Of a stretch of DNA of 64,000 bases, positions 1-64,000 are shown piece by piece (position 1 is the stretch's first letter; every line of letters starts with the position of its first letter). The notes beneath the pieces are model-generated. The model was given only the letters and a program-made list of their open reading frames with translations. It made no database searches and was not told where the DNA came from. Both the position numbers and the translations under genes were made by a program. The stretch covers positions 28,574 to 92,573 of the forward strand of contig CALMQM010000103.1 of NCBI GenBank assembly GCA_937871435.1, in the 5' to 3' direction. The DNA is from an uncultured Bacteroidota bacterium (lineage in GTDB: Bacteria; Bacteroidota; Bacteroidia; AKYH767-A; 2013-40CM-41-45).

Positions 1-533
1 GCTCTGTGGCTCCATTTCTGAAATTGAAAGAATCGTTGTGGTGGGACAATAAAAACACAGCGAATAAAATTGAAAGTAAATCAGATATTATCAACGAATC
101 ATTTCTTGCGGCTATTCGCACTCTGTCGGAACATCTCGGAACAAACCTTTCCAACTGGAACTGGAAGTCAGTCCATACGCTTGAACTGGAACATCCGTTA
201 GGCAAACAAAAACCATTGGATCGTGTGTTCAACCTTGGTCCCTATGCTGAGATGGGCGGAATAGAAACTGTGAATAACCAGAGCTTCAACCTGACTGCTG
301 ATTATCGATGCAGAGTGAATCTTGGTCCTGCTTTGCGACGCATACTTGATTTCGCCGACACTGAACATGGTGTGAGCATCAATCCTTCCGGACAAAGTGG
401 AAATTTTATGAGTCCGCATTATGGTGATCAATGCGCACTTTATGTTACCGGACAGTTCCGACAGGAGATGATGAACCAGGAAGAAATCATTCACATCAGT
501 GGAGATGCTTTGGTACTCTCACCGAAGAAATAA
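1..533 (+). CDS. penicillin acylase / acyl-homoserine-lactone acylase family protein, C-terminal fragment (5' end lies outside the window)
   Basis: The reading frame is open to the window edge. The translation ends with the motif typical of Ntn-hydrolase penicillin-amidase C-termini (INPSGQSGNFMSPHYGDQ...YVTGQF). Confidence 0.55.
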   Translation, partial: SVAPFLKLKESLWWDNKNTANKIESKSDIINESFLAAIRTLSEHLGTNLSNWNWKSVHTLELEHPLGKQKPLDRVFNLGPYAEMGGIETVNNQSFNLTADYRCRVNLGPALRRILDFADTEHGVSINPSGQSGNFMSPHYGDQCALYVTGQFRQEMMNQEEIIHISGDALVLSPKK

Positions 534-701
534 AAAATCTGCTCTTTTTTTTCAATCGTAGAATAGAAATCCATCGGACTTTTCTGTTCTGCTCAATGAT
601 ATTCCATCCCTTGCCAATTGTAATCTGAAAGGCATGATTTCATTTACAAATGAAGATAATTCCTGATGCGAACGCCTGACATATTCGGCTAATCGGCTAT
701 T

Positions 702-734
702 TCCTTTGATATTCCCTCGTCTGTACTACCTTTG
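702..734 (+). promoter_or_regulatory. putative Bacteroidetes sigma-A promoter for tRNA-Arg (TTG ... TACCTTTG -7 box)
   Basis: TACCTTTG at 727-734 matches the Bacteroidetes -7 consensus TAnnTTTG and lies 17 nt upstream of the tRNA 5' end, with a TTG about 22 nt further upstream. The same TAyCTTTGCA motif recurs upstream of crtZ, miaB and csp. Confidence 0.35.
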
Positions 735-751
735 CAGCGCCAATTTTTTAT

Positions 752-825
752 GGTCTCATAGTACAACGGATAGTACGTGGGCCTCCGAAGCCTGAGATCT
801 AGGTTCGATTCCTAGTGAGACCGCA
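752..825 (+). tRNA. tRNA-Arg (anticodon CCG)
   Basis: A cloverleaf was traced by hand. Acceptor stem GGTCTCA pairs with TGAGACC; D-arm is GTAC-AACGGATA-GTAC; anticodon arm is TGGGC-CT[CCG]AA-GCCTG; T-arm is CTAGG-TTCGATT-CCTAG; the discriminator is G at 823. U33 and A37 are in place. Confidence 0.85.
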
Positions 826-832
826 ATCGACT

Positions 833-880
833 AAAACCATGTGTAATTCAGTAAATTACACATGGTTTTTTCTTTTTTAG
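833..880 (+). terminator. rho-independent terminator after the tRNA
   Basis: Perfect inverted repeat AACCATGTGTAATT-cag-TAAATTACACATGGTT followed by a run of T. Confidence 0.7.
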
Positions 881-1023
881 TATGAAGTTATGTGTAACTC
901 ATTTTCATGTGTTATGAGTGCAAACTGAATCGTCGAACAGGTGAAAATTTATCTTTTAAGGAAGAAAAAAAGCGATCCGGAATTAACCATGACCGCTTTG
1001 AAATTATCCTGATTTGAGTGTGT

Positions 1024-2181
1024 TTATTTCTCCCGTAAACTGAAGAGCAATGCTTTTTTTCCTTTGTGCTGAATAAAGCTTGCTCTAAGATCAACGGGAA
1101 TTTCTTTTCCGTCTTTCATCCACACACAAGCAGAGTACTTGGAAATTTGTCCAGAGTAAAATTTACTATGAATGTCTTTTATTTCAGCTTTTCTGTTTTC
1201 CGGAACCAAATCCAACATGTTCGCACCTATCAATGAAGAAACAGGGACTCCCTGAAGGTCACCTGCTTTGGCGTTGGCTTCAAGGATAACACCATTTTCA
1301 TCTTCGATAAACAAGGCATCCGGGGAGTGATCAAAAATATGTCTGAAACGAGATTCAGATTCACGAATACTCTGATCTGCGCGAAGAATTTTTGTGTAAT
1401 CAAACGCGAAAGCACCAATGAATACTTTTCCATTTGACTGCGGCAAAGGAAATTTATGAATGACCCAATCTCTTTCGATTCCATCAGAAGAAGAAAGTCT
1501 GTCAAGATATTCTACAGACTTGCCGTAATCCAGACACAATTTGTCTGTGTCGCGGATGTTTTCTGCCTTATCCGGAAAAATAGCATCGTACGTTTTACCT
1601 ATGAGGTCAGCCATCTTCCGGTTAGTCATCTGTTGAAATGCCTCATTCATGAAAACATATTTTCCGTGTTCATCTCGAATCCAGGCTGCGCCGGGCGCAT
1701 TATTCATGAATATACGAAATCGTTCTTCGCTTTCTTCCAACTGAAGTTCAAAGGATTTTCTTTCAGATATCTCACGCATCTGAACCATCACTCCGTTCAC
1801 CTGAGATATATTGATCATGTTGTTGAAGATGCATTCCATCCACACAAACTCGTTATGTACATTGCGTATCCGGTAATCCGCTGTTACACGATTTCCGGGA
1901 TACACCAGCAACACTGATTGGCGAAGCCTGGCAGCATGGTGATCATCCGGATGAATATATTCGAGCGCGGATTTACCGATTAGGGTTTCCGGATCAAATC
2001 CAAAAAGTTTGTTGACAGTTGGGCTTGCATAAAGGACGAAACCATGTTCATCCACCACAAAAAATGCATCTGTACGATGCTCAATTAACTTATCGAAATA
2101 CTCTGGCTTCCTGACGTGCTTATTCAAATTCATTGGGAAATAATAATGCGTTAAAAAAACAAAATTTATTTTGGATTTCAT
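1024..2181 (-). CDS. PAS-domain protein (about three tandem PAS/PAC modules, no recognisable output domain)
   Basis: The 385-aa ORF carries repeated PAS-like blocks (DAFFVVDEHGFVLYASP..., RIFMNNAPGAAWIRDEHGKYVFMNEAF..., RHIFDHSPDALFIEDENGVILEAN...). It is divergent from crtZ. No LOV NCRFLQ motif was seen. Confidence 0.55.
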   Translation of the reverse strand: MKSKINFVFLTHYYFPMNLNKHVRKPEYFDKLIEHRTDAFFVVDEHGFVLYASPTVNKLFGFDPETLIGKSALEYIHPDDHHAARLRQSVLLVYPGNRVTADYRIRNVHNEFVWMECIFNNMINISQVNGVMVQMREISERKSFELQLEESEERFRIFMNNAPGAAWIRDEHGKYVFMNEAFQQMTNRKMADLIGKTYDAIFPDKAENIRDTDKLCLDYGKSVEYLDRLSSSDGIERDWVIHKFPLPQSNGKVFIGAFAFDYTKILRADQSIRESESRFRHIFDHSPDALFIEDENGVILEANAKAGDLQGVPVSSLIGANMLDLVPENRKAEIKDIHSKFYSGQISKYSACVWMKDGKEIPVDLRASFIQHKGKKALLFSLREK

Positions 2182-2245
2182 ATGAAATAAAAGTTAGTTT
2201 AACAGAAGAAATACAAAAGCTAAAAACAATCAAGCATTCTGATTG

Positions 2246-2274
2246 TTGAGAATTGTGATCTTAAGCTATCTTTG
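2246..2274 (+). promoter_or_regulatory. putative sigma-A promoter of the crt operon (TTG-N18-TATCTTTG)
   Basis: TATCTTTG at 2267-2274 matches TAnnTTTG, with TTG at 2246-2248. The element ends only 5 nt before the crtZ ATG, so the leader is very short. Confidence 0.35.
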
Positions 2275-2279
2275 CAGTC

Positions 2280-2729
2280 ATGGAAAATACATTGATAATC
2301 AACTTCTTGTCTTTTGTCGGTGCTTTTTCGCTTATGGAAGGAGTGGCCTGGACAACACACAAATATGTGATGCATGGATTTCTCTGGAACCTTCATGAAT
2401 CACATCACCGTCCGCATAAAGGTGCTTTTGAGAAAAACGATTTCTTCTTCCTCATCTATGCAAGCATCGCAATATGTCTGATGTACTTCGGTTACGAACA
2501 GCTGGATTACAGATTTTGGATGGGTCTGGGAGTGACTGCTTATGGTTTCACTTATTTTCTCCTACACGATGTTTTCATTCATCGTCGCGGCAAATGGCTG
2601 GAGAAAATAAACTCCCGTTATTTTCAGGCAATGAGAAAGGCACACAAAGTTCACCACAAGTGTCTCGACAAAGAGGGCGCTGAAGAATTCGGACTTTTGC
2701 TTTTTAAACGTAAACATTTTCGTCCCTGA
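2280..2729 (+). CDS. crtZ: beta-carotene hydroxylase
   Basis: 149-aa membrane protein with the fatty-acid-hydroxylase histidine boxes (HESHHRPH, HDVFIHRR, HKVHH). Confidence 0.75.
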   Translation: MENTLIINFLSFVGAFSLMEGVAWTTHKYVMHGFLWNLHESHHRPHKGAFEKNDFFFLIYASIAICLMYFGYEQLDYRFWMGLGVTAYGFTYFLLHDVFIHRRGKWLEKINSRYFQAMRKAHKVHHKCLDKEGAEEFGLLLFKRKHFRP

Positions 2730-2794
2730 TTTTTTATGTCTGGATTGAACAATAATTAATTCAGACTGTTCCGGAATAATATCGAATTACACAC

Positions 2795-4276
2795 ATGTCT
2801 AAAAGTGTATTGATTATAGGTACAGGTCTGGGAGCGTTGGCAACTGCATTGCGTTTGTCATCAAAAGGCTACCGTGTAGAAATGGTAGAGAAACACCACA
2901 GAGCAGGCGGACGACTAAACCTTATTGAAAAAGATGGATTTACTTTTGACATGGGTCCGTCTTTCTTCAGCATGAGTTATGAATTCGACGAACTGTTCAG
3001 ATCATGCAACATGGCCAATCCACTGGTTTTGCAGGAACTGGATCCGGTATATTCTGTTCGGTTTTCAAACCGTGAAAAACCTTTCATGATTTACAAGGAC
3101 ATTGAAAAACTTGCCGGCGAATTCAAAGGTCTGGAAGACAACTTTGAATATAAATTAAAAAAATATCTTCAGGGAGCGAGGACTATTTTTCATGATACAG
3201 AAGATATAGTGATCCGTAAAAACTTCAGCTCAAGACTTGATTATCTGCTTCAACTCACACGTGTACCTTTGAAACACAGTCCGAAAATGTTTCGCTCCAT
3301 GTGGACTGAACTCAGCAAAACCTTTGAGTCGGAAGAGGCCAGAGTTATTTTTTCATTGGTTGCGTTTTTCCTTGGAGCCACACCATTTCAAACTCCGGCG
3401 GTTTACAGTTTGCTTACCTACACGGAACTGGAACATGACGGATACTGGAATGTAAAAGGAGGCATGTATAAGATTGTGGAAGAACTCCTTCGTCTGCTTG
3501 ATGAAAGAAATGTCAGGATTCATTACAACACAGAAATCATCTCTGTACAAACTGAATTCGGGAACATCAGATCTTTTGTAGATCAAAACGGAAAAGAATG
3601 GAAAGCAGACATTTTTGTATCGAACAGTGATGCGGCATCCTTTCGCGGAAAAATACTTCAGCGAAAAAAGTTCACTGAAAAGAAACTGGATGCCATGGAT
3701 TGGACTTTGGCACCTTTCACTATTTACCTCGGCTTAGACAGAAAAATTCCAAACCTCATTCATCACAACTATTTTCTTGGGAGCAATTTCAGACAGTATG
3801 CGGATTCAATTTTCAGTACATCCGTAACGCCTGAAAAACCATATTATTACGTAAACGTTTCCAGTAAGTCGAATCCTGAATGTGCACCCGAAGGATGTGA
3901 GAATATTTTCATTCTCTGTCCGGTTCCGGATCTGCGTCACAAACCTGAATGGAGTGATTCGGAGAAATTTACTGATACTATTCTCACTGATTTTTCCACG
4001 CGCATCGGAATTGATGTAAAAAAACATATCGTGTCAAAGACTATTCTCAATCCTATTCACTGGCAGAATCAGTTTAATTTGTACAGAGGCAGCGGTCTCG
4101 GACTTGCACACGGTTTGAATCAGGTTGGGGGAATGCGTCCTTCCAACAAAGACGAAGAATATGATAATTTATATTATGTAGGTGCCTCTACTACACCCGG
4201 CACAGGCTTGCCGATGGTGGTCATCAGCTCCAAACTTGTTACAGAAAGAATCGAACATGAGTATCACTTTGTATAA
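2795..4276 (+). CDS. crtI: phytoene desaturase
   Basis: N-terminal FAD-binding motif VLIIGTGLGALATALRLSSKGYRVEMVEK. The 493-aa length fits, and the gene sits immediately upstream of crtB. Confidence 0.8.
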   Translation: MSKSVLIIGTGLGALATALRLSSKGYRVEMVEKHHRAGGRLNLIEKDGFTFDMGPSFFSMSYEFDELFRSCNMANPLVLQELDPVYSVRFSNREKPFMIYKDIEKLAGEFKGLEDNFEYKLKKYLQGARTIFHDTEDIVIRKNFSSRLDYLLQLTRVPLKHSPKMFRSMWTELSKTFESEEARVIFSLVAFFLGATPFQTPAVYSLLTYTELEHDGYWNVKGGMYKIVEELLRLLDERNVRIHYNTEIISVQTEFGNIRSFVDQNGKEWKADIFVSNSDAASFRGKILQRKKFTEKKLDAMDWTLAPFTIYLGLDRKIPNLIHHNYFLGSNFRQYADSIFSTSVTPEKPYYYVNVSSKSNPECAPEGCENIFILCPVPDLRHKPEWSDSEKFTDTILTDFSTRIGIDVKKHIVSKTILNPIHWQNQFNLYRGSGLGLAHGLNQVGGMRPSNKDEEYDNLYYVGASTTPGTGLPMVVISSKLVTERIEHEYHFV

Positions 4277-5096
4277 CAGCACCAGCTACAAAATCAGCAG
4301 GCTGATCACGAAGAGGTATAGCACTTCGTTTTCGCTTGGCATTCGTATGCTACACAAGAAATATCACAATCCGATCTATGCGATTTATGGATTTGTTCGA
4401 TGTGCGGATGAAATTGTGGACAGTTTCCCTGATTCTATTCAGGAAGATCTGCTCATGAAATTTATTGATGACACACACCAGGCAATTCAAAAGAAAGTGA
4501 GTGCTCATCCTGTTCTCCATGCTTTCCAGGAAGTCGTCCATCAGTATTCTATAGAGCAGGATCTGATCAAAGCTTTTTTTCACAGTATGCAAATGGACTT
4601 GATTGAAAAAAAACATGCAGAGCAATCCTATTCTGAATACATTTATGGAAGCGCAGAAGTAGTCGGACTCATGTGTTTGAATGTATTTTGTGAAAACAAC
4701 CGGGAGCTGTACAATCAATTGCTTGCGCCGGCAAGGAGCCTCGGATCCGCATTTCAGAAAATCAATTTCCTCCGCGACATGAAAAGTGATTTTCAGGAAA
4801 GAGGACGCACCTATTTCCCTGGAGTCGAATTCGAAAATTTTTCACAAACCAGCAAGCAACAAATTGAAGCAGATATTCAAAAAGATCTGGACGACAGTCT
4901 CCAGGGGATTCGCTCCTTGCCTTCCGGTTCCCGGCTTGGAGTATCTGTAGCATATGTTTATTATTGCTCCCTGTTCCGTAAAATTAAATCTACTTCTCCG
5001 GCTGTAATTTTGGAAGAACGCATCCGGGTTCCTGATTCGGAAAAATTATTTTTATTGATAAAAACCTGGTTCCGATTCCAGTTAAATCTCATCTGA
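4257..5096 (+). CDS. crtB: phytoene synthase (squalene/phytoene synthase family)
   Basis: Start trimmed to the ATG at 4257, which overlaps the crtI stop by 20 nt. Contains YGFVRCADEIVD and other isoprenoid-synthase-like Asp-rich regions. Confidence 0.75.
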   Translation: MSITLYNSTSYKISRLITKRYSTSFSLGIRMLHKKYHNPIYAIYGFVRCADEIVDSFPDSIQEDLLMKFIDDTHQAIQKKVSAHPVLHAFQEVVHQYSIEQDLIKAFFHSMQMDLIEKKHAEQSYSEYIYGSAEVVGLMCLNVFCENNRELYNQLLAPARSLGSAFQKINFLRDMKSDFQERGRTYFPGVEFENFSQTSKQQIEADIQKDLDDSLQGIRSLPSGSRLGVSVAYVYYCSLFRKIKSTSPAVILEERIRVPDSEKLFLLIKTWFRFQLNLI

Positions 5097-5603
5097 GTGA
5101 AAGGCGTCCGATTCATTCTCCTGTTGTTATCTATGCCGGTTATAAGTTACGGATCGACTTACACGGTGGATCAAGCCAGAATTGCTTTTGAAATAGCCGC
5201 GACCAACGAAGATAAAACGACGGAATTATTAAATAATCTGAACGATTCAAATCTCACACCGATCCTACTGGCATACCGTGGCGCAACAGAAGCTTTAATG
5301 GGAAAATTTGCCGGTGTACCATGGTCTAAGTACACCTGGTGCAAACAATCCATGAGAACTTTTGAAAAAGCAGTAGCCGCTGAACCAGAGAATATCGAAA
5401 TTCGCTATCTGCGGATTACCATTCAAATTCATTTGCCGGCTATTCTGAATATGAGTGGTGATATTGAATCGGATAAAGCATGTATTTTGAAAAACCTGAA
5501 GTTCTCACACAATGAGCTCATGAATAAAAAAATTGCTGATTATCTTCTGGTGAATACAACTTGTTCGGAACAGGAAAAAACAACATTACTTGCATATCGC
5601 TGA
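5097..5603 (+). CDS. hypothetical exported protein embedded in the crt operon
   Basis: 168-aa ORF with a GTG start right after the crtB stop (alternative ATG at 5133). N-terminal signal-peptide-like segment; no family recognised. Confidence 0.4.
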   Translation: MKGVRFILLLLSMPVISYGSTYTVDQARIAFEIAATNEDKTTELLNNLNDSNLTPILLAYRGATEALMGKFAGVPWSKYTWCKQSMRTFEKAVAAEPENIEIRYLRITIQIHLPAILNMSGDIESDKACILKNLKFSHNELMNKKIADYLLVNTTCSEQEKTTLLAYR

Positions 5604-5615
5604 GATCAGAAAAAT

Positions 5616-6326
5616 GTGTACGAAAGCACCCAAGCAGCAAATGGCATGAAATACACTTACCTGCTGATTAACTTTTTCTCTATCCTGGTTCCTCTTCTTT
5701 TTTCCTTTGAGAGACGTTTGCAATTTTTCAAATTCTGGAAGGCTCTATTTCCCGCAGTTTTGATCACAGGAATATTTTTTATTGTCTGGGATCATTATCT
5801 CACAGTATGGAAGGTCTGGTCATTCAATCCGGATTTCATTACCGGCTATATTCTTTGGGATTTACCTGTGGAAGAATGGCTTTTCTTTATTACCATTCCC
5901 TACTCCTGTCTTTTTATCTATGAGAGTGTGAATTTTATTTCTAAAAAAGATCCTTTTCAGCCTATTTCAAAAAACATTTCTAAAGTTTTGATTGTTATCC
6001 TCATTGTTGTAGCGCTGTTCAATATGGACAAAAGCTACACCGGTATTAAACTTTCATTAACAGCGTTCTTGCTCATTTGGGTAGTGCTTAAAGATTATCC
6101 TTTCATGGGAAAATTTTACCGGGCTTACCTGATCAGTATGATTCCGTTCTTCATTGTAAATGGATTATTGACATCCTTGCCGGTTGTTCTATACAATGAC
6201 CAGGAAAATCTGGGGATCCGACTGGGAACAATTCCTGTCGAAGATACACAGTACAGTTTGCTCCTGTTGTTGATGAATGTTTGCTGGTATGAATACTTTA
6301 AAAAGAAACTGAAAATATCTGAGTAG
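5616..6326 (+). CDS. lycopene cyclase domain protein (fused CrtYc/Yd-type)
   Basis: Polytopic membrane protein with two copies of the lycopene-cyclase-domain PxEE/PxED motif (LPVEEWLFF and IPVEDTQY). The likely true start is the ATG at 5646 (MKYTYL...). Confidence 0.55.
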   Translation: MYESTQAANGMKYTYLLINFFSILVPLLFSFERRLQFFKFWKALFPAVLITGIFFIVWDHYLTVWKVWSFNPDFITGYILWDLPVEEWLFFITIPYSCLFIYESVNFISKKDPFQPISKNISKVLIVILIVVALFNMDKSYTGIKLSLTAFLLIWVVLKDYPFMGKFYRAYLISMIPFFIVNGLLTSLPVVLYNDQENLGIRLGTIPVEDTQYSLLLLLMNVCWYEYFKKKLKISE

Positions 6327-6415
6327 GCGGGGTAATTCTCAAAAATACTGAGAACAACTCTCACTTATTTCCGGATTCCTTCATTCGAATTCTTCAACTA
6401 TGCAGCGATCAGGTC

Positions 6416-7261
6416 ATGAAAAATCTTGATGTCATCATAGATCATCAATCAGGGTTTTGCTTTGGTGTTGTGTATGCTATACACCTCGCTGAAGAAATTC
6501 TGAATGAAACCGGATCACTTTATTGCCTTGGAGATATCGTTCATAACGATGCCGAGATCGATCGTCTCCGAAAAAAAGGATTGAAAATTATTACTCACGC
6601 TGAACTAAAAAACCTCCGCAATGAGCAGGTATTAATTCGGGCGCATGGAGAACCTCCATCTACCTATGCGCTGGCAATGGAAAATAACCTCAATCTGGTT
6701 GATGCTTCTTGTCCCGTAGTGTTGAAATTGCAAAACCGGGTGAAGCAAACAGCCGATCAGAATAAGAAAATATTCATTTACGGAAAACGAGGACATGCAG
6801 AAGTTGAAGGCCTGATCGGACAGGTAGAATCGGATGTAGTGGTTTTCCAGGATCTCAATGAACTCGATCCGGAAAATATTCCGGATGAAATTTCTCTCTA
6901 TAGTCAGACAACCAAAAGCACAGAAAAATTTTATCAGATTTACCAGGAGCTGGTTGCGAAAGGAATCGATGTTGAACTGAATGATACTACATGCAGACAA
7001 GTTTCGAACAGAGATTTACAGCTGAGAGAATTTGCTAAGACTGTAAACGTGGTCCTTTTTGTTTCCGGACAAAAATCTTCCAACGGAAAAGTATTGTTTG
7101 AAGTGTGCAAAGCCACCAATAACAGAAGTTATTTTTTAAGTAGTCCTGATGAAGTTTGTGAAAGCTGGTTTCAGCCCAACGAAAAAATTGGAATCTGCGG
7201 CGCTACTTCTACACCGATGTGGTTGATGGAGGAAGTGAGAGAGCGGGTTTTGAGTTGCTAG
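6416..7261 (+). CDS. ispH: 4-hydroxy-3-methylbut-2-enyl diphosphate reductase
   Basis: 281-aa protein with the IspH/LytB N-terminus (SGFCFGVVYAI) and conserved Cys and His positions. Lies directly after the carotenoid genes. Confidence 0.8.
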   Translation: MKNLDVIIDHQSGFCFGVVYAIHLAEEILNETGSLYCLGDIVHNDAEIDRLRKKGLKIITHAELKNLRNEQVLIRAHGEPPSTYALAMENNLNLVDASCPVVLKLQNRVKQTADQNKKIFIYGKRGHAEVEGLIGQVESDVVVFQDLNELDPENIPDEISLYSQTTKSTEKFYQIYQELVAKGIDVELNDTTCRQVSNRDLQLREFAKTVNVVLFVSGQKSSNGKVLFEVCKATNNRSYFLSSPDEVCESWFQPNEKIGICGATSTPMWLMEEVRERVLSC

Positions 7262-7320
7262 TTCCGGGTTCCATGTTCCTGGTTTCTGGTTTTGGGTTTT
7301 GTTACCCGTTTCTTTCATTA
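7262..7320. repeat. GGTTCC/GGTTTC simple-sequence tract immediately after the ispH stop
   Basis: gttccgggttccatgttcctggtttctggttttgggttttg. The same motif family occurs after the stop at 22317. Confidence 0.6.
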
Positions 7321-7324
7321 AATC

Positions 7325-7520
7325 CCTCGTCTCGCTTCACGTCCCTTGTCACTTCTTCACGTCCCTTGTCCCTCTTTCACGTCCCTTGTCCCTACTTCAC
7401 GTCCCTCGTCCCCCTTTCACGTCCCTTGTCCCTCATTCACGTCTCTCGTCCCCCTTTCACGTCCCCTGTCCCTCCTTCACGCCCCTCGTCCCTTCTTTCA
7501 CGTCCCTTGTCCCTCTCCCT
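7325..7520. repeat. about 9 tandem copies of a 20-nt minisatellite (consensus CACGTCCCTTGTCCCTCTTT)
   Basis: Contiguous 20-nt units with point variants. All three forward frames are open across it because 20 is not a multiple of 3. The inverted counterpart lies at 28935-29100. Confidence 0.85.
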
Positions 7521-7528
7521 GCATCATA

Positions 7529-7566
7529 CAAAAAAAAGACCCTCGCTGATTGCAAGGGTCTTTTTA
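7529..7566. terminator. bidirectional rho-independent terminator between ispH and gldN
   Basis: A-run, then hairpin AGACCCT-cgctgattgca-AGGGTCT, then T-run. Confidence 0.65.
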
Positions 7567-7581
7567 TATTTCCTCGGGAGA

Positions 7582-8427
7582 TTAGAATTCCCACATATCG
7601 TGTTCAAAATTGGTGATGTCGTCTTTGATGCGTTCTGCCTCGAGGAGAGCACTGAGGCCCTGGCGATAGTCAGATATCAAACGATCATACACGTTGGCTT
7701 CTTTGTAAATATAAGAGCCAAACAGACGCTTTTGAAAGATGTCATCGAATGATCTCCGTTCCGCATCATTTTGTCTGTTGAAGACTTCTGCGTTAGCAAG
7801 CAACTTACGAGCTTCAGGATAGTAGATCCAGAACAGTGGTTTCTTGATATTGCCTTCACGGACATTTCCGAATTCATCACGGTCATAAATGAGTGGTGCA
7901 ATTCCGATTATGCGAACATCCATTACTGAACGTTGTTTGTCGAAGAACCAATCTTCCTTCACGCGATAACCAATGACATTGTCACGAGAAAATTCTTTTA
8001 CGATCAGGGTATCGAATTCATCGTACGGAGGATCCGGACGTTGCATTTTTGTAGAATCAGTACGCGCACCACCACGAGCCTCAATTTCTTTCAGTGTGAT
8101 AGGCAGGGTAAACTGATCATCGATATAACCATAAGCAGTAAGAGATCCTTCTGTGATGGCATCCATCAGTACATCGATCAGATTTTTGCGGTCTTTGGTA
8201 GCATCGTGTAAAGGATATTTGAGCGGAAGATTGATCTTCTCGTTCAAGTCAATCACACGCCAAACTCTTTTAGACCACATTACATCGGCTTCACGTAAAT
8301 AAGGATACGGAATCACCTGACGGGTGACTGTATGCTCTTTTACATAAACTCCGTCGAGTACGTTCTGCGACATTGCCGCTCCTGCAAGCAGGGAAGCGAA
8401 GAATGTCATGAGAAGTCTGATTTTCAT
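7582..8427 (-). CDS. gldN: gliding motility / T9SS protein GldN (PorN)
   Basis: 281-aa periplasmic protein and the last gene of the porP-gldKLMN block. Confidence 0.75.
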   Translation of the reverse strand: MKIRLLMTFFASLLAGAAMSQNVLDGVYVKEHTVTRQVIPYPYLREADVMWSKRVWRVIDLNEKINLPLKYPLHDATKDRKNLIDVLMDAITEGSLTAYGYIDDQFTLPITLKEIEARGGARTDSTKMQRPDPPYDEFDTLIVKEFSRDNVIGYRVKEDWFFDKQRSVMDVRIIGIAPLIYDRDEFGNVREGNIKKPLFWIYYPEARKLLANAEVFNRQNDAERRSFDDIFQKRLFGSYIYKEANVYDRLISDYRQGLSALLEAERIKDDITNFEHDMWEF

Positions 8428-8448
8428 TTGATAACCTTTAGGTTGAAC

Positions 8449-10080
8449 TTATTGAATGACAAAGCTCATTGGTGATAAACTGCGGGATGACTGATCCGCA
8501 CCTGTTGCCATTTTTGCTTTGATGTATTCAAAAAACACTTTGTCTCCAGCCCTTGATTTAGCCAAGGCATCACGCATTTGTTGTGTCAACTGATTCCCCT
8601 GTGATTCGAAATCCTGTGGATCTTTTCCTTTACCGGAGATAGACATTTTGAAATTTGTGATCTTGAAGAACAATTCGAAATCGAAGCCTTCGAGCTGAGG
8701 AATCAATGTACCGGCCATCAACAGATTTTTGTTGATCGGACCGCCCTTGCTGTTGGAGATTGTTGCTACCGGATCAGGTACACGTTTCACGCGGTATTCA
8801 AAGGTACCCATTGGCATTACTTTACCACCAATTTCAGCAGACACTTTGATGTTCGCCTTACCCACACTTGAAACTGTAGCAGTATAGTGACCTCCACCCA
8901 ATGCAGAATTAGGTTTCAATGCACCACCTCCACCTTCGATACTCACTTTTACTTTATCGTTGGATACACCAGGAACTGAGATAGACATTGGGTTATCCAC
9001 ACCGATATACAACACATTCATCTTGTCGGCAGAGACAACAGAATTTGGTTTCTGAGCAACATATGACTGACTGAATGGGTAGTATTCATAGCTTCCATCC
9101 GGTTTTTTCACACGGATGACACCGCCCCATTTTTTCTCACCTTCTGAACCCGGACGATCGTTGTATTTCGCGTAACCGCCTTCAACAGGAAGAGGTTTGT
9201 CGCTACCACCACGCATTTGTTTTGAAACAGAATCGTACGTAGCACCAATGAAAACCTCAGGAGCCATAGTAGATGAAGTAGCAGACAGGAATACATCAGC
9301 CTGGTAGTCTGAACCAATCGTTACAACGGTACTGTTCGCGATGACTTTAGCATTGAGTTTATCCAACTTGATGATATTCTTATCCACAGATGAAATCAAA
9401 TCGTCGATCACTTGTGATTCCGCATTGCGGATATCACTCTGGATCTTGGTAAGAAGAGCAACTGTCGCAACAATCGGATTGTGATAGAAACTGTTCATTT
9501 CCCAGGTACGTTTTCCGTCTTCTGCTTTTACAGGATCGGAAGTATTCAGGAGAATTTCCAATTGCTTTTTGAATCCTTCTTTGGAAGCAGCTGGAACATT
9601 GGCAAGAATGGTAGTCTTGAAAGCTTCCATGTCTTTTTTAAGTTCAGATGCTTTCGCGCCTTTTCCATCTGCATTGTCGCCACACATAATGAACGTAGGT
9701 ACGTCATAATTTTCTTTTGCTTCCATTTCGCTCAGTGAAGGTACTGCAGCTCCTTTGTCAATTCCGTCCGCGTTACGAATCAGGTCTTGTTTGAGATCTT
9801 CGATCTTTTTCACAAGGTCGTTCGCGCTTTTCTTGACATTGTTTGCTTTGTCATTTACATCCTTGTACTTCACTGCATCTACTGACATCGCCTGAGCGAA
9901 GGCAGCATAGGTATTTGCATTCTTTTTGTCGATATTTTCTTTTGATAACTGGACACTATCGTTGATTGTAACGAAGGCATTGATTACTTCCTTCGTGACA
10001 TTCAGCGCCAGGAGGGCAGTCAACACGAGATACATCATGTTGATCATCTTCTGCCTGGGTGTCAATTTTCCACCTGCCAT
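8449..10080 (-). CDS. gldM: gliding motility / T9SS protein GldM (PorM)
   Basis: 543 aa with a single N-terminal transmembrane helix (MINMMYLVLTALLALNV) and a long periplasmic region. Confidence 0.8.
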   Translation of the reverse strand: MAGGKLTPRQKMINMMYLVLTALLALNVTKEVINAFVTINDSVQLSKENIDKKNANTYAAFAQAMSVDAVKYKDVNDKANNVKKSANDLVKKIEDLKQDLIRNADGIDKGAAVPSLSEMEAKENYDVPTFIMCGDNADGKGAKASELKKDMEAFKTTILANVPAASKEGFKKQLEILLNTSDPVKAEDGKRTWEMNSFYHNPIVATVALLTKIQSDIRNAESQVIDDLISSVDKNIIKLDKLNAKVIANSTVVTIGSDYQADVFLSATSSTMAPEVFIGATYDSVSKQMRGGSDKPLPVEGGYAKYNDRPGSEGEKKWGGVIRVKKPDGSYEYYPFSQSYVAQKPNSVVSADKMNVLYIGVDNPMSISVPGVSNDKVKVSIEGGGGALKPNSALGGGHYTATVSSVGKANIKVSAEIGGKVMPMGTFEYRVKRVPDPVATISNSKGGPINKNLLMAGTLIPQLEGFDFELFFKITNFKMSISGKGKDPQDFESQGNQLTQQMRDALAKSRAGDKVFFEYIKAKMATGADQSSRSLSPMSFVIQ

Positions 10081-10139
10081 AGTCGGTTTGTGTTTTGCTG
10101 GTTAAGTGTAATTGGTTAGTTGTTCTCTGGCTGCTTTGC

Positions 10140-10946
10140 TTAGCTACGCAGGGTCATTGCAGACAACATGTTGCCATAAACCGTGTTGAGCTGAGAAAGG
10201 TTCTTCGCCAATGTCGCCACTTCTTCGCGATACTTTCTTGTATCATCGAGAGAAGAATTCAGGTTAGACATAAGCTCGTTGATACCTTCATAGAAGCGGC
10301 TTGTTTGTTTGAGGTGTTCACTACTGTCCTGCAATTGCAGTTCATACACCGCATTCAAAGAAGCCAGATTCTTACCTGCAGTTACAACCTGGTCTTTATA
10401 CACTCGTACTTCTTCGGTGGAATTCGATAATGCTTCAACAGCTGAAGCAGCTTTTGTGTAAGAGCTACTGAGCTGGTCAACTGACTGAGCAGCTTTCGAT
10501 ACATTCTTCACATAATCATCTGTTGCAACAGAAGCGCTGCTCAGGTTAGCCATGGAAGCTGTATTCTCGCTGAGTGAACGAAGACCAGATCCCAAACTTT
10601 CGATAAGTTCCGGACCGATTTTCGCGTCAGACATCAGTCTGTCCAGTTGTTGTGCAACCGGATCTGTTTTTTTCTTCTTTTCCTTTTTGCCATGTGAATC
10701 ATCATCCATTCCGGCAAGTTCAGGATATACGAGGGACCAATCCACATCTTCGTGTGGTGGCTCAAATGCGGAGAAGAAGAAGATCACCGCCTCGGTTCCA
10801 AGACCTAATACCAGGAAGAATCCTGAAAAAGGCCAGTGTTGAATTTTAAAAAGGGCTCCGACGATTACAATGGATGCTCCCCATCCATATAATCTGGCCA
10901 TGAATTGTTTGAACTTCTTTCCTTGTGTTAATTCGCTAAGTCCCAT
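10140..10946 (-). CDS. gldL: gliding motility / T9SS protein GldL (PorL)
   Basis: 268 aa with two N-terminal transmembrane helices (WGASIVIVGALFKIQHW, GFFLVLGLGTEAVIFFFSAFEPP) and a coiled-coil cytoplasmic tail. Confidence 0.8.
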   Translation of the reverse strand: MGLSELTQGKKFKQFMARLYGWGASIVIVGALFKIQHWPFSGFFLVLGLGTEAVIFFFSAFEPPHEDVDWSLVYPELAGMDDDSHGKKEKKKKTDPVAQQLDRLMSDAKIGPELIESLGSGLRSLSENTASMANLSSASVATDDYVKNVSKAAQSVDQLSSSYTKAASAVEALSNSTEEVRVYKDQVVTAGKNLASLNAVYELQLQDSSEHLKQTSRFYEGINELMSNLNSSLDDTRKYREEVATLAKNLSQLNTVYGNMLSAMTLRS

Positions 10947-11063
10947 AGTTTCGAATTGATTTATTGGTTAGACGTTGATTAGTTTATCGAGGATGGTTAT
11001 TGGTCAATAGTCATACACTTAGGCAAAATGCCCGAACGGGAGGATCGGGTATTTACCGGAGAA

Positions 11064-12350
11064 TTAATAATCCGCCTTGTCGCGTCCGAGGAAACTCATC
11101 ACGCAACGGAAGCCGACATAACATTTTGCAGTATCCTGGTACTCAAAAGTACGGGAACCTGTTTGCAGATAATACATGACATCTTTCCATGAACCGCCAC
11201 GAATAACCTTCCTCTTCAAAGCAGGAGGATCGGAATCTTTCGCTTCGTATTCATAGTCCGTGCTGACATCATGTGTGAAACTATACGCAGATTCATCAAA
11301 AGCATTGCTTGTCCATTCTGACACGTTACCGGCCATACAATACAGACCGTAGTCATTTGGCCAGTAGGATGTAGCTTTTACAGTATATACACCGCCATCA
11401 TCCATGTAATTTCCGCGCATCGGTTTGAAGTTACCCAGGAAGCAACCACGGCTGTTCCGGATATACGGACCTCCCCAAGGATATGGAGACAAATCCAGTC
11501 CGCCACGAGCGGCATATTCCCATTCCGACTCTGTAGGCAAACGGAAATCCTGAACAAAAGAACCACCGTTGTCAGCAAGATAGCTGTTCAACAATTGAGT
11601 TCTCCAGATACAGAATGCACGTGCTTGTTTCCAGGAAACACCTACAACAGGATAATCATCATAGGACGGATGCCAGAAATACATTTGTGTTAAAGGCTCA
11701 TGATAAGAATACGTGTAATCATGGATCCAGGCTAAAGTGTCGGGATATACATTGATAACATCTTTCTTAATGAAGACAGACCTGTCACGCATTCCCTGCT
11801 CACGATTTTCTTTCGCTGCGGCACTGCGGAGGTCAATCCAGTAATATTCAAAATTCAGTTTACGGGTATCAATTTCTTTACGACGATAGAAACGCTCTGT
11901 TTCAGGAAGGAACAACTCGGCAAGAGTTTCTTCATTCTGATCATCATCCCACTTGATTTTCTCTCTCCAGTTGATTCGTTCACCATATTCACCTTCTTCG
12001 ATCAGGTGTTCACCACCTATTAGTCGGTGAGCCAGGGAGTCACGAACCCAATACACGAACTGGCGGTATTCGTTATTGGTGATTTCCGTATTGTCCATGT
12101 AAAATGCCGGAATCGTCACAGTTTTCGCTTGTGCAGTAATTGCATAAGGTACATCCTGATCGCTTGGTCCCATGTTATAAGAACCCGCAGGAATGTAAAC
12201 CATGCCGAACGGATCAGCCTGGTACCACTTTTCTCGATGGAGAACGCCGGTGAGTTCACCCTTGTTCCCGCTCCCGCAGCCCGCCAGGCTCAACAGGACA
12301 ATGGAATACAGAAAACCAAATTTCTTAATCCCTAAGGTCTTGAGATTCAT
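11064..12350 (-). CDS. gldK: gliding motility / T9SS lipoprotein GldK (PorK), FGE-sulfatase-like fold
   Basis: Lipobox LSLAGCGS, 428 aa, and the formylglycine-generating-enzyme-like C-terminal motif RGGSW...VGFRCV. Confidence 0.8.
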   Translation of the reverse strand: MNLKTLGIKKFGFLYSIVLLSLAGCGSGNKGELTGVLHREKWYQADPFGMVYIPAGSYNMGPSDQDVPYAITAQAKTVTIPAFYMDNTEITNNEYRQFVYWVRDSLAHRLIGGEHLIEEGEYGERINWREKIKWDDDQNEETLAELFLPETERFYRRKEIDTRKLNFEYYWIDLRSAAAKENREQGMRDRSVFIKKDVINVYPDTLAWIHDYTYSYHEPLTQMYFWHPSYDDYPVVGVSWKQARAFCIWRTQLLNSYLADNGGSFVQDFRLPTESEWEYAARGGLDLSPYPWGGPYIRNSRGCFLGNFKPMRGNYMDDGGVYTVKATSYWPNDYGLYCMAGNVSEWTSNAFDESAYSFTHDVSTDYEYEAKDSDPPALKRKVIRGGSWKDVMYYLQTGSRTFEYQDTAKCYVGFRCVMSFLGRDKADY

Positions 12351-12493
12351 TTTTTTATGAGTAATTGATGTTTCCTAAAACAATTAGCACTGCACTCAAT
12401 TAAAGCCAATTAGGCGTGACATCCTTTAACGGGTGACTACACCATTGGTTTCATCAAATCTAAGCAATCATTTCCCTCAGCACCGGGCAATAA

Positions 12494-13420
12494 TCACAGG
12501 AATCTTACATTCCTGTGGAACTGCCTTTTCACCACTTTATTGGTTTTAAAACAATATCCCAGCATCACCTCGTGCGATCCGCTGCTATATGTTTTAATAT
12601 CAGAAGTTGTTAAATCGTAAGAATATCCCAGTTTAAGATTAGGAATAATTTCTAATCCAGCCATGAGAACGATAGCATCTTGTAAACGGTATGATCCCCC
12701 AACCCAGAAACGGTTATTGATCCAAAGGTTCGCATTAAAATCCGCCTGCGTGGACACCGCGTCAGACTTCAGCATCACCATTGGTTTTAGTGTTAACGAA
12801 GAAGTGAGGTCAACATTGTATCCGGCCATCAGATAATAATGACGTGCCAGAGAGGTTGTGATATTGCTGTATTTAATATCGCCCTCTGTAAGGTGTTGAG
12901 CAGAAATACCGACATACAGTTGATCAGTATTGTAATATGCACCAAAACCTAAGTCGAAAGTACCGCCACTCACGGAATTAAGAGGAATGCTTTGGTCTCC
13001 TACATCGTTGTAAACGAATTTGGAACCATCCATTGATTTTTGGTGATAACCTAAATCTACCCCAACACCAATTCGTCCTGAACCAAGATCCGCACGGTAG
13101 GCATAAGCACCTCTGAGGTTAAGATTTTTTTCCACTCCTAAATTATCCGCTGCGTAAACCGAAAGCCCTACTGCCCCGTGTAACAGATCAAGAGGCATGT
13201 CCGCAGTGAATAACATGGTCTTTGGTTCACCACCAAAGCCTGTCCATTGGTTACGATAGAGCAAAGTAGCACAGATTGCATCATTTGAACCTGCTACTCC
13301 CGGGTTCACCGAAAGTTTGGTGAACATATTCTGACTAAACTGTGGATCCTGTTGTGCAAGAGTAGCCAGGCTACTCCCCAGAAAGGCAATAAAAAAGGCA
13401 ACCGTAAGTGTTTTACGCAT
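12494..13420 (-). CDS. PorP/SprF family T9SS outer-membrane protein
   Basis: Signature N-terminus AQQDPQFSQNMFTKLSVNPGVAGS, 308 aa, beta-barrel-like composition. It sits in the porP position upstream of gldK. Confidence 0.75.
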   Translation of the reverse strand: MRKTLTVAFFIAFLGSSLATLAQQDPQFSQNMFTKLSVNPGVAGSNDAICATLLYRNQWTGFGGEPKTMLFTADMPLDLLHGAVGLSVYAADNLGVEKNLNLRGAYAYRADLGSGRIGVGVDLGYHQKSMDGSKFVYNDVGDQSIPLNSVSGGTFDLGFGAYYNTDQLYVGISAQHLTEGDIKYSNITTSLARHYYLMAGYNVDLTSSLTLKPMVMLKSDAVSTQADFNANLWINNRFWVGGSYRLQDAIVLMAGLEIIPNLKLGYSYDLTTSDIKTYSSGSHEVMLGYCFKTNKVVKRQFHRNVRFL

Positions 13421-13616
13421 CTTCGGATTTTGTACAGAAAGCTCTTTTTTGCTTCCTAAATCAAGTTGAGCGGGTAAAGTAATGAAAAAATAAAACTATA
13501 AACAAAATTTTTTTGAGTAGTCTGTTGTTAATATTCTACCGGATTTTTTCTTCACTTTTTGACCCGAAACTTACACGAATGGGAACGACAAAAGTTACCA
13601 CAGGAAGAGAATATAA

Positions 13617-14786
13617 TCAGCTCAATTTCTGAAAAGCCTGCCACCAGCGTTCCGGCATCTCGTCGTTGCAAGCTGCCTCATAATCTTTATAGGAACAGGG
13701 TACCAAGTGGTGTTTGTGATAGCGGATCTTGTTGCCAGGATAAGGTACTTCCATCCACCAACGTTCGCTTTTTTTACTCTTGTAAAAAACAATTTCCTGC
13801 TCTGATGATTTGATATTCACTCTGTATTTTACAAATTCAGTTTTGCTCTTCAGAGGAACATCTTTTTTCCTGTTGTAATACCCGTCAATTAAATACCAAA
13901 TCATTTGCGCTGCCAAATGAGAAGTCTGGTCGTGATTGTCAAAAAGCGGATTGATTTCATAGATACCGACAGATGTCAGCTTATCACTCATGCCGGCATA
14001 GCGCAGAATCTGGCATGCTTCCTCTCCATAAAAACCATTCGGACTTGCATTTCCGTTTCCGGGAGCATCACTCTGGCGAATAGCAGTGATATCGAACGAT
14101 AATATATCCGCGTTTCGTACGATCGGTTCTACTTCTTCCATATCCCTGCGAACCTGTCCAAGTCTGTACGCATCGAAATACAATTTCTCCATCAGGTCAA
14201 TTTGCTCATGACCAACAAAATAGGTTTGATACCCGATGTTGCTGAAGTTGAACAGGAAGTTGGGTTCATGCAACACAATTTTTCCGAGATAAGAATCAGA
14301 ATTATTCGGTTCTTCAGATGAACCCAGATCAAATCTTGAATCGACCGAAACTATATTGACAGTTTCTTCCAGCTTTTGATAGGCGACATATTGCGCAAAG
14401 GTGATGTCCTGTGAGCCTCCTAAAATTACCGGCAAAACTCCTTCTTTGAATAACTCCACATGCACAGTCGACAGAGCGGCATAGGTATCTGCCAGTGTAG
14501 CACCTGTACGTAAATTTCCAAGATCAATAATTTTGTATGGATGTCTCGCCAATTTGAGCGCATACAATTTTTCACGGATAATGTCCGGGGCCCTTCCACA
14601 TCCGTCATTACGCACCGCGCCACGGTCATCTCCAACACCTATAATCGCAATGTGAGATCCACTGAAATCAGGAAATCCTCCTTCTTCCATATGCATTTCT
14701 ACAACTGAACCAAGGGAATTTTTTTGCTCAGCAAATGCACCAAACCTGTCTTTGCTCAGTGGCTGAAAGTATTCCGAGAATTCCAT
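13617..14786 (-). CDS. arginase/agmatinase/formimidoylglutamase family protein with a C-terminal extension
   Basis: Mn-binding motifs HIAIIGVGDD and DIHT-like segments in a 389-aa protein, with an extra C-terminal segment of about 80 aa. Confidence 0.5.
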   Translation of the reverse strand: MEFSEYFQPLSKDRFGAFAEQKNSLGSVVEMHMEEGGFPDFSGSHIAIIGVGDDRGAVRNDGCGRAPDIIREKLYALKLARHPYKIIDLGNLRTGATLADTYAALSTVHVELFKEGVLPVILGGSQDITFAQYVAYQKLEETVNIVSVDSRFDLGSSEEPNNSDSYLGKIVLHEPNFLFNFSNIGYQTYFVGHEQIDLMEKLYFDAYRLGQVRRDMEEVEPIVRNADILSFDITAIRQSDAPGNGNASPNGFYGEEACQILRYAGMSDKLTSVGIYEINPLFDNHDQTSHLAAQMIWYLIDGYYNRKKDVPLKSKTEFVKYRVNIKSSEQEIVFYKSKKSERWWMEVPYPGNKIRYHKHHLVPCSYKDYEAACNDEMPERWWQAFQKLS

Positions 14787-14889
14787 GTCCGGTATTGGGA
14801 TTGATACGAATTATTGAAAGTAGAAGAAACCCTTTTGTAAATTAATTGCACTTCACAGAGAGCATTCCTTGCTTCATCAGAAATTAAGC

Positions 14890-17208
14890 TCAGGATTTTT
14901 TTCTGCGGAATGCTCCTTTTTTCTTGGGAGTCACCGGAGTGGAAGCGGCGATTTCATGGATCTCCGCGAGAGATAGTGCTTTAGGGTCTTTGTCTTTCGG
15001 GATTTTAATATTCCTGTCTCCATACACTATGTACGGGCCCCAACGACCATTCAGGACCTGGACAGTTTTATCTTCCGGGAATGTCTGAATGATTTTTTCT
15101 GCATTGGCTTTTCTCTTTTCTTCAATCAATTCAACAGCCCGCTCGTACGTAATGGTATAAGGATCTTCCTCTTTTTTAATCGAAACATAAAAATCACCCA
15201 GACGAACATAGGGTCCAAAGCGACCGATGGAAATTTGCACTTCAGTGTCTTCAAAGAGACCCAGTTTACGTGGCATTTTGAACAAATCCATCGCTTCTTC
15301 GAATGTGATGGTATCCAAACGCTGTTCTGTTCTGAGTTTTGCGTAACGCGGCTTATCTGTCTCTTCGGTTTTTCCAATCTGAGCCATCGGACCAAAACGT
15401 CCCACGCGAACGAGCAACGTATGACCACTGGCGGGATCAATACCAAGTATACGTTCGCCTGTAACACGTTCTGATTCTTTCTCAGTTGTAGTTACGGTAA
15501 CATGGAAAGGACCATAAAACTCCTTGATCATTTTTTGCCATTTCAGTTCACCATTGGCAATGTCATCGAATTCTTTTTCTACAAATGCAGTGAAATTATA
15601 ATCGAGGATGTCTTTAAAATTCAAAACGAGAAAATCATTCACGAGCATTCCGATATCTGTCGGGAATAATTTGTTTTTCTCAGCTCCTGTAATTTCTGTT
15701 TTTGTTTCAACGCTGATCTTGTTTTTCTTCAAGGTCAAAACCTGGTATGGGCGCTCCCTTCCCTGACGTTCCTCTTTCAGAACATACCCTCTTTTTTGTA
15801 CGGTAGAAATGGTAGGAGCATACGTGGAAGGACGTCCAATTCCAAGCTCTTCCAGTTTTTTTACGAGAGAAGCTTCTGTATAACGCGGTGGCGGATAAGT
15901 GAAGCGTTCAGTCGCGGTGACTTCATTCAGCTTCAGTTTATCGCCCACTTTCATTGGAGGTAATATTCCTTCCTGATCTTCCTGAGATTCATCGTCGGTA
16001 CTTTCCATGTATACTTTGAGGAAACCGTCGAATTTGATGACCTCACCGGATGCAACAAACTCTTCTTTAATTTTTGGAGCAGAAATATTGACAACAGTTT
16101 TTTCCAGTTGCGCATCTGCCATTTGAGAGGCGATAGTTCGTTTCCAGATCAGACTATACAATTTTTGTTCACGAGAGTCCGCATCAACTTCTTCTACTGC
16201 AAGATCAGTAGGACGGATGGCTTCGTGAGCTTCCTGGGCGGATGCTATTTTGTTTTTATACTGATGAATCTCAACATACTTTTTGCCGTAGTTTTTTGTG
16301 ATCACATTTTCCGCCATCGTCAAAGCATCCTGCGACAAAGCCACAGAATCGGTACGCATGTATGTGATCTTACCGCTTTCATAGAGTCGTTGTGCAAGCA
16401 CCATTGTTTGGGCAACACTGAATCCAAGTTTACGGCTGGCTTCCTGTTGCAAAGTGGAAGTAGTAAATGGAGCTGAAGGAGAACGTTTGCCGGGTTTTAT
16501 TTCCAGATTTTTTACGGAAAAATTTGCTCCGATACATTGTTCGAGAAATTTCTCAGCCTCTTCCTGTGTTTTAAAACGTTTGGGGAGTTCTGCTTTGAAT
16601 GATTTCCCCTCTGCTTCAAAAATTGCTACGACACGAAAAGAAGATGCAACTTTGTGCGCGTCAATTTCGCGTTCACGTTCCACAATCAACCGAACAGTAA
16701 CTGATTGAACACGTCCGGCAGACAATTGCGGACGAACTTTTTTCCATAAAACAGGAGACAATTCAAAACCAACCAGTCGATCCAGAATCCGACGAGCCTG
16801 CTGTGCATCAACAAGGTGTTTATCAATCTTTCGCGGATGCTTAATAGCTTCTGTGATGGCTTTTTTAGTAATTTCATGAAACACAATTCTTCTTGTACTT
16901 TCTTCTTCCAGCTTTAGTGTCTCAAACAAATGCCAGGAAATGGCTTCCCCTTCGCGGTCCTCATCCGTTGCGAGCCAAACCACATCGGCTTTCTTCACCA
17001 GCTTCTTCAACTCATTGATTACATCTTCTTTGTCTTTGCTGATTTCATACACCGGCTCAAAGTTTTTTTCCACTTTGATCCCCATCCCACTCTTCACCAG
17101 ATCACGCACATGACCATAACTGGACTTCACGGTATAGTCTTTTCCGAGATATCCTTCAATGGTTTTTGCCTTTGCAGGTGACTCAACGATTACAAGATTT
17201 TTTGCCAT
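14890..17208 (-). CDS. topA: DNA topoisomerase I
   Basis: N-terminal TOPRIM (LVIVESPAKAKTIEGYLG), the active-site region, and C-terminal repeats of the GRFGPY type in a 772-aa protein. Confidence 0.85.
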   Translation of the reverse strand: MAKNLVIVESPAKAKTIEGYLGKDYTVKSSYGHVRDLVKSGMGIKVEKNFEPVYEISKDKEDVINELKKLVKKADVVWLATDEDREGEAISWHLFETLKLEEESTRRIVFHEITKKAITEAIKHPRKIDKHLVDAQQARRILDRLVGFELSPVLWKKVRPQLSAGRVQSVTVRLIVEREREIDAHKVASSFRVVAIFEAEGKSFKAELPKRFKTQEEAEKFLEQCIGANFSVKNLEIKPGKRSPSAPFTTSTLQQEASRKLGFSVAQTMVLAQRLYESGKITYMRTDSVALSQDALTMAENVITKNYGKKYVEIHQYKNKIASAQEAHEAIRPTDLAVEEVDADSREQKLYSLIWKRTIASQMADAQLEKTVVNISAPKIKEEFVASGEVIKFDGFLKVYMESTDDESQEDQEGILPPMKVGDKLKLNEVTATERFTYPPPRYTEASLVKKLEELGIGRPSTYAPTISTVQKRGYVLKEERQGRERPYQVLTLKKNKISVETKTEITGAEKNKLFPTDIGMLVNDFLVLNFKDILDYNFTAFVEKEFDDIANGELKWQKMIKEFYGPFHVTVTTTEKESERVTGERILGIDPASGHTLLVRVGRFGPMAQIGKTEETDKPRYAKLRTEQRLDTITFEEAMDLFKMPRKLGLFEDTEVQISIGRFGPYVRLGDFYVSIKKEEDPYTITYERAVELIEEKRKANAEKIIQTFPEDKTVQVLNGRWGPYIVYGDRNIKIPKDKDPKALSLAEIHEIAASTPVTPKKKGAFRRKKS

Positions 17209-17618
17209 CCTTTAGTTTTCAATGGGCGCAAATAAAAGAATTTTCTTTTTAATTGAACAAATCGAATGTCCCGGAAGTGAACTGAGAACCTCTGAGAATG
17301 CTTTATCACAGCGGAAATCAGGCGGTTGAAAAAAAATCGACTGATTTGAAATGATGCCGGATTGTGTTAACAATTTTCGAAACGAAGATTCAAAATTCCG
17401 CAACGAAGAAATTCTATTTGATCGGACTTTACAATTCTTGTTTGCAGTTTATTATTATAAAATGAGAAGAGAATTTTTCTTCTCACGCAGTTAATATGTT
17501 CTATTTAATTTCTTCGAAAGCCCCCTACACAAAGAAATTTTTCTATCATTCCGTTTTTACAAAAAAAATGACGCGAATAAAATTTTATTCCGGAGAAAAA
17601 TCCGGCCTGTTGGTTGAA

Positions 17619-17873
17619 TTAATTTTCACCTCCCCAGATATCTGAGAGATACAACCATTTATCATTACATTTTATACGAATTCTGTAGGCTTTGAATTTA
17701 CCATTGTCGACAAGATTTCGTGCAGATTCAACAAAAGAAGAGATGATATCAATTTCTGATCTTTGATTCATCAAAGCATTCTGAATGGCAATGGAAGTGA
17801 GTTCAAAGCAGTCTGCAAATTCGCTATTATCTGTACTCACTGCGAGGCAAAGGCTTTCAAGTTTGATGGACAT
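17619..17873 (-). CDS. hypothetical small protein (84 aa)
   Basis: Isolated ORF in an AT-rich 0.8-kb intergenic region. No family recognised, and coding status is uncertain. Confidence 0.25.
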   Translation of the reverse strand: MSIKLESLCLAVSTDNSEFADCFELTSIAIQNALMNQRSEIDIISSFVESARNLVDNGKFKAYRIRIKCNDKWLYLSDIWGGEN

Positions 17874-18032
17874 AAAAAATCTTTAAATAGATTATTTTTG
17901 GTACTGCAATATATCAGTCTGTTCCCAATCTTCCCCCAGGGGGTAGAAAATTTATCTTAACAATTTTCTTTATCGGGATCAGCTGAACTTTATTCAAACA
18001 ATTTCCTGAATTTAAAACACTTAAGGTATAAA

Positions 18033-19206
18033 CTAATATATTTTTTCAATTTTCTTCATCACGCGTTTGTTATTTGAATCCACTATTAAATAGTACAAAC
18101 CATTCGCCAGCTTCGTCAGATCCATTTGTTCAGATCGATTTTTTAATGTTCGATGTAAAATTAGTTTTCCCGAATAATCAAAAACACAAACAGATGCCTT
18201 GTTGAATGCTGCTTCCGGAATTTTAATGCGCACAAAATCTGTTGAAGGATTGGGAGAGATTGTGATTTCAGAATTTCGTTCCGGATCTTCCGGATTTGAT
18301 AAAATTATTTGTGGAATGCCAGGAACACAGCTGGCTACATCCATATTATCATTGTTTGGAAAGGGTGTTACAGTTTGAACAAATGCCTGATTTCCACTAA
18401 ATCCAATTTGCACAACTGAAGAAGGATAAGTAGGATTTACGCTACCAAATACAATGTAAAATTCATTGTTTAACAGAAAGCATCCATATGCATGGAGAGT
18501 GTTCAGACTCAGCGCGAAGTGCGCGAGAACATTTCCTCCCGGACTAATCACGATAACCGAATCAGATTGTGTGGGACTTGAACCGTCCAGCGACCAAATA
18601 TTTCCCTGCGCGTCAACGGCTATATCTGCAATAGTGAAATTTCGATTGGGAGGCATAGCATAAATAGTGTCGTAGTTCGTACCATCGAACCGAAGGATTC
18701 CGTCACAAAGGCCACCATGGATTAAACACTGAAAATATAAATAAGAATGGAACCCCTCCGGAATTCGGAACAGCCGGACCTGAAGGAAAAAAGAGTGTGT
18801 CCCAGTTTTGTCCATTAAAATAATACACGTCACGTCCTGAATTCAAATTGGATCCATAGAATGTTCGAACCGACGTACCTGAATTTACATTATCGACATA
18901 AGCGAGTGACAACATAGGCGATGATGGAAATATAGTATCAATAAAATTGATCGCTGTTGGAGTGTATTCCCATTCAATGATCTCTCCATTCCCGTTAATT
19001 GTCCAGAAGTGAAATTCCCGGCATAGAATATCTTCCTGAGGATCAGCAGTCAGATTCGTAACGTCAACATGCTTGTTTGCAGGAAGAATACCACCCGTAA
19101 GTACATCATATTTTAATACATCCTGCGCTTCAGAATACTGCAGTCCTGAAATTATCAGGTTGGTTAGAATCAAAAATACAAACCAAAAAAGCGTAGATTT
19201 TTTCAT
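18033..19206 (-). pseudogene. T9SS C-terminal-domain cargo protein interrupted by a frameshift
   Basis: The N-terminal ORF (18703-19206, signal peptide MKKSTLFWFVFLILTNLIISG) and the C-terminal ORF (18033-18833, ending in a Por-secretion CTD ...GLYYLIVDSNNKRVMKKIEKIY) overlap in different frames. The junction is near the homopolymers at about 18785-18795. Confidence 0.55.
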
Positions 19207-19521
19207 TCAAATTTTCCTTCCGGGTATAGGCATCCAATGTATTGTTCATCATTGAATCTTTATAAAAGAATTTATTCAAACTGAATTAATTGATGCTGAA
19301 TGAGAATTGAAGACTCTTCATCTGACAATGAAAATACACATATATATATTGCTAAAAACAGAATCTTCTAATTCAAGCTTGTCTTAAAAGAACCTCCAAT
19401 TGCAGAAGAGGCACAAATTTTTCAAACATCAGGATTATTCAAGTATATGCTATATTTCTGTCTTTCAGTCTTTTACAATAATAACGAAGGCGTATTACAT
19501 CAATGTATTTTCCCTGCCATC

Positions 19522-19552
19522 TTGTCACGTACCATTCTAAGCTGTATCTTTG
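19522..19552 (+). promoter_or_regulatory. putative sigma-A promoter of miaB (TTG-N20-TATCTTTG)
   Basis: TATCTTTGCA at 19545-19554 and TTG at 19522-19524, lying 19 nt upstream of the ATG at 19572. Confidence 0.4.
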
Positions 19553-19571
19553 CATTCCCCAAAAAGAAAGC

Positions 19572-21068
19572 ATGGAAAGCGATAACAACAGAGTAATTGA
19601 TGAATCAAGGCAGGGTGAAGTGCTGTTGATGGAAAAGAGTCCTGGTTTCGGCAAGAAGCTCTATCTGGAGAGTTATGGATGTGCCATGAATTTTTCAGAC
19701 AGTGAAATCATTGCATCCATCATGTCCGGTATCGGCTTTGAGACAACAGCCACAACTGATGATGCCGATGTAATTTTCCTGAACACCTGTGCGATCCGTG
19801 ACAATGCTGAACAGCGAATTTGGGCACGCCTGAAAGATTTTCGTCAGAAGAAAAGAAAGAATCCGGATCTGATTGTTGGCGTTTTGGGATGCATGGCGGA
19901 GCGGATCAAGACAGAATTACTGGAAAAAGAAAAACTGGTAGATATTGTTGTGGGCCCTGACTCTTACCGCGATCTTCCGAATCTCGTAAAAGCAGCAGGC
20001 TCCGGACAAAAAGCCGTGAACACACTTCTCTCAAGAGAAGAAACCTATGCAGAAATCAGTCCGGTGCGATTGGGTTCTAATGGTATCACTGCTTTTATTT
20101 CTATTACCAGAGGATGCGACAACATGTGCGCATTTTGTGTTGTACCGTTTACCCGCGGTCGGGAGCGTAGCAGAGATCCGGAGAGTATCGTAAAAGAAGC
20201 TGCAGAATTATTCGATCAAGGTTACCGTGAGGTAACACTCCTCGGACAGAATGTAGATTCATATTTGTGGTGGGGCGGTGGTCCGAAAAAAGATCTTCCG
20301 GATGAAACAGCGCATGCGGCTCTTTCACACAGTTTGCCGGAAGAGCAGCAACAACAGTTCACCACTTTTGCGGACCTGCTTGACAAAGTTGCGCGTGTGA
20401 ACACTAAACTACGCATTCGTTTTTCCACATCTAATCCGCGCGACATGACAGATGCAGTGTTGCATGTGATGGCGCGTCACGAGAATATTGCGAAATACAT
20501 TCACCTGCCGATTCAAAGTGGCAGTACAATGATTCTTGACAAGATGAACCGTGGTTACACCCGGCAACAATACATGGATCGAATTGAATCCATCCGAAAT
20601 ATTTTACCCGGATGCAGCCTTTCTACAGATATCATCACAGGATATTGCGGAGAAACAGAAGAAGATCATGCCGAGACTTTGAGTATCATGGAATGGTCTG
20701 GTTATGATTACGCGTACATGTTTAAATATTCCGAACGCCCGGGGACATTGGCTGCAAGAAAGTATACTGATGATATTCCGGAAGAAATAAAGAGTCGGCG
20801 TTTATCGGAGATCATCAATATGCAATCGAAACTTTCGTTGGAAAGCAACAAGAAAGATCTTGGAAAATTGGTAGAAGTATTGGTTGAATCCACGTCCAAA
20901 CGTTCCGAAGATTTTTTATCAGGAAGAAGCAGTCAGGCGAAAGTAGTTGTGTTCCCCCGCAAACATTTCAAACCCGGCGACTATGTGAATGTGCGCATCA
21001 CCGACTGCACTGCCGGTACACTCATCGGTGAAGCAGAAATGGATTCGGCTGCAGATATTAATTCATAG
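19572..21068 (+). CDS. miaB: tRNA-2-methylthio-N6-dimethylallyladenosine synthase
   Basis: MTTase N-terminal motif KLYLESYGCAMN, a radical-SAM CxxxCxxC (CDNMCAFC) and a TRAM domain. The start was trimmed from the ORF-track 19503 to the ATG at 19572. Confidence 0.8.
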   Translation: MESDNNRVIDESRQGEVLLMEKSPGFGKKLYLESYGCAMNFSDSEIIASIMSGIGFETTATTDDADVIFLNTCAIRDNAEQRIWARLKDFRQKKRKNPDLIVGVLGCMAERIKTELLEKEKLVDIVVGPDSYRDLPNLVKAAGSGQKAVNTLLSREETYAEISPVRLGSNGITAFISITRGCDNMCAFCVVPFTRGRERSRDPESIVKEAAELFDQGYREVTLLGQNVDSYLWWGGGPKKDLPDETAHAALSHSLPEEQQQQFTTFADLLDKVARVNTKLRIRFSTSNPRDMTDAVLHVMARHENIAKYIHLPIQSGSTMILDKMNRGYTRQQYMDRIESIRNILPGCSLSTDIITGYCGETEEDHAETLSIMEWSGYDYAYMFKYSERPGTLAARKYTDDIPEEIKSRRLSEIINMQSKLSLESNKKDLGKLVEVLVESTSKRSEDFLSGRSSQAKVVVFPRKHFKPGDYVNVRITDCTAGTLIGEAEMDSAADINS

Positions 21069-21072
21069 CATC

Positions 21073-22317
21073 ATGACGATCAACGAAATTAAAGCGCGAT
21101 TTGGTATCATCGGCAATTCTCCGTTGCTGGAACATGCTATCAATGTAGCCAGACAAGTTGCTTCAACAGATGTTTCCATTCTGATCTTTGGAGAAAGCGG
21201 TGTGGGTAAGGAAGTATTTCCTCAAATCATCCATCAGCTGAGCGCGAGAAAACATGGAACATATATCGCTGTAAACTGTGGAGCAATTCCGGAAGGAACT
21301 ATTGATTCAGAATTATTCGGACACGAAAAGGGATCATTTACCGGAGCGCATGAAGCACGAAAAGGATATTTTGAAGTAGCCAATGGCGGTACCATTTTTC
21401 TTGATGAAGTAGGAGAATTGCCATTGAACACTCAGGTTCGATTGCTAAGAGTACTTGAGTCAGGAGAGTTTATTAAAGTCGGCTCTTCCAAATCTCAAAA
21501 AACAAATGTGCGTGTTGTTGGAGCAACAAACGTTGATCTTGCGCAGGCAATTGAACATGGAAAGTTCCGTGAAGATTTATACTACCGGTTGAATACTGTT
21601 CCGATCCGTGTCCCTCCACTTCGCGACAGAAAGGAAGACATCTTGTTGTTGTTCCGAAAATTCGCTCATGATTTCGCCGAGAGATACCGTGTACCGGCTC
21701 TGAGTCTGCAACCCGATGCACAAAAATTACTTGTTGAATACAGATGGCCGGGAAATATCCGTCAGTTGAAAAACCTGTCGGAGCAAATGTCTATCCTGGA
21801 GAAGAATCGTGAAATCAGTGCAGACACCTTACTCACTTACTTACCTCCTGCTCCACTGAGTAATCTGCCTGTGCTGTTGCGTGATGAAGCAAAAAACGGA
21901 CAGGAATTTTCTGAAAGAGAACTGTTGTACAAAGTGTTGTTTGAAATGAAGAAGGATATGAACGACATGAAATCACTTATTGGTGAAATCATGAAAGGAG
22001 CAGGAAACGATCCTTCATGGAAAGAAAGAAATGCTCACCTGATTAACACCATTCACACAGAACCTTCCTCGACTATCTTTCCAACATCCAATCCGAATGT
22101 AACCATTCAACCAAGCAGTATTCAATCCAATGTAACGGTGTCGCCGATTGAACAACACACAGAAGTGGAAGAATCATTGTCGCTTGAAGACAAGGAGAGA
22201 GAATTTATCCAAAAAGCATTGACCAAACACAAAGGCCGTAGAAAAATGGCAGCAAAAGAACTCGGTATTTCCGAACGGACTTTGTACAGGAAGATGAATG
22301 AGTATAATTTGCATTGA
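21073..22317 (+). CDS. sigma-54-dependent transcriptional activator (AAA+ plus HTH, no N-terminal sensor/receiver domain)
   Basis: Walker A GESGVGKEVF, the GAFTGA variant GSFTGA, the ESELFGHEKG sigma-54 interaction region and a C-terminal Fis-type HTH (ERTLYRKMNEYNL). The protein begins directly with the AAA+ module. Confidence 0.75.
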   Translation: MTINEIKARFGIIGNSPLLEHAINVARQVASTDVSILIFGESGVGKEVFPQIIHQLSARKHGTYIAVNCGAIPEGTIDSELFGHEKGSFTGAHEARKGYFEVANGGTIFLDEVGELPLNTQVRLLRVLESGEFIKVGSSKSQKTNVRVVGATNVDLAQAIEHGKFREDLYYRLNTVPIRVPPLRDRKEDILLLFRKFAHDFAERYRVPALSLQPDAQKLLVEYRWPGNIRQLKNLSEQMSILEKNREISADTLLTYLPPAPLSNLPVLLRDEAKNGQEFSERELLYKVLFEMKKDMNDMKSLIGEIMKGAGNDPSWKERNAHLINTIHTEPSSTIFPTSNPNVTIQPSSIQSNVTVSPIEQHTEVEESLSLEDKEREFIQKALTKHKGRRKMAAKELGISERTLYRKMNEYNLH

Positions 22318-22470
22318 GCTTTGGTTCCAGGTTCCGGGTTTCGGGTTTCGGGTTTCGGGTTTCGGGTTTCGGGTTTTTGGTTTTCCAGCCAACCAACAAC
22401 CAAAAACCCTCAACCAAAAACCAACAACCACAAACCAACAACCAACAACCAGTTTCTTGTTCCCGCTTAA
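22318..22470. repeat. heptanucleotide simple repeats (GGGTTTC)x6 followed by (CAACCAA)-type units, together forming an imperfect palindrome
   Basis: The tract starts 1 nt after the TGA of the sigma-54 activator. The ORFs on both strands across it are low-complexity artefacts. Confidence 0.8.
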
Positions 22471-22513
22471 AAATAAAATAAGTCACTCTTCACCATTCAC
22501 CACTAATAGTTTG

Positions 22514-23014
22514 ATGAAAAAAAGTTTGATCATACTTCTCTTGTTTGCGGGGTTTACATCATGCAAGGTGAATTATTCACTGAGTGGTGCATCCATTTCG
22601 CCGGATGTAAAAACTCTTACGGTGAAGTTTTTTCAGAAGACAGCTGCTCTCGGTCCGGCTTCATTGAGTCAGACTTTTACAGAAGCATTAAAAGACAAGT
22701 TTATTTCACAAACAAATCTTAGTATTGTAGACCGGGAAGGAGATCTTACGTTCGAAGGAAGTATTTCCAACTATACAATTCAGCCATTGGCAATTCAGGC
22801 TAATGAAACCGCCGCGAAAAACCGTTTGAGTATTACAGTGAATGTAAAATTCACCAATATCAAGGATGAAAAACAGAATTTCGAAACAGGATTTACCCGC
22901 TATGCGGATTTCGAAAGTTCGCAGAATATTTCCTCTGTTGAAGATCAGCTGATCAAAGAAATTGACGACCAGTTGGTTGATGATATATTTAACAAAGCAG
23001 TGATAAACTGGTAA
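22514..23014 (+). CDS. LptE-like lipoprotein (putative LPS-assembly lipoprotein)
   Basis: Lipobox FAGFTSCK in a 166-aa protein. The position after miaB and the sigma-54 activator is as conserved in Bacteroidetes. The family assignment is by recollection and not certain. Confidence 0.4.
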   Translation: MKKSLIILLLFAGFTSCKVNYSLSGASISPDVKTLTVKFFQKTAALGPASLSQTFTEALKDKFISQTNLSIVDREGDLTFEGSISNYTIQPLAIQANETAAKNRLSITVNVKFTNIKDEKQNFETGFTRYADFESSQNISSVEDQLIKEIDDQLVDDIFNKAVINW

Positions 23015-24511
23015 ATGGATCAACGTTTGTTCAAAGGATTAATGGACAGCAAACAGCTGGTTGGTAAAGAAGTACTTACTTCTTTGCAGGAACTCAGCAG
23101 GGAATATCCCTATTTTCAATCTGCCCACTTTCTTCTTGCAAAAGCATATCACGATCAGGAACATGTTCGTTACGACAAGCAATTGAAGATTGCCGCTTTG
23201 TATGCAGGTGACAGAAAAATTCTGTATGATCATTTGCATGATAAAACTTTTGTTTCCGGCAAATTCTTCAATCAAAATCAGGAAGCGGATTCCCCTTTTA
23301 TTCTGGATTCTGGTTCAACTATGATTGATGAAAATAAAAGAGAATCTGTTGCTGAAAGTGATGCCGAGGTTCATCCCTTCATCGAATCCCAGAATTACAA
23401 CACAGTGGATTTAGTCGAGAAGAGTCCTGAAGTTGAACAAATTGTTGCTAAAACTTCTGACACTTCAGCGGAAATTAAAAAGGAAATTACTTTTTCTACA
23501 GGATACACAGAAGCAATTGACATTGATTCCGAATCTTCATTTCCGGAACCTGAAAAGAAACTTGATCCAAGAGAAATAATAAAAAGAAGACTGGCCGAAA
23601 TACTAAGCCGATCACCAGAAGAAAATCCGGTTGATACCACTGCTTCTTTGGCACCTGAAATTCCAACAAGCGTTTCAATAGCGACTGAACAAAAAAATTC
23701 TGAATCTCCAATCAAACAGATACAGGAAGAAATTCCGGTTGCAGTTCATTCTATCGAGAAACAAAATGAGGAGACGGATCATGGTCTTGCTTTGGAATAT
23801 ACTGAAAAGAAAGAAGATCATTTTGTCAGAGAAGATCTCACGGCTGAGTTGAACAAACCACTTGACAATATCGAGAAGTCGGAATTGGAACATGCTCTCG
23901 AAGAAACCTTATTGCATTCATTGGAGCAGCTTCCGGTTATTGAAAAAGATAAATCCATCCCTACTCCTGTTGTTGCTGCCAATGTTGGTATGGATATTCA
24001 ACCGGAGAGTTCCAAGCGTTCATTCACTGATTGGCTGAAGCTGAAACGAACAACAAATTTTGGTTTTACGGAGGAAGTCCATGCTTATGATGGTCCTGAT
24101 TCAATCGAGAATTCAGAACCGACACAGTTGGAACAAATCCGGTCCGAACAATTTGCCGGAATCGAACAGAATATAGAATCCACTGATTCTAAAAACATTG
24201 AAAAAACAGCAGGCAACTCCGATTCAAGTGCCGCATTGATTGACAAATTCATCGCAACTGAGCCCAGGATTATCCCGTCTAAAGCAGAGTTTTTCTCTCC
24301 TGCCAGTCAGGCCAAAAAGAGTGTTGCAGAGCACGAAGATCTTGTTTCTGAAACACTTGCAAGAATCTATTTCCAACAAGGAAATCACCAAAAGGCGCGT
24401 TGGTGCTATGAAAAATTAAGCTTGCTTCATCCCGAAAAAAGCAGTTACTTTGCCGCCCTTGTCAGAGAAATCGACGAGCAACTCAATAATCTGAATAAAG
24501 AAGACCTGTAA
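23015..24511 (+). CDS. hypothetical protein with TPR-like termini and an acidic low-complexity centre
   Basis: 498 aa. TPR-like helices at both ends (AHFLLAKAYHDQEH..., ARIYFQQGNHQKARWCYEKL) flank a Glu/Ser-rich middle. The reading frame abuts secG. Confidence 0.45.
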   Translation: MDQRLFKGLMDSKQLVGKEVLTSLQELSREYPYFQSAHFLLAKAYHDQEHVRYDKQLKIAALYAGDRKILYDHLHDKTFVSGKFFNQNQEADSPFILDSGSTMIDENKRESVAESDAEVHPFIESQNYNTVDLVEKSPEVEQIVAKTSDTSAEIKKEITFSTGYTEAIDIDSESSFPEPEKKLDPREIIKRRLAEILSRSPEENPVDTTASLAPEIPTSVSIATEQKNSESPIKQIQEEIPVAVHSIEKQNEETDHGLALEYTEKKEDHFVREDLTAELNKPLDNIEKSELEHALEETLLHSLEQLPVIEKDKSIPTPVVAANVGMDIQPESSKRSFTDWLKLKRTTNFGFTEEVHAYDGPDSIENSEPTQLEQIRSEQFAGIEQNIESTDSKNIEKTAGNSDSSAALIDKFIATEPRIIPSKAEFFSPASQAKKSVAEHEDLVSETLARIYFQQGNHQKARWCYEKLSLLHPEKSSYFAALVREIDEQLNNLNKEDL

Positions 24512-24885
24512 TGTATACTGTAATTACTGTATTGATCATTTTAGCTTGTGTACTCCTTGTATTGGTGGTACTTGTACAAAATCCAAAAGGAGGCGGTATA
24601 GCATCCGGTATTATTGGCTCCAACCAATTGATGGGGGTGAAGAAAACCAGCGATTTTGTTGAAAAACTGACCTGGGGGCTTGCCTTATCCCTTGTGATAT
24701 TGTGTTTGGTGGCTAGTTTTTCCTTGCCGAATAAAGATCAACGAACAGTAGGTTCTTCTATGCAAGAGCAGATTGATGCCGGATCAACTCCTACCAAGGC
24801 TCCGGCAACATTGCCTCCGGCGCAGCAACAACCCGCACAACAACAGCCGGCTCAGCAGCAACCCGCGCAGCCGCAGCAGAAATAA
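24511..24885 (+). CDS. secG: preprotein translocase subunit SecG with a Gln/Pro-rich C-terminal tail
   Basis: Two transmembrane helices separated by a basic loop (VLVVLVQNPKGGG...) in a 124-aa protein. The tail is PAQQQPAQQQPAQQQ. Confidence 0.65.
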   Translation: MYTVITVLIILACVLLVLVVLVQNPKGGGIASGIIGSNQLMGVKKTSDFVEKLTWGLALSLVILCLVASFSLPNKDQRTVGSSMQEQIDAGSTPTKAPATLPPAQQQPAQQQPAQQQPAQPQQK

Positions 24886-24896
24886 TTTTCAATCCT

Positions 24897-24926
24897 GAAA
24901 AGCCCCTCCGCAAGAGGGGCTTTTCT
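24897..24926 (+). terminator. rho-independent terminator after secG
   Basis: Hairpin AAGCCCCTC-cgcaa-GAGGGGCTT followed by TTTCTT. Confidence 0.7.
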
Positions 24927-25155
24927 TATCTCCTATCCCTGAATTCAGAGAATATTTACTATTGAAGGAAGACAGAAAATCAGCTGAAAATGTCACGGTG
25001 TCACCTGAAAACTGACACTATTTTCAATCGGGGCGGAGAAAAGGAAATCTTGTCAGAATGCCCGCAAAACCGCGCTGCTGGCATCATTTCTGACCGTCGC
25101 GAAGCGAATCCAAATTCATCAGATCTTTTATTAACTAAATTTAAAAACATACAAA

Positions 25156-25434
25156 ATGGCTAAAGTAGCATTGAAACCGTTAGCAGACCGCGTGCTTGTT
25201 GAAGCTGCGCCTGCAGAAGAAAAAACAGCAGGAGGAATTATCATTCCGGATACTGCAAAGGAAAAACCACAGCGCGGCAAAGTAATCGCGGTAGGTACAG
25301 GTAAAAAGGATGAGCCCCTGACAGTAAAAGTTGGTGATTCTGTTCTTTACGGAAAATATGCCGGTACTGAAATTAACATCGAAGGCCGCGAATATCTTAT
25401 CATGCGCGAATCAGACATTTTCGCAGTACTGTAA
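25156..25434 (+). CDS. groES: co-chaperonin GroES
   Basis: 92 aa, with the characteristic [10 protein letters not shown]...GGIIIPD sequence. Confidence 0.9.
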
Positions 25435-25492
25435 ATCAAATCATTTTACAGAATTTACCCCTGAATCCGATTCTGTTTATTTAAAAAATTAA

Positions 25493-27145
<1,653 letters not shown>

Positions 27146-27170
27146 AAATTCCATTACCCCGTGAATTTCA

Positions 27171-27201
27171 GAGGCTGTCCGATGGACAGCCTCTTTTTTT
27201 T
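27171..27201 (+). terminator. rho-independent terminator after groEL
   Basis: Hairpin GAGGCTGTCC-gat-GGACAGCCTC followed by T8. Confidence 0.8.
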
Positions 27202-27221
27202 GAGAAAATTATATTTGTACT

Positions 27222-28043
27222 TTGAGAACGAATACCATGCGGCGGATCAACTTCCTCATTTTTATTTTAGTCTTCTTGCGCATTTCTTCAGCGCAGGGCC
27301 AGGGCTCCTTCCCGGGGATTTATCAGGGCGTGATGAAAGGAGAAAGTATTCATATTGTTATTGAGGAGGTAAGTGGTTCTTCCATCAAAGGAAGACTGAC
27401 GGATGAATCCGGCACTTTCGTACTGGAAGGCTCTATCAACGGAAATGAAATTCAGAGTGCGCGGGTGCACAGGAAATTTCATGATCAGAATTTCAGGGGA
27501 AGATTCCTGAGTGATCGTTTGACTATCAGTTTTGACCAATTGGATCTGAATACCGCCGACAGGAAACCAATATCTGTTGACTTTTACAAACAGGAAATTA
27601 TTGAACCGGTAGACAGTTCTCTCATTATTGTTTCTGACACGGTAAATAAACCGAAAGCAGAAGGATATGATGTTGTCAAACATAAACTGGATCAAAGGCT
27701 TTTCGGAAGCTGGCAATATTTTGCGAAAGATGACACACGAAAAGCTCCATTGAGTCAGAGGCAGGTGCTCACAGTTTATGCTTTTTATAAAGATGGAGAT
27801 TGTGGTACTGCAACCGGACATCCATTTTTACCGGGCAAAGATTCAATGCCGGAGGAAAAATTGATTATCCGACGCGACAAACACACATCCTGGTATACAT
27901 CAGATGATATCTTGTATTTTGTTGAAAAATCTCCTCAGGAAAAAGTCATTTACAAAGTGAAATATAAATTAGATAAAGGCAAACTGTATTTTATCAATCC
28001 GAACAAGTCGGTGATTACATTGACGAAGTATGCTGATGACTAA
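27222..28043 (+). CDS. hypothetical secreted protein
   Basis: 273-aa ORF with a signal peptide (RRINFLIFILVFLRISSAQG). No family recognised. Confidence 0.45.
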   Translation: MRTNTMRRINFLIFILVFLRISSAQGQGSFPGIYQGVMKGESIHIVIEEVSGSSIKGRLTDESGTFVLEGSINGNEIQSARVHRKFHDQNFRGRFLSDRLTISFDQLDLNTADRKPISVDFYKQEIIEPVDSSLIIVSDTVNKPKAEGYDVVKHKLDQRLFGSWQYFAKDDTRKAPLSQRQVLTVYAFYKDGDCGTATGHPFLPGKDSMPEEKLIIRRDKHTSWYTSDDILYFVEKSPQEKVIYKVKYKLDKGKLYFINPNKSVITLTKYADD

Positions 28044-28202
28044 ATCCGGAATTAATTGATCATTTTCTGATCGTCAAATTTTTCTTGAGAAAGCTTCCTT
28101 TTCAAAGACAATAAATTCTCTGAATAGTACCTGAAAAGCAATTATTTCACTCAAAAAAATCTAAGGTTTGATGAATATCTTTAGGGCAGGATAATAAACG
28201 AG

Positions 28203-28925
28203 ATGATTTTTTCAAAAATAAACCTTCAATCGGAGCTTACGCGTGAACGAAGTAAACAACAACGTTTACTGAATGAAATTTATGATATCCTGGAAGACGC
28301 GAAATCTACGGATGAAGAAATTCTTGACAGACTTCAATCAACTTCCGCGGAAAAACATCTTGGTATTCGAATTTCGGAAAAGGATAAGGACAGAATATTT
28401 TCGATTGAAGAAATAAAAACGATTTGCATCCGATACCGACTTCGCTTTCTGGATTCACATTATTTTCGATCTGAATATCCTTATGAAGCTTTAGTTCAGA
28501 TTAAACAATTTGAAAAAGATTACAGATTGAAAATCGGCCAGTTTAAAATCATCGCGCCGGATCATACATTCAATTTAGAAAATATCAACAAAGACCCTTT
28601 GTTGTTTGCACAACTAAATGATCAAACGTTTTATCTTATCCATCAATGGGGCGAAGATCTTGCCTGGTACAAAAGAATTGTATTGTGGCCTTTACAAAAT
28701 TTCCGGACTTACCTTATTTCACTTTTTCTAATTGCTACAGCTTTCGCATGTATTCTCCCCTCTTCTATCATGAACATCTGGGGTATTCAAAGTGAATTTT
28801 ATCTGAGAGCCTGGCTTACTCTCCACACTTTCATCGGAATTTTTGGACTCAGCCTCTGGATAGGAATTTCATTCGACAAAAGCTTTAGTTCAATGAGTTG
28901 GAATAGCAGGTATTTTAATTATTGA
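28203..28925 (+). CDS. hypothetical membrane protein (soluble N-domain plus two C-terminal transmembrane helices)
   Basis: 240-aa ORF whose C-terminus (LISLFLIATAFACILPSSI..., LHTFIGIFGLSLWIGISF) is hydrophobic. Confidence 0.4.
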   Translation: MIFSKINLQSELTRERSKQQRLLNEIYDILEDAKSTDEEILDRLQSTSAEKHLGIRISEKDKDRIFSIEEIKTICIRYRLRFLDSHYFRSEYPYEALVQIKQFEKDYRLKIGQFKIIAPDHTFNLENINKDPLLFAQLNDQTFYLIHQWGEDLAWYKRIVLWPLQNFRTYLISLFLIATAFACILPSSIMNIWGIQSEFYLRAWLTLHTFIGIFGLSLWIGISFDKSFSSMSWNSRYFNY

Positions 28926-28934
28926 TACTTTATG

Positions 28935-29100
28935 AAGGGACGAGGGACGGGAAAGAGTGACGAGGGACGGGAAAGAGTGACGAGGGACATGTAAGAGTGA
29001 CGAGGGACGGGAAATGGGGACGGGGGACGGGAAAGAGTGACAAAGGACAAGAAAGAGTTACGAGGGACGGGAAATGGGGACGAAGGAGGTGAAGGAGGAA
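28935..29100. repeat. about 8 tandem copies of a 20-nt minisatellite (GTGACGAGGGACGGGAAAGA), related to and inverted relative to the array at 7325-7520
   Basis: Contiguous 20-nt units rich in GAGGGAC/GGGA. The array lies between the convergent ends of the 240-aa gene (+) and GH92 (-). The minus-strand ORF 28930-29136 across it was rejected. Confidence 0.85.
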
Positions 29101-29136
29101 ACAGGCAACATCAACCCGAAACACGAAACCCATCAA

Positions 29137-39669: not shown

Positions 39670-39931
39670 CTACTTACAGGTGAATTTTTCCGGTAAGCAA
39701 AGTACAGAAAAATTGAGGGCATCAAATATCAGAGAGTAATTATTCCTGAGAAGACAAGGAATTAAAGTTGATATGGGAATGCCTGCAATCACTTTCATAA
39801 AGAGCTCTTTCAGTAAATTGGAATATTCCCTGAATTTTATATACAATCCTTATTTTCAATACAATATGCAGTACACCCAGGCGTTATTTTTTGTAAACTT
39901 TGTAGAGTGCTAAACATAAAATCATACAATC

Positions 39932-40369
39932 ATGAATCTGATCCACAAAATTGAAACCTGGGGTGATAACCACCAGGCAAAATGGTTTGCCATTCTCAGA
40001 TTATTCCTCGGACTGATTATTTTTTTCAAAGGCATTGTTTTCATTCAGAATACCGATGCAATAAACGCGATGATTGCCAACAGTGCGGTTTCTTTGTATG
40101 CTGTTTTTCTGGCACACTATGTAGCACTTGCTCATCTGATGGGAGGATTCCTGATTATTATCGGACTGCTGACGAGAGTGGCGGTATTGTTCCAGCTTCC
40201 TATCCTGATCGGTGCAATAATATTTGTGAATGCTCAAAAAGGATTTTTCAGTTTGCATTCAGAGCTGAGTTTATCCGTACTCGTATTGTGCCTGCTGTTG
40301 TTCTTTCTGATTTTTGGATCCGGAAAATATTCAGCGGATGAATTTATGCGCACACATGAACATACGTGA
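39932..40369 (+). CDS. DoxX-family membrane protein
   Basis: 145 aa with 4 transmembrane helices, typical of DoxX. Confidence 0.55.
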   Translation: MNLIHKIETWGDNHQAKWFAILRLFLGLIIFFKGIVFIQNTDAINAMIANSAVSLYAVFLAHYVALAHLMGGFLIIIGLLTRVAVLFQLPILIGAIIFVNAQKGFFSLHSELSLSVLVLCLLLFFLIFGSGKYSADEFMRTHEHT

Positions 40370-40504
40370 GATGATTGGGAGAAGCATTTTATCATGGATA
40401 TTGTCAATACAAGAAACTCCCGACAAATTGATTTGTCGGGAGTTTCTTTTTATTTAAAATGAGTTTCCTTACATCCAAATTCATCAAATACGTATAAAGT
40501 ACAA

Positions 40505-43075
40505 TTAATCTCTACACACCTTCAGCACTCCCAGTGATTCACCTTTCAAGTTAAACACAGACAAAAAATAAATTCCCGGCTGAATATTGGCTGTGTTCAA
40601 CTCTTTTGAATCCTTTTTCCCAACAACAAGGCGGCCGCATACATCTGTAAGTTGAATCAAGCCTATATTCTCCCCTTCAATGTGCAACTGATCTGTGAAT
40701 GGATTTGGGAAAGCTGAAAATAATTTTGTTTGTACAGATTGAATATTGTTCACCAATAAACTCAGCGAGGTATTTTCATAGCAGCCCGGGGAATACATAG
40801 TATATACAGTGATCTCCGCAGTGCCAATCAAATCCCAATGCACTTGCACAGAATCTGTACCCTGCCCGGAAAGAATTTCACCACCAACTATCTCCCAATC
40901 GTATGCCAGTACCCCTGTAGTATCAGTAGAGTAGATATAAGTCGAAAAAATATCCGGAGCTGTCTCACCTTGTATCACGGGAGAATTCGAACCGGGACAA
41001 TTGAATTTGACCAGAAATGCATCACCCATTCCGGCATACGTATTTTGATATCCGTTTTGCGCGATTCCAGCTTGACTCATTGTCCCGCCTGCTAAATAAA
41101 TATTACCTGATGGATCTGTAAAACATGACCAGCCACCATCTCCCAACTCCCCTCCAAAATACGTACTCCAGTTTCTTCTTCCATCCGGACTAAAAGATGC
41201 CAGAAATGCGTCGTGATCAGGCGGACCGGAAAACAAAGTATCCCGCAACCCGTGGTATCCAAATATGGAATCACTGTAGGTATCTCCACATACGATAACA
41301 TTTTGTTCCAAATCCACAGAGCAGGAATAAATCCCATCCCAATCAAACCCTCCATAATAGGTTCCCCACATGCGTTGACACGTAGAATCAAACTTGACTA
41401 AAAAACCATCTCTGTCAACGGAACCCAAGCCATGGAAACTATTCTGAAATCCATTATAAGCGATTTGATCTGTACTAGATGCTACGCCAGCTAAATAGAC
41501 ATTACATGTAGAATCAACAATACATCCAACACTGATATCATAAAAAGTTCCACCATAGTAAGTACTCCATATTCTTGAACCGGCAGAATCAAACTTAACT
41601 AACAATAAATCATGTGAGTTAATAATACTATCCCTGAATCCATGATAGGCAAGACCACTACTTCCTGCGTCCCCTGACAAGTAAACATTATTGTACCTGT
41701 CAGTTGTGATCCCGGAGACACCTTCAGTTTCAGAGCCTCCAAAAAAGGTAGCCCACAATCGACTTCCAGAACTATCAAATTTTACCAGATAAATATCTGT
41801 CCCACCGGAAAGAAATTCCTGAAATGAGTTTGGCGTGGTATACCCATTATTCCATTGAGTATAACTGGTCATGTAAATATTTCCTGATAGATCAGTCTTG
41901 CAAAAAACTGCATACGCCTCAGGTTGCCCATAATATGTTGCCCAAAGTCGCTGCCCGCTGTCGCTAAATTTTACTAATAAATTAACAAAATTGATTACGA
42001 ATATTCCAGGGTCCATTTGAAAGCCATTGTATGCAAGGCTGTCACTGGCTGTTAACATACACAAATAAATGTTTCCGGCCGGATCAGTCGAACCTGAAAT
42101 ACCTTGTTCAGTGGCCCTGCCTCCAAAATACGTTGTCCACAATCTGTTTCCGTTTGCATCAAATTTTGAAACATAAGCATCTTGTCCGCCACCCAAAGAA
42201 TCCTGAAACACCCCTGTTCCAAGTCCAACACTTTCTGTTGTTCCGAACAGAAACACATTACCATGTAAATCGGAATCGGCTTTTCCATATTCCGAGTCGG
42301 TTCCTCCGAAGTAAGTCGACCACACAACTCCGGGATCAATGATGATATCCTTATCATGAGCATACGCCTGCAATTTGAACGACACCACATTTTTCCTGAT
42401 CACAAATGAATTTCCTATTGCCGCTCCATTCTCCTGGTAACTGTAGGGCGCGGATTCTTCCAGTACACCAAGACGGGAATTGATGCGTAGCCGGCCATCC
42501 GGCAAAACCGTCAAACCGGATGAGTTTTTATATACAAATTGTATGTCATCTGGATTTCCTCCCGGATGCACAATGAAATCGTGATTGAATCCTTTTTCAT
42601 TGTAATAAATAACCCAGTCAATATGCGGGTAAACATTTGCGATTATTACTTTCTTAAATGATTTTACACCAAGAACACCATTCGGACATTGAGGTAAATA
42701 ATAATTATTCACTGCCTGTTCCGGCTCTTCCATGAAAATTTGAGGAGAAAGATTGCTATTCAACAGCCTGAATTCAATTTCATCACGTTGAAAAAAAACA
42801 GAACCTTTTTTATCCTTCTCATGTCCGATACCCGGATATACCCCTTTATTTTCTCCAAGTCTGCGTTTAAACTGATAAGTAATTCCATTATTAGTAATGA
42901 ACAAATTGATCCCCTTGGAATTACCGGTAAATAACACATCAGGCAAAGAGCGAAAATTATCATCACATATTTGTCCTTTGTTTTCGGTGAGAAAAAACGA
43001 AGAAGCAAAACCCGGAAAACTGATTGAGTGAACAATAAAAACAGTGAGACAAAATATATACTTTAGAGTTTTCAT
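40505..43075 (-). CDS. SBBP beta-propeller-repeat protein with a T9SS C-terminal sorting domain
   Basis: Signal peptide, then at least six repeats of the type GxRLW(A/T)TY(F/Y)GG, and a Por CTD at the end (PNPFTDQLHIEG...GIYFLSV). 856 aa. Confidence 0.7.
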   Translation of the reverse strand: MKTLKYIFCLTVFIVHSISFPGFASSFFLTENKGQICDDNFRSLPDVLFTGNSKGINLFITNNGITYQFKRRLGENKGVYPGIGHEKDKKGSVFFQRDEIEFRLLNSNLSPQIFMEEPEQAVNNYYLPQCPNGVLGVKSFKKVIIANVYPHIDWVIYYNEKGFNHDFIVHPGGNPDDIQFVYKNSSGLTVLPDGRLRINSRLGVLEESAPYSYQENGAAIGNSFVIRKNVVSFKLQAYAHDKDIIIDPGVVWSTYFGGTDSEYGKADSDLHGNVFLFGTTESVGLGTGVFQDSLGGGQDAYVSKFDANGNRLWTTYFGGRATEQGISGSTDPAGNIYLCMLTASDSLAYNGFQMDPGIFVINFVNLLVKFSDSGQRLWATYYGQPEAYAVFCKTDLSGNIYMTSYTQWNNGYTTPNSFQEFLSGGTDIYLVKFDSSGSRLWATFFGGSETEGVSGITTDRYNNVYLSGDAGSSGLAYHGFRDSIINSHDLLLVKFDSAGSRIWSTYYGGTFYDISVGCIVDSTCNVYLAGVASSTDQIAYNGFQNSFHGLGSVDRDGFLVKFDSTCQRMWGTYYGGFDWDGIYSCSVDLEQNVIVCGDTYSDSIFGYHGLRDTLFSGPPDHDAFLASFSPDGRRNWSTYFGGELGDGGWSCFTDPSGNIYLAGGTMSQAGIAQNGYQNTYAGMGDAFLVKFNCPGSNSPVIQGETAPDIFSTYIYSTDTTGVLAYDWEIVGGEILSGQGTDSVQVHWDLIGTAEITVYTMYSPGCYENTSLSLLVNNIQSVQTKLFSAFPNPFTDQLHIEGENIGLIQLTDVCGRLVVGKKDSKELNTANIQPGIYFLSVFNLKGESLGVLKVCRD

Positions 43076-43308
43076 GCGAAGAATAATAAACTGTATTTAC
43101 ATTTCATCTCAAATATAACAATTTTTTTAGAACTCTAAACCTTATTTTTTTCTTCATAATTCACTGATTTGTTAATACTCAATATTATTTTTCTCCAAAA
43201 AATCTTAGTCAAGAATAAATTGTATATTTTTATATTCAAATTTTATGAATATTTTATTTTAAATTCTTTTTTTATTTTAATTCAAATCATCCACAAAACT
43301 TCAACAAA

Positions 43309-46300
43309 ATGGTTACTTTTCAAAGACACCCCATTCTTTCTCAACTAAATTTCATTGTAGTTGTATTTCTTTTCATGTATAACATTTGCACGGCACAATA
43401 CCAAATTCCAAGCTGTGAAAACACTATGTTGATGGAAAACATGAATTATGATACACTTGTTCATAAACTTGATTCCTTATGGCAGCCTCTTCTGGAGTCA
43501 CCGGATTTTAATGAAGAAGAATATGAAGACAACTACATGGAATATAGCAGGTGGAAACATTTCTGGGAAAATCGTATAGGAGGACTAAACACACAAAACT
43601 CCGGATTTTATAACACCCTTTATTCCAGATTTATTAATACTGGAAATCATAGAACAAGTAACTGCAATAGCGGTCAATTGAATTCAAATTGGAAATCTTT
43701 AGGTCCGGGTGAGTATCCTGAGCAAAAATTAGGTTTTGTTCAAAGTATTGCAATGCATCCTACAAATTCACAAATACTTTATGCTGGTTCTGAAAATGGT
43801 GGCTTATTTAAAAGTGTGAACGGAGGACAAACATGGGAAAATAAAACGAATGGATTAGAAGTTCCTGGATTAGGAATAATGGATATTCAAATAGATCCAA
43901 ATAATTCCAATAATATGGTCGCAAGTACTGGCGGCAAACATGCGTATAGCGTAGGGATAATCCACAGTACAGATGGAGGATCTAGCTGGGACATTTCCAA
44001 TTTTAATCTTCAATCCTCTGTCCAACAAACTCAATTCCGACAAGTACGATACGACCCAGCAATACCCAATACAATATGGGCAATTGAAAATAAGGGTAAA
44101 TTGTATAAGTCTGCAGATGGCGGACAGAGTTTTTCGGAACTTTCTTCTCCACAATATGGCCCACAAGTTCCAATAAATCCATATTGGGCAAAGAGATTTC
44201 TTGGCGATATTGAAATTATTCCAACAAATACAAACCACTCAAAAGTAATAGTAGTTTCTGCCAATGATGATAATGCCGGAAATCAAGGTGGATTTATTCA
44301 AATGACATTGGACGAGGGTGCCACTCCCTGGACTTATATAACTCCTGAACCTTATATAGAAAGAATTAATCTGGATTTTGCTAAGGTTTCAGGAAATGCC
44401 CCAGATAATTTCAAAGCATTGTACGTAGTGAACAGACCTACGATAAAAATTACTGAAATAGCTCATGATCTTGACAATGCAACTTCATTGCCTAGTTATA
44501 TAGACAGAACTGGCCAATATGACTATGTGGAGTTAACAAATTTCAAACCATTAAACGACCTAACGAATTTAAAAAATTACATTCTACAACGAATACTTCC
44601 AAACAACTCAGGTTCGCCCATAATTGAAGAATATAAATTTGCTGATGTTGATGTCTATTTTAATGGCGGAGATGTTGCTGTTATTTGTCTTCAATCTGTA
44701 AATACATCATCAAGCCAACCTTTATTTTTTTCAACACAAATTTCTGCCAGTCAAATACCTTTCAGTAACTTGAGTAACAGTGACAAGGCATTGTATCTTT
44801 TATTCGATAATTCTACTGGCAGATTGATTGACCTGGTATCTGTTGCAGGATTTGATCTAAACGATTTGCAAAATCTGCCGGTTAAAAATTCAATCAATCA
44901 GAGTTGTCTGAATTACCCATCTTGGGATTTTCCGAATAGTCTCTATTTTTCCAGTAGTTCAGAATCTTTGCAGTTAGTTGATAACGATAACAACTCATCA
45001 ACGCATTGGTCAAATTCAACTCCTATCAGTATAGCCACCTTGAACAATTCAATTAACCCACCTTTTGAAATTATTTACCCAATCAGACATGTGCTTGCTC
45101 AGTATGACATCATCAATGGCATTTGGACAAACCTCCAAACCAATAATTATCCAAGTAATTCTGGTGCAGAAGGTACTTCGCATTTTAAATGGAGAATATC
45201 TAAAAACTCATTGGAATATAAGCAATGTGATCTAGATGCCACTTTGATGGCAGTGGGCGGAACAAGAGGGCAATATTCAAATGATAATGGTAGTACTCTC
45301 TTTGAAAGTGGCTACAACACTTCTGAGAGACATGCAGATATACGAGACATTGAACAAATTCCAAATTCCACAGGTTGGTTGATTGCCACCGACGGTGGAG
45401 TAACCAAAGTCAACTACTCAGGTGGATCTTTCACTGAAACAAATTTGAATGGCAAAGGATTGGCACTCTCAGATTTACTCGGAATTGACAGTCCACCTAC
45501 AGAGCCGGATAAATTTATGTTCGGAGCATTTCACAATGGGTCTTGGATATATGACAATGGATCCTGGTATAATTCTATTTGCGGAGATGGATTAGAATAT
45601 AAATATGGGAAAAACATATCTGGACTCCATACAACATATCCTGAGTTATGGCTTGGCCAATGTAATGCGAGACTGCCTTATACGGACAATACTTTCTCCG
45701 CAATGAATATGCCCTATCCAAATAATGCAGATATTAGAGACGATAATCAAGTGCGGATAAAGTTCATACACAATATTAACGGAAATGATATTCCCTACTT
45801 AGCTTGTAAGGTTTTATTTAAAAATCCTGTCATTGATAACGCCAACACTATTGATATATTAAATGACAACATACCTTTTTCAGACCCAAATATTCATTTT
45901 GATAAACTAGGCTTAATCACAGCATTTGATGTAACGGCAGGTAATAACGATACAATTATTTTTGCATATGGTGGAACTACATCGCAACTTCAATATAAAA
46001 TATGGATTAGTTATGACAATGCAGCGAATTGGAATGACATAACTTCAAATTTTCCAGTTTATACCAATCCTCCTTCAGTTTTCAATGACCGGAGTGTTTC
46101 GGATATAGTGATTTCCCCGAATGACCCTAATAAAATTTGGGTATCATTTAGTGGTTTCAATAAAGATGAAAAAAAGATTTTTTATAGTAGCGACGCTGGA
46201 CTTACCTTCAACGATATCTCTGGTCAGAATCTGCCTGAAAGTCCAATCAATTGTCTCGAATATCAGGAAGATTCAAATGATGGAATTTATGCTGGCACAG

Positions 46301-49110
46301 ATGAAGGTGTCTACTACATCGATAACACCCTTACAGACTGGGTCTGTTTCAACAACGGAATGCCCTGCAATATGGTAACAGATCTCGATATTAATTCATG
46401 TGGAGGAATTCTCAGAGCAGCAACTTATGGATCAGGAATATGGGAAAGCCCAATGGTACCTAATCTTGCCAGGGAAATTACCCAAACTGAGATTTGGGAC
46501 ACTGATAAAATTATTGAGCACAATGTAATCGTCAAACAAGGCGGACATTTGATAATTAAAAATCATGCGGATATAGCTTTCGGAGGAGGTGTATCAATAA
46601 CGGTTGAACAAAACGGCTCTTTGGCTATTTCAGATGGTGCAATATTACATTCAGAATGTAATTATATGTGGAGTGGAATTGTATCCAGAAGCTTCAGCGA
46701 AGTTGACGTTAAGAATTCAATCATTAGGGATGCCAATCATGCAATTGAATTATCCAACTCAAGCTATGCATATATTAAGAACACAAACTTTGAAAATAAT
46801 ACAGTTAGTATTTATGGAAATGATAATCCAGGTTCGGTAGCTATTGGTTACATTTTAGGAAATACTTTTACTTGTACTTCTAATCTGAAAAAAAATATCA
46901 TCGATCCATCCGGATTAAACCTTACTCATCCATCTGCAGGAATTGAATTAAATGGGCTCCAAATTCCATTTGATCCCTATGGAGCACCATGTGTTTTTTC
47001 AAACCTGAATAATGGGATAGTACTTTCAGAAACTGATATGCAGATAGTGAGCTGTAGCTTTGATCAAATAAAGGACTATGAAATAACATCCCATTCTCTA
47101 AATGGTTATGCAATTCAAGCAAATGGCTCAGGGGGAGGTTATAAATTATCTGTTTCTGGTGGAGTACAGCCTGTTTCAATTGATCACTCGGACAATGGAA
47201 TTCGCACAAACCATATGGGTGTAGAAATAGAATCCATTTCTATAGACAACACAGATTTCGGTATTTGGGTTCAGGGAAATGAATATGGCCTTTCCTCATT
47301 GATTGCTCATTCCAATCTGAATTGTAATATCCATGGAATTGAACTGTGGATGAATATCGGTTCTACCAGCCAGAAAATTATAGGAAATATTATCAATGTT
47401 GGAAGTCCTGGATTCAACCCTTCCGGGAATGCTATTCGAATTGACGATTCAAATATTATTAATAGTGGAATATTCGTAAATGGAAATATCATTGAAGCCA
47501 ATAATTGCAAGGGCGGTATAACATTAATAAATGCAAGCAAAGCAAAAGTGTTGGAGAATAATGTTACACTTCATGATGCCATTAACAATTATTACGGCAT
47601 AAGTCTATATAATAATGAATCCAGTATTGTCGAATGCAATACAGTGGTAGGTTCATCAAGCAATTCAGCGTCAAAGCAAAGAGGCTATATTTTTAATAAA
47701 AGCCCCAATTCCCTGGTTTCTTGTAACATCGAAAGTAACACTCATTTTGGATTTGAATTTGATGATATATGCGACAATTCTATTTTCCAGGAAAATATCA
47801 TGAGCACCAATTGGTGTGGTTTATATTTAAATTCAAACGCTGTCATTGGAGTGCAACTCAGTATGGGAAATTTATGGGACTGCGCTTTACCATTTGGAAG
47901 TGGGTTTGAAGCGATAAATCAGGATTTGCCAAATTTAAATTCTTCAGAAATTTATGTTAATCAGGTGATGGACTGTTCAAACAGTTCAACAAATTTTGCA
48001 TTGTCACCTTCAAATGTTCAGCCTAGTTTTAACTGGTTCTCCAATTCCACCAATCCACCTGCCAATGAATGTGCATTAGGAATTGTTTGTGCCACTCAAG
48101 ATCATCCTCCTGGTGAAGGTACCAGTGATTTTGACGAAGCAGTTGCACAAAATCTTGTATCCTTTTTTGACTACAATGACGAAACAAAGACAGCCGCAAG
48201 ACTATTGTTGTACAGTAAACTCGACAACAACACAGATCTTCTTTCCTCTACGATCTACCATCAATTCTATAATACTTTTTCTAATTCATCAGTTGCTTCA
48301 GTAAAAATAGTCCACGATAAGATGATTGACTCATACAAAGCAGATTCACTTTCATTGGTGGAATTAGGTACATATGACAGTTTAAATTCGGCTTATACAA
48401 ATATCATTGACTCTTTAAATTACCTCATTGTTAGTGACACTTCGGGTACTCAAACTCAATTTTTAAATAATCAGCTTTCTTATTTTCTTGACTTAAAAAC
48501 TGTATTGAAGAATGAAGGTCACATACTCTTTTCAAGTCTTGATTCAATATCAAAAATTCACTTGATAGATGCATTGAGTATTAACTCAAGCATATCTTCT
48601 GGTGACTTGATCATTAATAATTTAAAAAATATTAATGACATCATTGATAATTTTAGATTAAGATCTGATCAAACATTTACAGAGTCTGAAAAGATCATTA
48701 TTGATGAAATTGCCTCCTTGTGTCCATTCGAAGGCGGAGAGGCTGTTTACAAAGCCCGATCTCTTCAGTTTTACATTGATCCTTCCATATCATACGACGA
48801 TATCCAATTATGCCAACAATATGGCTATTTAAGAAAAATCAAACCAGAGGAAGAAGCAGCATTCAAAACGATTTTATCTCCAAACCCATCTGATGGAGAA
48901 GTTACTTTTTATCTTGATCCGGACATTGATTTGAAATACACCATTTACATATATGATTCAAGTTCCCGATTAATTTTTACCTCTCCTGAAAATATCCAAG
49001 GATCGGTATCAACCATTTCAAGCAGTAATTTGGAGGATGGAATTTATATGTATAAAATAAATTTCTCCAATCAAAAATCCTTGCAGGGTAAATTTATTAT
49101 CATGCATTGA
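43309..49110 (+). CDS. giant (1933-aa) multidomain T9SS cargo protein: BNR/Asp-box beta-propeller, lamin-tail domain, parallel beta-helix repeats and a Por CTD
   Basis: Asp-box motifs (SVNGGQTWENK, STDGGSSWD, SADGGQSF, SSDAGLTF), an LTD-like YDYVELTNF at about 44520, many N/G/S-rich beta-helix repeats, and the C-terminus LSPNPSDGEVTFYLD...GIYMYKINF. Confidence 0.7.
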   Translation: MVTFQRHPILSQLNFIVVVFLFMYNICTAQYQIPSCENTMLMENMNYDTLVHKLDSLWQPLLESPDFNEEEYEDNYMEYSRWKHFWENRIGGLNTQNSGFYNTLYSRFINTGNHRTSNCNSGQLNSNWKSLGPGEYPEQKLGFVQSIAMHPTNSQILYAGSENGGLFKSVNGGQTWENKTNGLEVPGLGIMDIQIDPNNSNNMVASTGGKHAYSVGIIHSTDGGSSWDISNFNLQSSVQQTQFRQVRYDPAIPNTIWAIENKGKLYKSADGGQSFSELSSPQYGPQVPINPYWAKRFLGDIEIIPTNTNHSKVIVVSANDDNAGNQGGFIQMTLDEGATPWTYITPEPYIERINLDFAKVSGNAPDNFKALYVVNRPTIKITEIAHDLDNATSLPSYIDRTGQYDYVELTNFKPLNDLTNLKNYILQRILPNNSGSPIIEEYKFADVDVYFNGGDVAVICLQSVNTSSSQPLFFSTQISASQIPFSNLSNSDKALYLLFDNSTGRLIDLVSVAGFDLNDLQNLPVKNSINQSCLNYPSWDFPNSLYFSSSSESLQLVDNDNNSSTHWSNSTPISIATLNNSINPPFEIIYPIRHVLAQYDIINGIWTNLQTNNYPSNSGAEGTSHFKWRISKNSLEYKQCDLDATLMAVGGTRGQYSNDNGSTLFESGYNTSERHADIRDIEQIPNSTGWLIATDGGVTKVNYSGGSFTETNLNGKGLALSDLLGIDSPPTEPDKFMFGAFHNGSWIYDNGSWYNSICGDGLEYKYGKNISGLHTTYPELWLGQCNARLPYTDNTFSAMNMPYPNNADIRDDNQVRIKFIHNINGNDIPYLACKVLFKNPVIDNANTIDILNDNIPFSDPNIHFDKLGLITAFDVTAGNNDTIIFAYGGTTSQLQYKIWISYDNAANWNDITSNFPVYTNPPSVFNDRSVSDIVISPNDPNKIWVSFSGFNKDEKKIFYSSDAGLTFNDISGQNLPESPINCLEYQEDSNDGIYAGTDEGVYYIDNTLTDWVCFNNGMPCNMVTDLDINSCGGILRAATYGSGIWESPMVPNLAREITQTEIWDTDKIIEHNVIVKQGGHLIIKNHADIAFGGGVSITVEQNGSLAISDGAILHSECNYMWSGIVSRSFSEVDVKNSIIRDANHAIELSNSSYAYIKNTNFENNTVSIYGNDNPGSVAIGYILGNTFTCTSNLKKNIIDPSGLNLTHPSAGIELNGLQIPFDPYGAPCVFSNLNNGIVLSETDMQIVSCSFDQIKDYEITSHSLNGYAIQANGSGGGYKLSVSGGVQPVSIDHSDNGIRTNHMGVEIESISIDNTDFGIWVQGNEYGLSSLIAHSNLNCNIHGIELWMNIGSTSQKIIGNIINVGSPGFNPSGNAIRIDDSNIINSGIFVNGNIIEANNCKGGITLINASKAKVLENNVTLHDAINNYYGISLYNNESSIVECNTVVGSSSNSASKQRGYIFNKSPNSLVSCNIESNTHFGFEFDDICDNSIFQENIMSTNWCGLYLNSNAVIGVQLSMGNLWDCALPFGSGFEAINQDLPNLNSSEIYVNQVMDCSNSSTNFALSPSNVQPSFNWFSNSTNPPANECALGIVCATQDHPPGEGTSDFDEAVAQNLVSFFDYNDETKTAARLLLYSKLDNNTDLLSSTIYHQFYNTFSNSSVASVKIVHDKMIDSYKADSLSLVELGTYDSLNSAYTNIIDSLNYLIVSDTSGTQTQFLNNQLSYFLDLKTVLKNEGHILFSSLDSISKIHLIDALSINSSISSGDLIINNLKNINDIIDNFRLRSDQTFTESEKIIIDEIASLCPFEGGEAVYKARSLQFYIDPSISYDDIQLCQQYGYLRKIKPEEEAAFKTILSPNPSDGEVTFYLDPDIDLKYTIYIYDSSSRLIFTSPENIQGSVSTISSSNLEDGIYMYKINFSNQKSLQGKFIIMH

Positions 49111-49119
49111 ATAAATTCC

Positions 49120-50622
49120 ATGATGGCCAGACTAAACATATCTATATTACAACTTTTAATTCCATTCACACTGGTATTTGGCCAAGGAGAAGCAAATAAA
49201 TGGCTTGCAGGATACCACGTACCAGCAGGGCCCCAACCGCCGTGGGGAGTTAGTATGATAGATTTTAATCCTGGATTTCCTGACACTTCTATCACCACTA
49301 TACCTATGAGTTTCCGTTTCACATGTGCCATTGCAAATGACAGTGCTGGAAACTTACTATTTTATACCAATGGTGTCTACATTGCAGATGCGAGCCACGA
49401 TACCATGCTTAATGGATCAGGTATTAATCCAGGTCCATATGTGAATACATTTCGAGATGCTGGTTTAAGAATTCCTCAAGGTGATATCATCATCAGAGAT
49501 CCTGGAAATTTAAACGAGTATTACCTTTTTCATGAAACAGCAACTTATGATTCCAACATAGGATCACAAGTTGAAGAATTGTACTATTCGAAAATTGATA
49601 TGAGTCTAAATGGTGGTTTAGGAGCTGTTACTTCTAAAAACAATGTCTTACTTCATGATACCCTTCTGAATGGTGCAATTACCGCCGTCAGACATGCAAA
49701 CGGGAGAGACTGGTGGCTTCAATTCCATAGATGGAATTCGTCTACCTTTGTAAGGTATTTAATTACATCCGGAGGAATTCAAGGGCCTTTTTATCAGACC
49801 ATCGGTAGTCATTCTCAATATGGATCTACCGGAGGTGCAATTTTTTCACCAGATGGTTCAAAATTCGTACATAGCAATATAGAAATGGAAGTTGATTTGT
49901 TTGACTTTGACAGGTGTACCGGCGAACTTTCCAACCTGGTGCATTTTCATGCTCCGCAACCTACCTATGCAATCCATGCGGAATTCTCCCCAAACAATCG
50001 TTTCTTATATGTCAATACGGATAGCACAATTTATCAGTATGACTTGCACGCAAACAATATTTTTCTCTCTCGTCTTACAGTTGCCGAATTCGATACTTTT
50101 GCAGACCCGGGACCACCATTTTGGTGCTTTTTCGATATTCCAAAACTCGGTCCGGATAATAAAATTTATTACGCACCGGGAAATACCTGTGCCTCATTTC
50201 ACGTAATCAACGATCCTGACAGCCTGGGAAGGGCATGTAATGTTACTCTTCATTCTCTTGCATTACCCAGTTATTGTGCCTGGACAATTCCGAATTTTTA
50301 TAATTTTTGGTTAGGCAAAATTCCGGGTAGTGATTGTGATAGTTTAATAGACAATCTACTCGATTTACCTGTAGAAAATTTTAGTTTCAAAATTTTTCCA
50401 AATCCTTCTGATGGAATTGTAGATTTTGAGTTTCATTCACATTTAGAACAAAATTTCACCTTAAACATTTTCAATTCGGAAGGTAAAAACTTCTTTCAAC
50501 AGATTATTCAAAAGAATGAATCTACCTATCGAATGCCGGCGAATGTTTTAAAACCCGGGTTTTACATCGCTGAACTAAGATCAAACCGAAGTGCATACCG
50601 ACAGAAACTTATTGTAGAGTAA
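49120..50622 (+). CDS. T9SS C-terminal-domain cargo protein (beta-propeller-like), probably co-transcribed with the giant gene
   Basis: The start lies 9 nt after the upstream stop. Signal peptide, then a CTD (FKIFPNPSDGIVDFEF...GFYIAELRS). Confidence 0.6.
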   Translation: MMARLNISILQLLIPFTLVFGQGEANKWLAGYHVPAGPQPPWGVSMIDFNPGFPDTSITTIPMSFRFTCAIANDSAGNLLFYTNGVYIADASHDTMLNGSGINPGPYVNTFRDAGLRIPQGDIIIRDPGNLNEYYLFHETATYDSNIGSQVEELYYSKIDMSLNGGLGAVTSKNNVLLHDTLLNGAITAVRHANGRDWWLQFHRWNSSTFVRYLITSGGIQGPFYQTIGSHSQYGSTGGAIFSPDGSKFVHSNIEMEVDLFDFDRCTGELSNLVHFHAPQPTYAIHAEFSPNNRFLYVNTDSTIYQYDLHANNIFLSRLTVAEFDTFADPGPPFWCFFDIPKLGPDNKIYYAPGNTCASFHVINDPDSLGRACNVTLHSLALPSYCAWTIPNFYNFWLGKIPGSDCDSLIDNLLDLPVENFSFKIFPNPSDGIVDFEFHSHLEQNFTLNIFNSEGKNFFQQIIQKNESTYRMPANVLKPGFYIAELRSNRSAYRQKLIVE

Positions 50623-50632
50623 TTTTTAACCA

Positions 50633-50660
50633 CAAAAAAAAGGGAACCATTCAGGTTCCC
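50633..50660 (-). terminator. rho-independent terminator of the cold-shock gene
   Basis: On the minus strand, the hairpin GGGAACC-tgaat-GGTTCCC is followed by T8. Confidence 0.7.
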
Positions 50661-50682
50661 TTGGTAGTCGGCAGATATTTTT

Positions 50683-50877
50683 TTACTGGATCTTTCTCAC
50701 ATTTACAGCATTCTGGCCTTTTTTGCCATCAATAACTTCAAATTCTACGGCATCATTCTCCCGTATTTTGTCGACAAGGCCGCTGTGGTGAACGAACACT
50801 TCTGCTGCGTTGTCATCTGCTACTATGAATCCGTATCCTTTGGACTCATTAAAGAATTTTACTTTACCAGTTTTCAT
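50683..50877 (-). CDS. cold-shock protein (CspA family)
   Basis: 64 aa containing MKTGKVKFFNESKGYGFI and the RNP motifs. Confidence 0.9.
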   Translation of the reverse strand: MKTGKVKFFNESKGYGFIVADDNAAEVFVHHSGLVDKIRENDAVEFEVIDGKKGQNAVNVRKIQ

Positions 50878-50967
50878 TGGGTAATGGTTTTCATCACAAG
50901 GGTCAGCTGCAACCCGCGGACAACTGCCGTTGCGAGTAATTAATTGTCAAATGCGGGTTTAGAATTT

Positions 50968-50997
50968 CAAAGGTAGCAATCTATTCCAAACACGCAA
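50968..50997 (-). promoter_or_regulatory. putative csp promoter (TTG-N19-TACCTTTG) giving a 5' UTR of about 90 nt
   Basis: The reverse complement of 50968-50975 is TACCTTTG. A long leader is typical of cold-shock genes. Confidence 0.35.
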
Positions 50998-51009
50998 ATC
51001 TCATCAAAA

Positions 51010-51459
51010 TTAATTCCCTGCCAGAAGCTCTTTTACAAGTCCGGAAACGATTTTATTATCGGCTTTCCCTGCAAAAAATTTAGATGCAGCACCCATCACT
51101 TTACCCATATCCTGCGGGGATGAAGCTCCAGCTTCCGCGATAATCCGTTTCAATTCAGACCGGATTTCAGCTTCATCCATTTGCTTTGGGAGAAATTTTT
51201 CTATAACACTTATTTCCTCCAGTTCTGGTTTGGCCAGATCGGGACGATTTTGTTGCTGATAAATCTCCACAGATTCTTTTCTTTGCTTCACCAGTTTCTG
51301 AAGCATTTTAATTTCATCTTCGGCAGACATGGTAGCTGCACCGGAAGTTTTTGCCATCAGAATCGATTGTTTGATCGCTCTTAAGCCACGCACACTTGCT
51401 TCATCTTTCGCAAGCATAGCGGTTTTCAATTCGGCGTTAATTCTCTCTTCAAAGTTCAT
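51010..51459 (-). CDS. GatB/YqeY domain protein
   Basis: 149 aa with a YqeY-like sequence. It sits in the conserved position downstream of ftsZ. Confidence 0.6.
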   Translation of the reverse strand: MNFEERINAELKTAMLAKDEASVRGLRAIKQSILMAKTSGAATMSAEDEIKMLQKLVKQRKESVEIYQQQNRPDLAKPELEEISVIEKFLPKQMDEAEIRSELKRIIAEAGASSPQDMGKVMGAASKFFAGKADNKIVSGLVKELLAGN

Positions 51460-51644
51460 GGTTGAAATAAATATTCCGGGATTAACAGACTTCCCTGATT
51501 TGATTTACGAAGATACAAATTTCACTGAATCATGCCGGAGTTACAAGAGACAGTGAATCTCATTGTCAATGCTACGCGATGAAGATCCCACAATCGGTAT
51601 TGAATTAATCTTTTACATTATCCTGTTCTTTTCCGGACCATACA

Positions 51645-51678
51645 AATAAAAAACCCTCCCCGGAAAAGGGAGGGTTGG
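51645..51678 (-). terminator. rho-independent terminator after ftsZ
   Basis: On the minus strand, the hairpin CCCTCCC-ttttccg-GGGAGGG is followed by TTTTTT. Confidence 0.65.
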
Positions 51679-51742
51679 CATTCGGGATCAAAACTTAACA
51701 TGAAAACTATTTTCAGAGGTGACTCCTGACAAATTTGTCGGA

Positions 51743-53293
51743 TCAATCAACATTGTCGTGAAGAAACGAATTGTTCTGACGCAATTCCGCTTTCTTTTCG
51801 TCTTCATTAGACAATGAATAACGCGAAACATTGGACTCACTTGAATGAGGTACAGAATCCAGCTTGATATTTCTGCGTTTGTATGCCGGCTCTTTTTCCA
51901 TATCAGTAATATTTGAATTGCCGATACGGTAACTAAGTGATTTCAATTTCAGGATACGTTCACGAGATTTGCGCAATTGCTCCTCTGTCGGATCTTCTTC
52001 CAGTGTGTGATCGTTAAGGTTGTATACCACCTGATCTTGTTTGCGTTCCAGCGGCTCTTCTTTCTTTTCCGCAATCGGAGTTCCGATGGGAGATTCTTTG
52101 GAAGTGTTTCCTACACTGAATTCAAAACTGATTTCATTGTTTTCCTGAATCATCTCTTTGTTGTCATTCGAATGCAAAGGTTCAGATGATTTGATCAGCG
52201 TAGGCTCCATTGAAACTACATCTGCTACTTGTTCCTTTTGAACCGGAGGAATATTTGCTGCCGGAGCATCTTTGCCTAAAACATGCACCACTTTGGCATT
52301 GTGTTTTACAATCTCCAGGTCATGGCCAAGTTCTTCGCGGGTTTTAAAACCGGTCGCGATGATGGTCACATTGAGCATATCACCCAATTCTTCTTCGTGA
52401 CAATTTCCCCAGATAATGTCGGCAGTCAATCCCGCCTGCTCCTGGATGTAATCTGTAATTTCTCCGATTTCATCCATCGTTACCTCACGAGTACCGGAAG
52501 CGATATTCATGAGGATGTAACGGGCACCTTTGATATTATTATCGTTCAGGAGTGGAGAAGCGAGTGCCTGTTCCACAGCTTTAATTGCTCTGTTTTCTCC
52601 TTCCGCTTTAGAGGAACCCATGATGGCTACGCCACTGTTTTGCACGGCAGTTTTCACATCTTCAAAATCCACATTGATGTAACCGGTTACAGTGATGATC
52701 TCAGCGATACCTTTAGCGGCAGTAGTGAGGATATCATCGGCATGTGAAAAAGCTTCAGACAATTTGAGGTTGCCGAACATTTCACGCAGTTTTTCATTGC
52801 GGATAATCAGAATAGTATCCACACTACGTTTCAATGCTTCGATTCCTTCATCCGCCTGGATTTTACGTTTCTTGCCTTCGAAATCAAACGGGATGGTTAC
52901 AATACCTACTGTCAGGATTCCCATTTCACGGGCAGTTTGCGCGATGATAGGCGCTGCACCGGTTCCGGTACCGCCACCCATTCCCGCCGTGATGAACACC
53001 ATGCGCGTATTGTCCAGCAATATTCTGCGAATGTCTTCAATGTTTTCGATAGCGGCATTTCTGCCCACTTCCGCGATGGATCCTGCACCCCGACCATCTG
53101 TTAAGCTTGATCCCAACTGAACCTTTGATGGTACAGGTGACATTTCAAGAGCCTGGGCGTCTGTGTTACAAACGATGAACTCCACGCCTTTAATGCCCTG
53201 ACGGTACATGTGGTTCACGGCATTGCTACCTCCTCCACCAACACCAATCACCTTGATGATAGAGGTATTTTCTCTCTGAAGATCGAATTCCAT
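51743..53293 (-). CDS. ftsZ: cell division GTPase FtsZ with a long C-terminal linker
   Basis: IKVIGVGGGGSNAVNHM and the GGGTGTG tubulin signature in a 516-aa protein. Confidence 0.9.
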   Translation of the reverse strand: MEFDLQRENTSIIKVIGVGGGGSNAVNHMYRQGIKGVEFIVCNTDAQALEMSPVPSKVQLGSSLTDGRGAGSIAEVGRNAAIENIEDIRRILLDNTRMVFITAGMGGGTGTGAAPIIAQTAREMGILTVGIVTIPFDFEGKKRKIQADEGIEALKRSVDTILIIRNEKLREMFGNLKLSEAFSHADDILTTAAKGIAEIITVTGYINVDFEDVKTAVQNSGVAIMGSSKAEGENRAIKAVEQALASPLLNDNNIKGARYILMNIASGTREVTMDEIGEITDYIQEQAGLTADIIWGNCHEEELGDMLNVTIIATGFKTREELGHDLEIVKHNAKVVHVLGKDAPAANIPPVQKEQVADVVSMEPTLIKSSEPLHSNDNKEMIQENNEISFEFSVGNTSKESPIGTPIAEKKEEPLERKQDQVVYNLNDHTLEEDPTEEQLRKSRERILKLKSLSYRIGNSNITDMEKEPAYKRRNIKLDSVPHSSESNVSRYSLSNEDEKKAELRQNNSFLHDNVD

Positions 53294-53336
53294 GTGTAAA
53301 TAGTTTTTGTTAAGTTTTAAATATTCCCTGTTTTGA

Positions 53337-54644
53337 TCACTTCAATTCATTATCCGGCTCTTCTTCGAAAATCTTTTTGATTGCATCGAAGAAACCGCCA
53401 CCGGTGCGACTAGGCGGAACGAGTTTATCCGACTTGCCTTTCTTTTCGAATTCCGCTTTGTCCCGGATTTTCTTTTGCGCCAGTTTTTTCTTTTCCATTT
53501 CATGAAATCCTTTGATCACCAATCCAACACTGGTCGCATACATCGGACTTTTCAACTCATCAGCACCTTTTGCAAGATGTTCATTCGGATAACCGATTCG
53601 TGTATCCATACCGGTAATGAATTCTACCAGCTGCACGATGTGACGAAGTTGTGCTCCGCCACCGGTGATCACGATTCCAGCCACCAGTTTCTTTTCGAAG
53701 CCCGAATTTTTTATCTCGTAATAAACATGCTCAACAATCTCTTCCATTCTTGCCTGGATGATGTTGGCAAGATTGCGGATGGAAATTTCTTTTGGCTCTC
53801 TGCCGCGCAATCCCGGAATGGAAACAATTTCATTTTCCTGATTTTCACTCGCAAGAGCGGAACCAAAACGGATTTTCAACAATTCAGCCTGACTACGGAT
53901 GATCGTGCAGCCTTCTTTGATATCTTCAGTGATAACATTTCCACCGAAAGGAATCACCGCTGTGTGGCGAATTACTCCATCCTGAAAGATCGCGATATCG
54001 GTAGTTCCACCGCCGATATCCACTAACACCACACCCGCCTCTTTTTCTTCGTCAGTCAGTACTGCTTCGGAGGAAGCAAGCGGCTCCAGAAATAAGCCTT
54101 CGGTGTGCAAACCAGCGCGGTTCACACATTTGTAAATATTTTTTGCCGCTGTAACCTGGCCGGTGATGATATGGCAATTTGCTTCGAGACGAATACCTGA
54201 CATCCCGATCGGATTTTTAATTCCCTGTTCGCTGTCGACAATGTACTCCTGAGGGATCACGTGAATAATTTCTTCTCCGGGAGGCATGGCGAGTTTGTAC
54301 ATATCTTCCACAATCGCGTCAATATCTGTCTGACTGATTTCGTCTTCCAGTGAGTTGCGCATTTTCTGACCGCGGTGCTGCAAACTTTTAATGTGTTGTC
54401 CGGCAATTCCAACATATACATTTCCGATCTCCACATTGGAGCGACCGGATGCTTCCTGCACAGACATTTTGATGGACTCAATCGTGTTCACAATATTGGT
54501 AACAACGCCACGGGTAACACCAAGAGATTCACTCTTGCCATACCCGAGAATATCAATTTTTCCAAACTCATTCTTCTTGCCAACAATGGTGCAAATTTTA
54601 GTTGTGCCAATGTCGAGTCCTACAATGATGTCGTTCGTTTCCAT
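53337..54644 (-). CDS. ftsA: cell division protein FtsA
   Basis: Actin-fold motifs (VGLDIGTTKI, VDIGGGTTDIAIF) in a 435-aa protein. Confidence 0.9.
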   Translation of the reverse strand: METNDIIVGLDIGTTKICTIVGKKNEFGKIDILGYGKSESLGVTRGVVTNIVNTIESIKMSVQEASGRSNVEIGNVYVGIAGQHIKSLQHRGQKMRNSLEDEISQTDIDAIVEDMYKLAMPPGEEIIHVIPQEYIVDSEQGIKNPIGMSGIRLEANCHIITGQVTAAKNIYKCVNRAGLHTEGLFLEPLASSEAVLTDEEKEAGVVLVDIGGGTTDIAIFQDGVIRHTAVIPFGGNVITEDIKEGCTIIRSQAELLKIRFGSALASENQENEIVSIPGLRGREPKEISIRNLANIIQARMEEIVEHVYYEIKNSGFEKKLVAGIVITGGGAQLRHIVQLVEFITGMDTRIGYPNEHLAKGADELKSPMYATSVGLVIKGFHEMEKKKLAQKKIRDKAEFEKKGKSDKLVPPSRTGGGFFDAIKKIFEEEPDNELK

Positions 54645-54646
54645 CC

Positions 54647-55459
54647 TTATTTTTTAGTGCAGACCACCTGGTCTTTGTATTTCAGATTAATGACTTTGTA
54701 TTTATTCCATCCGGATTTATTCAATCCTTCAGTATAAAACGTAAAGAGCTTATCAAATTTCTCTTCGATCAGCTGATCATTTCCCAACAGAATAGTATGA
54801 TCTCCTACACGAGGAACCAACTCCATATCGCCATTCGCATTCACATAGATCTGTTCGATCTGCGCATTCCAGAATTCGTGGTGATGAATGTAATCCGCCA
54901 CTTTGTAAACCTGCTCAATGCGTGACAAGTGAACGCTGGTATCCGAAGGATCTTCGGAGATCACCCGAACACTGTTTTCAGTTTGCTTATCGAAAATATA
55001 CCCGTTCGCTACCGGAACACGTGCAGTATATTTTTCTGACATCGGCATAAATACTCCCTGGTCATCAATATAAAAGCTTTCATGATTGAAGTTCAAAATT
55101 CTGACCACAGGACACCGTTGTTTTACCTCAATATTGAGCTTTCCATCAACGGTTGAAAATACTTCAGCGCCTGAAATGAAGGGGTTGTTATCAATGATTT
55201 TTTCCAACAAAGCAATGTTAATAGATCGCATCGTTTGCCCTTTCAATTCTCCGAACTTATCGTGAACCAGAGCCTGGATGTCCCCCGCTTCCACAAAGGC
55301 GAAACCGCTGGAGTCTTCCACCACAATGCGCACATCGTTGCAAAGCATATTGGCTTGCTTGCTTTCTGTAAAGCCAACTGTGATGGCAAATGCTACCAGT
55401 ACCAATACCCAGGTGCTTACTTTCCCGGCTCTTTTCCAATTGATTGAGGGTTTCATCAT
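54647..55459 (-). CDS. ftsQ: cell division protein FtsQ/DivIB
   Basis: 270 aa with a single transmembrane helix and a POTRA-like region. It sits between murC and ftsA. Confidence 0.65.
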   Translation of the reverse strand: MMKPSINWKRAGKVSTWVLVLVAFAITVGFTESKQANMLCNDVRIVVEDSSGFAFVEAGDIQALVHDKFGELKGQTMRSINIALLEKIIDNNPFISGAEVFSTVDGKLNIEVKQRCPVVRILNFNHESFYIDDQGVFMPMSEKYTARVPVANGYIFDKQTENSVRVISEDPSDTSVHLSRIEQVYKVADYIHHHEFWNAQIEQIYVNANGDMELVPRVGDHTILLGNDQLIEEKFDKLFTFYTEGLNKSGWNKYKVINLKYKDQVVCTKK

Positions 55460-55468
55460 GGAGGCGAA

Positions 55469-56857
55469 TTATTCAGACTGTTGTAAATATTCAGTGATCG
55501 GATTCACTAACTGATCAATGTCACCTGCTCCGAGTGTGAGCAGCACATCAAATTCATGTTGCCGCAATGCTTCCGGAAAATCAGACAACCTTGCCAGAGA
55601 CTTGGTTTTGAGAGTGACTTTATCCCAAATCAGTTTGGAATTGACTCCATCAATCGGTTGTTCTCTTGCCGGATAAATATCGAGCAACACCAAATCATCC
55701 AACAATGAAAGTGAAGAAGCAAATCCATCTGCAAAATCACGTGTTCTGGTAAACAAATGAGGCTGGAAGATCCCCATGATTCGTTTTCCCGGATACAGTT
55801 CCCGTGCAGAAGCAATACATGCTCTTAATTCTTCAGGATGATGAGCATAATCATCTATATAAATAACATTGTTACTTTTTACCTGATAATCGAATCTTCT
55901 TTTCACTCCGGTGTAAGTGGAAAGTCCTTTCCGGATTTGCTCATCGGAAATTCCAAGTTGTCTTACTACCCCGATCGCTGCCACCGCATTTTCTACATTG
56001 TGAAGTCCAGGCATCTCGGAAGTAAGATCTTTAATACAATGACCCGCTTCATTCCAGTCGAAATGATAACGATGATTTTCTATCCGGATGTTTCCGGCAA
56101 AAAAATCAGCCTTACCCTGCACTGAATAATCTGCAGTCTTCTTATTGACTTTGCTGCTGCCAATATCCAAACCCTTTCTGTAGATCAATGTACCTCCTTC
56201 TTTCACCTGAGCAGCGAAAAGCCGATACGACTCTTCCATGTAGTTTTTGTCCCCATAGATATCGAGATGATCGGCATCCATGGAAGTAATCACGGCGATA
56301 TCCGGGAATAAAGTCAGGAAGGACCGATCGTATTCATCCGCCTCTACGACCACAATACTTTTCGAATTATTTTTGCCGATGAGGAGATTGGTATTGTAAT
56401 TTTTTGTGATGCCTCCAAGAAATGCTGAACAATCAACTCCTGCAGACCGCAGCAGGTGTGCAATCATCGAAGAGGTGGTTGTTTTTCCATGTGTTCCTGC
56501 AACAGCGATCGTAAAAGCATTTTGTGTGATCAGCCCGAGCACTTCTGAACGTTTCCAGATTTTGTAACCGGCAGCAATGAAATGCTGATATTCCGCATGA
56601 TCTTTTGGAATTGCCGGAGTGTACACCAACAGTGTTCTTTCTTTTGAATCATTCAACACATCAGCCGGAATTTCCGAAACAGCATCTTTGAAATGAACGG
56701 GAATTCCTTCTTTCGTCAAAGCATCAGTTAGCGGAGTGGGAGTTTTATCATACCCATTAACTTGTTTTCCCATTGCTTTGAAATAACGTGCCAGCGCAGA
56801 CATACCAATGCCTCCGATCCCCAGGAAATACACGTTTTTCAGTTTTGCAAAATCCAC
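55469..56857 (-). CDS. murC: UDP-N-acetylmuramate--L-alanine ligase
   Basis: FLGIGGIGMSALA and the Mur ligase motif GTHGKTTT. Confidence 0.85.
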   Translation of the reverse strand: MDFAKLKNVYFLGIGGIGMSALARYFKAMGKQVNGYDKTPTPLTDALTKEGIPVHFKDAVSEIPADVLNDSKERTLLVYTPAIPKDHAEYQHFIAAGYKIWKRSEVLGLITQNAFTIAVAGTHGKTTTSSMIAHLLRSAGVDCSAFLGGITKNYNTNLLIGKNNSKSIVVVEADEYDRSFLTLFPDIAVITSMDADHLDIYGDKNYMEESYRLFAAQVKEGGTLIYRKGLDIGSSKVNKKTADYSVQGKADFFAGNIRIENHRYHFDWNEAGHCIKDLTSEMPGLHNVENAVAAIGVVRQLGISDEQIRKGLSTYTGVKRRFDYQVKSNNVIYIDDYAHHPEELRACIASARELYPGKRIMGIFQPHLFTRTRDFADGFASSLSLLDDLVLLDIYPAREQPIDGVNSKLIWDKVTLKTKSLARLSDFPEALRQHEFDVLLTLGAGDIDQLVNPITEYLQQSE

Positions 56858-56866
56858 TTTAACGAA

Positions 56867-58012
56867 CTATGAAGGTTGAACGAGGCTATAGACGATAGCA
56901 GCAATTTTCGCTGCTGAATCAGGCAAAGCCAGAGATTGTATCGATTTTTTTAATTGTTCTTGTTGAGAGGTATTTTTCACTAATGACAAACAGGTATTGA
57001 TCAAATTTAATCCCGCATCCGCATCTCTTACCAATACAGCTGCATTTACATTCACCAGCGCCATCGCGTTTTTGGTCTGATGATCCTCAGCTACATTCGG
57101 TGAAGGAACAAGCACTGCCGGTTTTGCAGCTAATGCCAATTCAGAAACTGAGCTGGCTCCTGCTCTTGAAATCACCACATCCGCGGCAGCATAGGCAAGA
57201 TCCATTCGCTGAATGAAAGGAGTGATGCACACTCCCGCTTTCGCCGCTTCTCCCTGTATATTCGCAATTCTCGGGAAAAACAATTTGCCTGTTTGCCAGA
57301 TCAACTGCACATTTTCAGAAGCCAGCTTCTTCCATCCTTCCTGCAAACATTCATTCAATGTGCGTGCACCCAGACTTCCGCCAATAAGCAGCACCGTTTT
57401 CTTTTCAGGAACAAGTCCAAAGAATTTTAATGCTTCGTCTCGTTTACCTTCGAGATTCTGAATATCCTGCCGTACTGGATTTCCGGTAAGAATTATTTTT
57501 TCTTTCGGGAAATATTTCTCCATCCCTTCGTAGGCTACACAGATTTTTCTAACACGACGGGACAATATTTTGTTGGTAATGCCGGCATATGAATTCTGCT
57601 CTTGTATCAGACACGGAATCTTCATGCCGGATGCCGCAAACAGCAATGGTCCACTTGCATAACCTCCGACTCCGATGGCAACATCCGGTTTGAAAGAACG
57701 AACTATGGTCCTTGCACGAAGGACACTTTGAATTATTTTGAAAGGAAGTTTGAGATTTGACAAACTCAACTTCCTCTGAATGCCACTGATATTTAATCCT
57801 TCTATCGAATATCCTGCGGCCGGAACTTTCTCCATCTCCATTCTTCCTTTGGCGCCAACAAACAGAATTTCATTCTTCGGATTCATCGCTTTCAACGCGT
57901 TCGCGATGGCAATTGCAGGAAAGATATGTCCTCCTGTTCCACCGCCGCTGATCACAACACGTATCTCAGGCTGCTGCAAGCTCCTGTCCTCCTTCTTTTT
58001 TCTCTTTTTCAA
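56867..58012 (-). CDS. murG: undecaprenyldiphospho-muramoylpentapeptide beta-N-acetylglucosaminyltransferase
   Basis: GGGTGGHIFPAIAIA and a GT28 C-terminal domain. Confidence 0.85.
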   Translation of the reverse strand: MKKRKKKEDRSLQQPEIRVVISGGGTGGHIFPAIAIANALKAMNPKNEILFVGAKGRMEMEKVPAAGYSIEGLNISGIQRKLSLSNLKLPFKIIQSVLRARTIVRSFKPDVAIGVGGYASGPLLFAASGMKIPCLIQEQNSYAGITNKILSRRVRKICVAYEGMEKYFPKEKIILTGNPVRQDIQNLEGKRDEALKFFGLVPEKKTVLLIGGSLGARTLNECLQEGWKKLASENVQLIWQTGKLFFPRIANIQGEAAKAGVCITPFIQRMDLAYAAADVVISRAGASSVSELALAAKPAVLVPSPNVAEDHQTKNAMALVNVNAAVLVRDADAGLNLINTCLSLVKNTSQQEQLKKSIQSLALPDSAAKIAAIVYSLVQPS

Positions 58013-59129
58013 CCTGTCGGCTCACACTCAAAACCACACCGATTGAAATACTCGTAAACCAAATAGATGTTCCTCCCATACTCAGCATGGGCAAAGGCTG
58101 TCCGGTTACCGGAAAGAGATTGACTGCAACGGCCATGTTGATCATGGCCTGGAATACAAGACTGAATGCACACCCGATGGCAAGCAATGTTCCGAATGCC
58201 ATAGGACTATGATGAATGAATCGTATGACACGAAAGAATAACCAGATGTATAAAAAGATAATGAGAATGCCTCCAATCAGTCCATACTCTTCCACAATAA
58301 TCGCATAGATAAAATCAGAGTATGGATGAGGCAGATAATTTCTCGCCTTACTGTTTCCCGGAAAACGTCCGAACAATCCTCCACCTGCAATGGCAATTTT
58401 TGCCTGATCCGTCTGGTAATTATCCTGATTGTCGTCGCTGGTGAATCTTTCTATTCTCGCTTTCCACGTATCAATCCGTCCTGTTTTACCAATGGCCAAC
58501 ATGGTTACGACAAACAAACCAAAACAAATGATCGCGATTCCACCGAGACCGAGAATGTATTTCATGTTGATTCGTCCGATGAACATGAGGAAACAACAGG
58601 AAATAAACAAGACTGCAGCGGTAGAAAAATTTGCCGGCAGGATTAACGCACACACTCCAAGTACCGGCAACACAATCGGCAAGAAAGCGGATTTGAAACT
58701 TTTTATTTCATCCTGTTTTTTCGACAACATTCGCGCGACAAACATAATGAGTGCAAGTTTTGCAAAATCGGAAGTCTGAAAAGTAATGTTCATTCCTGGT
58801 AAAGTGATCCAGCGACTTGCTTCATTCAGATTCGTACCATTCACCAATGTTAAAATCAACAAGGGTAAAGAGAGAATCAATGCAATGGTCGAAAACCGGG
58901 AGTAGTATGTATACTTGATAGCATGTGCCGCATACATCAGACCCAATCCAAGAACAAGGATAGACAAATGCTTCATCAGGTAATACTCTGTATTCCCGCT
59001 TTTGAATTTATATGCAAGTGTTCCCGTGCTGCTATATACTGCCAGCAATGAGAAAATGGACAAAATGAAAACAATCAGCCAGATTGTCCGGTCACCTTTG
59101 AAATACTTGTCGAGCCAGGTTGCCTGCAT
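57966..59129 (-). CDS. ftsW: FtsW (SEDS family peptidoglycan glycosyltransferase)
   Basis: Polytopic SEDS protein in the dcw position between murD and murG. It overlaps the murG start by 47 nt. Confidence 0.8.
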   Translation of the reverse strand: MQATWLDKYFKGDRTIWLIVFILSIFSLLAVYSSTGTLAYKFKSGNTEYYLMKHLSILVLGLGLMYAAHAIKYTYYSRFSTIALILSLPLLILTLVNGTNLNEASRWITLPGMNITFQTSDFAKLALIMFVARMLSKKQDEIKSFKSAFLPIVLPVLGVCALILPANFSTAAVLFISCCFLMFIGRINMKYILGLGGIAIICFGLFVVTMLAIGKTGRIDTWKARIERFTSDDNQDNYQTDQAKIAIAGGGLFGRFPGNSKARNYLPHPYSDFIYAIIVEEYGLIGGILIIFLYIWLFFRVIRFIHHSPMAFGTLLAIGCAFSLVFQAMINMAVAVNLFPVTGQPLPMLSMGGTSIWFTSISIGVVLSVSRQVEKEKKEGGQELAAA

Positions 59130-59172
59130 GTGGATTAAATGATGGATAGAAATTAATAATGATTGCGAAAGC

Positions 59173-60537
59173 TTAGAGAGCTTTCACAGCTTTCTTGAAC
59201 TGACGACCTCTGTCTTCGTAATTTTCAAACAGATCAAAACTCGCGCAGGCCGGAGACAACAATACTACATCGCCTTTTTTCCCGAGTTTGTAACTTGCCT
59301 GTACAGCTTCTTCAGCGCTACTTGTTTCAACGATTTGTTCAACGACATCTTTGAAAGCTTTGATAATTTTTTTGTTGTCAGTTCCCAGGCAAACAATGGC
59401 TTTCACTTTTTCTTTCACCAAATCATGAAGCATAGTGTAGTCATTACCTTTGTCGACACCACCAAGAATAAGAACAACAGGGCGGCTGAAACTTTCGAGC
59501 GCATACCAGGTGGAATTCACATTGGTAGCTTTTGAATCGTTAATGAATTCAATTCCATGAACTGTAGAAACATGTTCCAGACGATGTTCAACATTTCTGA
59601 AGTCCGATAAGCTTTCGCGAACTACCTCTTTACGGATTTCGAGCACACGGGAAGCGATTCCGGCGGCCATTGAATTGTACAAATTGTGTTTTCCCTGTAA
59701 TGCAAGTTCATGAATCAGCATAGTGAAGTGAGGTTGGTTAGAGTGTGTGTTTATGTGTATGTTTTCTTTTTCAAGCCAGGCACCTTCAGTCATTTCCTTT
59801 TTAATGGAAAACGGATACTTGTGTGCCGCAATAGGAATGTTGTTGATGTATTGAGCAGTGATCGGATCGTCTTCACAATAGATGAAAGCATCTGTTGCGG
59901 TCTGATTCTGTACAATGCGAAACTTCGACTGCACATAATTTTTCAATTCGTAATCGTAGCGGTCGAGATGATCCGGAGTAATGTTGGTGAGGATGGCGAT
60001 ATCGCATTTGAAATCAAACATGCCATCCAGCTGAAAACTGCTTAACTCCAGAACGTAATAATCAAAATTCTGCTCCGCTACCTGGAGAGCCAGACTCTTC
60101 CCTACATTTCCTGCCAGGCCAACATTGAGTCCGGCTTTGCGGAGGATGTGATACACAAGCAAGGTGGTAGTCGTCTTCCCGTTAGTTCCGGTGATTCCGA
60201 TCATTTTCGCCGTTGTAAATCTTCCCGCAAATTCAATCTCACTGATCACCGGAATTTTCGCTGCACGGATTTTTTTCACCAGTTCAGCTTTATCCGGAAT
60301 CCCGGGACTCTTCACGACTTCCGCGGCATTTAAAATTTTTTCTTCCGAATGTTTCCCTTCTTCATAAGCTATCCCGTGCTTCTCAAGCAATACTTTGTAT
60401 TGATCTTTGATTTTACCAGCATCGGATACAAATACATCATGACCCTGCTTCAGGGCAAGAACGGCTGCTCCCACTCCGCTTTCCGCGGCGCCGAGAATCA
60501 CAATTCTTTTTTTAGATGATGTAGTCATAATCAACAA
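59173..60537 (-). CDS. murD: UDP-N-acetylmuramoylalanine--D-glutamate ligase
   Basis: A Rossmann N-terminus followed by [12 protein letters not shown]. Confidence 0.85.
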   Translation of the reverse strand: MLIMTTSSKKRIVILGAAESGVGAAVLALKQGHDVFVSDAGKIKDQYKVLLEKHGIAYEEGKHSEEKILNAAEVVKSPGIPDKAELVKKIRAAKIPVISEIEFAGRFTTAKMIGITGTNGKTTTTLLVYHILRKAGLNVGLAGNVGKSLALQVAEQNFDYYVLELSSFQLDGMFDFKCDIAILTNITPDHLDRYDYELKNYVQSKFRIVQNQTATDAFIYCEDDPITAQYINNIPIAAHKYPFSIKKEMTEGAWLEKENIHINTHSNQPHFTMLIHELALQGKHNLYNSMAAGIASRVLEIRKEVVRESLSDFRNVEHRLEHVSTVHGIEFINDSKATNVNSTWYALESFSRPVVLILGGVDKGNDYTMLHDLVKEKVKAIVCLGTDNKKIIKAFKDVVEQIVETSSAEEAVQASYKLGKKGDVVLLSPACASFDLFENYEDRGRQFKKAVKAL

Positions 60538-60543
60538 ATGATT

Positions 60544-61803
60544 TTATCTCAACTTCAATGTGACAACAGTGATGATGGCAAGCATAATCCCGATAATCCA
60601 GAATCGTGAAACAATTTTTGCTTCATGATATCCGAGCTTCTGATAATGATGGTGCAAGGGAGACATCTTGAAAATCCTCCTGCCTTCGCCGTATTTCTTT
60701 TTCGTGTATTTGAAATAACTCACCTGAATCATAACAGAAAGATTTTCCACGAGGAAAATTCCGCACAAGACCGGGATCAACAATTCTTTCCGGATCGCGA
60801 TAGCAAACGTGGCGATGATGCCGCCCAATGCAAGACTGCCTGTATCACCCATGAATACCTGTGCCGGATAAGCATTGTACCAGAGAAATCCAACACAGGC
60901 TCCGACAAACGCCGCGATGAAAACTACCAGCTCACCGGCATTCGGTATGTACATTATGTTCAGGTAATTCGCGAAAACAGTATTACCGGAAACGTACGCG
61001 AGAATTCCCAGCGTGGCTCCGATGATAGCGGAAGTCCCGGTTGCGAGTCCGTCAATTCCATCGGTGATATTTGCACCATTGGAGACTGCAGTGATAATCA
61101 GAATGACCACCGGGATAAAAATTAACCATGACCAGCGATGGTATCCCGGCCCCATCCATTTTAACAGAGAAGCATAATCGAATTCATGATTCTTGACAAA
61201 AGGAATTGTTGTGGTAGTCGACTTCACCGCGACAGGAGAAACCAGAATGCTTTCGTTCTGCCTGAGATTTTCAATCACATTCGTAGATTCCGTCTGTACT
61301 CGAATTTCATTTTTCCCCGATTTTTCTTTTACAACAACGTACGGATTGAAGTACAAAGTGCTGCCAATGATGAGACCCAAACCAACCTGTCCCATGATTT
61401 TAAATTTACCGGCAAGACCTGCTTTGTCTTTCTTGAACACTTTGATATAATCATCAATGAATCCAATCAACCCGAGCCAGACAGTTGTAACCAGCATGAT
61501 GATCACATACACATTGAGTAAGCGGGCGAACAGCAATGTTGGAATGAGAATAGCGCCAAGCATGATCAATCCTCCCATGGTAGGAGTTCCCTGCTTCTCT
61601 TTTTGTCCTTCCAGTCCGAGATCACGAACTAACTCACCCACCTGCTGACGGTGCAGATAACGGATGATGTTCTTTCCGAAAATCAACGCGATGATCAGTG
61701 AAGTGATAATGGCCAATGCCGCACGGAAAGAGATATACTGGAACACACCTGCTCCGGGTAAATCAAATTCCTTATGTAAATAGGCAAAGAGGTAGTACAA
61801 CAT
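60544..61803 (-). CDS. mraY: phospho-N-acetylmuramoyl-pentapeptide transferase
   Basis: Polytopic 419-aa protein with MraY motifs (DDxxD-like region, PTMGG). Confidence 0.85.
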
Positions 61804-61804
61804 A

Positions 61805-63265
61805 TCAATTCATGAGGTTGAAAAAATCCTGCAATACTTTTTTATCATCGAAAGGAGAACGAACTCCTTTGACTTCCTGGTATTTTTCGTGTCCCTTACC
61901 GGCAACCAGAATCACATCACCCGGTTGCGCAAGGGATACTGCTGTTTTTATCGCTTCTTTTCTGTCTACAATCGAGAGCGTTTTTCTTACTTCTCCCAGC
62001 GGAACTCCTTTTTCCATCTGGTGAATGATTTCTGCCGGATCTTCCGAACGCGGATTATCACTGGTCAGAATCACACGATCACTGAGTTCACAGGCAATCT
62101 TCGCCATCACCGGACGTTTTGCCGCGTCACGGTCACCTCCACAACCAACTATGGTGATCACTCGTCCTTGTCCGGAACGTACATCATGAATCGTGGAAAG
62201 CACATTCTGTAATGCATCGGGAGTATGCGCATAGTCTACTACTCCTACGACATTCGCACGTGAAGTGAGAAAATCGAATCTTCCTTCCACCGGAGCTAAT
62301 CTGCTCACCGCTGTCAGCACATCCATTTTTTGTTCATTCAGCAACAAAGCGGCCGCATAGCAGGCAGTAAGGTTATAGGCATTGAAACTGCCGATCAGTC
62401 TGCAAAGCACTTCATGTCCATCGAGATTCAGCAGCAATCCTGTAAACTGATTTTCGATTAACCTGCATTTGTAATCGCTCATCGAACGTAAACTGTATGT
62501 GTACTTTCTGGCTTTGGTGTTTTGCATCATCACCAATCCGTTTTTATCATCATTGTTTACAAGAGCAAAGGCAGTATCCGGCAGTGAGTCAAAAAAACCT
62601 TTCTTAGCCTTAATGTATTCTTCAAAAGTTTTATGGTAGTCGAGATGATCGTGCGTGATATTGGTAAATATTCCTCCAGCAAAGCGAAGGCCTGCAATGC
62701 GTTTTTGCACCACCGCATGCGAACTCACTTCCATGAAAGCATGCGAACATCCTTCGTCAACCATCGCGGAGAGTAGCGCATTCAGTTGCAACGGATCAGG
62801 TGTAGTATGTGTAGATGGAATTACCTGATCATTGATTTGATTTCTTACAGTTGACAATAATCCACAGGGATGTCCGAGTGATTTGAATAACTGAAACAAC
62901 AATGTTGCAGTGGTGGTTTTTCCATTGGTACCTGTAACACCAACCAGCTCTAATTTTTCGGATGGATTTCCGTAAAAATTAGAAGCTATCTGCGCGAGCG
63001 CAAAAGAAGAATCAGCCACTCTTACATAAGTGACTCCGCTTTGCAATTCAGAAGGGAAATGTTCACATACAATCGCGACAGCACCTTTTTCAATCACGGC
63101 AGGAATATATGTATGCCCGTCTGACTGTGTACCTTTGACAGCGACAAACAAACTGCCTTCGCGTACTTTACGACTGTCAAAACACACATCAGTGATATGC
63201 GTGTCGGTAAATCCGGCCACATCCACGATGCCTGTTTTGTAAAGTATGTCTTTCAGTACGTTCAT
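61805..63265 (-). CDS. murE: UDP-N-acetylmuramoyl-L-alanyl-D-glutamate--2,6-diaminopimelate ligase
   Basis: [11 protein letters not shown] and a DNPR motif. Confidence 0.85.
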
Positions 63266-63278
63266 ATTTTCACTCGAC

Positions 63279-64000
63279 TTAACTCAGTTCGATTTGTATT
63301 TGCTGTCCGCGGCGAATTTTTGTTCCTGCCTGGATCGACTGACGTGTAACCCAGCCTTTCCCGTTGATTTGCACATTCAATCCGGCATTCTCAAGCAGGT
63401 ACAGAGCATCTTTTAAACCCATCCCTACCACATTTGGAACCAGGCCCACAATTGTTTTGCGTTCATTGGCTTTCATCTGGTCGGCTCTGGAATCCACACT
63501 AACCCAGTATGCATCCGGATTTTCAGACGCTGCACTGAGATTTAATTTCCCGAGTACTTTATGTAAATCCTTTTGCTGCCCTGCTTTTACAAGCGGGTTG
63601 GAAAGAATAAGACTGTCAGTATGCGACGGACTTTCATTCATATCAAGGTGATTTGAATACACCTTATCCGCGATCTCCTTAAAAATCGGAGCTGCCACAG
63701 CACCACCGTAATACACATCATTGGAAGGAGCATACACCACCACTATGCAACTGTACTTTGGTTTATCCGCAGGAAAATATCCGACGAATGAAGCCTGGTA
63801 AGTCATGTGCTCCTTGTCGTATCCGTATTTATTATTGAAAATTTGTGCTGTACCTGTCTTCCCTGCAATCTTGTAAGGAGATTTATTGAGCATGGATGCG
63901 GTACCATGCTGCACTACGCCTTCAAGCATCGTGTGTGCCTTGGCCAGAACCTGCGGTGAAGCAATTGAATCCCGGATGACTTGTGTAGAGAATTCACGAA
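63279..64000 (-). CDS. ftsI: penicillin-binding protein FtsI/PBP3, C-terminal part (transpeptidase KTGT motif plus PASTA domain); the 5' end lies outside the window
   Basis: The frame stays open to the window edge (KTGTAQ motif), and there is a C-terminal PASTA domain ([24 protein letters not shown]). Confidence 0.75.

Follow-up and report, generated by a model that had tools for sequence, protein, structure and literature searches.

Two arrays of 20-nt repeats lie in inverted orientation within a 64-kb window, by which we mean the whole stretch of DNA analysed here, and they raise the question of whether such arrays serve a function at gene ends, as an earlier note on this DNA had proposed in reading them as possible insulators, or are repeats of a more ordinary kind. 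The arrays and the genes that border them are as follows:

6416–7261, plus strand: ispH, 4-hydroxy-3-methylbut-2-enyl diphosphate reductase (open reading frame, PF02401 LYTB, homologs), left of junction 1
7323–7519, no strand assigned: array 1, about nine units of CACGTCCCTTGTCCCTCTTT, one of them 21 nt (TRF, pattern search)
7582–8427, minus strand: gldN, gliding motility/type IX secretion system (open reading frame, PF19841 GldN), right of junction 1
28203–28925, plus strand: conserved hypothetical protein of 240 aa (open reading frame, called as a gene in 22 contigs), left of junction 2
28936–29100, no strand assigned: array 2, about seven to eight units of GTGACGAGGGACGGGAAAGA (TRF, pattern search)
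29137–32112, minus strand: GH92 alpha-mannosidase-family gene, 991 aa (open reading frame, PF17678 and PF07971 among others), right of junction 2

Structure and relatedness of the arrays

Both arrays sit where two genes converge, as had been claimed: at junction 1 the stop codons of ispH (plus strand) and gldN (minus strand) are at 7261 and 7582, and at junction 2 those of the 240-aa hypothetical gene (plus) and the GH92 gene (minus) are at 28925 and 29137, with array 2 beginning 11 nt past the stop codon of the 240-aa gene. PF02401 LYTB was found on the identical IspH protein in 23 contigs, and the 240-aa protein has 542 full-length homologs and no Pfam match. The tandem-repeat finder (TRF) run that the earlier note had called for recovered both period-20 arrays, at 7323–7515 (9.0 copies, 82% matches; 88% at period 40) and at 28939–29087 (6.8 copies, 80%; 87% at period 60). 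The period is regular, and the unit of both arrays is made up of two YGTCCCT heptads and a 6-nt T-rich linker (7+7+6), the CGTCCC..GTC core being better kept than the linker; the heptad substructure is seen in cores spaced 7/13 and in a period-7 TRF row in array 2. When the array 2 consensus was reverse-complemented to CCCGTCCCTCGTCACTCTTT, 17 of 20 positions equalled those of the array 1 consensus. Allowing up to three mismatches, a 17-mer from array 1 matched nine times in array 1 (plus strand), four times in array 2 (minus strand) and nowhere else in the window, where shuffles gave an expectation of 0.04, and a two-unit core pattern yielded seven matches with none expected. Since identical arrays were present in independent metagenome or MAG assemblies, nine for array 1 and nine for array 2, they are not assembly artefacts. 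The two arrays are real, related and non-coding, and the description of them as related, inverted and spacer-less holds, with no support for a CRISPR reading. The plus strand of array 1 is C-rich (C 0.49, G 0.10), and its G-rich strand is thus the one that is sense for gldN; in array 2 the plus strand, which is sense for the 240-aa gene, is itself the G-rich one (G 0.47, C 0.10).

Each array forms one block in a patch of repeat modules that fills the space behind a stop codon, a leader of GGTTYC heptads being followed by the 20-mer bricks. The further elements of the two gaps, and those of a separate repeat site (site 3), are these:

7262–7301, plus strand: leader 1, a run of GGTTYCN-type heptads immediately behind the ispH stop codon, with more G than C on the ispH sense strand
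7293–7318, plus strand: weak terminator-like hairpin TGGGTTTTGTTACCCG with a T-rich tail (consensus scan, RNA fold)
7533–7565, no strand assigned: strong intrinsic-terminator hairpin, stem 7538–7546/7552–7560, GC-rich, 14 pairs
20989–22317, plus strand: sigma-54-dependent transcriptional activator (PF00158, PF25601, PF02954), upstream of site 3
22318–22383, plus strand: block A of site 3, GGTTCC and GGTTTCG heptads, 6.7 nearly perfect copies directly after the stop (TRF, lag-7 periodicity)
22389–22451, plus strand: block B of site 3, about nine CAACCAA heptads with zero G (TRF)
29101–29136, minus strand: leader 2, a run of the GGGTTTCGTGTTTCGGGTT type immediately behind the GH92 stop codon, with more G than C on the GH92 sense strand (locus alignment)

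Against dinucleotide shuffles, leader 1 (GC skew +0.26) resembles both leader 2 (GC skew +0.53; p = 0.0055) and site 3 (p < 0.0005), and block A of site 3 is the same module as the two leaders. The hairpin at 7293–7318, ahead of array 1, is by its predicted fold a possible ispH terminator, the consensus scan that flagged it giving a count not above shuffle expectation. The hairpin at 7533–7565 lies 17 nt from the gldN stop codon and, having an A-run before it and a T-run after it, is usable in both directions, in agreement with the bidirectional terminator that had been placed after array 1. At junction 2 no hairpin of this sort, and no intrinsic terminator at all, accompanies array 2.

The third related repeat site (22318–22451), the heptad leaders and the 7+7+6 substructure are additions to the earlier reading. 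Block A of site 3 contains a canonical G3N4 motif (22336–22359), and blocks A and B pair in a long interrupted hairpin (22316–22455; RNA fold −52.1 kcal/mol, z = −4.2), which the folding model preferred over a G-quadruplex (G4). Block B ends 63 nt upstream of the ATG of the next gene (22514).

Variation, position and polarity

Copy number varies across strains, as the earlier note had suggested: array 2 is exactly one unit shorter in one strain (L135), and the array 1 locus of a 99% strain (L128) has one unit fewer and one heptad more, the extra heptad (+7 nt) lying in leader 1. In a single strain pair, in which alignment of the repeats is inherently ambiguous, substitutions affected 14 of 177 array sites (7.9%) and 54 of 693 four-fold synonymous sites (7.8%), as against one of 123 sites in the flank and terminator next to array 1 (p = 0.001). 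The terminator hairpin at 7533–7565 was 100% conserved in the 98.6% strain despite the drift of the array. Thus, the base sequence of the arrays drifts at the neutral (synonymous) rate, next to a leader and a terminator hairpin that are conserved.

In relatives at 74–76% identity the same junctions hold unrelated heptad repeats that lack GTCCCT, both between ispH and gldN (L129, L130) and between the hypothetical gene and GH92 (L146, L149), the replacement heptads being GAACCYT, AGTTATT, CTAACAA, GGGTTYC, GAGTTAT and GTGAAGA; in a 56% relative, junction 2 is a 5-nt gap from which the repeat is absent. Neutral drift and replacement by unrelated repeats argue against a sequence-specific insulator or protein-binding array, and the insulator function proposed earlier is, in its sequence-specific form, not borne out. 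That repeats are kept at both junctions despite protein identities of 74–76% means that something beyond tolerance could hold them there.

Outside the window, the two-unit core was matched at no fewer than 117 genome loci across many phyla, roughly 100 of which fall within arrays called by TRF. GTCCCT-type arrays sit within heptad mosaics in Bacteroidales and Lentimicrobium MAGs, several Bacteroidales genomes carry the GTCCCT doublet with a variable linker, units of relatives measure 19–22 nt, and a cyanobacterial GGGACTA array with the same core was recovered (L013). Seven loci of a single Bacteroidales MAG have an entire modular composite element in common, the GTCCCT doublet included; together with the common leader of the window loci, this indicates that copying between loci occurs and that slippage in situ is not the sole process. 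Convergent placement, which holds for both window arrays, is a weak trend across the family, convergent junctions making up 27% of array-bearing gaps against a 12% baseline (p = 0.04) and two thirds of the members lying between co-directional genes.

Repeats abutting a stop codon carry their G- or purine-rich strand on the sense strand of that gene. With crude longest-ORF gene calls and loci ascertained by the GTCCCT pattern, the sense strand was G-rich in 50 of 60 stop-adjacent repeats (p = 1.6e-7), in 33 of 40 when genes had at least 200 aa, in 16 versus 3 when counted per genome, in 15 of 17 members of the GGGAC family and in 35 of 43 units outside it, including the non-G4 units GTTATTA, GAGTTAT and GTGAAGA. 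All five repeat blocks of the window obey the rule, while 5' ends had no polarity bias and repeat-free DNA no skew. This polarity shows that selection or a strongly asymmetric mechanism is at work on these sequences. The two arrays are inverted because in each the strand rich in G is the one that is sense for the adjacent gene, so that their inversion, pointed out earlier, has no significance as a pair, the rule seen in the family at large accounting for it. Of the outcomes that the earlier note had named as telling against it, half applies: the two arrays do have a core in common, but their units are members of a widespread and already described repeat class, one that does show a bias in position and polarity.

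Origin of the arrays and rival explanations

We think it probable that the arrays are slippage-generated, near-neutral intergenic minisatellites derived from heptamers, with no sequence-specific function and with a polarity filtered by transcription. Slipped-strand mispairing or unequal recombination would create and vary such arrays in the most permissive DNA downstream of genes, and polarity would be the sole target of selection on them. A long, unstructured, C-rich and G-poor transcript would be a probable Rho loading site, a part given to Rho from composition only, and would be tolerated only where the sense transcript need not continue. Such C-rich RNA is what would arise if transcription ran past ispH into array 1 or past GH92 into array 2, and the arrays may thereby contribute passively to keeping antisense transcripts out of gldN and the 240-aa gene.

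It appears doubtful, in our judgement, that the arrays are instead positively selected, polar transcription barriers or insulators, in which RNA of the C-rich strand would load Rho, be terminated and so keep antisense transcription and colliding polymerases away from the convergent gene, only strand composition mattering and the sequence being free to turn over. Textbook rut sites consist of long, C-rich, G-poor and unstructured RNA, and no stretch of the 64 kb has, on the strand in question, a stronger excess of C over G than the arrays (C 0.47–0.49 and G 0.10 over 190 and 150 nt), whose C-strand RNA is unstructured (z = −1.3 and −0.2) and lies downstream of a stop codon. Such a barrier is also consistent with junction 2 being without any intrinsic terminator, with the placing of C-rich antisense beside gene ends by the polarity rule, with the modest convergent enrichment and with the staying of repeats at the same junctions though their sequences turn over. 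However, for the two thirds of the family between co-directional genes it would be a shield without an obvious target, the neutral substitution rate signals no constraint, although a function of composition would tolerate most C/T changes, and the repeat is absent from the 5-nt gap at junction 2 of the 56% relative. Unlike the arrays, rut sites are normally not tandem repeats, and most stop-adjacent arrays of the family give G-rich sense RNA and thus no rut for the adjacent gene; the link between Rho and the arrays is drawn here from composition.

We consider it improbable that the arrays are G-quadruplex or i-motif elements, in which the four G3 tracts of every two units would fold, either in non-template DNA or in the RNA of the 3' UTRs belonging to gldN and the 240-aa gene, and would make polymerase pause, promote R-loops or shield mRNA 3' ends against exonucleases. 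No other part of the window reaches their G4Hunter maxima (1.88 and, for array 2, 2.12), G3 motifs whose loops may be as long as 12 nt run through the length of both arrays, and a G4-aware folding model predicts two to three three-layer quadruplexes per G-strand RNA; yet the canonical motif, in which no loop exceeds 7 nt, occurs once in array 2 and never in array 1, the loops being 4-10-4, and the predicted stability is no better than that of composition-matched shuffles (z = −0.5 and −1.6). Among G4-capable stop-adjacent arrays the G-runs are on the sense strand in 23 cases versus 3, and this orientation, with the recurrence of a GGGAC-type heptad across phyla, is as compatible with a structural role as with Rho avoidance. 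The polarity is, however, equally seen for units unable to form G4s (the 35 of 43 outside the GGGAC family), and the replacement repeats of relatives are mostly not G4-prone. Related G-rich heptamers of the same polarity form G4s in vitro, and their C strands i-motifs, but Rehm et al. found no regulatory role for them (PMC4692102).

A mobile or otherwise dispersing composite element of leader and bricks, of which both loci would be copies by analogy with BrickBuilt, a minisatellite-bearing MITE from Porphyromonas gingivalis (Klein et al. 2015, PMC4596501), would be a quite unlikely origin. BrickBuilt likewise has a Bacteroidota host and consists of tandem bricks without spacers, close to 20 nt in length (23 nt), variable in number and with conserved and variable positions, flanked by a leader and a tail and always intergenic (PMC4596501); both window loci share bricks and a leader of about 50 nt in the same order and orientation (p = 0.0055), and the seven loci of the Bacteroidales MAG share their composite element with the GTCCCT doublet. 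But the IS5-type terminal inverted repeats, the tail and the roughly 19 copies per genome of BrickBuilt (PMC4596501) were not found here: neither array is flanked by terminal inverted repeats or target-site duplications, the IS5-type motif is not enriched, the likeness of the 7533–7565 hairpin to it is at chance level, a stop codon lies 11 nt from the end of array 2, no transposase is nearby, and beyond the two copies in 64 kb a metagenome scan found no more. The brick is unrelated to BrickBuilt's AGAYCATARTATCCTCTCRTRTG (PMC4596501), and the leader likeness rests on GGTTYC heptads, which occur by themselves at site 3, the likeness of the non-heptad part being marginal (p = 0.053).

Highly improbable is a platform for a sequence-specific DNA-binding protein, be it iteron-like, nucleoid-organising or a replication-fork barrier, in which the 20-bp spacing would present one helix face. 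The regular period, the core conserved better than the linker and the recurrence of the doublet with a variable linker in several Bacteroidales genomes would suit it, but the substitution rate is neutral, orthologous junctions carry wholly replaced sequence, unit length ranges over 19–22 nt among relatives, no rep or partition gene is nearby and no plasmid matched. Polarity is set by the adjacent gene and not by a common chromosomal direction; GC skew likewise tracks gene orientation, with nothing to suggest that an origin or terminus lies between the arrays, and for the replication role suggested earlier there is no evidence.

Translation of the arrays, as repetitive C-terminal extensions or small repetitive proteins, has next to no likelihood: all three frames are open on the C-rich strand, and open reading frames of 67–177 aa cross array 1 and of 43–68 aa array 2, but these follow from a composition rich in C and T, ispH and GH92 both end at stop codons ahead of the arrays, the 177-aa frame overlaps gldN on the opposite strand, the 21-nt unit and the 20-nt and 7-nt indels between strains would shift the frame, and the arrays have no Pfam match and no gene called by independent callers or pipelines. 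These grounds uphold the earlier statement that the arrays are non-coding, whereas its argument, that a period of 20 rules out coding, is insufficient because all three frames are open. Known-RNA, CRISPR, MITE, iteron and coding readings of the arrays found no support.

Place among described repeats

The arrays belong to the described class of long intergenic simple sequence repeats (SSRs), together with STRR and the G-rich heptamers of Xanthomonas and Nostoc; they are ordinary members of this known, fast-changing class, their one notable feature being the G polarity of the sense strand. The STRR (short tandemly repeated repetitive) heptanucleotide repeats of Calothrix and Nostoc were reportedly described by Mazel et al. 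in 1990. Like the arrays, STRR are tandem intergenic heptamers, with different heptamers side by side, and are useful for strain fingerprinting, but they are simple 7-mers such as CCCCAGT, from heterocystous cyanobacteria, and have no 20-nt super-unit. As relayed in PMC4679880, Mrazek et al. 2007 treat 'long SSRs' with 5–11-nt units, of which heptamers are the most over-represented in bacteria, and propose polymerase slippage as the cause.

The Xanthomonas GGGAATC and Nostoc GGGGAYT repeats are G-rich, heptameric and intergenic, are depleted between divergent ORFs, vary in length among relatives and had no function identified (Rehm et al. 2015, PMC4692102). The arrays resemble them in their head-to-tail order, G3 tracts about 7 nt apart, strongly non-coding location and polarity, in a copy number and sequence that vary among close relatives while position is kept, and in a G4 and i-motif propensity in silico with no assigned function. 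Here, in contrast to their single heptamer, the amplified unit is a 20-nt compound of two GGGACNA heptads and a linker, paired with a second module, the GGTTYC leader; the G4s are predicted only and have longer loops (4-10-4), and the host is an uncultured member of the Bacteroidia.

Within the same phylum, intergenic heptamer assemblages are described from Gramella forsetii, Aequorivita sublithincola and Elizabethkingia anophelis (MacGregor 2015, PMC4679880). These too are mosaics of differing heptamer runs within one gap, are missing at the same junction in close relatives and break assemblies (PMC4679880). The work on them had its focus on TAACTGA repeats, which lie mostly just upstream of start codons and for which a translational role was proposed (PMC4679880), whereas the arrays described here lie at 3' ends and are based on GGGAC and GGTTYC.

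Structure and setting of the two arrays

We found that the two arrays are real, related, non-coding minisatellites derived from heptads, and that they are variable-number tandem repeats (VNTRs) turning over at conserved positions. Tandem Repeats Finder (TRF) placed array 1 at 7323-7515, with a period of 20 nt, 9.0 copies and 82% matches (88% at period 40), and array 2 at 28939-29087, with the same period, 6.8 copies and 80% matches (87% at period 60), the units of both being iterated head to tail without spacers at 80-88% matches. The consensus of array 1, which is C/T-rich on the plus strand, is CACGTCCCTTGTCCCTCTTT, and array 2 is its G/A-rich counterpart, with the reverse complement consensus CCCGTCCCTCGTCACTCTTT; the G-strand repeat forms of the arrays are GGGACAAGGGACGTGAAAGA and GTGACGAGGGACGGGAAAGA. 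When the consensus unit of array 1 was aligned with that of array 2 in reverse complement, 17 of 20 positions agreed, and a 17-mer of array 1, searched through the 64 kb with up to three mismatches, gave nine matches in array 1, four on the minus strand in array 2 and none elsewhere in the 64 kb, with 0.04 expected. A two-unit core pattern matched seven times in the window against an expectation of zero. Both arrays are unchanged in nine and nine independent assemblies (Logan, ENA, NCBI) and are therefore not artefacts; these assemblies, together with TRF, the consensus agreement and the pattern search, confirm the two related 20-nt arrays described in the earlier note.

The 20-mer proved to be a compound of two YGTCCCT heptads and a T-rich linker of 6 nt, the distances between its cores being 7 and 13 nt, and for array 2 TRF also returned a period-7 row at 62% matches. 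Array 1 has a higher-order 40-nt structure, with T and C alternating from unit to unit at positions 10 and 16, which points to an amplification of two-unit blocks as the latest step; array 2 likewise has a higher-order structure, with its best score at period 60. The compound nature of the unit, the GGTTYC leaders and a third repeat site had all been missed in the earlier note.

Features of the two array junctions and of site 3, the third repeat site
7261, plus strand: stop codon of ispH (PF02401), left gene of junction 1
7262-7301: leader 1, a run of GGTTYC heptads
7533-7565, both strands: strong terminator hairpin of junction 1, usable in both directions
7582, minus strand: stop codon of gldN (PF19841), right gene of junction 1
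22318-22383, plus strand: about 7 copies of GGTTCC/GGTTTCG heptads at site 3, immediately 3' of the sigma-54 activator stop codon
22389-22451, plus strand: about 9 CAACCAA heptads at site 3, located 3' of the GGTTYC(G) run
28925, plus strand: stop codon of a conserved hypothetical gene of 240 aa (542 full-length homologs), left gene of junction 2
29101-29136: leader 2, a run of GGTTYC heptads
29137, minus strand: stop codon of the GH92 gene, right gene of junction 2

Both array-bearing junctions are convergent, as had been claimed, with ispH (+) facing gldN (-) and the 240-aa hypothetical gene (+) facing the GH92 gene (-), and the bidirectional terminator hairpin reported after array 1 was indeed present at 7533-7565; no comparable hairpin was found at junction 2. 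Each array is separated from one of its neighbouring genes by a heptad leader of the GGTTYC type, array 1 from the stop codon of ispH and array 2 from that of GH92; the likeness of the two leaders (p = 0.0055 in dinucleotide shuffles) is carried by the heptad repeats, the non-heptad part giving p = 0.053. At site 3 the two complementary heptad runs pair into an interrupted hairpin of 140 nt (-52.1 kcal/mol, z = -4.2), which makes it the only one of the repeat sites to form a hairpin, and its GGTTTCG run in addition matches the canonical G3N4 quadruplex pattern. Elsewhere in the 64-kb window none of the repeat modules recurs. The arms of the junction 1 terminator, AGACCCTCGC and GCAAGGGTCT (7538-7560), resemble the IS5-type terminal inverted repeats (TIRs) of Porphyromonas gingivalis MITEs, GAGACCTTCGCA and TGCAAAGGTCTC; the motif occurs in the window at chance frequency only, with no enrichment, and the likeness is probably a coincidence. 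Directly upstream of ispH lies a carotenoid cluster (phytoene desaturase, phytoene synthase and lycopene cyclase), which faces the gldN-gldM-gldL gliding/type IX secretion operon (window 4257-8427; loci L001-L009 and L128-L130), an arrangement that is kept in 76%-identical relatives.

Several other identities for the arrays were rejected. BrickBuilt, a P. gingivalis MITE with an internal minisatellite (PMC4596501), is alike in having a leader and spacer-less bricks, but its defining TIRs and tail are absent from the window arrays and its brick sequence is unrelated to theirs. A MITE of this type would be expected in about 10-20 dispersed copies per genome; the 64 kb covered here contain two arrays. 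The flanks of both arrays hold no inverted repeats except the terminator hairpin. With regard to coding, all three C-strand frames are open, but this follows from composition, and one unit of 21 nt as well as 20-nt and 7-nt indels between strains break the frame; moreover, the array ORFs have no Pfam match and other pipelines call no gene there, all of which supports the non-coding status assigned previously. A REP/BIME element is contradicted by the lack of an internal palindrome in the 20-mer and by the unstructured C-strand RNA. Permissive Rfam scans gave generic sub-threshold hairpin matches at the terminator and at the hairpin of site 3 but nothing within the arrays, and in Rfam 15 only a tRNA at 752-823 reaches family threshold in the window. 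Iterons, which are direct repeats of 17-22 bp beside a replication initiator gene or an origin, or a plasmid origin do not fit neighbours such as ispH, gldN, the hypothetical gene and GH92, with no rep gene and no plasmid match. A replication role, which the earlier note had suggested, was not borne out, as the GC skew of the window merely tracks gene orientation and gives no signature of an origin or terminus, including between the arrays. Finally, the units are contiguous without spacers and no CRISPR family matches the arrays, in agreement with the previous statement that they are not CRISPR arrays.

Variation between strains and relatives

Strain variants revealed gains and losses of whole units at both arrays. 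One variant (L135) has exactly one unit fewer in array 2 and is otherwise identical, and in another (L128), whose flanking genes are 98.6% identical, junction 1 has lost one array unit and gained one leader heptad; therefore both arrays are VNTRs, as the earlier note had anticipated, and both could serve for strain typing of this uncultured Bacteroidia population. Between the window and L128, 14 of 177 aligned array sites differ (7.9%), which is indistinguishable from the 54 of 693 (7.8%) differing at 4-fold degenerate sites of six flanking genes, whereas the leader and terminator segment differs at 1 of 123 sites (p = 0.001). Thus, in this one strain pair, the array sequence drifts neutrally and its non-repeat neighbours are constrained.

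The host, which has gld and carotenoid genes, comes from a Bacteroidia lineage that is uncultured and isolated, and the nearest IspH relatives are only 76% identical. Among relatives that keep the synteny, the ispH/gldN gap contains GAACCYT heptads and small hairpin repeats in L129, and AGTTATT followed by CTAACAA/CCAACCA heptads and then a terminator in L130. In a 74% relative, the stop codon of the hypothetical gene is followed by GGGTTYC and GAGTTAT heptads and that of GH92 by GTGAAGA heptads, and in a 56% relative the gap between these two genes is 5 nt long and contains no repeat. As relatives 74-76% identical carry other repeats at the same junctions, the position persists and the sequence turns over completely.

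Synteny was also seen to break at precisely these junctions in some relatives. In 73% relatives (L131/L132) an SprB-like giant gene lies 13 nt after ispH, the break falling at the repeat junction, and in a 76% relative (L149) the 240-aa gene is followed by an inserted ORF6N-domain gene. We take this as a hint, and not more, that repeat-bearing gaps are points of rearrangement.

Strand polarity at gene ends

A wider set of arrays was obtained by searching one genome per species for GTCCCTNGTC-N10-GTCCCTNGTC; this gave at least 117 loci, with about 17 matches expected by chance by our own estimate (18 specified bases, 1.2e12 positions). Using crude longest-ORF gene calls and a baseline drawn from the same loci, we found that in the low-GC loci 27% of array-bearing gaps were convergent versus 12% in the baseline (p = 0.04), 7% (2/30) were divergent versus 14%, which is not significant, and 67% were co-directional. 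The claimed position at convergent junctions applies to both arrays of the window, but in the wider set convergent placement is therefore a weak trend and not a rule.

Polarity was scored on TRF arrays with a period of 5-25 located at most 60 nt downstream of a stop codon, in the low-GC loci (L011-L127) among the matches listed, in the window and in relatives. In this sample, 50 of the 60 stop-adjacent arrays carry their G-rich strand as the sense strand of the gene (p = 1.6e-7), as do 33 of 40 when only genes of at least 200 aa are counted; collapsed per genome the ratio is 16 versus 3, and by unit it is 15/17 for the GGGAC type and 35/43 for all other units. The rule also covers units incapable of forming G-quadruplexes (G4s), and G4-capable arrays carry their G-runs on the sense strand by 23 to 3. 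The sense strand of stop-adjacent arrays is purine-rich (A 0.30, G 0.35, C 0.14, T 0.20). Upstream of start codons there is no polarity bias (8 versus 13), and DNA without repeats that follows stop codons is unskewed (mean 0.015, n = 167). The window contains five stop-adjacent blocks, and none departs from the rule. In three of them, the two leaders next to ispH and GH92 and the GGTTYC(G) run next to the sigma-54 activator gene, G outnumbers C on the sense strand of the gene concerned. The other two are the arrays: array 2 lies 11 nt past the stop codon of the 240-aa gene and array 1 lies 63 nt past that of gldN, each with its G-rich strand as the sense strand of the gene named. A convergent junction is thus a pair of blocks set back to back, each with a polarity given by its own gene, which explains why the two arrays are mutually inverted. 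We conclude that a gene-linked polarity rule holds.

We next consider the transcripts of these blocks. The C-strand RNAs of the arrays are unstructured (fold z-scores -1.3 and -0.2) and, with C at 0.47-0.49 and G at 0.10, show the greatest excess of C over G anywhere on their respective strands of the 64 kb. C-rich, G-poor, unstructured RNA is the compositional signature of a Rho loading site, and read-through RNA from ispH and GH92 has the composition of a Rho utilisation (rut) site, for which about 70-80 nt or more of such RNA should follow a translated region. On the opposite strand, G4Hunter scores reach their maxima for the 64 kb in the arrays (1.88 and 2.12). If loops of up to 12 nt are allowed, G3 motifs tile both arrays, but at the canonical limit of 7 nt such motifs are rare; a G4-aware fold predicted two to three quadruplexes per G-strand RNA, no better than composition-matched shuffles.

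We infer that the arrays originate by slippage and probably lack a sequence-specific function, and that transcription probably filters their polarity, most plausibly since long C-rich sense RNA would recruit Rho. Termination by Rho of ispH and GH92 read-through before it enters the convergent gene would then be a passive side-effect. An alternative is that a polar barrier, acting through Rho and/or G4s, has been positively selected, which we consider unlikely. According to this alternative, the pyrimidine-rich antisense transcript of each gene-end block would load Rho, and/or the sense strand would form G4s or R-loops, two back-to-back blocks would insulate convergent genes, and slippage could freely replace the sequence because only strand composition would matter. 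Were it true, it would explain the persistence of position despite complete sequence turnover and would provide a function for the long-unexplained heptamer repeats of bacteria; it nevertheless appears to us quite doubtful that Bacteroidota and other phyla carry strand-asymmetric gene-end blocks as selected, sequence-agnostic polar transcription barriers. A dedicated rut site, in which the C-rich strand would always be sense for the leader-bearing gene, fails as a general explanation: co-directional gaps comprise 6 C-sense versus 14 G-sense cases, and the stop-adjacent rule runs in the opposite direction. Transcription-coupled deamination is an unlikely cause of the polarity, for the sense strand is A-rich and not T-rich and repeat-free DNA after stop codons is unskewed. 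Nor is the polarity a by-product of the replication strand, since 50/60 is more than a 60% leading-strand gene bias would produce (p = 9e-5) and opposite polarities lie at most 200 nt apart at each junction. Pairing in trans of the C-rich and G-rich transcripts from the two loci is purely speculative. The polarity rule makes a Rho- or transcription-based explanation directly testable, and its extension to Bacteroidota and to non-G4 units narrows the explanations for why bacteria keep such repeats.

Known heptamer repeats and wider distribution

Cyanobacterial STRR sequences are the historical prototype of heptamer-derived intergenic tandem repeats, and the window arrays are ordinary in that they are one more instance of this known class. 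Heptanucleotides are the most over-represented long simple sequence repeats (SSRs) in bacteria, with polymerase slippage proposed as their origin, according to the summary of Mrazek 2007 in PMC4679880. In the same paper, MacGregor 2015 described heptamer assemblages in some Bacteroidetes that are missing at the same junction in close relatives. The GGGAATC repeats of Xanthomonas and GGGGAYT repeats of Nostoc (Rehm et al. 2015, PMC4692102) lie outside coding sequence, up to 50 bp from stop codons on the coding strand, and are under-represented between divergent ORFs. They are conserved in position yet variable between relatives, mostly transcribed and G4-forming in vitro, their C strands forming i-motifs, with no function identified by these authors. 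All copies in the window are likewise intergenic, and the 7% of divergent gaps against a 14% baseline is, with crude gene calls, not a significant difference. The window arrays are like the long-SSR and G-rich heptamer class in head-to-tail iteration, position, polarity, and length and sequence variation; among the features compared, the exception is the amplified unit, which here is a 20-nt compound of two heptads compared with 5-11 nt, typically 7, for long SSRs, whereas the leaders and site 3 are true heptamer runs. The polarity rule extends the Xanthomonas and Nostoc observation to Bacteroidota and to non-G4 units.

The subtype of unit found in the window was absent from the JGI metagenomes scanned, which yielded three unrelated arrays only, and from viral contigs, which yielded one chance match inside a coding sequence. 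Among the matches listed from the genome scan, about 100 loci lie inside TRF arrays, in many phyla, and Acidobacteria, a cyanobacterium, Bacteroidales and Sorangium carry pure heptads (GGGACTA, GGGACTG, AGGGACA, GTCCCTC). The search pattern itself fixed the 20-nt register, but it did not require completion of the second heptad (GTC then CCT). Verrucomicrobia MAGs carry 20-nt arrays of CTGTCCCTTGTCCGAAGAGC, with 6-21 copies and 93-100% matches (L034, L049, L065, L075, L094, L100, L122), which share the core GTCCCTTGTCC with the unit of the window in spite of the different phylum; several of them lie at contig ends. Among the matches listed, CGTCCCTCGTCCCT with a T-rich linker was found in Bacteroidales and Lentimicrobium MAGs, and in Bacteroidales MAGs the GTCCCT doublet is one module in mosaics with GGGCWCA, TTCTAAT, TAGAAGA and GCGGATT heptads. 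In the Bacteroidales MAG JADJEQ01 (Bjer_18-Q3-R1-45_BAT3C.220), seven loci (L036, L056, L060, L078, L079, L114, L119) carry one composite element in the order GGGCWCA heptads, GGCATGGTAGAATT, TCTAATK heptads, GGTTTC, (GTCCCTCGTCCC+N8)x2 and GCACAGG heptads. This composite is a dispersed repeat family made of heptad modules, so that modules can also spread between loci.

Follow-up and report, generated by a model that had tools for sequence, protein, structure and literature searches.

The GH74 xyloglucanases and OXG-RCBH (2cn2, 6mgj, 6p2m, 1sqj) are built from tandem 7-bladed Asp-box beta-propellers. PorZ (~750-780 aa; 748 residues in the 5m11 chain), a component of the T9SS attachment complex that binds A-LPS, has two beta-propellers and a CTD-like C-terminal domain and is exported to the surface by the T9SS as part of the conserved machinery. 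The SprB/RemA-type Flavobacterium adhesins are very large T9SS surface proteins with repetitive adhesin domains and a dedicated gene directly downstream; in Flavobacterium johnsoniae this is the sprB-sprF arrangement, and SprB-type adhesins there carry type B CTDs and have cognate PorP/SprF-like outer-membrane partners. The beta-helix (pectin-lyase fold) is found in the phage tailspike receptor-binding domains and in the autotransporter/TPS adhesins Vag8, EtpA and pertactin, as well as in PfbA. Beta-helix domains are also common in T9SS cargo, which PorU attaches to the surface (PMC11969387), and Asp-box propellers interrupted by another domain make up types 2 and 4, e.g., the V. cholerae sialidase with its lectin insert (PMC2716378).

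We analyzed 64,000 nucleotides of an uncultured Bacteroidota chromosome (the window), which encode a 1933-aa protein (the giant) that can be compared with all of these. It shares the tandem double propeller of GH74 at an identity of ~10-13% and adds an N-terminal helical bundle, a ~285-aa insert, a beta-helix module and a T9SS CTD, the insert giving it a discrete domain within the propeller as in types 2 and 4. Its match to PorZ (Foldseek E 5e-11, TM-score by target 0.41) is weaker than that to GH74, and unlike PorZ it is accessory and island-borne, 2.5 times larger, and equipped with a beta-helix/helical module. Identity to the beta-helix surface proteins above is 9-16%, with no family-level sequence membership; the giant's beta-helix is followed by a conserved Cys linker and a helical domain, and its export route is the T9SS and not the T5SS or a phage. 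Unlike SprB, with its type B CTD and PorP/SprF-like partner, the giant and the product of the next gene (p500) both end in CTDs of type A, p500 being a cargo of the soluble type. No database consulted gives the giant a functional name, as the initial annotation had expected. The combination of Asp-box propeller, beta-helix and type A CTD is indeed non-standard but not unique, with propeller-plus-module proteins found elsewhere (P0144, P0158, P0188, L110, L111).

An island of three T9SS cargo genes

The locus and the secretion genes of the window are laid out as follows.

7582..13420, minus strand: T9SS core operon porP/sprF-gldK-gldL-gldM-gldN (NCBIfam equivalogs)
40370..50633, no strand: lineage-specific island of 10.26 kb (10,264 bp), from the doxX 3' end to a small csp gene's terminator
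40411..40448, plus strand: hairpin with a 17-bp stem, within the left margin of the island, where doxX and the SBBP gene converge
40505..43075, minus strand: SBBP gene, 856-aa T9SS cargo (Pfam, NCBIfam)
43076..43308, no strand: divergent intergenic region, 233 bp, AT-rich
43309..49110, plus strand: giant, 1933-aa T9SS cargo (NCBI MFN8144007.1, "T9SS type A sorting domain-containing protein")
49120..50622, plus strand: p500, 500-aa T9SS cargo, conserved partner of the module gene
50640..50662, minus strand: terminator-like hairpin just beyond the right end of the island and conserved in L004
50683..50877, minus strand: cold-shock (csp) gene, 64 aa, terminated by the hairpin at 50640..50662

The three genes lie exactly where they had been placed, with 9 nt between the stop of the giant and the start of p500. 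Comparison with the closest genome, L004 (FtsA 98% and FtsZ 89% identical), revealed that the 10.26-kb region is a discrete insertion carrying three T9SS cargo genes. By blastn, window 39849-40369 corresponds to L004 13234-12705 and window 50634-51441 to L004 12622-11812, with ~82 bp in L004 where the window holds 10,264 bp. Gene order at the L004 site is yqeY-doxX-ROK-GH20, and comparative genomics found the three island genes absent from L004 and from more distant relatives. The GC content is 0.368 in the island versus 0.422 outside, and GC3 is 0.289 for the giant, 0.301 for p500 and 0.349 for the SBBP gene (flanking genes, 0.32-0.47). We propose that the island would have been acquired horizontally into this Bacteroidia chromosome. 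The GC3 gap of the giant and p500 may partly mirror their Asn/Ser/Ile-rich composition. An assembly artefact was rejected: contigs of three independent sequencing runs, and a 363-kb NCBI MAG contig, all show this gene order. The hairpin at the left margin is probably a bidirectional terminator; an Rfam His_leader match to it was dismissed (33.6 bits versus a gathering score of 49).

All three proteins end in Por-secretion CTDs, recognized by PF18962 (32.9, 33.3 and 36.7 bits; cut-off, 27) and by TIGR04183 (28.5 bits for the SBBP protein, 31.7 for the giant and 33.2 for p500; cut-off, 23). The window also contains the T9SS core operon, and the proposed T9SS cargo island is supported. The genes of the operon score above every NCBIfam cut-off (PorP family, 266.8; GldK, 596.5; GldL, 241.7; GldM, 348.3; GldN, 246.9 bits), the GldKLMN core lies 27 kb from the island, and the operon would supply the export machinery for all three island proteins. 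The putative Sec signal peptide and type A CTD of each protein point to a Sec-then-T9SS route, in which the cargo would cross the inner membrane via Sec, the CTDs would hand it to the T9SS translocon with its GldKLMN core, and the PorU sortase would then cleave the CTD, leaving the protein surface-attached or released.

The 856-aa protein consists of DUF7948 (aa 30-248; 167.9 bits), the SBBP beta-propeller already read from its sequence (aa ~250-700; 28.1 bits, cut-off 20.5), a weak PKD-like domain and a type A CTD (aa 789-856). Its propeller matches CylK in the PDB (E 1.9e-25), which suggests kinship to the SBBP propeller proteins with DUF7948 (CylK, Leptospira LipL53 family); unlike these, it has a T9SS CTD and the PKD-like domain, and the LipL53 equivalog scores 107 bits, far below its cut-off of 400. 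No SBBP gene was found beside the other module-p500 cassettes, and the gene is outside the conserved giant-p500 cassette described below; its product would be a separate cargo, carried in with the cassette or landed beside it. The spacer upstream of the giant is visibly AT-rich, as had been noted, and separate regulation from it is plausible. A motif search found a single -7 box of the Bacteroidota type (TATATTTG, 43117-43110), oriented towards the SBBP gene, and a sigma-70 scan of the spacer yielded no excess over shuffled controls.

The giant's propeller and its insert

The N-terminal half of the giant divides into the following segments.

43309..43395, plus strand: putative Sec signal peptide, aa 1-29 (...NICTA|QYQ), read from the translation by eye
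43414..43662, plus strand: three-helix bundle, aa 36-118 (AF2 model, pLDDT 56-76)
43690..44352, plus strand: GH74-like propeller, first part, aa 128-348 (pLDDT 80-95; Foldseek and profile matches to GH74)
44353..45207, plus strand: propeller insert, ~285 aa, aa 349-633, possible divergent lamin-tail-like domain
45208..46452, plus strand: GH74-like propeller, second part, aa 634-1048 (pLDDT 80-93)

NCBI uses the 1933-aa start, and the Logan gene call begins at M40, losing the signal peptide; cleavage at the putative site would leave Gln as the first mature residue. The helical bundle is common to the wider propeller family, and BLAST matches to a ~1680-aa family begin at aa ~47-79. A BNR propeller had been proposed for the region that follows, and the Asp-boxes are there, at aa 169, 220 and 268 of the first part and as five Asp-box-like motifs in the giant overall, with a Sortilin-Vps10/BNR match of 50.3 bits (cut-off, 33). 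The propeller is, however, not of the sialidase type but a GH74-type tandem 7-bladed double propeller. GH74 supplies its best 24 Foldseek matches (E 5e-18 to 1e-14; TM-score by target 0.24-0.65, mostly 0.51-0.65), and profile matches of the propeller family to GH74 range from E 1.7e-48 to 2.5e-29.

The GH74 catalytic aspartates were mapped onto the giant via wild-type/mutant PDB pairs, and they fall on E162 (catalytic Asp 1) and H742 (catalytic Asp 2). We thus rejected a sialidase or canonical hydrolase identity, as both aspartates are replaced. Site 1 is occupied by P, N or A in the wider propeller family, which therefore cannot use the GH74 mechanism. E162 is unique among the aligned members, and its acidic nature at the first catalytic site leaves room for a non-canonical Glu/His pair.

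The insert is carried only by the giant, P0002 and P0158 among aligned family members, and has the motifs ITEIAHD, YDYVELTN, GRLIDLVS and NDNNSSTHWS, which fall in the register of the lamin tail domain (LTD, PF00932) when aligned to lamin A. The LTD is the best Pfam match for the inserts of P0002 (E 2.8e-3) and P0158 (E 4.5e-4), with all scores below the 34.3-bit gathering cut-off and with ~285 aa in the insert versus ~110 aa in the LTD. The lamin-tail segment proposed at first thus stands in part: YDYVELTNF is present at aa ~385-393 and two orthologous inserts have sub-threshold matches, but the giant's own insert had no LTD match in Pfam. Comparison with the lamin A tail by hhalign was not significant (E 0.096 and 0.42), and AF2 modeled the insert at a pLDDT of 30-40. 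The insert may be a divergent lamin-tail-like domain.

The C-terminal module and its partner p500

Downstream of the propeller, the giant continues with a module of ~750 aa (the last ~830 aa with the CTD).

46471..47838, plus strand: parallel beta-helix, right-handed, aa ~1055-1510, opening the conserved C-terminal module
47839..48123, plus strand: Cys/Trp-containing linker, aa 1511-1605 (pLDDT below 30)
48124..48813, plus strand: alpha-helical domain, aa ~1606-1835 (AF2 helices, pLDDT 40-70)
48877..49107, plus strand: T9SS type A CTD, seven-stranded beta-sandwich, aa 1857-1933 (PF18962 and TIGR04183)

The beta-helix, which had been put at ~500 aa, is modeled as a right-handed helix of ~450 aa, with the predicted structure confirming the fold; Pfam Beta_helix is sub-threshold (20.5-23.7 bits versus 25.9). 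Among its nearest folds are adhesins that are not enzymes (Vag8, EtpA, PfbA and pertactin) and also many enzymes, e.g., phage depolymerases, alginate epimerases (AlgE4/AlgG), PL6 lyases and GH110/GH87. Among ~150 module members, no conserved lyase or hydrolase residues were found in the beta-helix: its sole conserved charged residue is D1141, and the remaining conserved positions are G/N/I/F/W/C. Of the two roles first suggested, surface adhesin and polysaccharide-processing enzyme, the latter is therefore the weaker option. In the linker, Q1516, G1520, N1521, W1523, W1576 and F1577 are conserved (~150 representatives), and the most conserved motif of the module family, IAxQCPxxGGxAVYxARxLY...YDDxxxC (aa 1801-1835), ends the helical domain. 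The helical domain had no Pfam match at E<=10, linker and helical domain together had no Pfam or PDB sequence match, and no Pfam or NCBIfam model covers the module. The CTD model matches, by Foldseek, CTD chains of the SprA-PorV translocon (8gl8_D and the RemA CTD, 8gl6_D) and the mirolase CTD.

An exhaustive HMMER search of cluster representatives found the module in 1,531 of them at E<=1e-3, of which 110 reach E<=1e-30. Nearly all matches span the query end to end and lie ~70-90 aa before the C-terminus. Por_Secre_tail is present in 22 of 27 sampled members, whose heads are SprB (repeats in 6 of the 27), DUF11, PKD or Ig. The module is widespread and fused to many interchangeable adhesin-type heads, propellers included.

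p500 begins with a putative signal peptide (aa 1-21, VFG|QG, by eye), followed by a body of ~400 aa and a CTD (aa 425-499), and its body has the motifs GNLLFYTNG, RHANGRDWW, FSPDG, DFDRCTGELSN, QYD and LGPDNKIYY. Its description as propeller-like is backed by a single weak match, the lactonase-type propeller 4qrj (E 0.0095). When the search started from the module, a p500 homolog followed in five of five look-ups, and the four module homologs P0121-P0124, found with the module alone as query, are each followed by one (27-34% identity, as for p500 homologs in the family alignment A7). When it started from p500, 88 ORFs of the p500 family had 1 kb or more of sequence before them, and in 46 of these the module was directly upstream on the same strand. 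The surroundings are unrelated (rho/acyl-CoA dehydrogenase, panD/panC, ompA, and here doxX/csp), order, strand and short gaps are kept in pairs only 24-34% identical, and the linkage tracks the module, not the propeller head. The giant and p500 genes are thus a conserved cassette. Since ~48% of p500 ORFs have no upstream module and a p500 homolog is solitary in L006, p500 can function without the module.

Function of the giant-p500 pair

A propeller without its catalytic aspartates, joined to a widespread beta-helix/helical module usually paired with p500, makes a glycan-binding adhesin pair the most likely function, and we favor, with moderate confidence, a T9SS-displayed, non-catalytic surface pair within an acquired island. 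The giant and p500 would form one functional unit, a non-catalytic surface complex in which they interact physically. The module would serve as a conserved base on which N-terminal heads swap, the giant's head being a GH74-like double propeller that would have lost both catalytic aspartates and gained the insert. The giant would be attached to the surface, propeller cleft and insert would bind a glycan or other polymer ligand, and the beta-helix/helical base would act as stalk and docking platform for p500.

We consider it unlikely, though deserving of attention, that the giant is instead a secreted polysaccharide-degrading enzyme, either an undescribed beta-helix lyase, hydrolase or epimerase or a propeller using Glu162/His742, with heads that target substrate and p500 as an accessory for binding or processing. 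The strong GH74 kinship (profile E 1.7e-48, Foldseek E 5e-18), the acidic E162 and the enzymes among the top beta-helix neighbors would fit, but both GH74 aspartates are replaced, conserved acidic or basic residues form no cluster in the beta-helix that would hint at an active site, and no CAZy-type or enzyme family model matched. A constant module with variable heads resembles the layout of CAZymes, where the conserved domain is typically catalytic and appended modules vary; the heads here, however, are adhesin-type repeats and not recognizable CBMs. The island also adjoins an N-glycan-degrading cluster (GH92, GH2, GH20, glycosylasparaginase), but the island went in next to this already present, ancestral cluster, which makes their proximity incidental.

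An SprB/RemA-type gliding or attachment adhesin, moved along the cell by the gliding machinery and aided in secretion or loading by p500, seems improbable. SprB-repeat heads in the module family, gldKLMN and a porP/sprF-family gene within the window, and large repetitive proteins with a dedicated downstream gene, as in sprB-sprF, all recall such systems, but the CTDs of the giant and p500 are type A (the type B model scores 14.2 bits, below its cut-off of 35), and p500 is a CTD-bearing cargo, not a PorP/SprF beta-barrel. That three unrelated cargo genes lie together through the generic clustering of T9SS cargo, leaving the giant and p500 functionally unconnected, is very improbable: the SBBP gene is an unrelated cargo, many p500 ORFs have no module upstream, and the unrelated ~1680-aa family is also followed by CTD genes (493 aa and ~297 aa) without homology to p500, but the module-p500 adjacency is family-specific and recurs in unrelated contexts with order, strand and short gaps kept at low identity.

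In conclusion, the adhesin pair that we favor would be of an ordinary surface-adhesin kind, and what is new is the module-p500 pair itself, a conserved and previously undescribed cassette.

Limits and setting of the cargo island

The island is made up of three genes, whose coordinates in the initial annotation were confirmed exactly, and it lies among the following features of the window.

Features in and around the island (window positions, strand, description)
7582-13420, minus: complete T9SS core operon porP/sprF-gldK-gldL-gldM-gldN, all genes above NCBIfam equivalog cut-offs
29137-39669, minus: N-glycan-type degradation cluster, left of the island, with GH92, GH2 (beta-mannosidase-like), CutC, glycosylasparaginase, GH20 and ROK kinase
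40505-43075, minus: ORF of the SBBP/DUF7948 gene, 856 aa
43309-49110, plus: ORF of the giant gene, 1933 aa
49120-50622, plus: ORF of the p500 gene, 500 aa
50683-50877, minus: ORF of a 64-aa cold-shock protein (MKTGKVKFFNESKGYGFI...), between yqeY and the island

The claim that all three genes end in Por-secretion C-terminal domains (CTDs), which had been made to hang on recognition by TIGR04183, stands, since all three products pass the curated models, both TIGR04183 (28.5, 31.7 and 33.2 bits; cut-off 23) and PF18962 (32.9, 33.3 and 36.7 bits; cut-off 27). In the predicted structure, the CTD of the giant is a seven-stranded sandwich that matches solved CTDs in Foldseek. At the other end, the N-termini read from the translations are hydrophobic and carry cleavage-like sites (A or G before Q, or A before S). 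The NCBI start gives the giant 1933 aa, and the Logan gene call starts at M40 and gives 1894 aa; we kept the long start because M40 would drop a putative signal peptide ending in ...NICTA before QYQ. The residue after the predicted cleavage site is Gln in the giant, p500 and the three complete p500 homologs, which fits the N-terminal pyroglutamate habit of secreted proteins in Bacteroidota.

An AT-rich spacer of 233 bp separates the giant from the divergent SBBP gene, and 9 nt separate its stop from the p500 start; a sigma-70 promoter scan of the region found no excess over shuffled controls. The gene order is identical on contigs of three independent runs and on a 363-kb NCBI MAG contig, where the island proteins are MFN8144006-08, each named merely 'T9SS type A sorting domain-containing protein'. 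All named relatives are MAG-derived and bear generic names. The 856-aa protein matches DUF7948 (PF25778) at 167.9 bits (cut-off 27) and SBBP (PF06739) at 28.1 bits (cut-off 20.5), and its gene did not recur near the other module-p500 cassettes examined.

The closest species representative is the Bacteroidetes MAG JADKKE010000004 (L004; FtsZ 89% and FtsA 98% identical), which has the gene order ftsA-ftsZ-yqeY-doxX-ROK-GH20. At the DNA level, window 39849-40369 aligns with L004 13234-12705 on the left flank and window 50634-51441 with L004 12622-11812 on the right, so that 10,264 bp (40370-50633) stand in place of about 82 bp, between the 3′ ends of convergent genes. The three genes are also absent from more distant relatives (FtsZ 66-75% identical), and an insertion in the lineage of the window is the parsimonious reading. 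Target-site duplications and repeats were sought at the junctions and no direct repeats were seen, and none of the three genes matched an integrase- or transposase-type domain in Pfam or NCBIfam. The GC3 of the giant (0.289) and of p500 (0.301) compares with 0.32-0.47 in the flanking genes, and that of the SBBP gene (0.349) is nearer its neighbours. The low value of the giant hints at a source lineage of lower GC. A plasmid origin found no support, as tblastn against plasmids gave just weak propeller-level matches.

In a related MAG (JANOBV010000338, L006) a p500 homolog (7565-9049, 37% identity) stands alone between yqeY and ROK; it is oppositely oriented and has no accompanying gene for the C-terminal module of the giant, the beta-helix, linker and helical region before its CTD. 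The yqeY/ROK intergenic slot is therefore variable elsewhere as well, and T9SS cargo genes seem to have landed in it repeatedly. The island illustrates cleanly how cargo can be gained by insertion into a variable site, here one adjoining the cell-division (dcw) cluster.

To the left, the genes from GH92 to ROK look like an N-glycan degradation locus, after which doxX comes toward the island; this cluster is kept beside yqeY/ftsZ in many relatives and is thus ancestral and outside the island. To the right lie the cold-shock gene, yqeY and the dcw genes ftsZ, ftsA, murC and murG. The hairpin at 50640-50662 is the terminator of the cold-shock gene and marks the right edge of the island, and the cold-shock/hairpin stretch is 82.7% identical to L004. 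The cold-shock ORF escapes ORF lists with a 100-aa minimum. The one match in an Rfam scan of the island, to His_leader (window 40354-40451, plus strand), was dismissed as sub-threshold (33.6 bits, gathering score 49) and is almost certainly spurious; it coincides with the terminator hairpin, of 17-bp stem, after doxX. Further off, the T9SS core operon lies about 27 kb from the island, showing that the secretion machinery is present; PorU, PorV and SprA are absent from the window. A 498-aa ORF (23015-24511, plus strand) matches nothing in Pfam or NCBIfam at E<=1e-5.

The propeller head and its insert

The layout of the giant was drawn from two AlphaFold models, one of aa 29-1130 (40-sequence alignment, pTM 0.74) and one of aa 1060-1933 (6 sequences, pTM 0.53), together with homology maps.

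Predicted layout of the giant (residues, description)
1-29: putative signal peptide
36-118: three-helix bundle
128-348 and 634-1048: propeller, pLDDT 80-95
349-633: insert splitting the propeller, pLDDT 30-40
~1055-1510: right-handed beta-helix, pLDDT 70-92
1511-1605: linker with conserved Cys and Trp, low confidence
~1606-1835: alpha-helical domain
1857-1933: CTD, seven-stranded sandwich

The best 24 Foldseek matches of the propeller are all GH74 xyloglucanases (E 5e-18 to 1e-14; TM-score by target 0.24-0.65, mostly 0.51-0.65), whose tandem seven-bladed Asp-box fold is common to the head of the giant, and PorZ comes next at E 5e-11. Likewise, when the propeller family is used as a profile, GH74 chains match it at E 1.7e-48 to 2.5e-29, Sortilin at ~1e-13, Ycf48 at 6e-11 and sialidases at ~1e-7. 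The Asp-box (BNR) propeller of the initial annotation is therefore upheld by both fold and profile, but as a GH74-like and not a sialidase-like one. The sialidase (GH33) reading was rejected, since the fold is tandem seven-bladed and not six-bladed, and the catalytic site that had been suggested for checking was not found: a search for the (F/Y)RIP arginine motif found no RIP anywhere in the giant. T9SS cargo proteins with Sortilin/BNR-type propellers are numerous, with hundreds of matches, and Asp-box propellers interrupted by another domain form a recognised class (PMC2716378).

The catalytic residues of GH74 were placed through wild-type and mutant PDB pairs. The first Asp, in the motif YAR[TA]D[IV]GG, follows from 2cn2 (YARADIGG) versus 2cn3 (YARAAIGG) and from 6mgj (YARTDIGG) versus its D60A mutant 6mgl (YARTAIGG). 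The giant has E162 in its place (YAGSENGG), and among the 40 aligned family members the residue in this column is P in 14, N in 10, A in 7 and E in one, with D in none of the 40; Glu is found there in the giant alone. The second, the Asp of GD[Q]G (D465 of OXG-RCBH), was placed by comparing 1sqj (64.2 bits) with the D465N mutant 2ebs (61.9 bits) over chain residues 400-532, and within the 1sqj coordinates the GDQG Asp is the only Asp that fits. It would fit 2cn2 as well if D480 is the second catalytic residue of Xgh74A, as we presume. The propeller family has QDNG at this site, with D in 34 of 40 members, and His stands there in the giant (H742, FHNG) and in two homologous proteins, P0002 and P0158. 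As E162 and H742 replace both aspartates, the canonical GH74 dyad is absent, and from its sequence the head of the giant is probably a GH74-derived binding module.

The insert gives the giant some 200-220 residues more than most family members have, and a comparable one occurs in just P0002 (278 aa) and P0158 (265 aa). Common to the three inserts, in this order, are the motifs ITE[IV]xHD, D[YF][IV]E[LI]TN, G..[LI][LI]D[LV]V and [ND]DNNS..xW. The insert and the D-to-H change at the second catalytic site co-occur in these proteins. The lamin-tail segment proposed in the initial annotation fared unevenly. The giant's own insert has no Pfam match, even at E<=10, whereas the lamin-tail domain (LTD, PF00932) is the best Pfam match of the inserts of both P0002 (E 2.8e-3, 18.5 bits) and P0158 (E 4.5e-4, 21 bits), spanning profile positions 12-74 and staying below the 34.3-bit gathering cut-off in each. 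Aligned by hhalign to the lamin A tail (a sequence identical to 6ghd_B and 1ivt_A), the insert profiles place the motifs in the expected register at E values that are not significant (0.096 and 0.42). The AF2 model of aa 349-633 has a few strands, a word-indexed search with the insert alone found no homolog, and a two-sequence insert profile found no match in the PDB. A putative LTD is thus a reasonable lead for the insert and not an established assignment.

The C-terminal module and the coupled p500 gene

The beta-helix claimed earlier was recovered in the modelled structure as right-handed and parallel, a predicted fold shared with pectate and polysaccharide lyases and GH28-type enzymes. Beta-helix domains are numerous in T9SS cargo, which PorU attaches to the cell surface (PMC11969387). 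A word-indexed search with the module (aa 1100-1860, 761 aa) found just four relatives, and with exhaustive HMMER the number of representatives rose to 1,531 at E<=1e-3, of which 767 reach E<=1e-10 and 110 reach E<=1e-30, so the idea that the module is rare was dropped. With a sequence this rich in Asn, Ser and Gly, the word index makes the family look far smaller than it is. It also missed an identical protein, P0001.

Nearly all module matches run end to end and stop about 70-90 aa short of the C-terminus, in proteins of 840-2860 aa, and Por_Secre_tail was found in 22 of 27 sampled members. The N-terminal parts of these 27 carry SprB repeats (6), DUF11 (4) and PKD or Ig domains; Beta_helix or NosD was found in some, down to E 1.9e-17. 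The linker and the helical domain are covered by no Pfam or NCBIfam model, and neither is the ~750-aa module as a whole. The propeller-plus-module architecture of the giant recurs in the homologs P0144, P0158 and P0188 and at the comparison loci L110 and L111.

Across about 150 members, conservation falls overwhelmingly on structural residues (G, N, I, F, W and paired Cys), and the strongest motif, IAxQCPxxGGxAVYxARxLY...YDDxxxC, lies directly before the CTD. Charged residues are conserved at D1141, R1817 and D1831 only, and within the beta-helix D1141 stands alone. No catalytic residues of the lyase or GH28 type (a Ca-binding Asp cluster with an Arg/Lys base, or an Asp triad) are conserved in these members, and the beta-helix matches no PL or GH family model, so the pectate-lyase site proposed for checking did not materialise. 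Such conservation speaks for a function in structure or docking and against the active site of a lyase or hydrolase. The giant could nonetheless be an enzyme, either a beta-helix enzyme of undescribed type, given the fold, or a Glu/His enzyme, given the residues at the two GH74 sites, a reading that we consider unlikely. The SprB repeats in some N-terminal parts could point to a SprB-like gliding adhesin; we regard such an adhesin as distinctly improbable.

The body of p500 matches no Pfam family, and the clue to its fold is a weak profile match to the seven-bladed lactonase-type propeller 4qrj (E 0.0095). By a cassette we mean a gene in which the ~750-aa module immediately precedes a type A CTD, together with a p500-family gene next downstream on the same strand; the island contains one, the giant matching the module HMM over positions 1-760. 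Four proteins found with the module only (P0121-P0124) are each followed by a same-strand gene as well, of 500, 500 or 505 aa or a 320-aa fragment cut by the contig end. These downstream genes are 27-34% identical to p500 and have in common with it the invariant motifs GNLxFYxNG, RHANGRDWW, FSPDG, DFDRxTGxLSN, QYD and LGPDxxIY; the three complete ones have a CTD, and the genes around the cassettes are unrelated from locus to locus.

The reverse test, a metagenome scan with the p500 family, yielded 88 ORFs (E<=1e-30) that are preceded by 1 kb or more of sequence. A module match lies directly upstream on the same strand in 46 of them; at least 6 of the others lie directly downstream of another p500-family ORF, and some are solitary. 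This genetic coupling of the module gene to a second unnamed cargo family suggests that the giant and p500 families may form a two-protein surface complex. Solitary p500 genes might be taken to mean that the adjacency of giant and p500 is coincidental, which the recurrence of the pair at unrelated loci renders very improbable.

Tandem p500-family gene pairs were seen at six metagenome loci: in L132, L143, L161 and L165 a module gene precedes the first copy, and upstream of the pairs in L095 and L098 none was seen.

A propeller family of ~1680 aa (P0005 and others) was considered as a carrier of the same module and partner and was rejected, as the module HMM finds P0007 only, and weakly, and the 493-aa genes downstream share just the CTD with p500. 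The linkage therefore tracks the module and not the propeller head. At L170 (6001-13399) and L171 (6001-13423), a member of this ~1680-aa family (P0009 and P0005, respectively) is followed after 4 nt by the 493-aa gene and then by a ~297-aa CTD gene; both downstream genes are unrelated to p500, and the three form a second, different conserved cargo array. The vicinity of L170 holds Peptidase_S74/CTD, CHU_C and reverse-transcriptase genes.

A proposed surface complex and its meaning

In kind, the locus is ordinary among those of T9SS cargo. The new points are a large family of C-terminal modules without annotation, the genetic coupling of this family to p500, GH74-like heads that lack the dyad, and the precise limits of the island. 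The initial annotation was right in its observation, and its interpretation is supported in part, for the propeller, the beta-helix and the CTD. All results are computational, and current understanding is not overturned.

We adopt, with moderate confidence, a reading in which the island would supply the cell with T9SS-exported surface proteins, and the giant and p500, co-transcribed, would form a joint complex that is non-catalytic and serves display or adhesion. The conserved base of beta-helix and helical domain would be its stalk and docking element, and the degenerate GH74 cleft and the LTD-like insert its putative ligand-binding head. The PorU sortase removes the CTD of T9SS cargo and attaches the cargo to the surface, and it is predicted to do so here.

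A wider proposal is put forward only tentatively, as a possibility that we doubt more than we trust: the module and p500 families may constitute a two-component system for T9SS surface display that is widespread in Bacteroidota and so far undescribed. Its module base would dock the secreted propeller-like partner and show interchangeable N-terminal heads, among them a GH74 double propeller that is catalytically dead and carries an LTD-like insert. If true, such a system would mirror polymorphic surface or toxin systems, its variable part being N-terminal since the signal for the T9SS sits at the C-terminus.

T9SS cargo is the route by which Bacteroidota place adhesins and enzymes at their surface, and most environmental cargo is without known function. 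The catalytic dyad has been lost from the GH74-like double propellers in such cargo. Annotating them as xyloglucanases or glycosyl hydrolases is therefore unwarranted, and their probable role is that of binding modules. The ~750-aa C-terminal module, common to more than 1,500 protein clusters, merits definition as a family.
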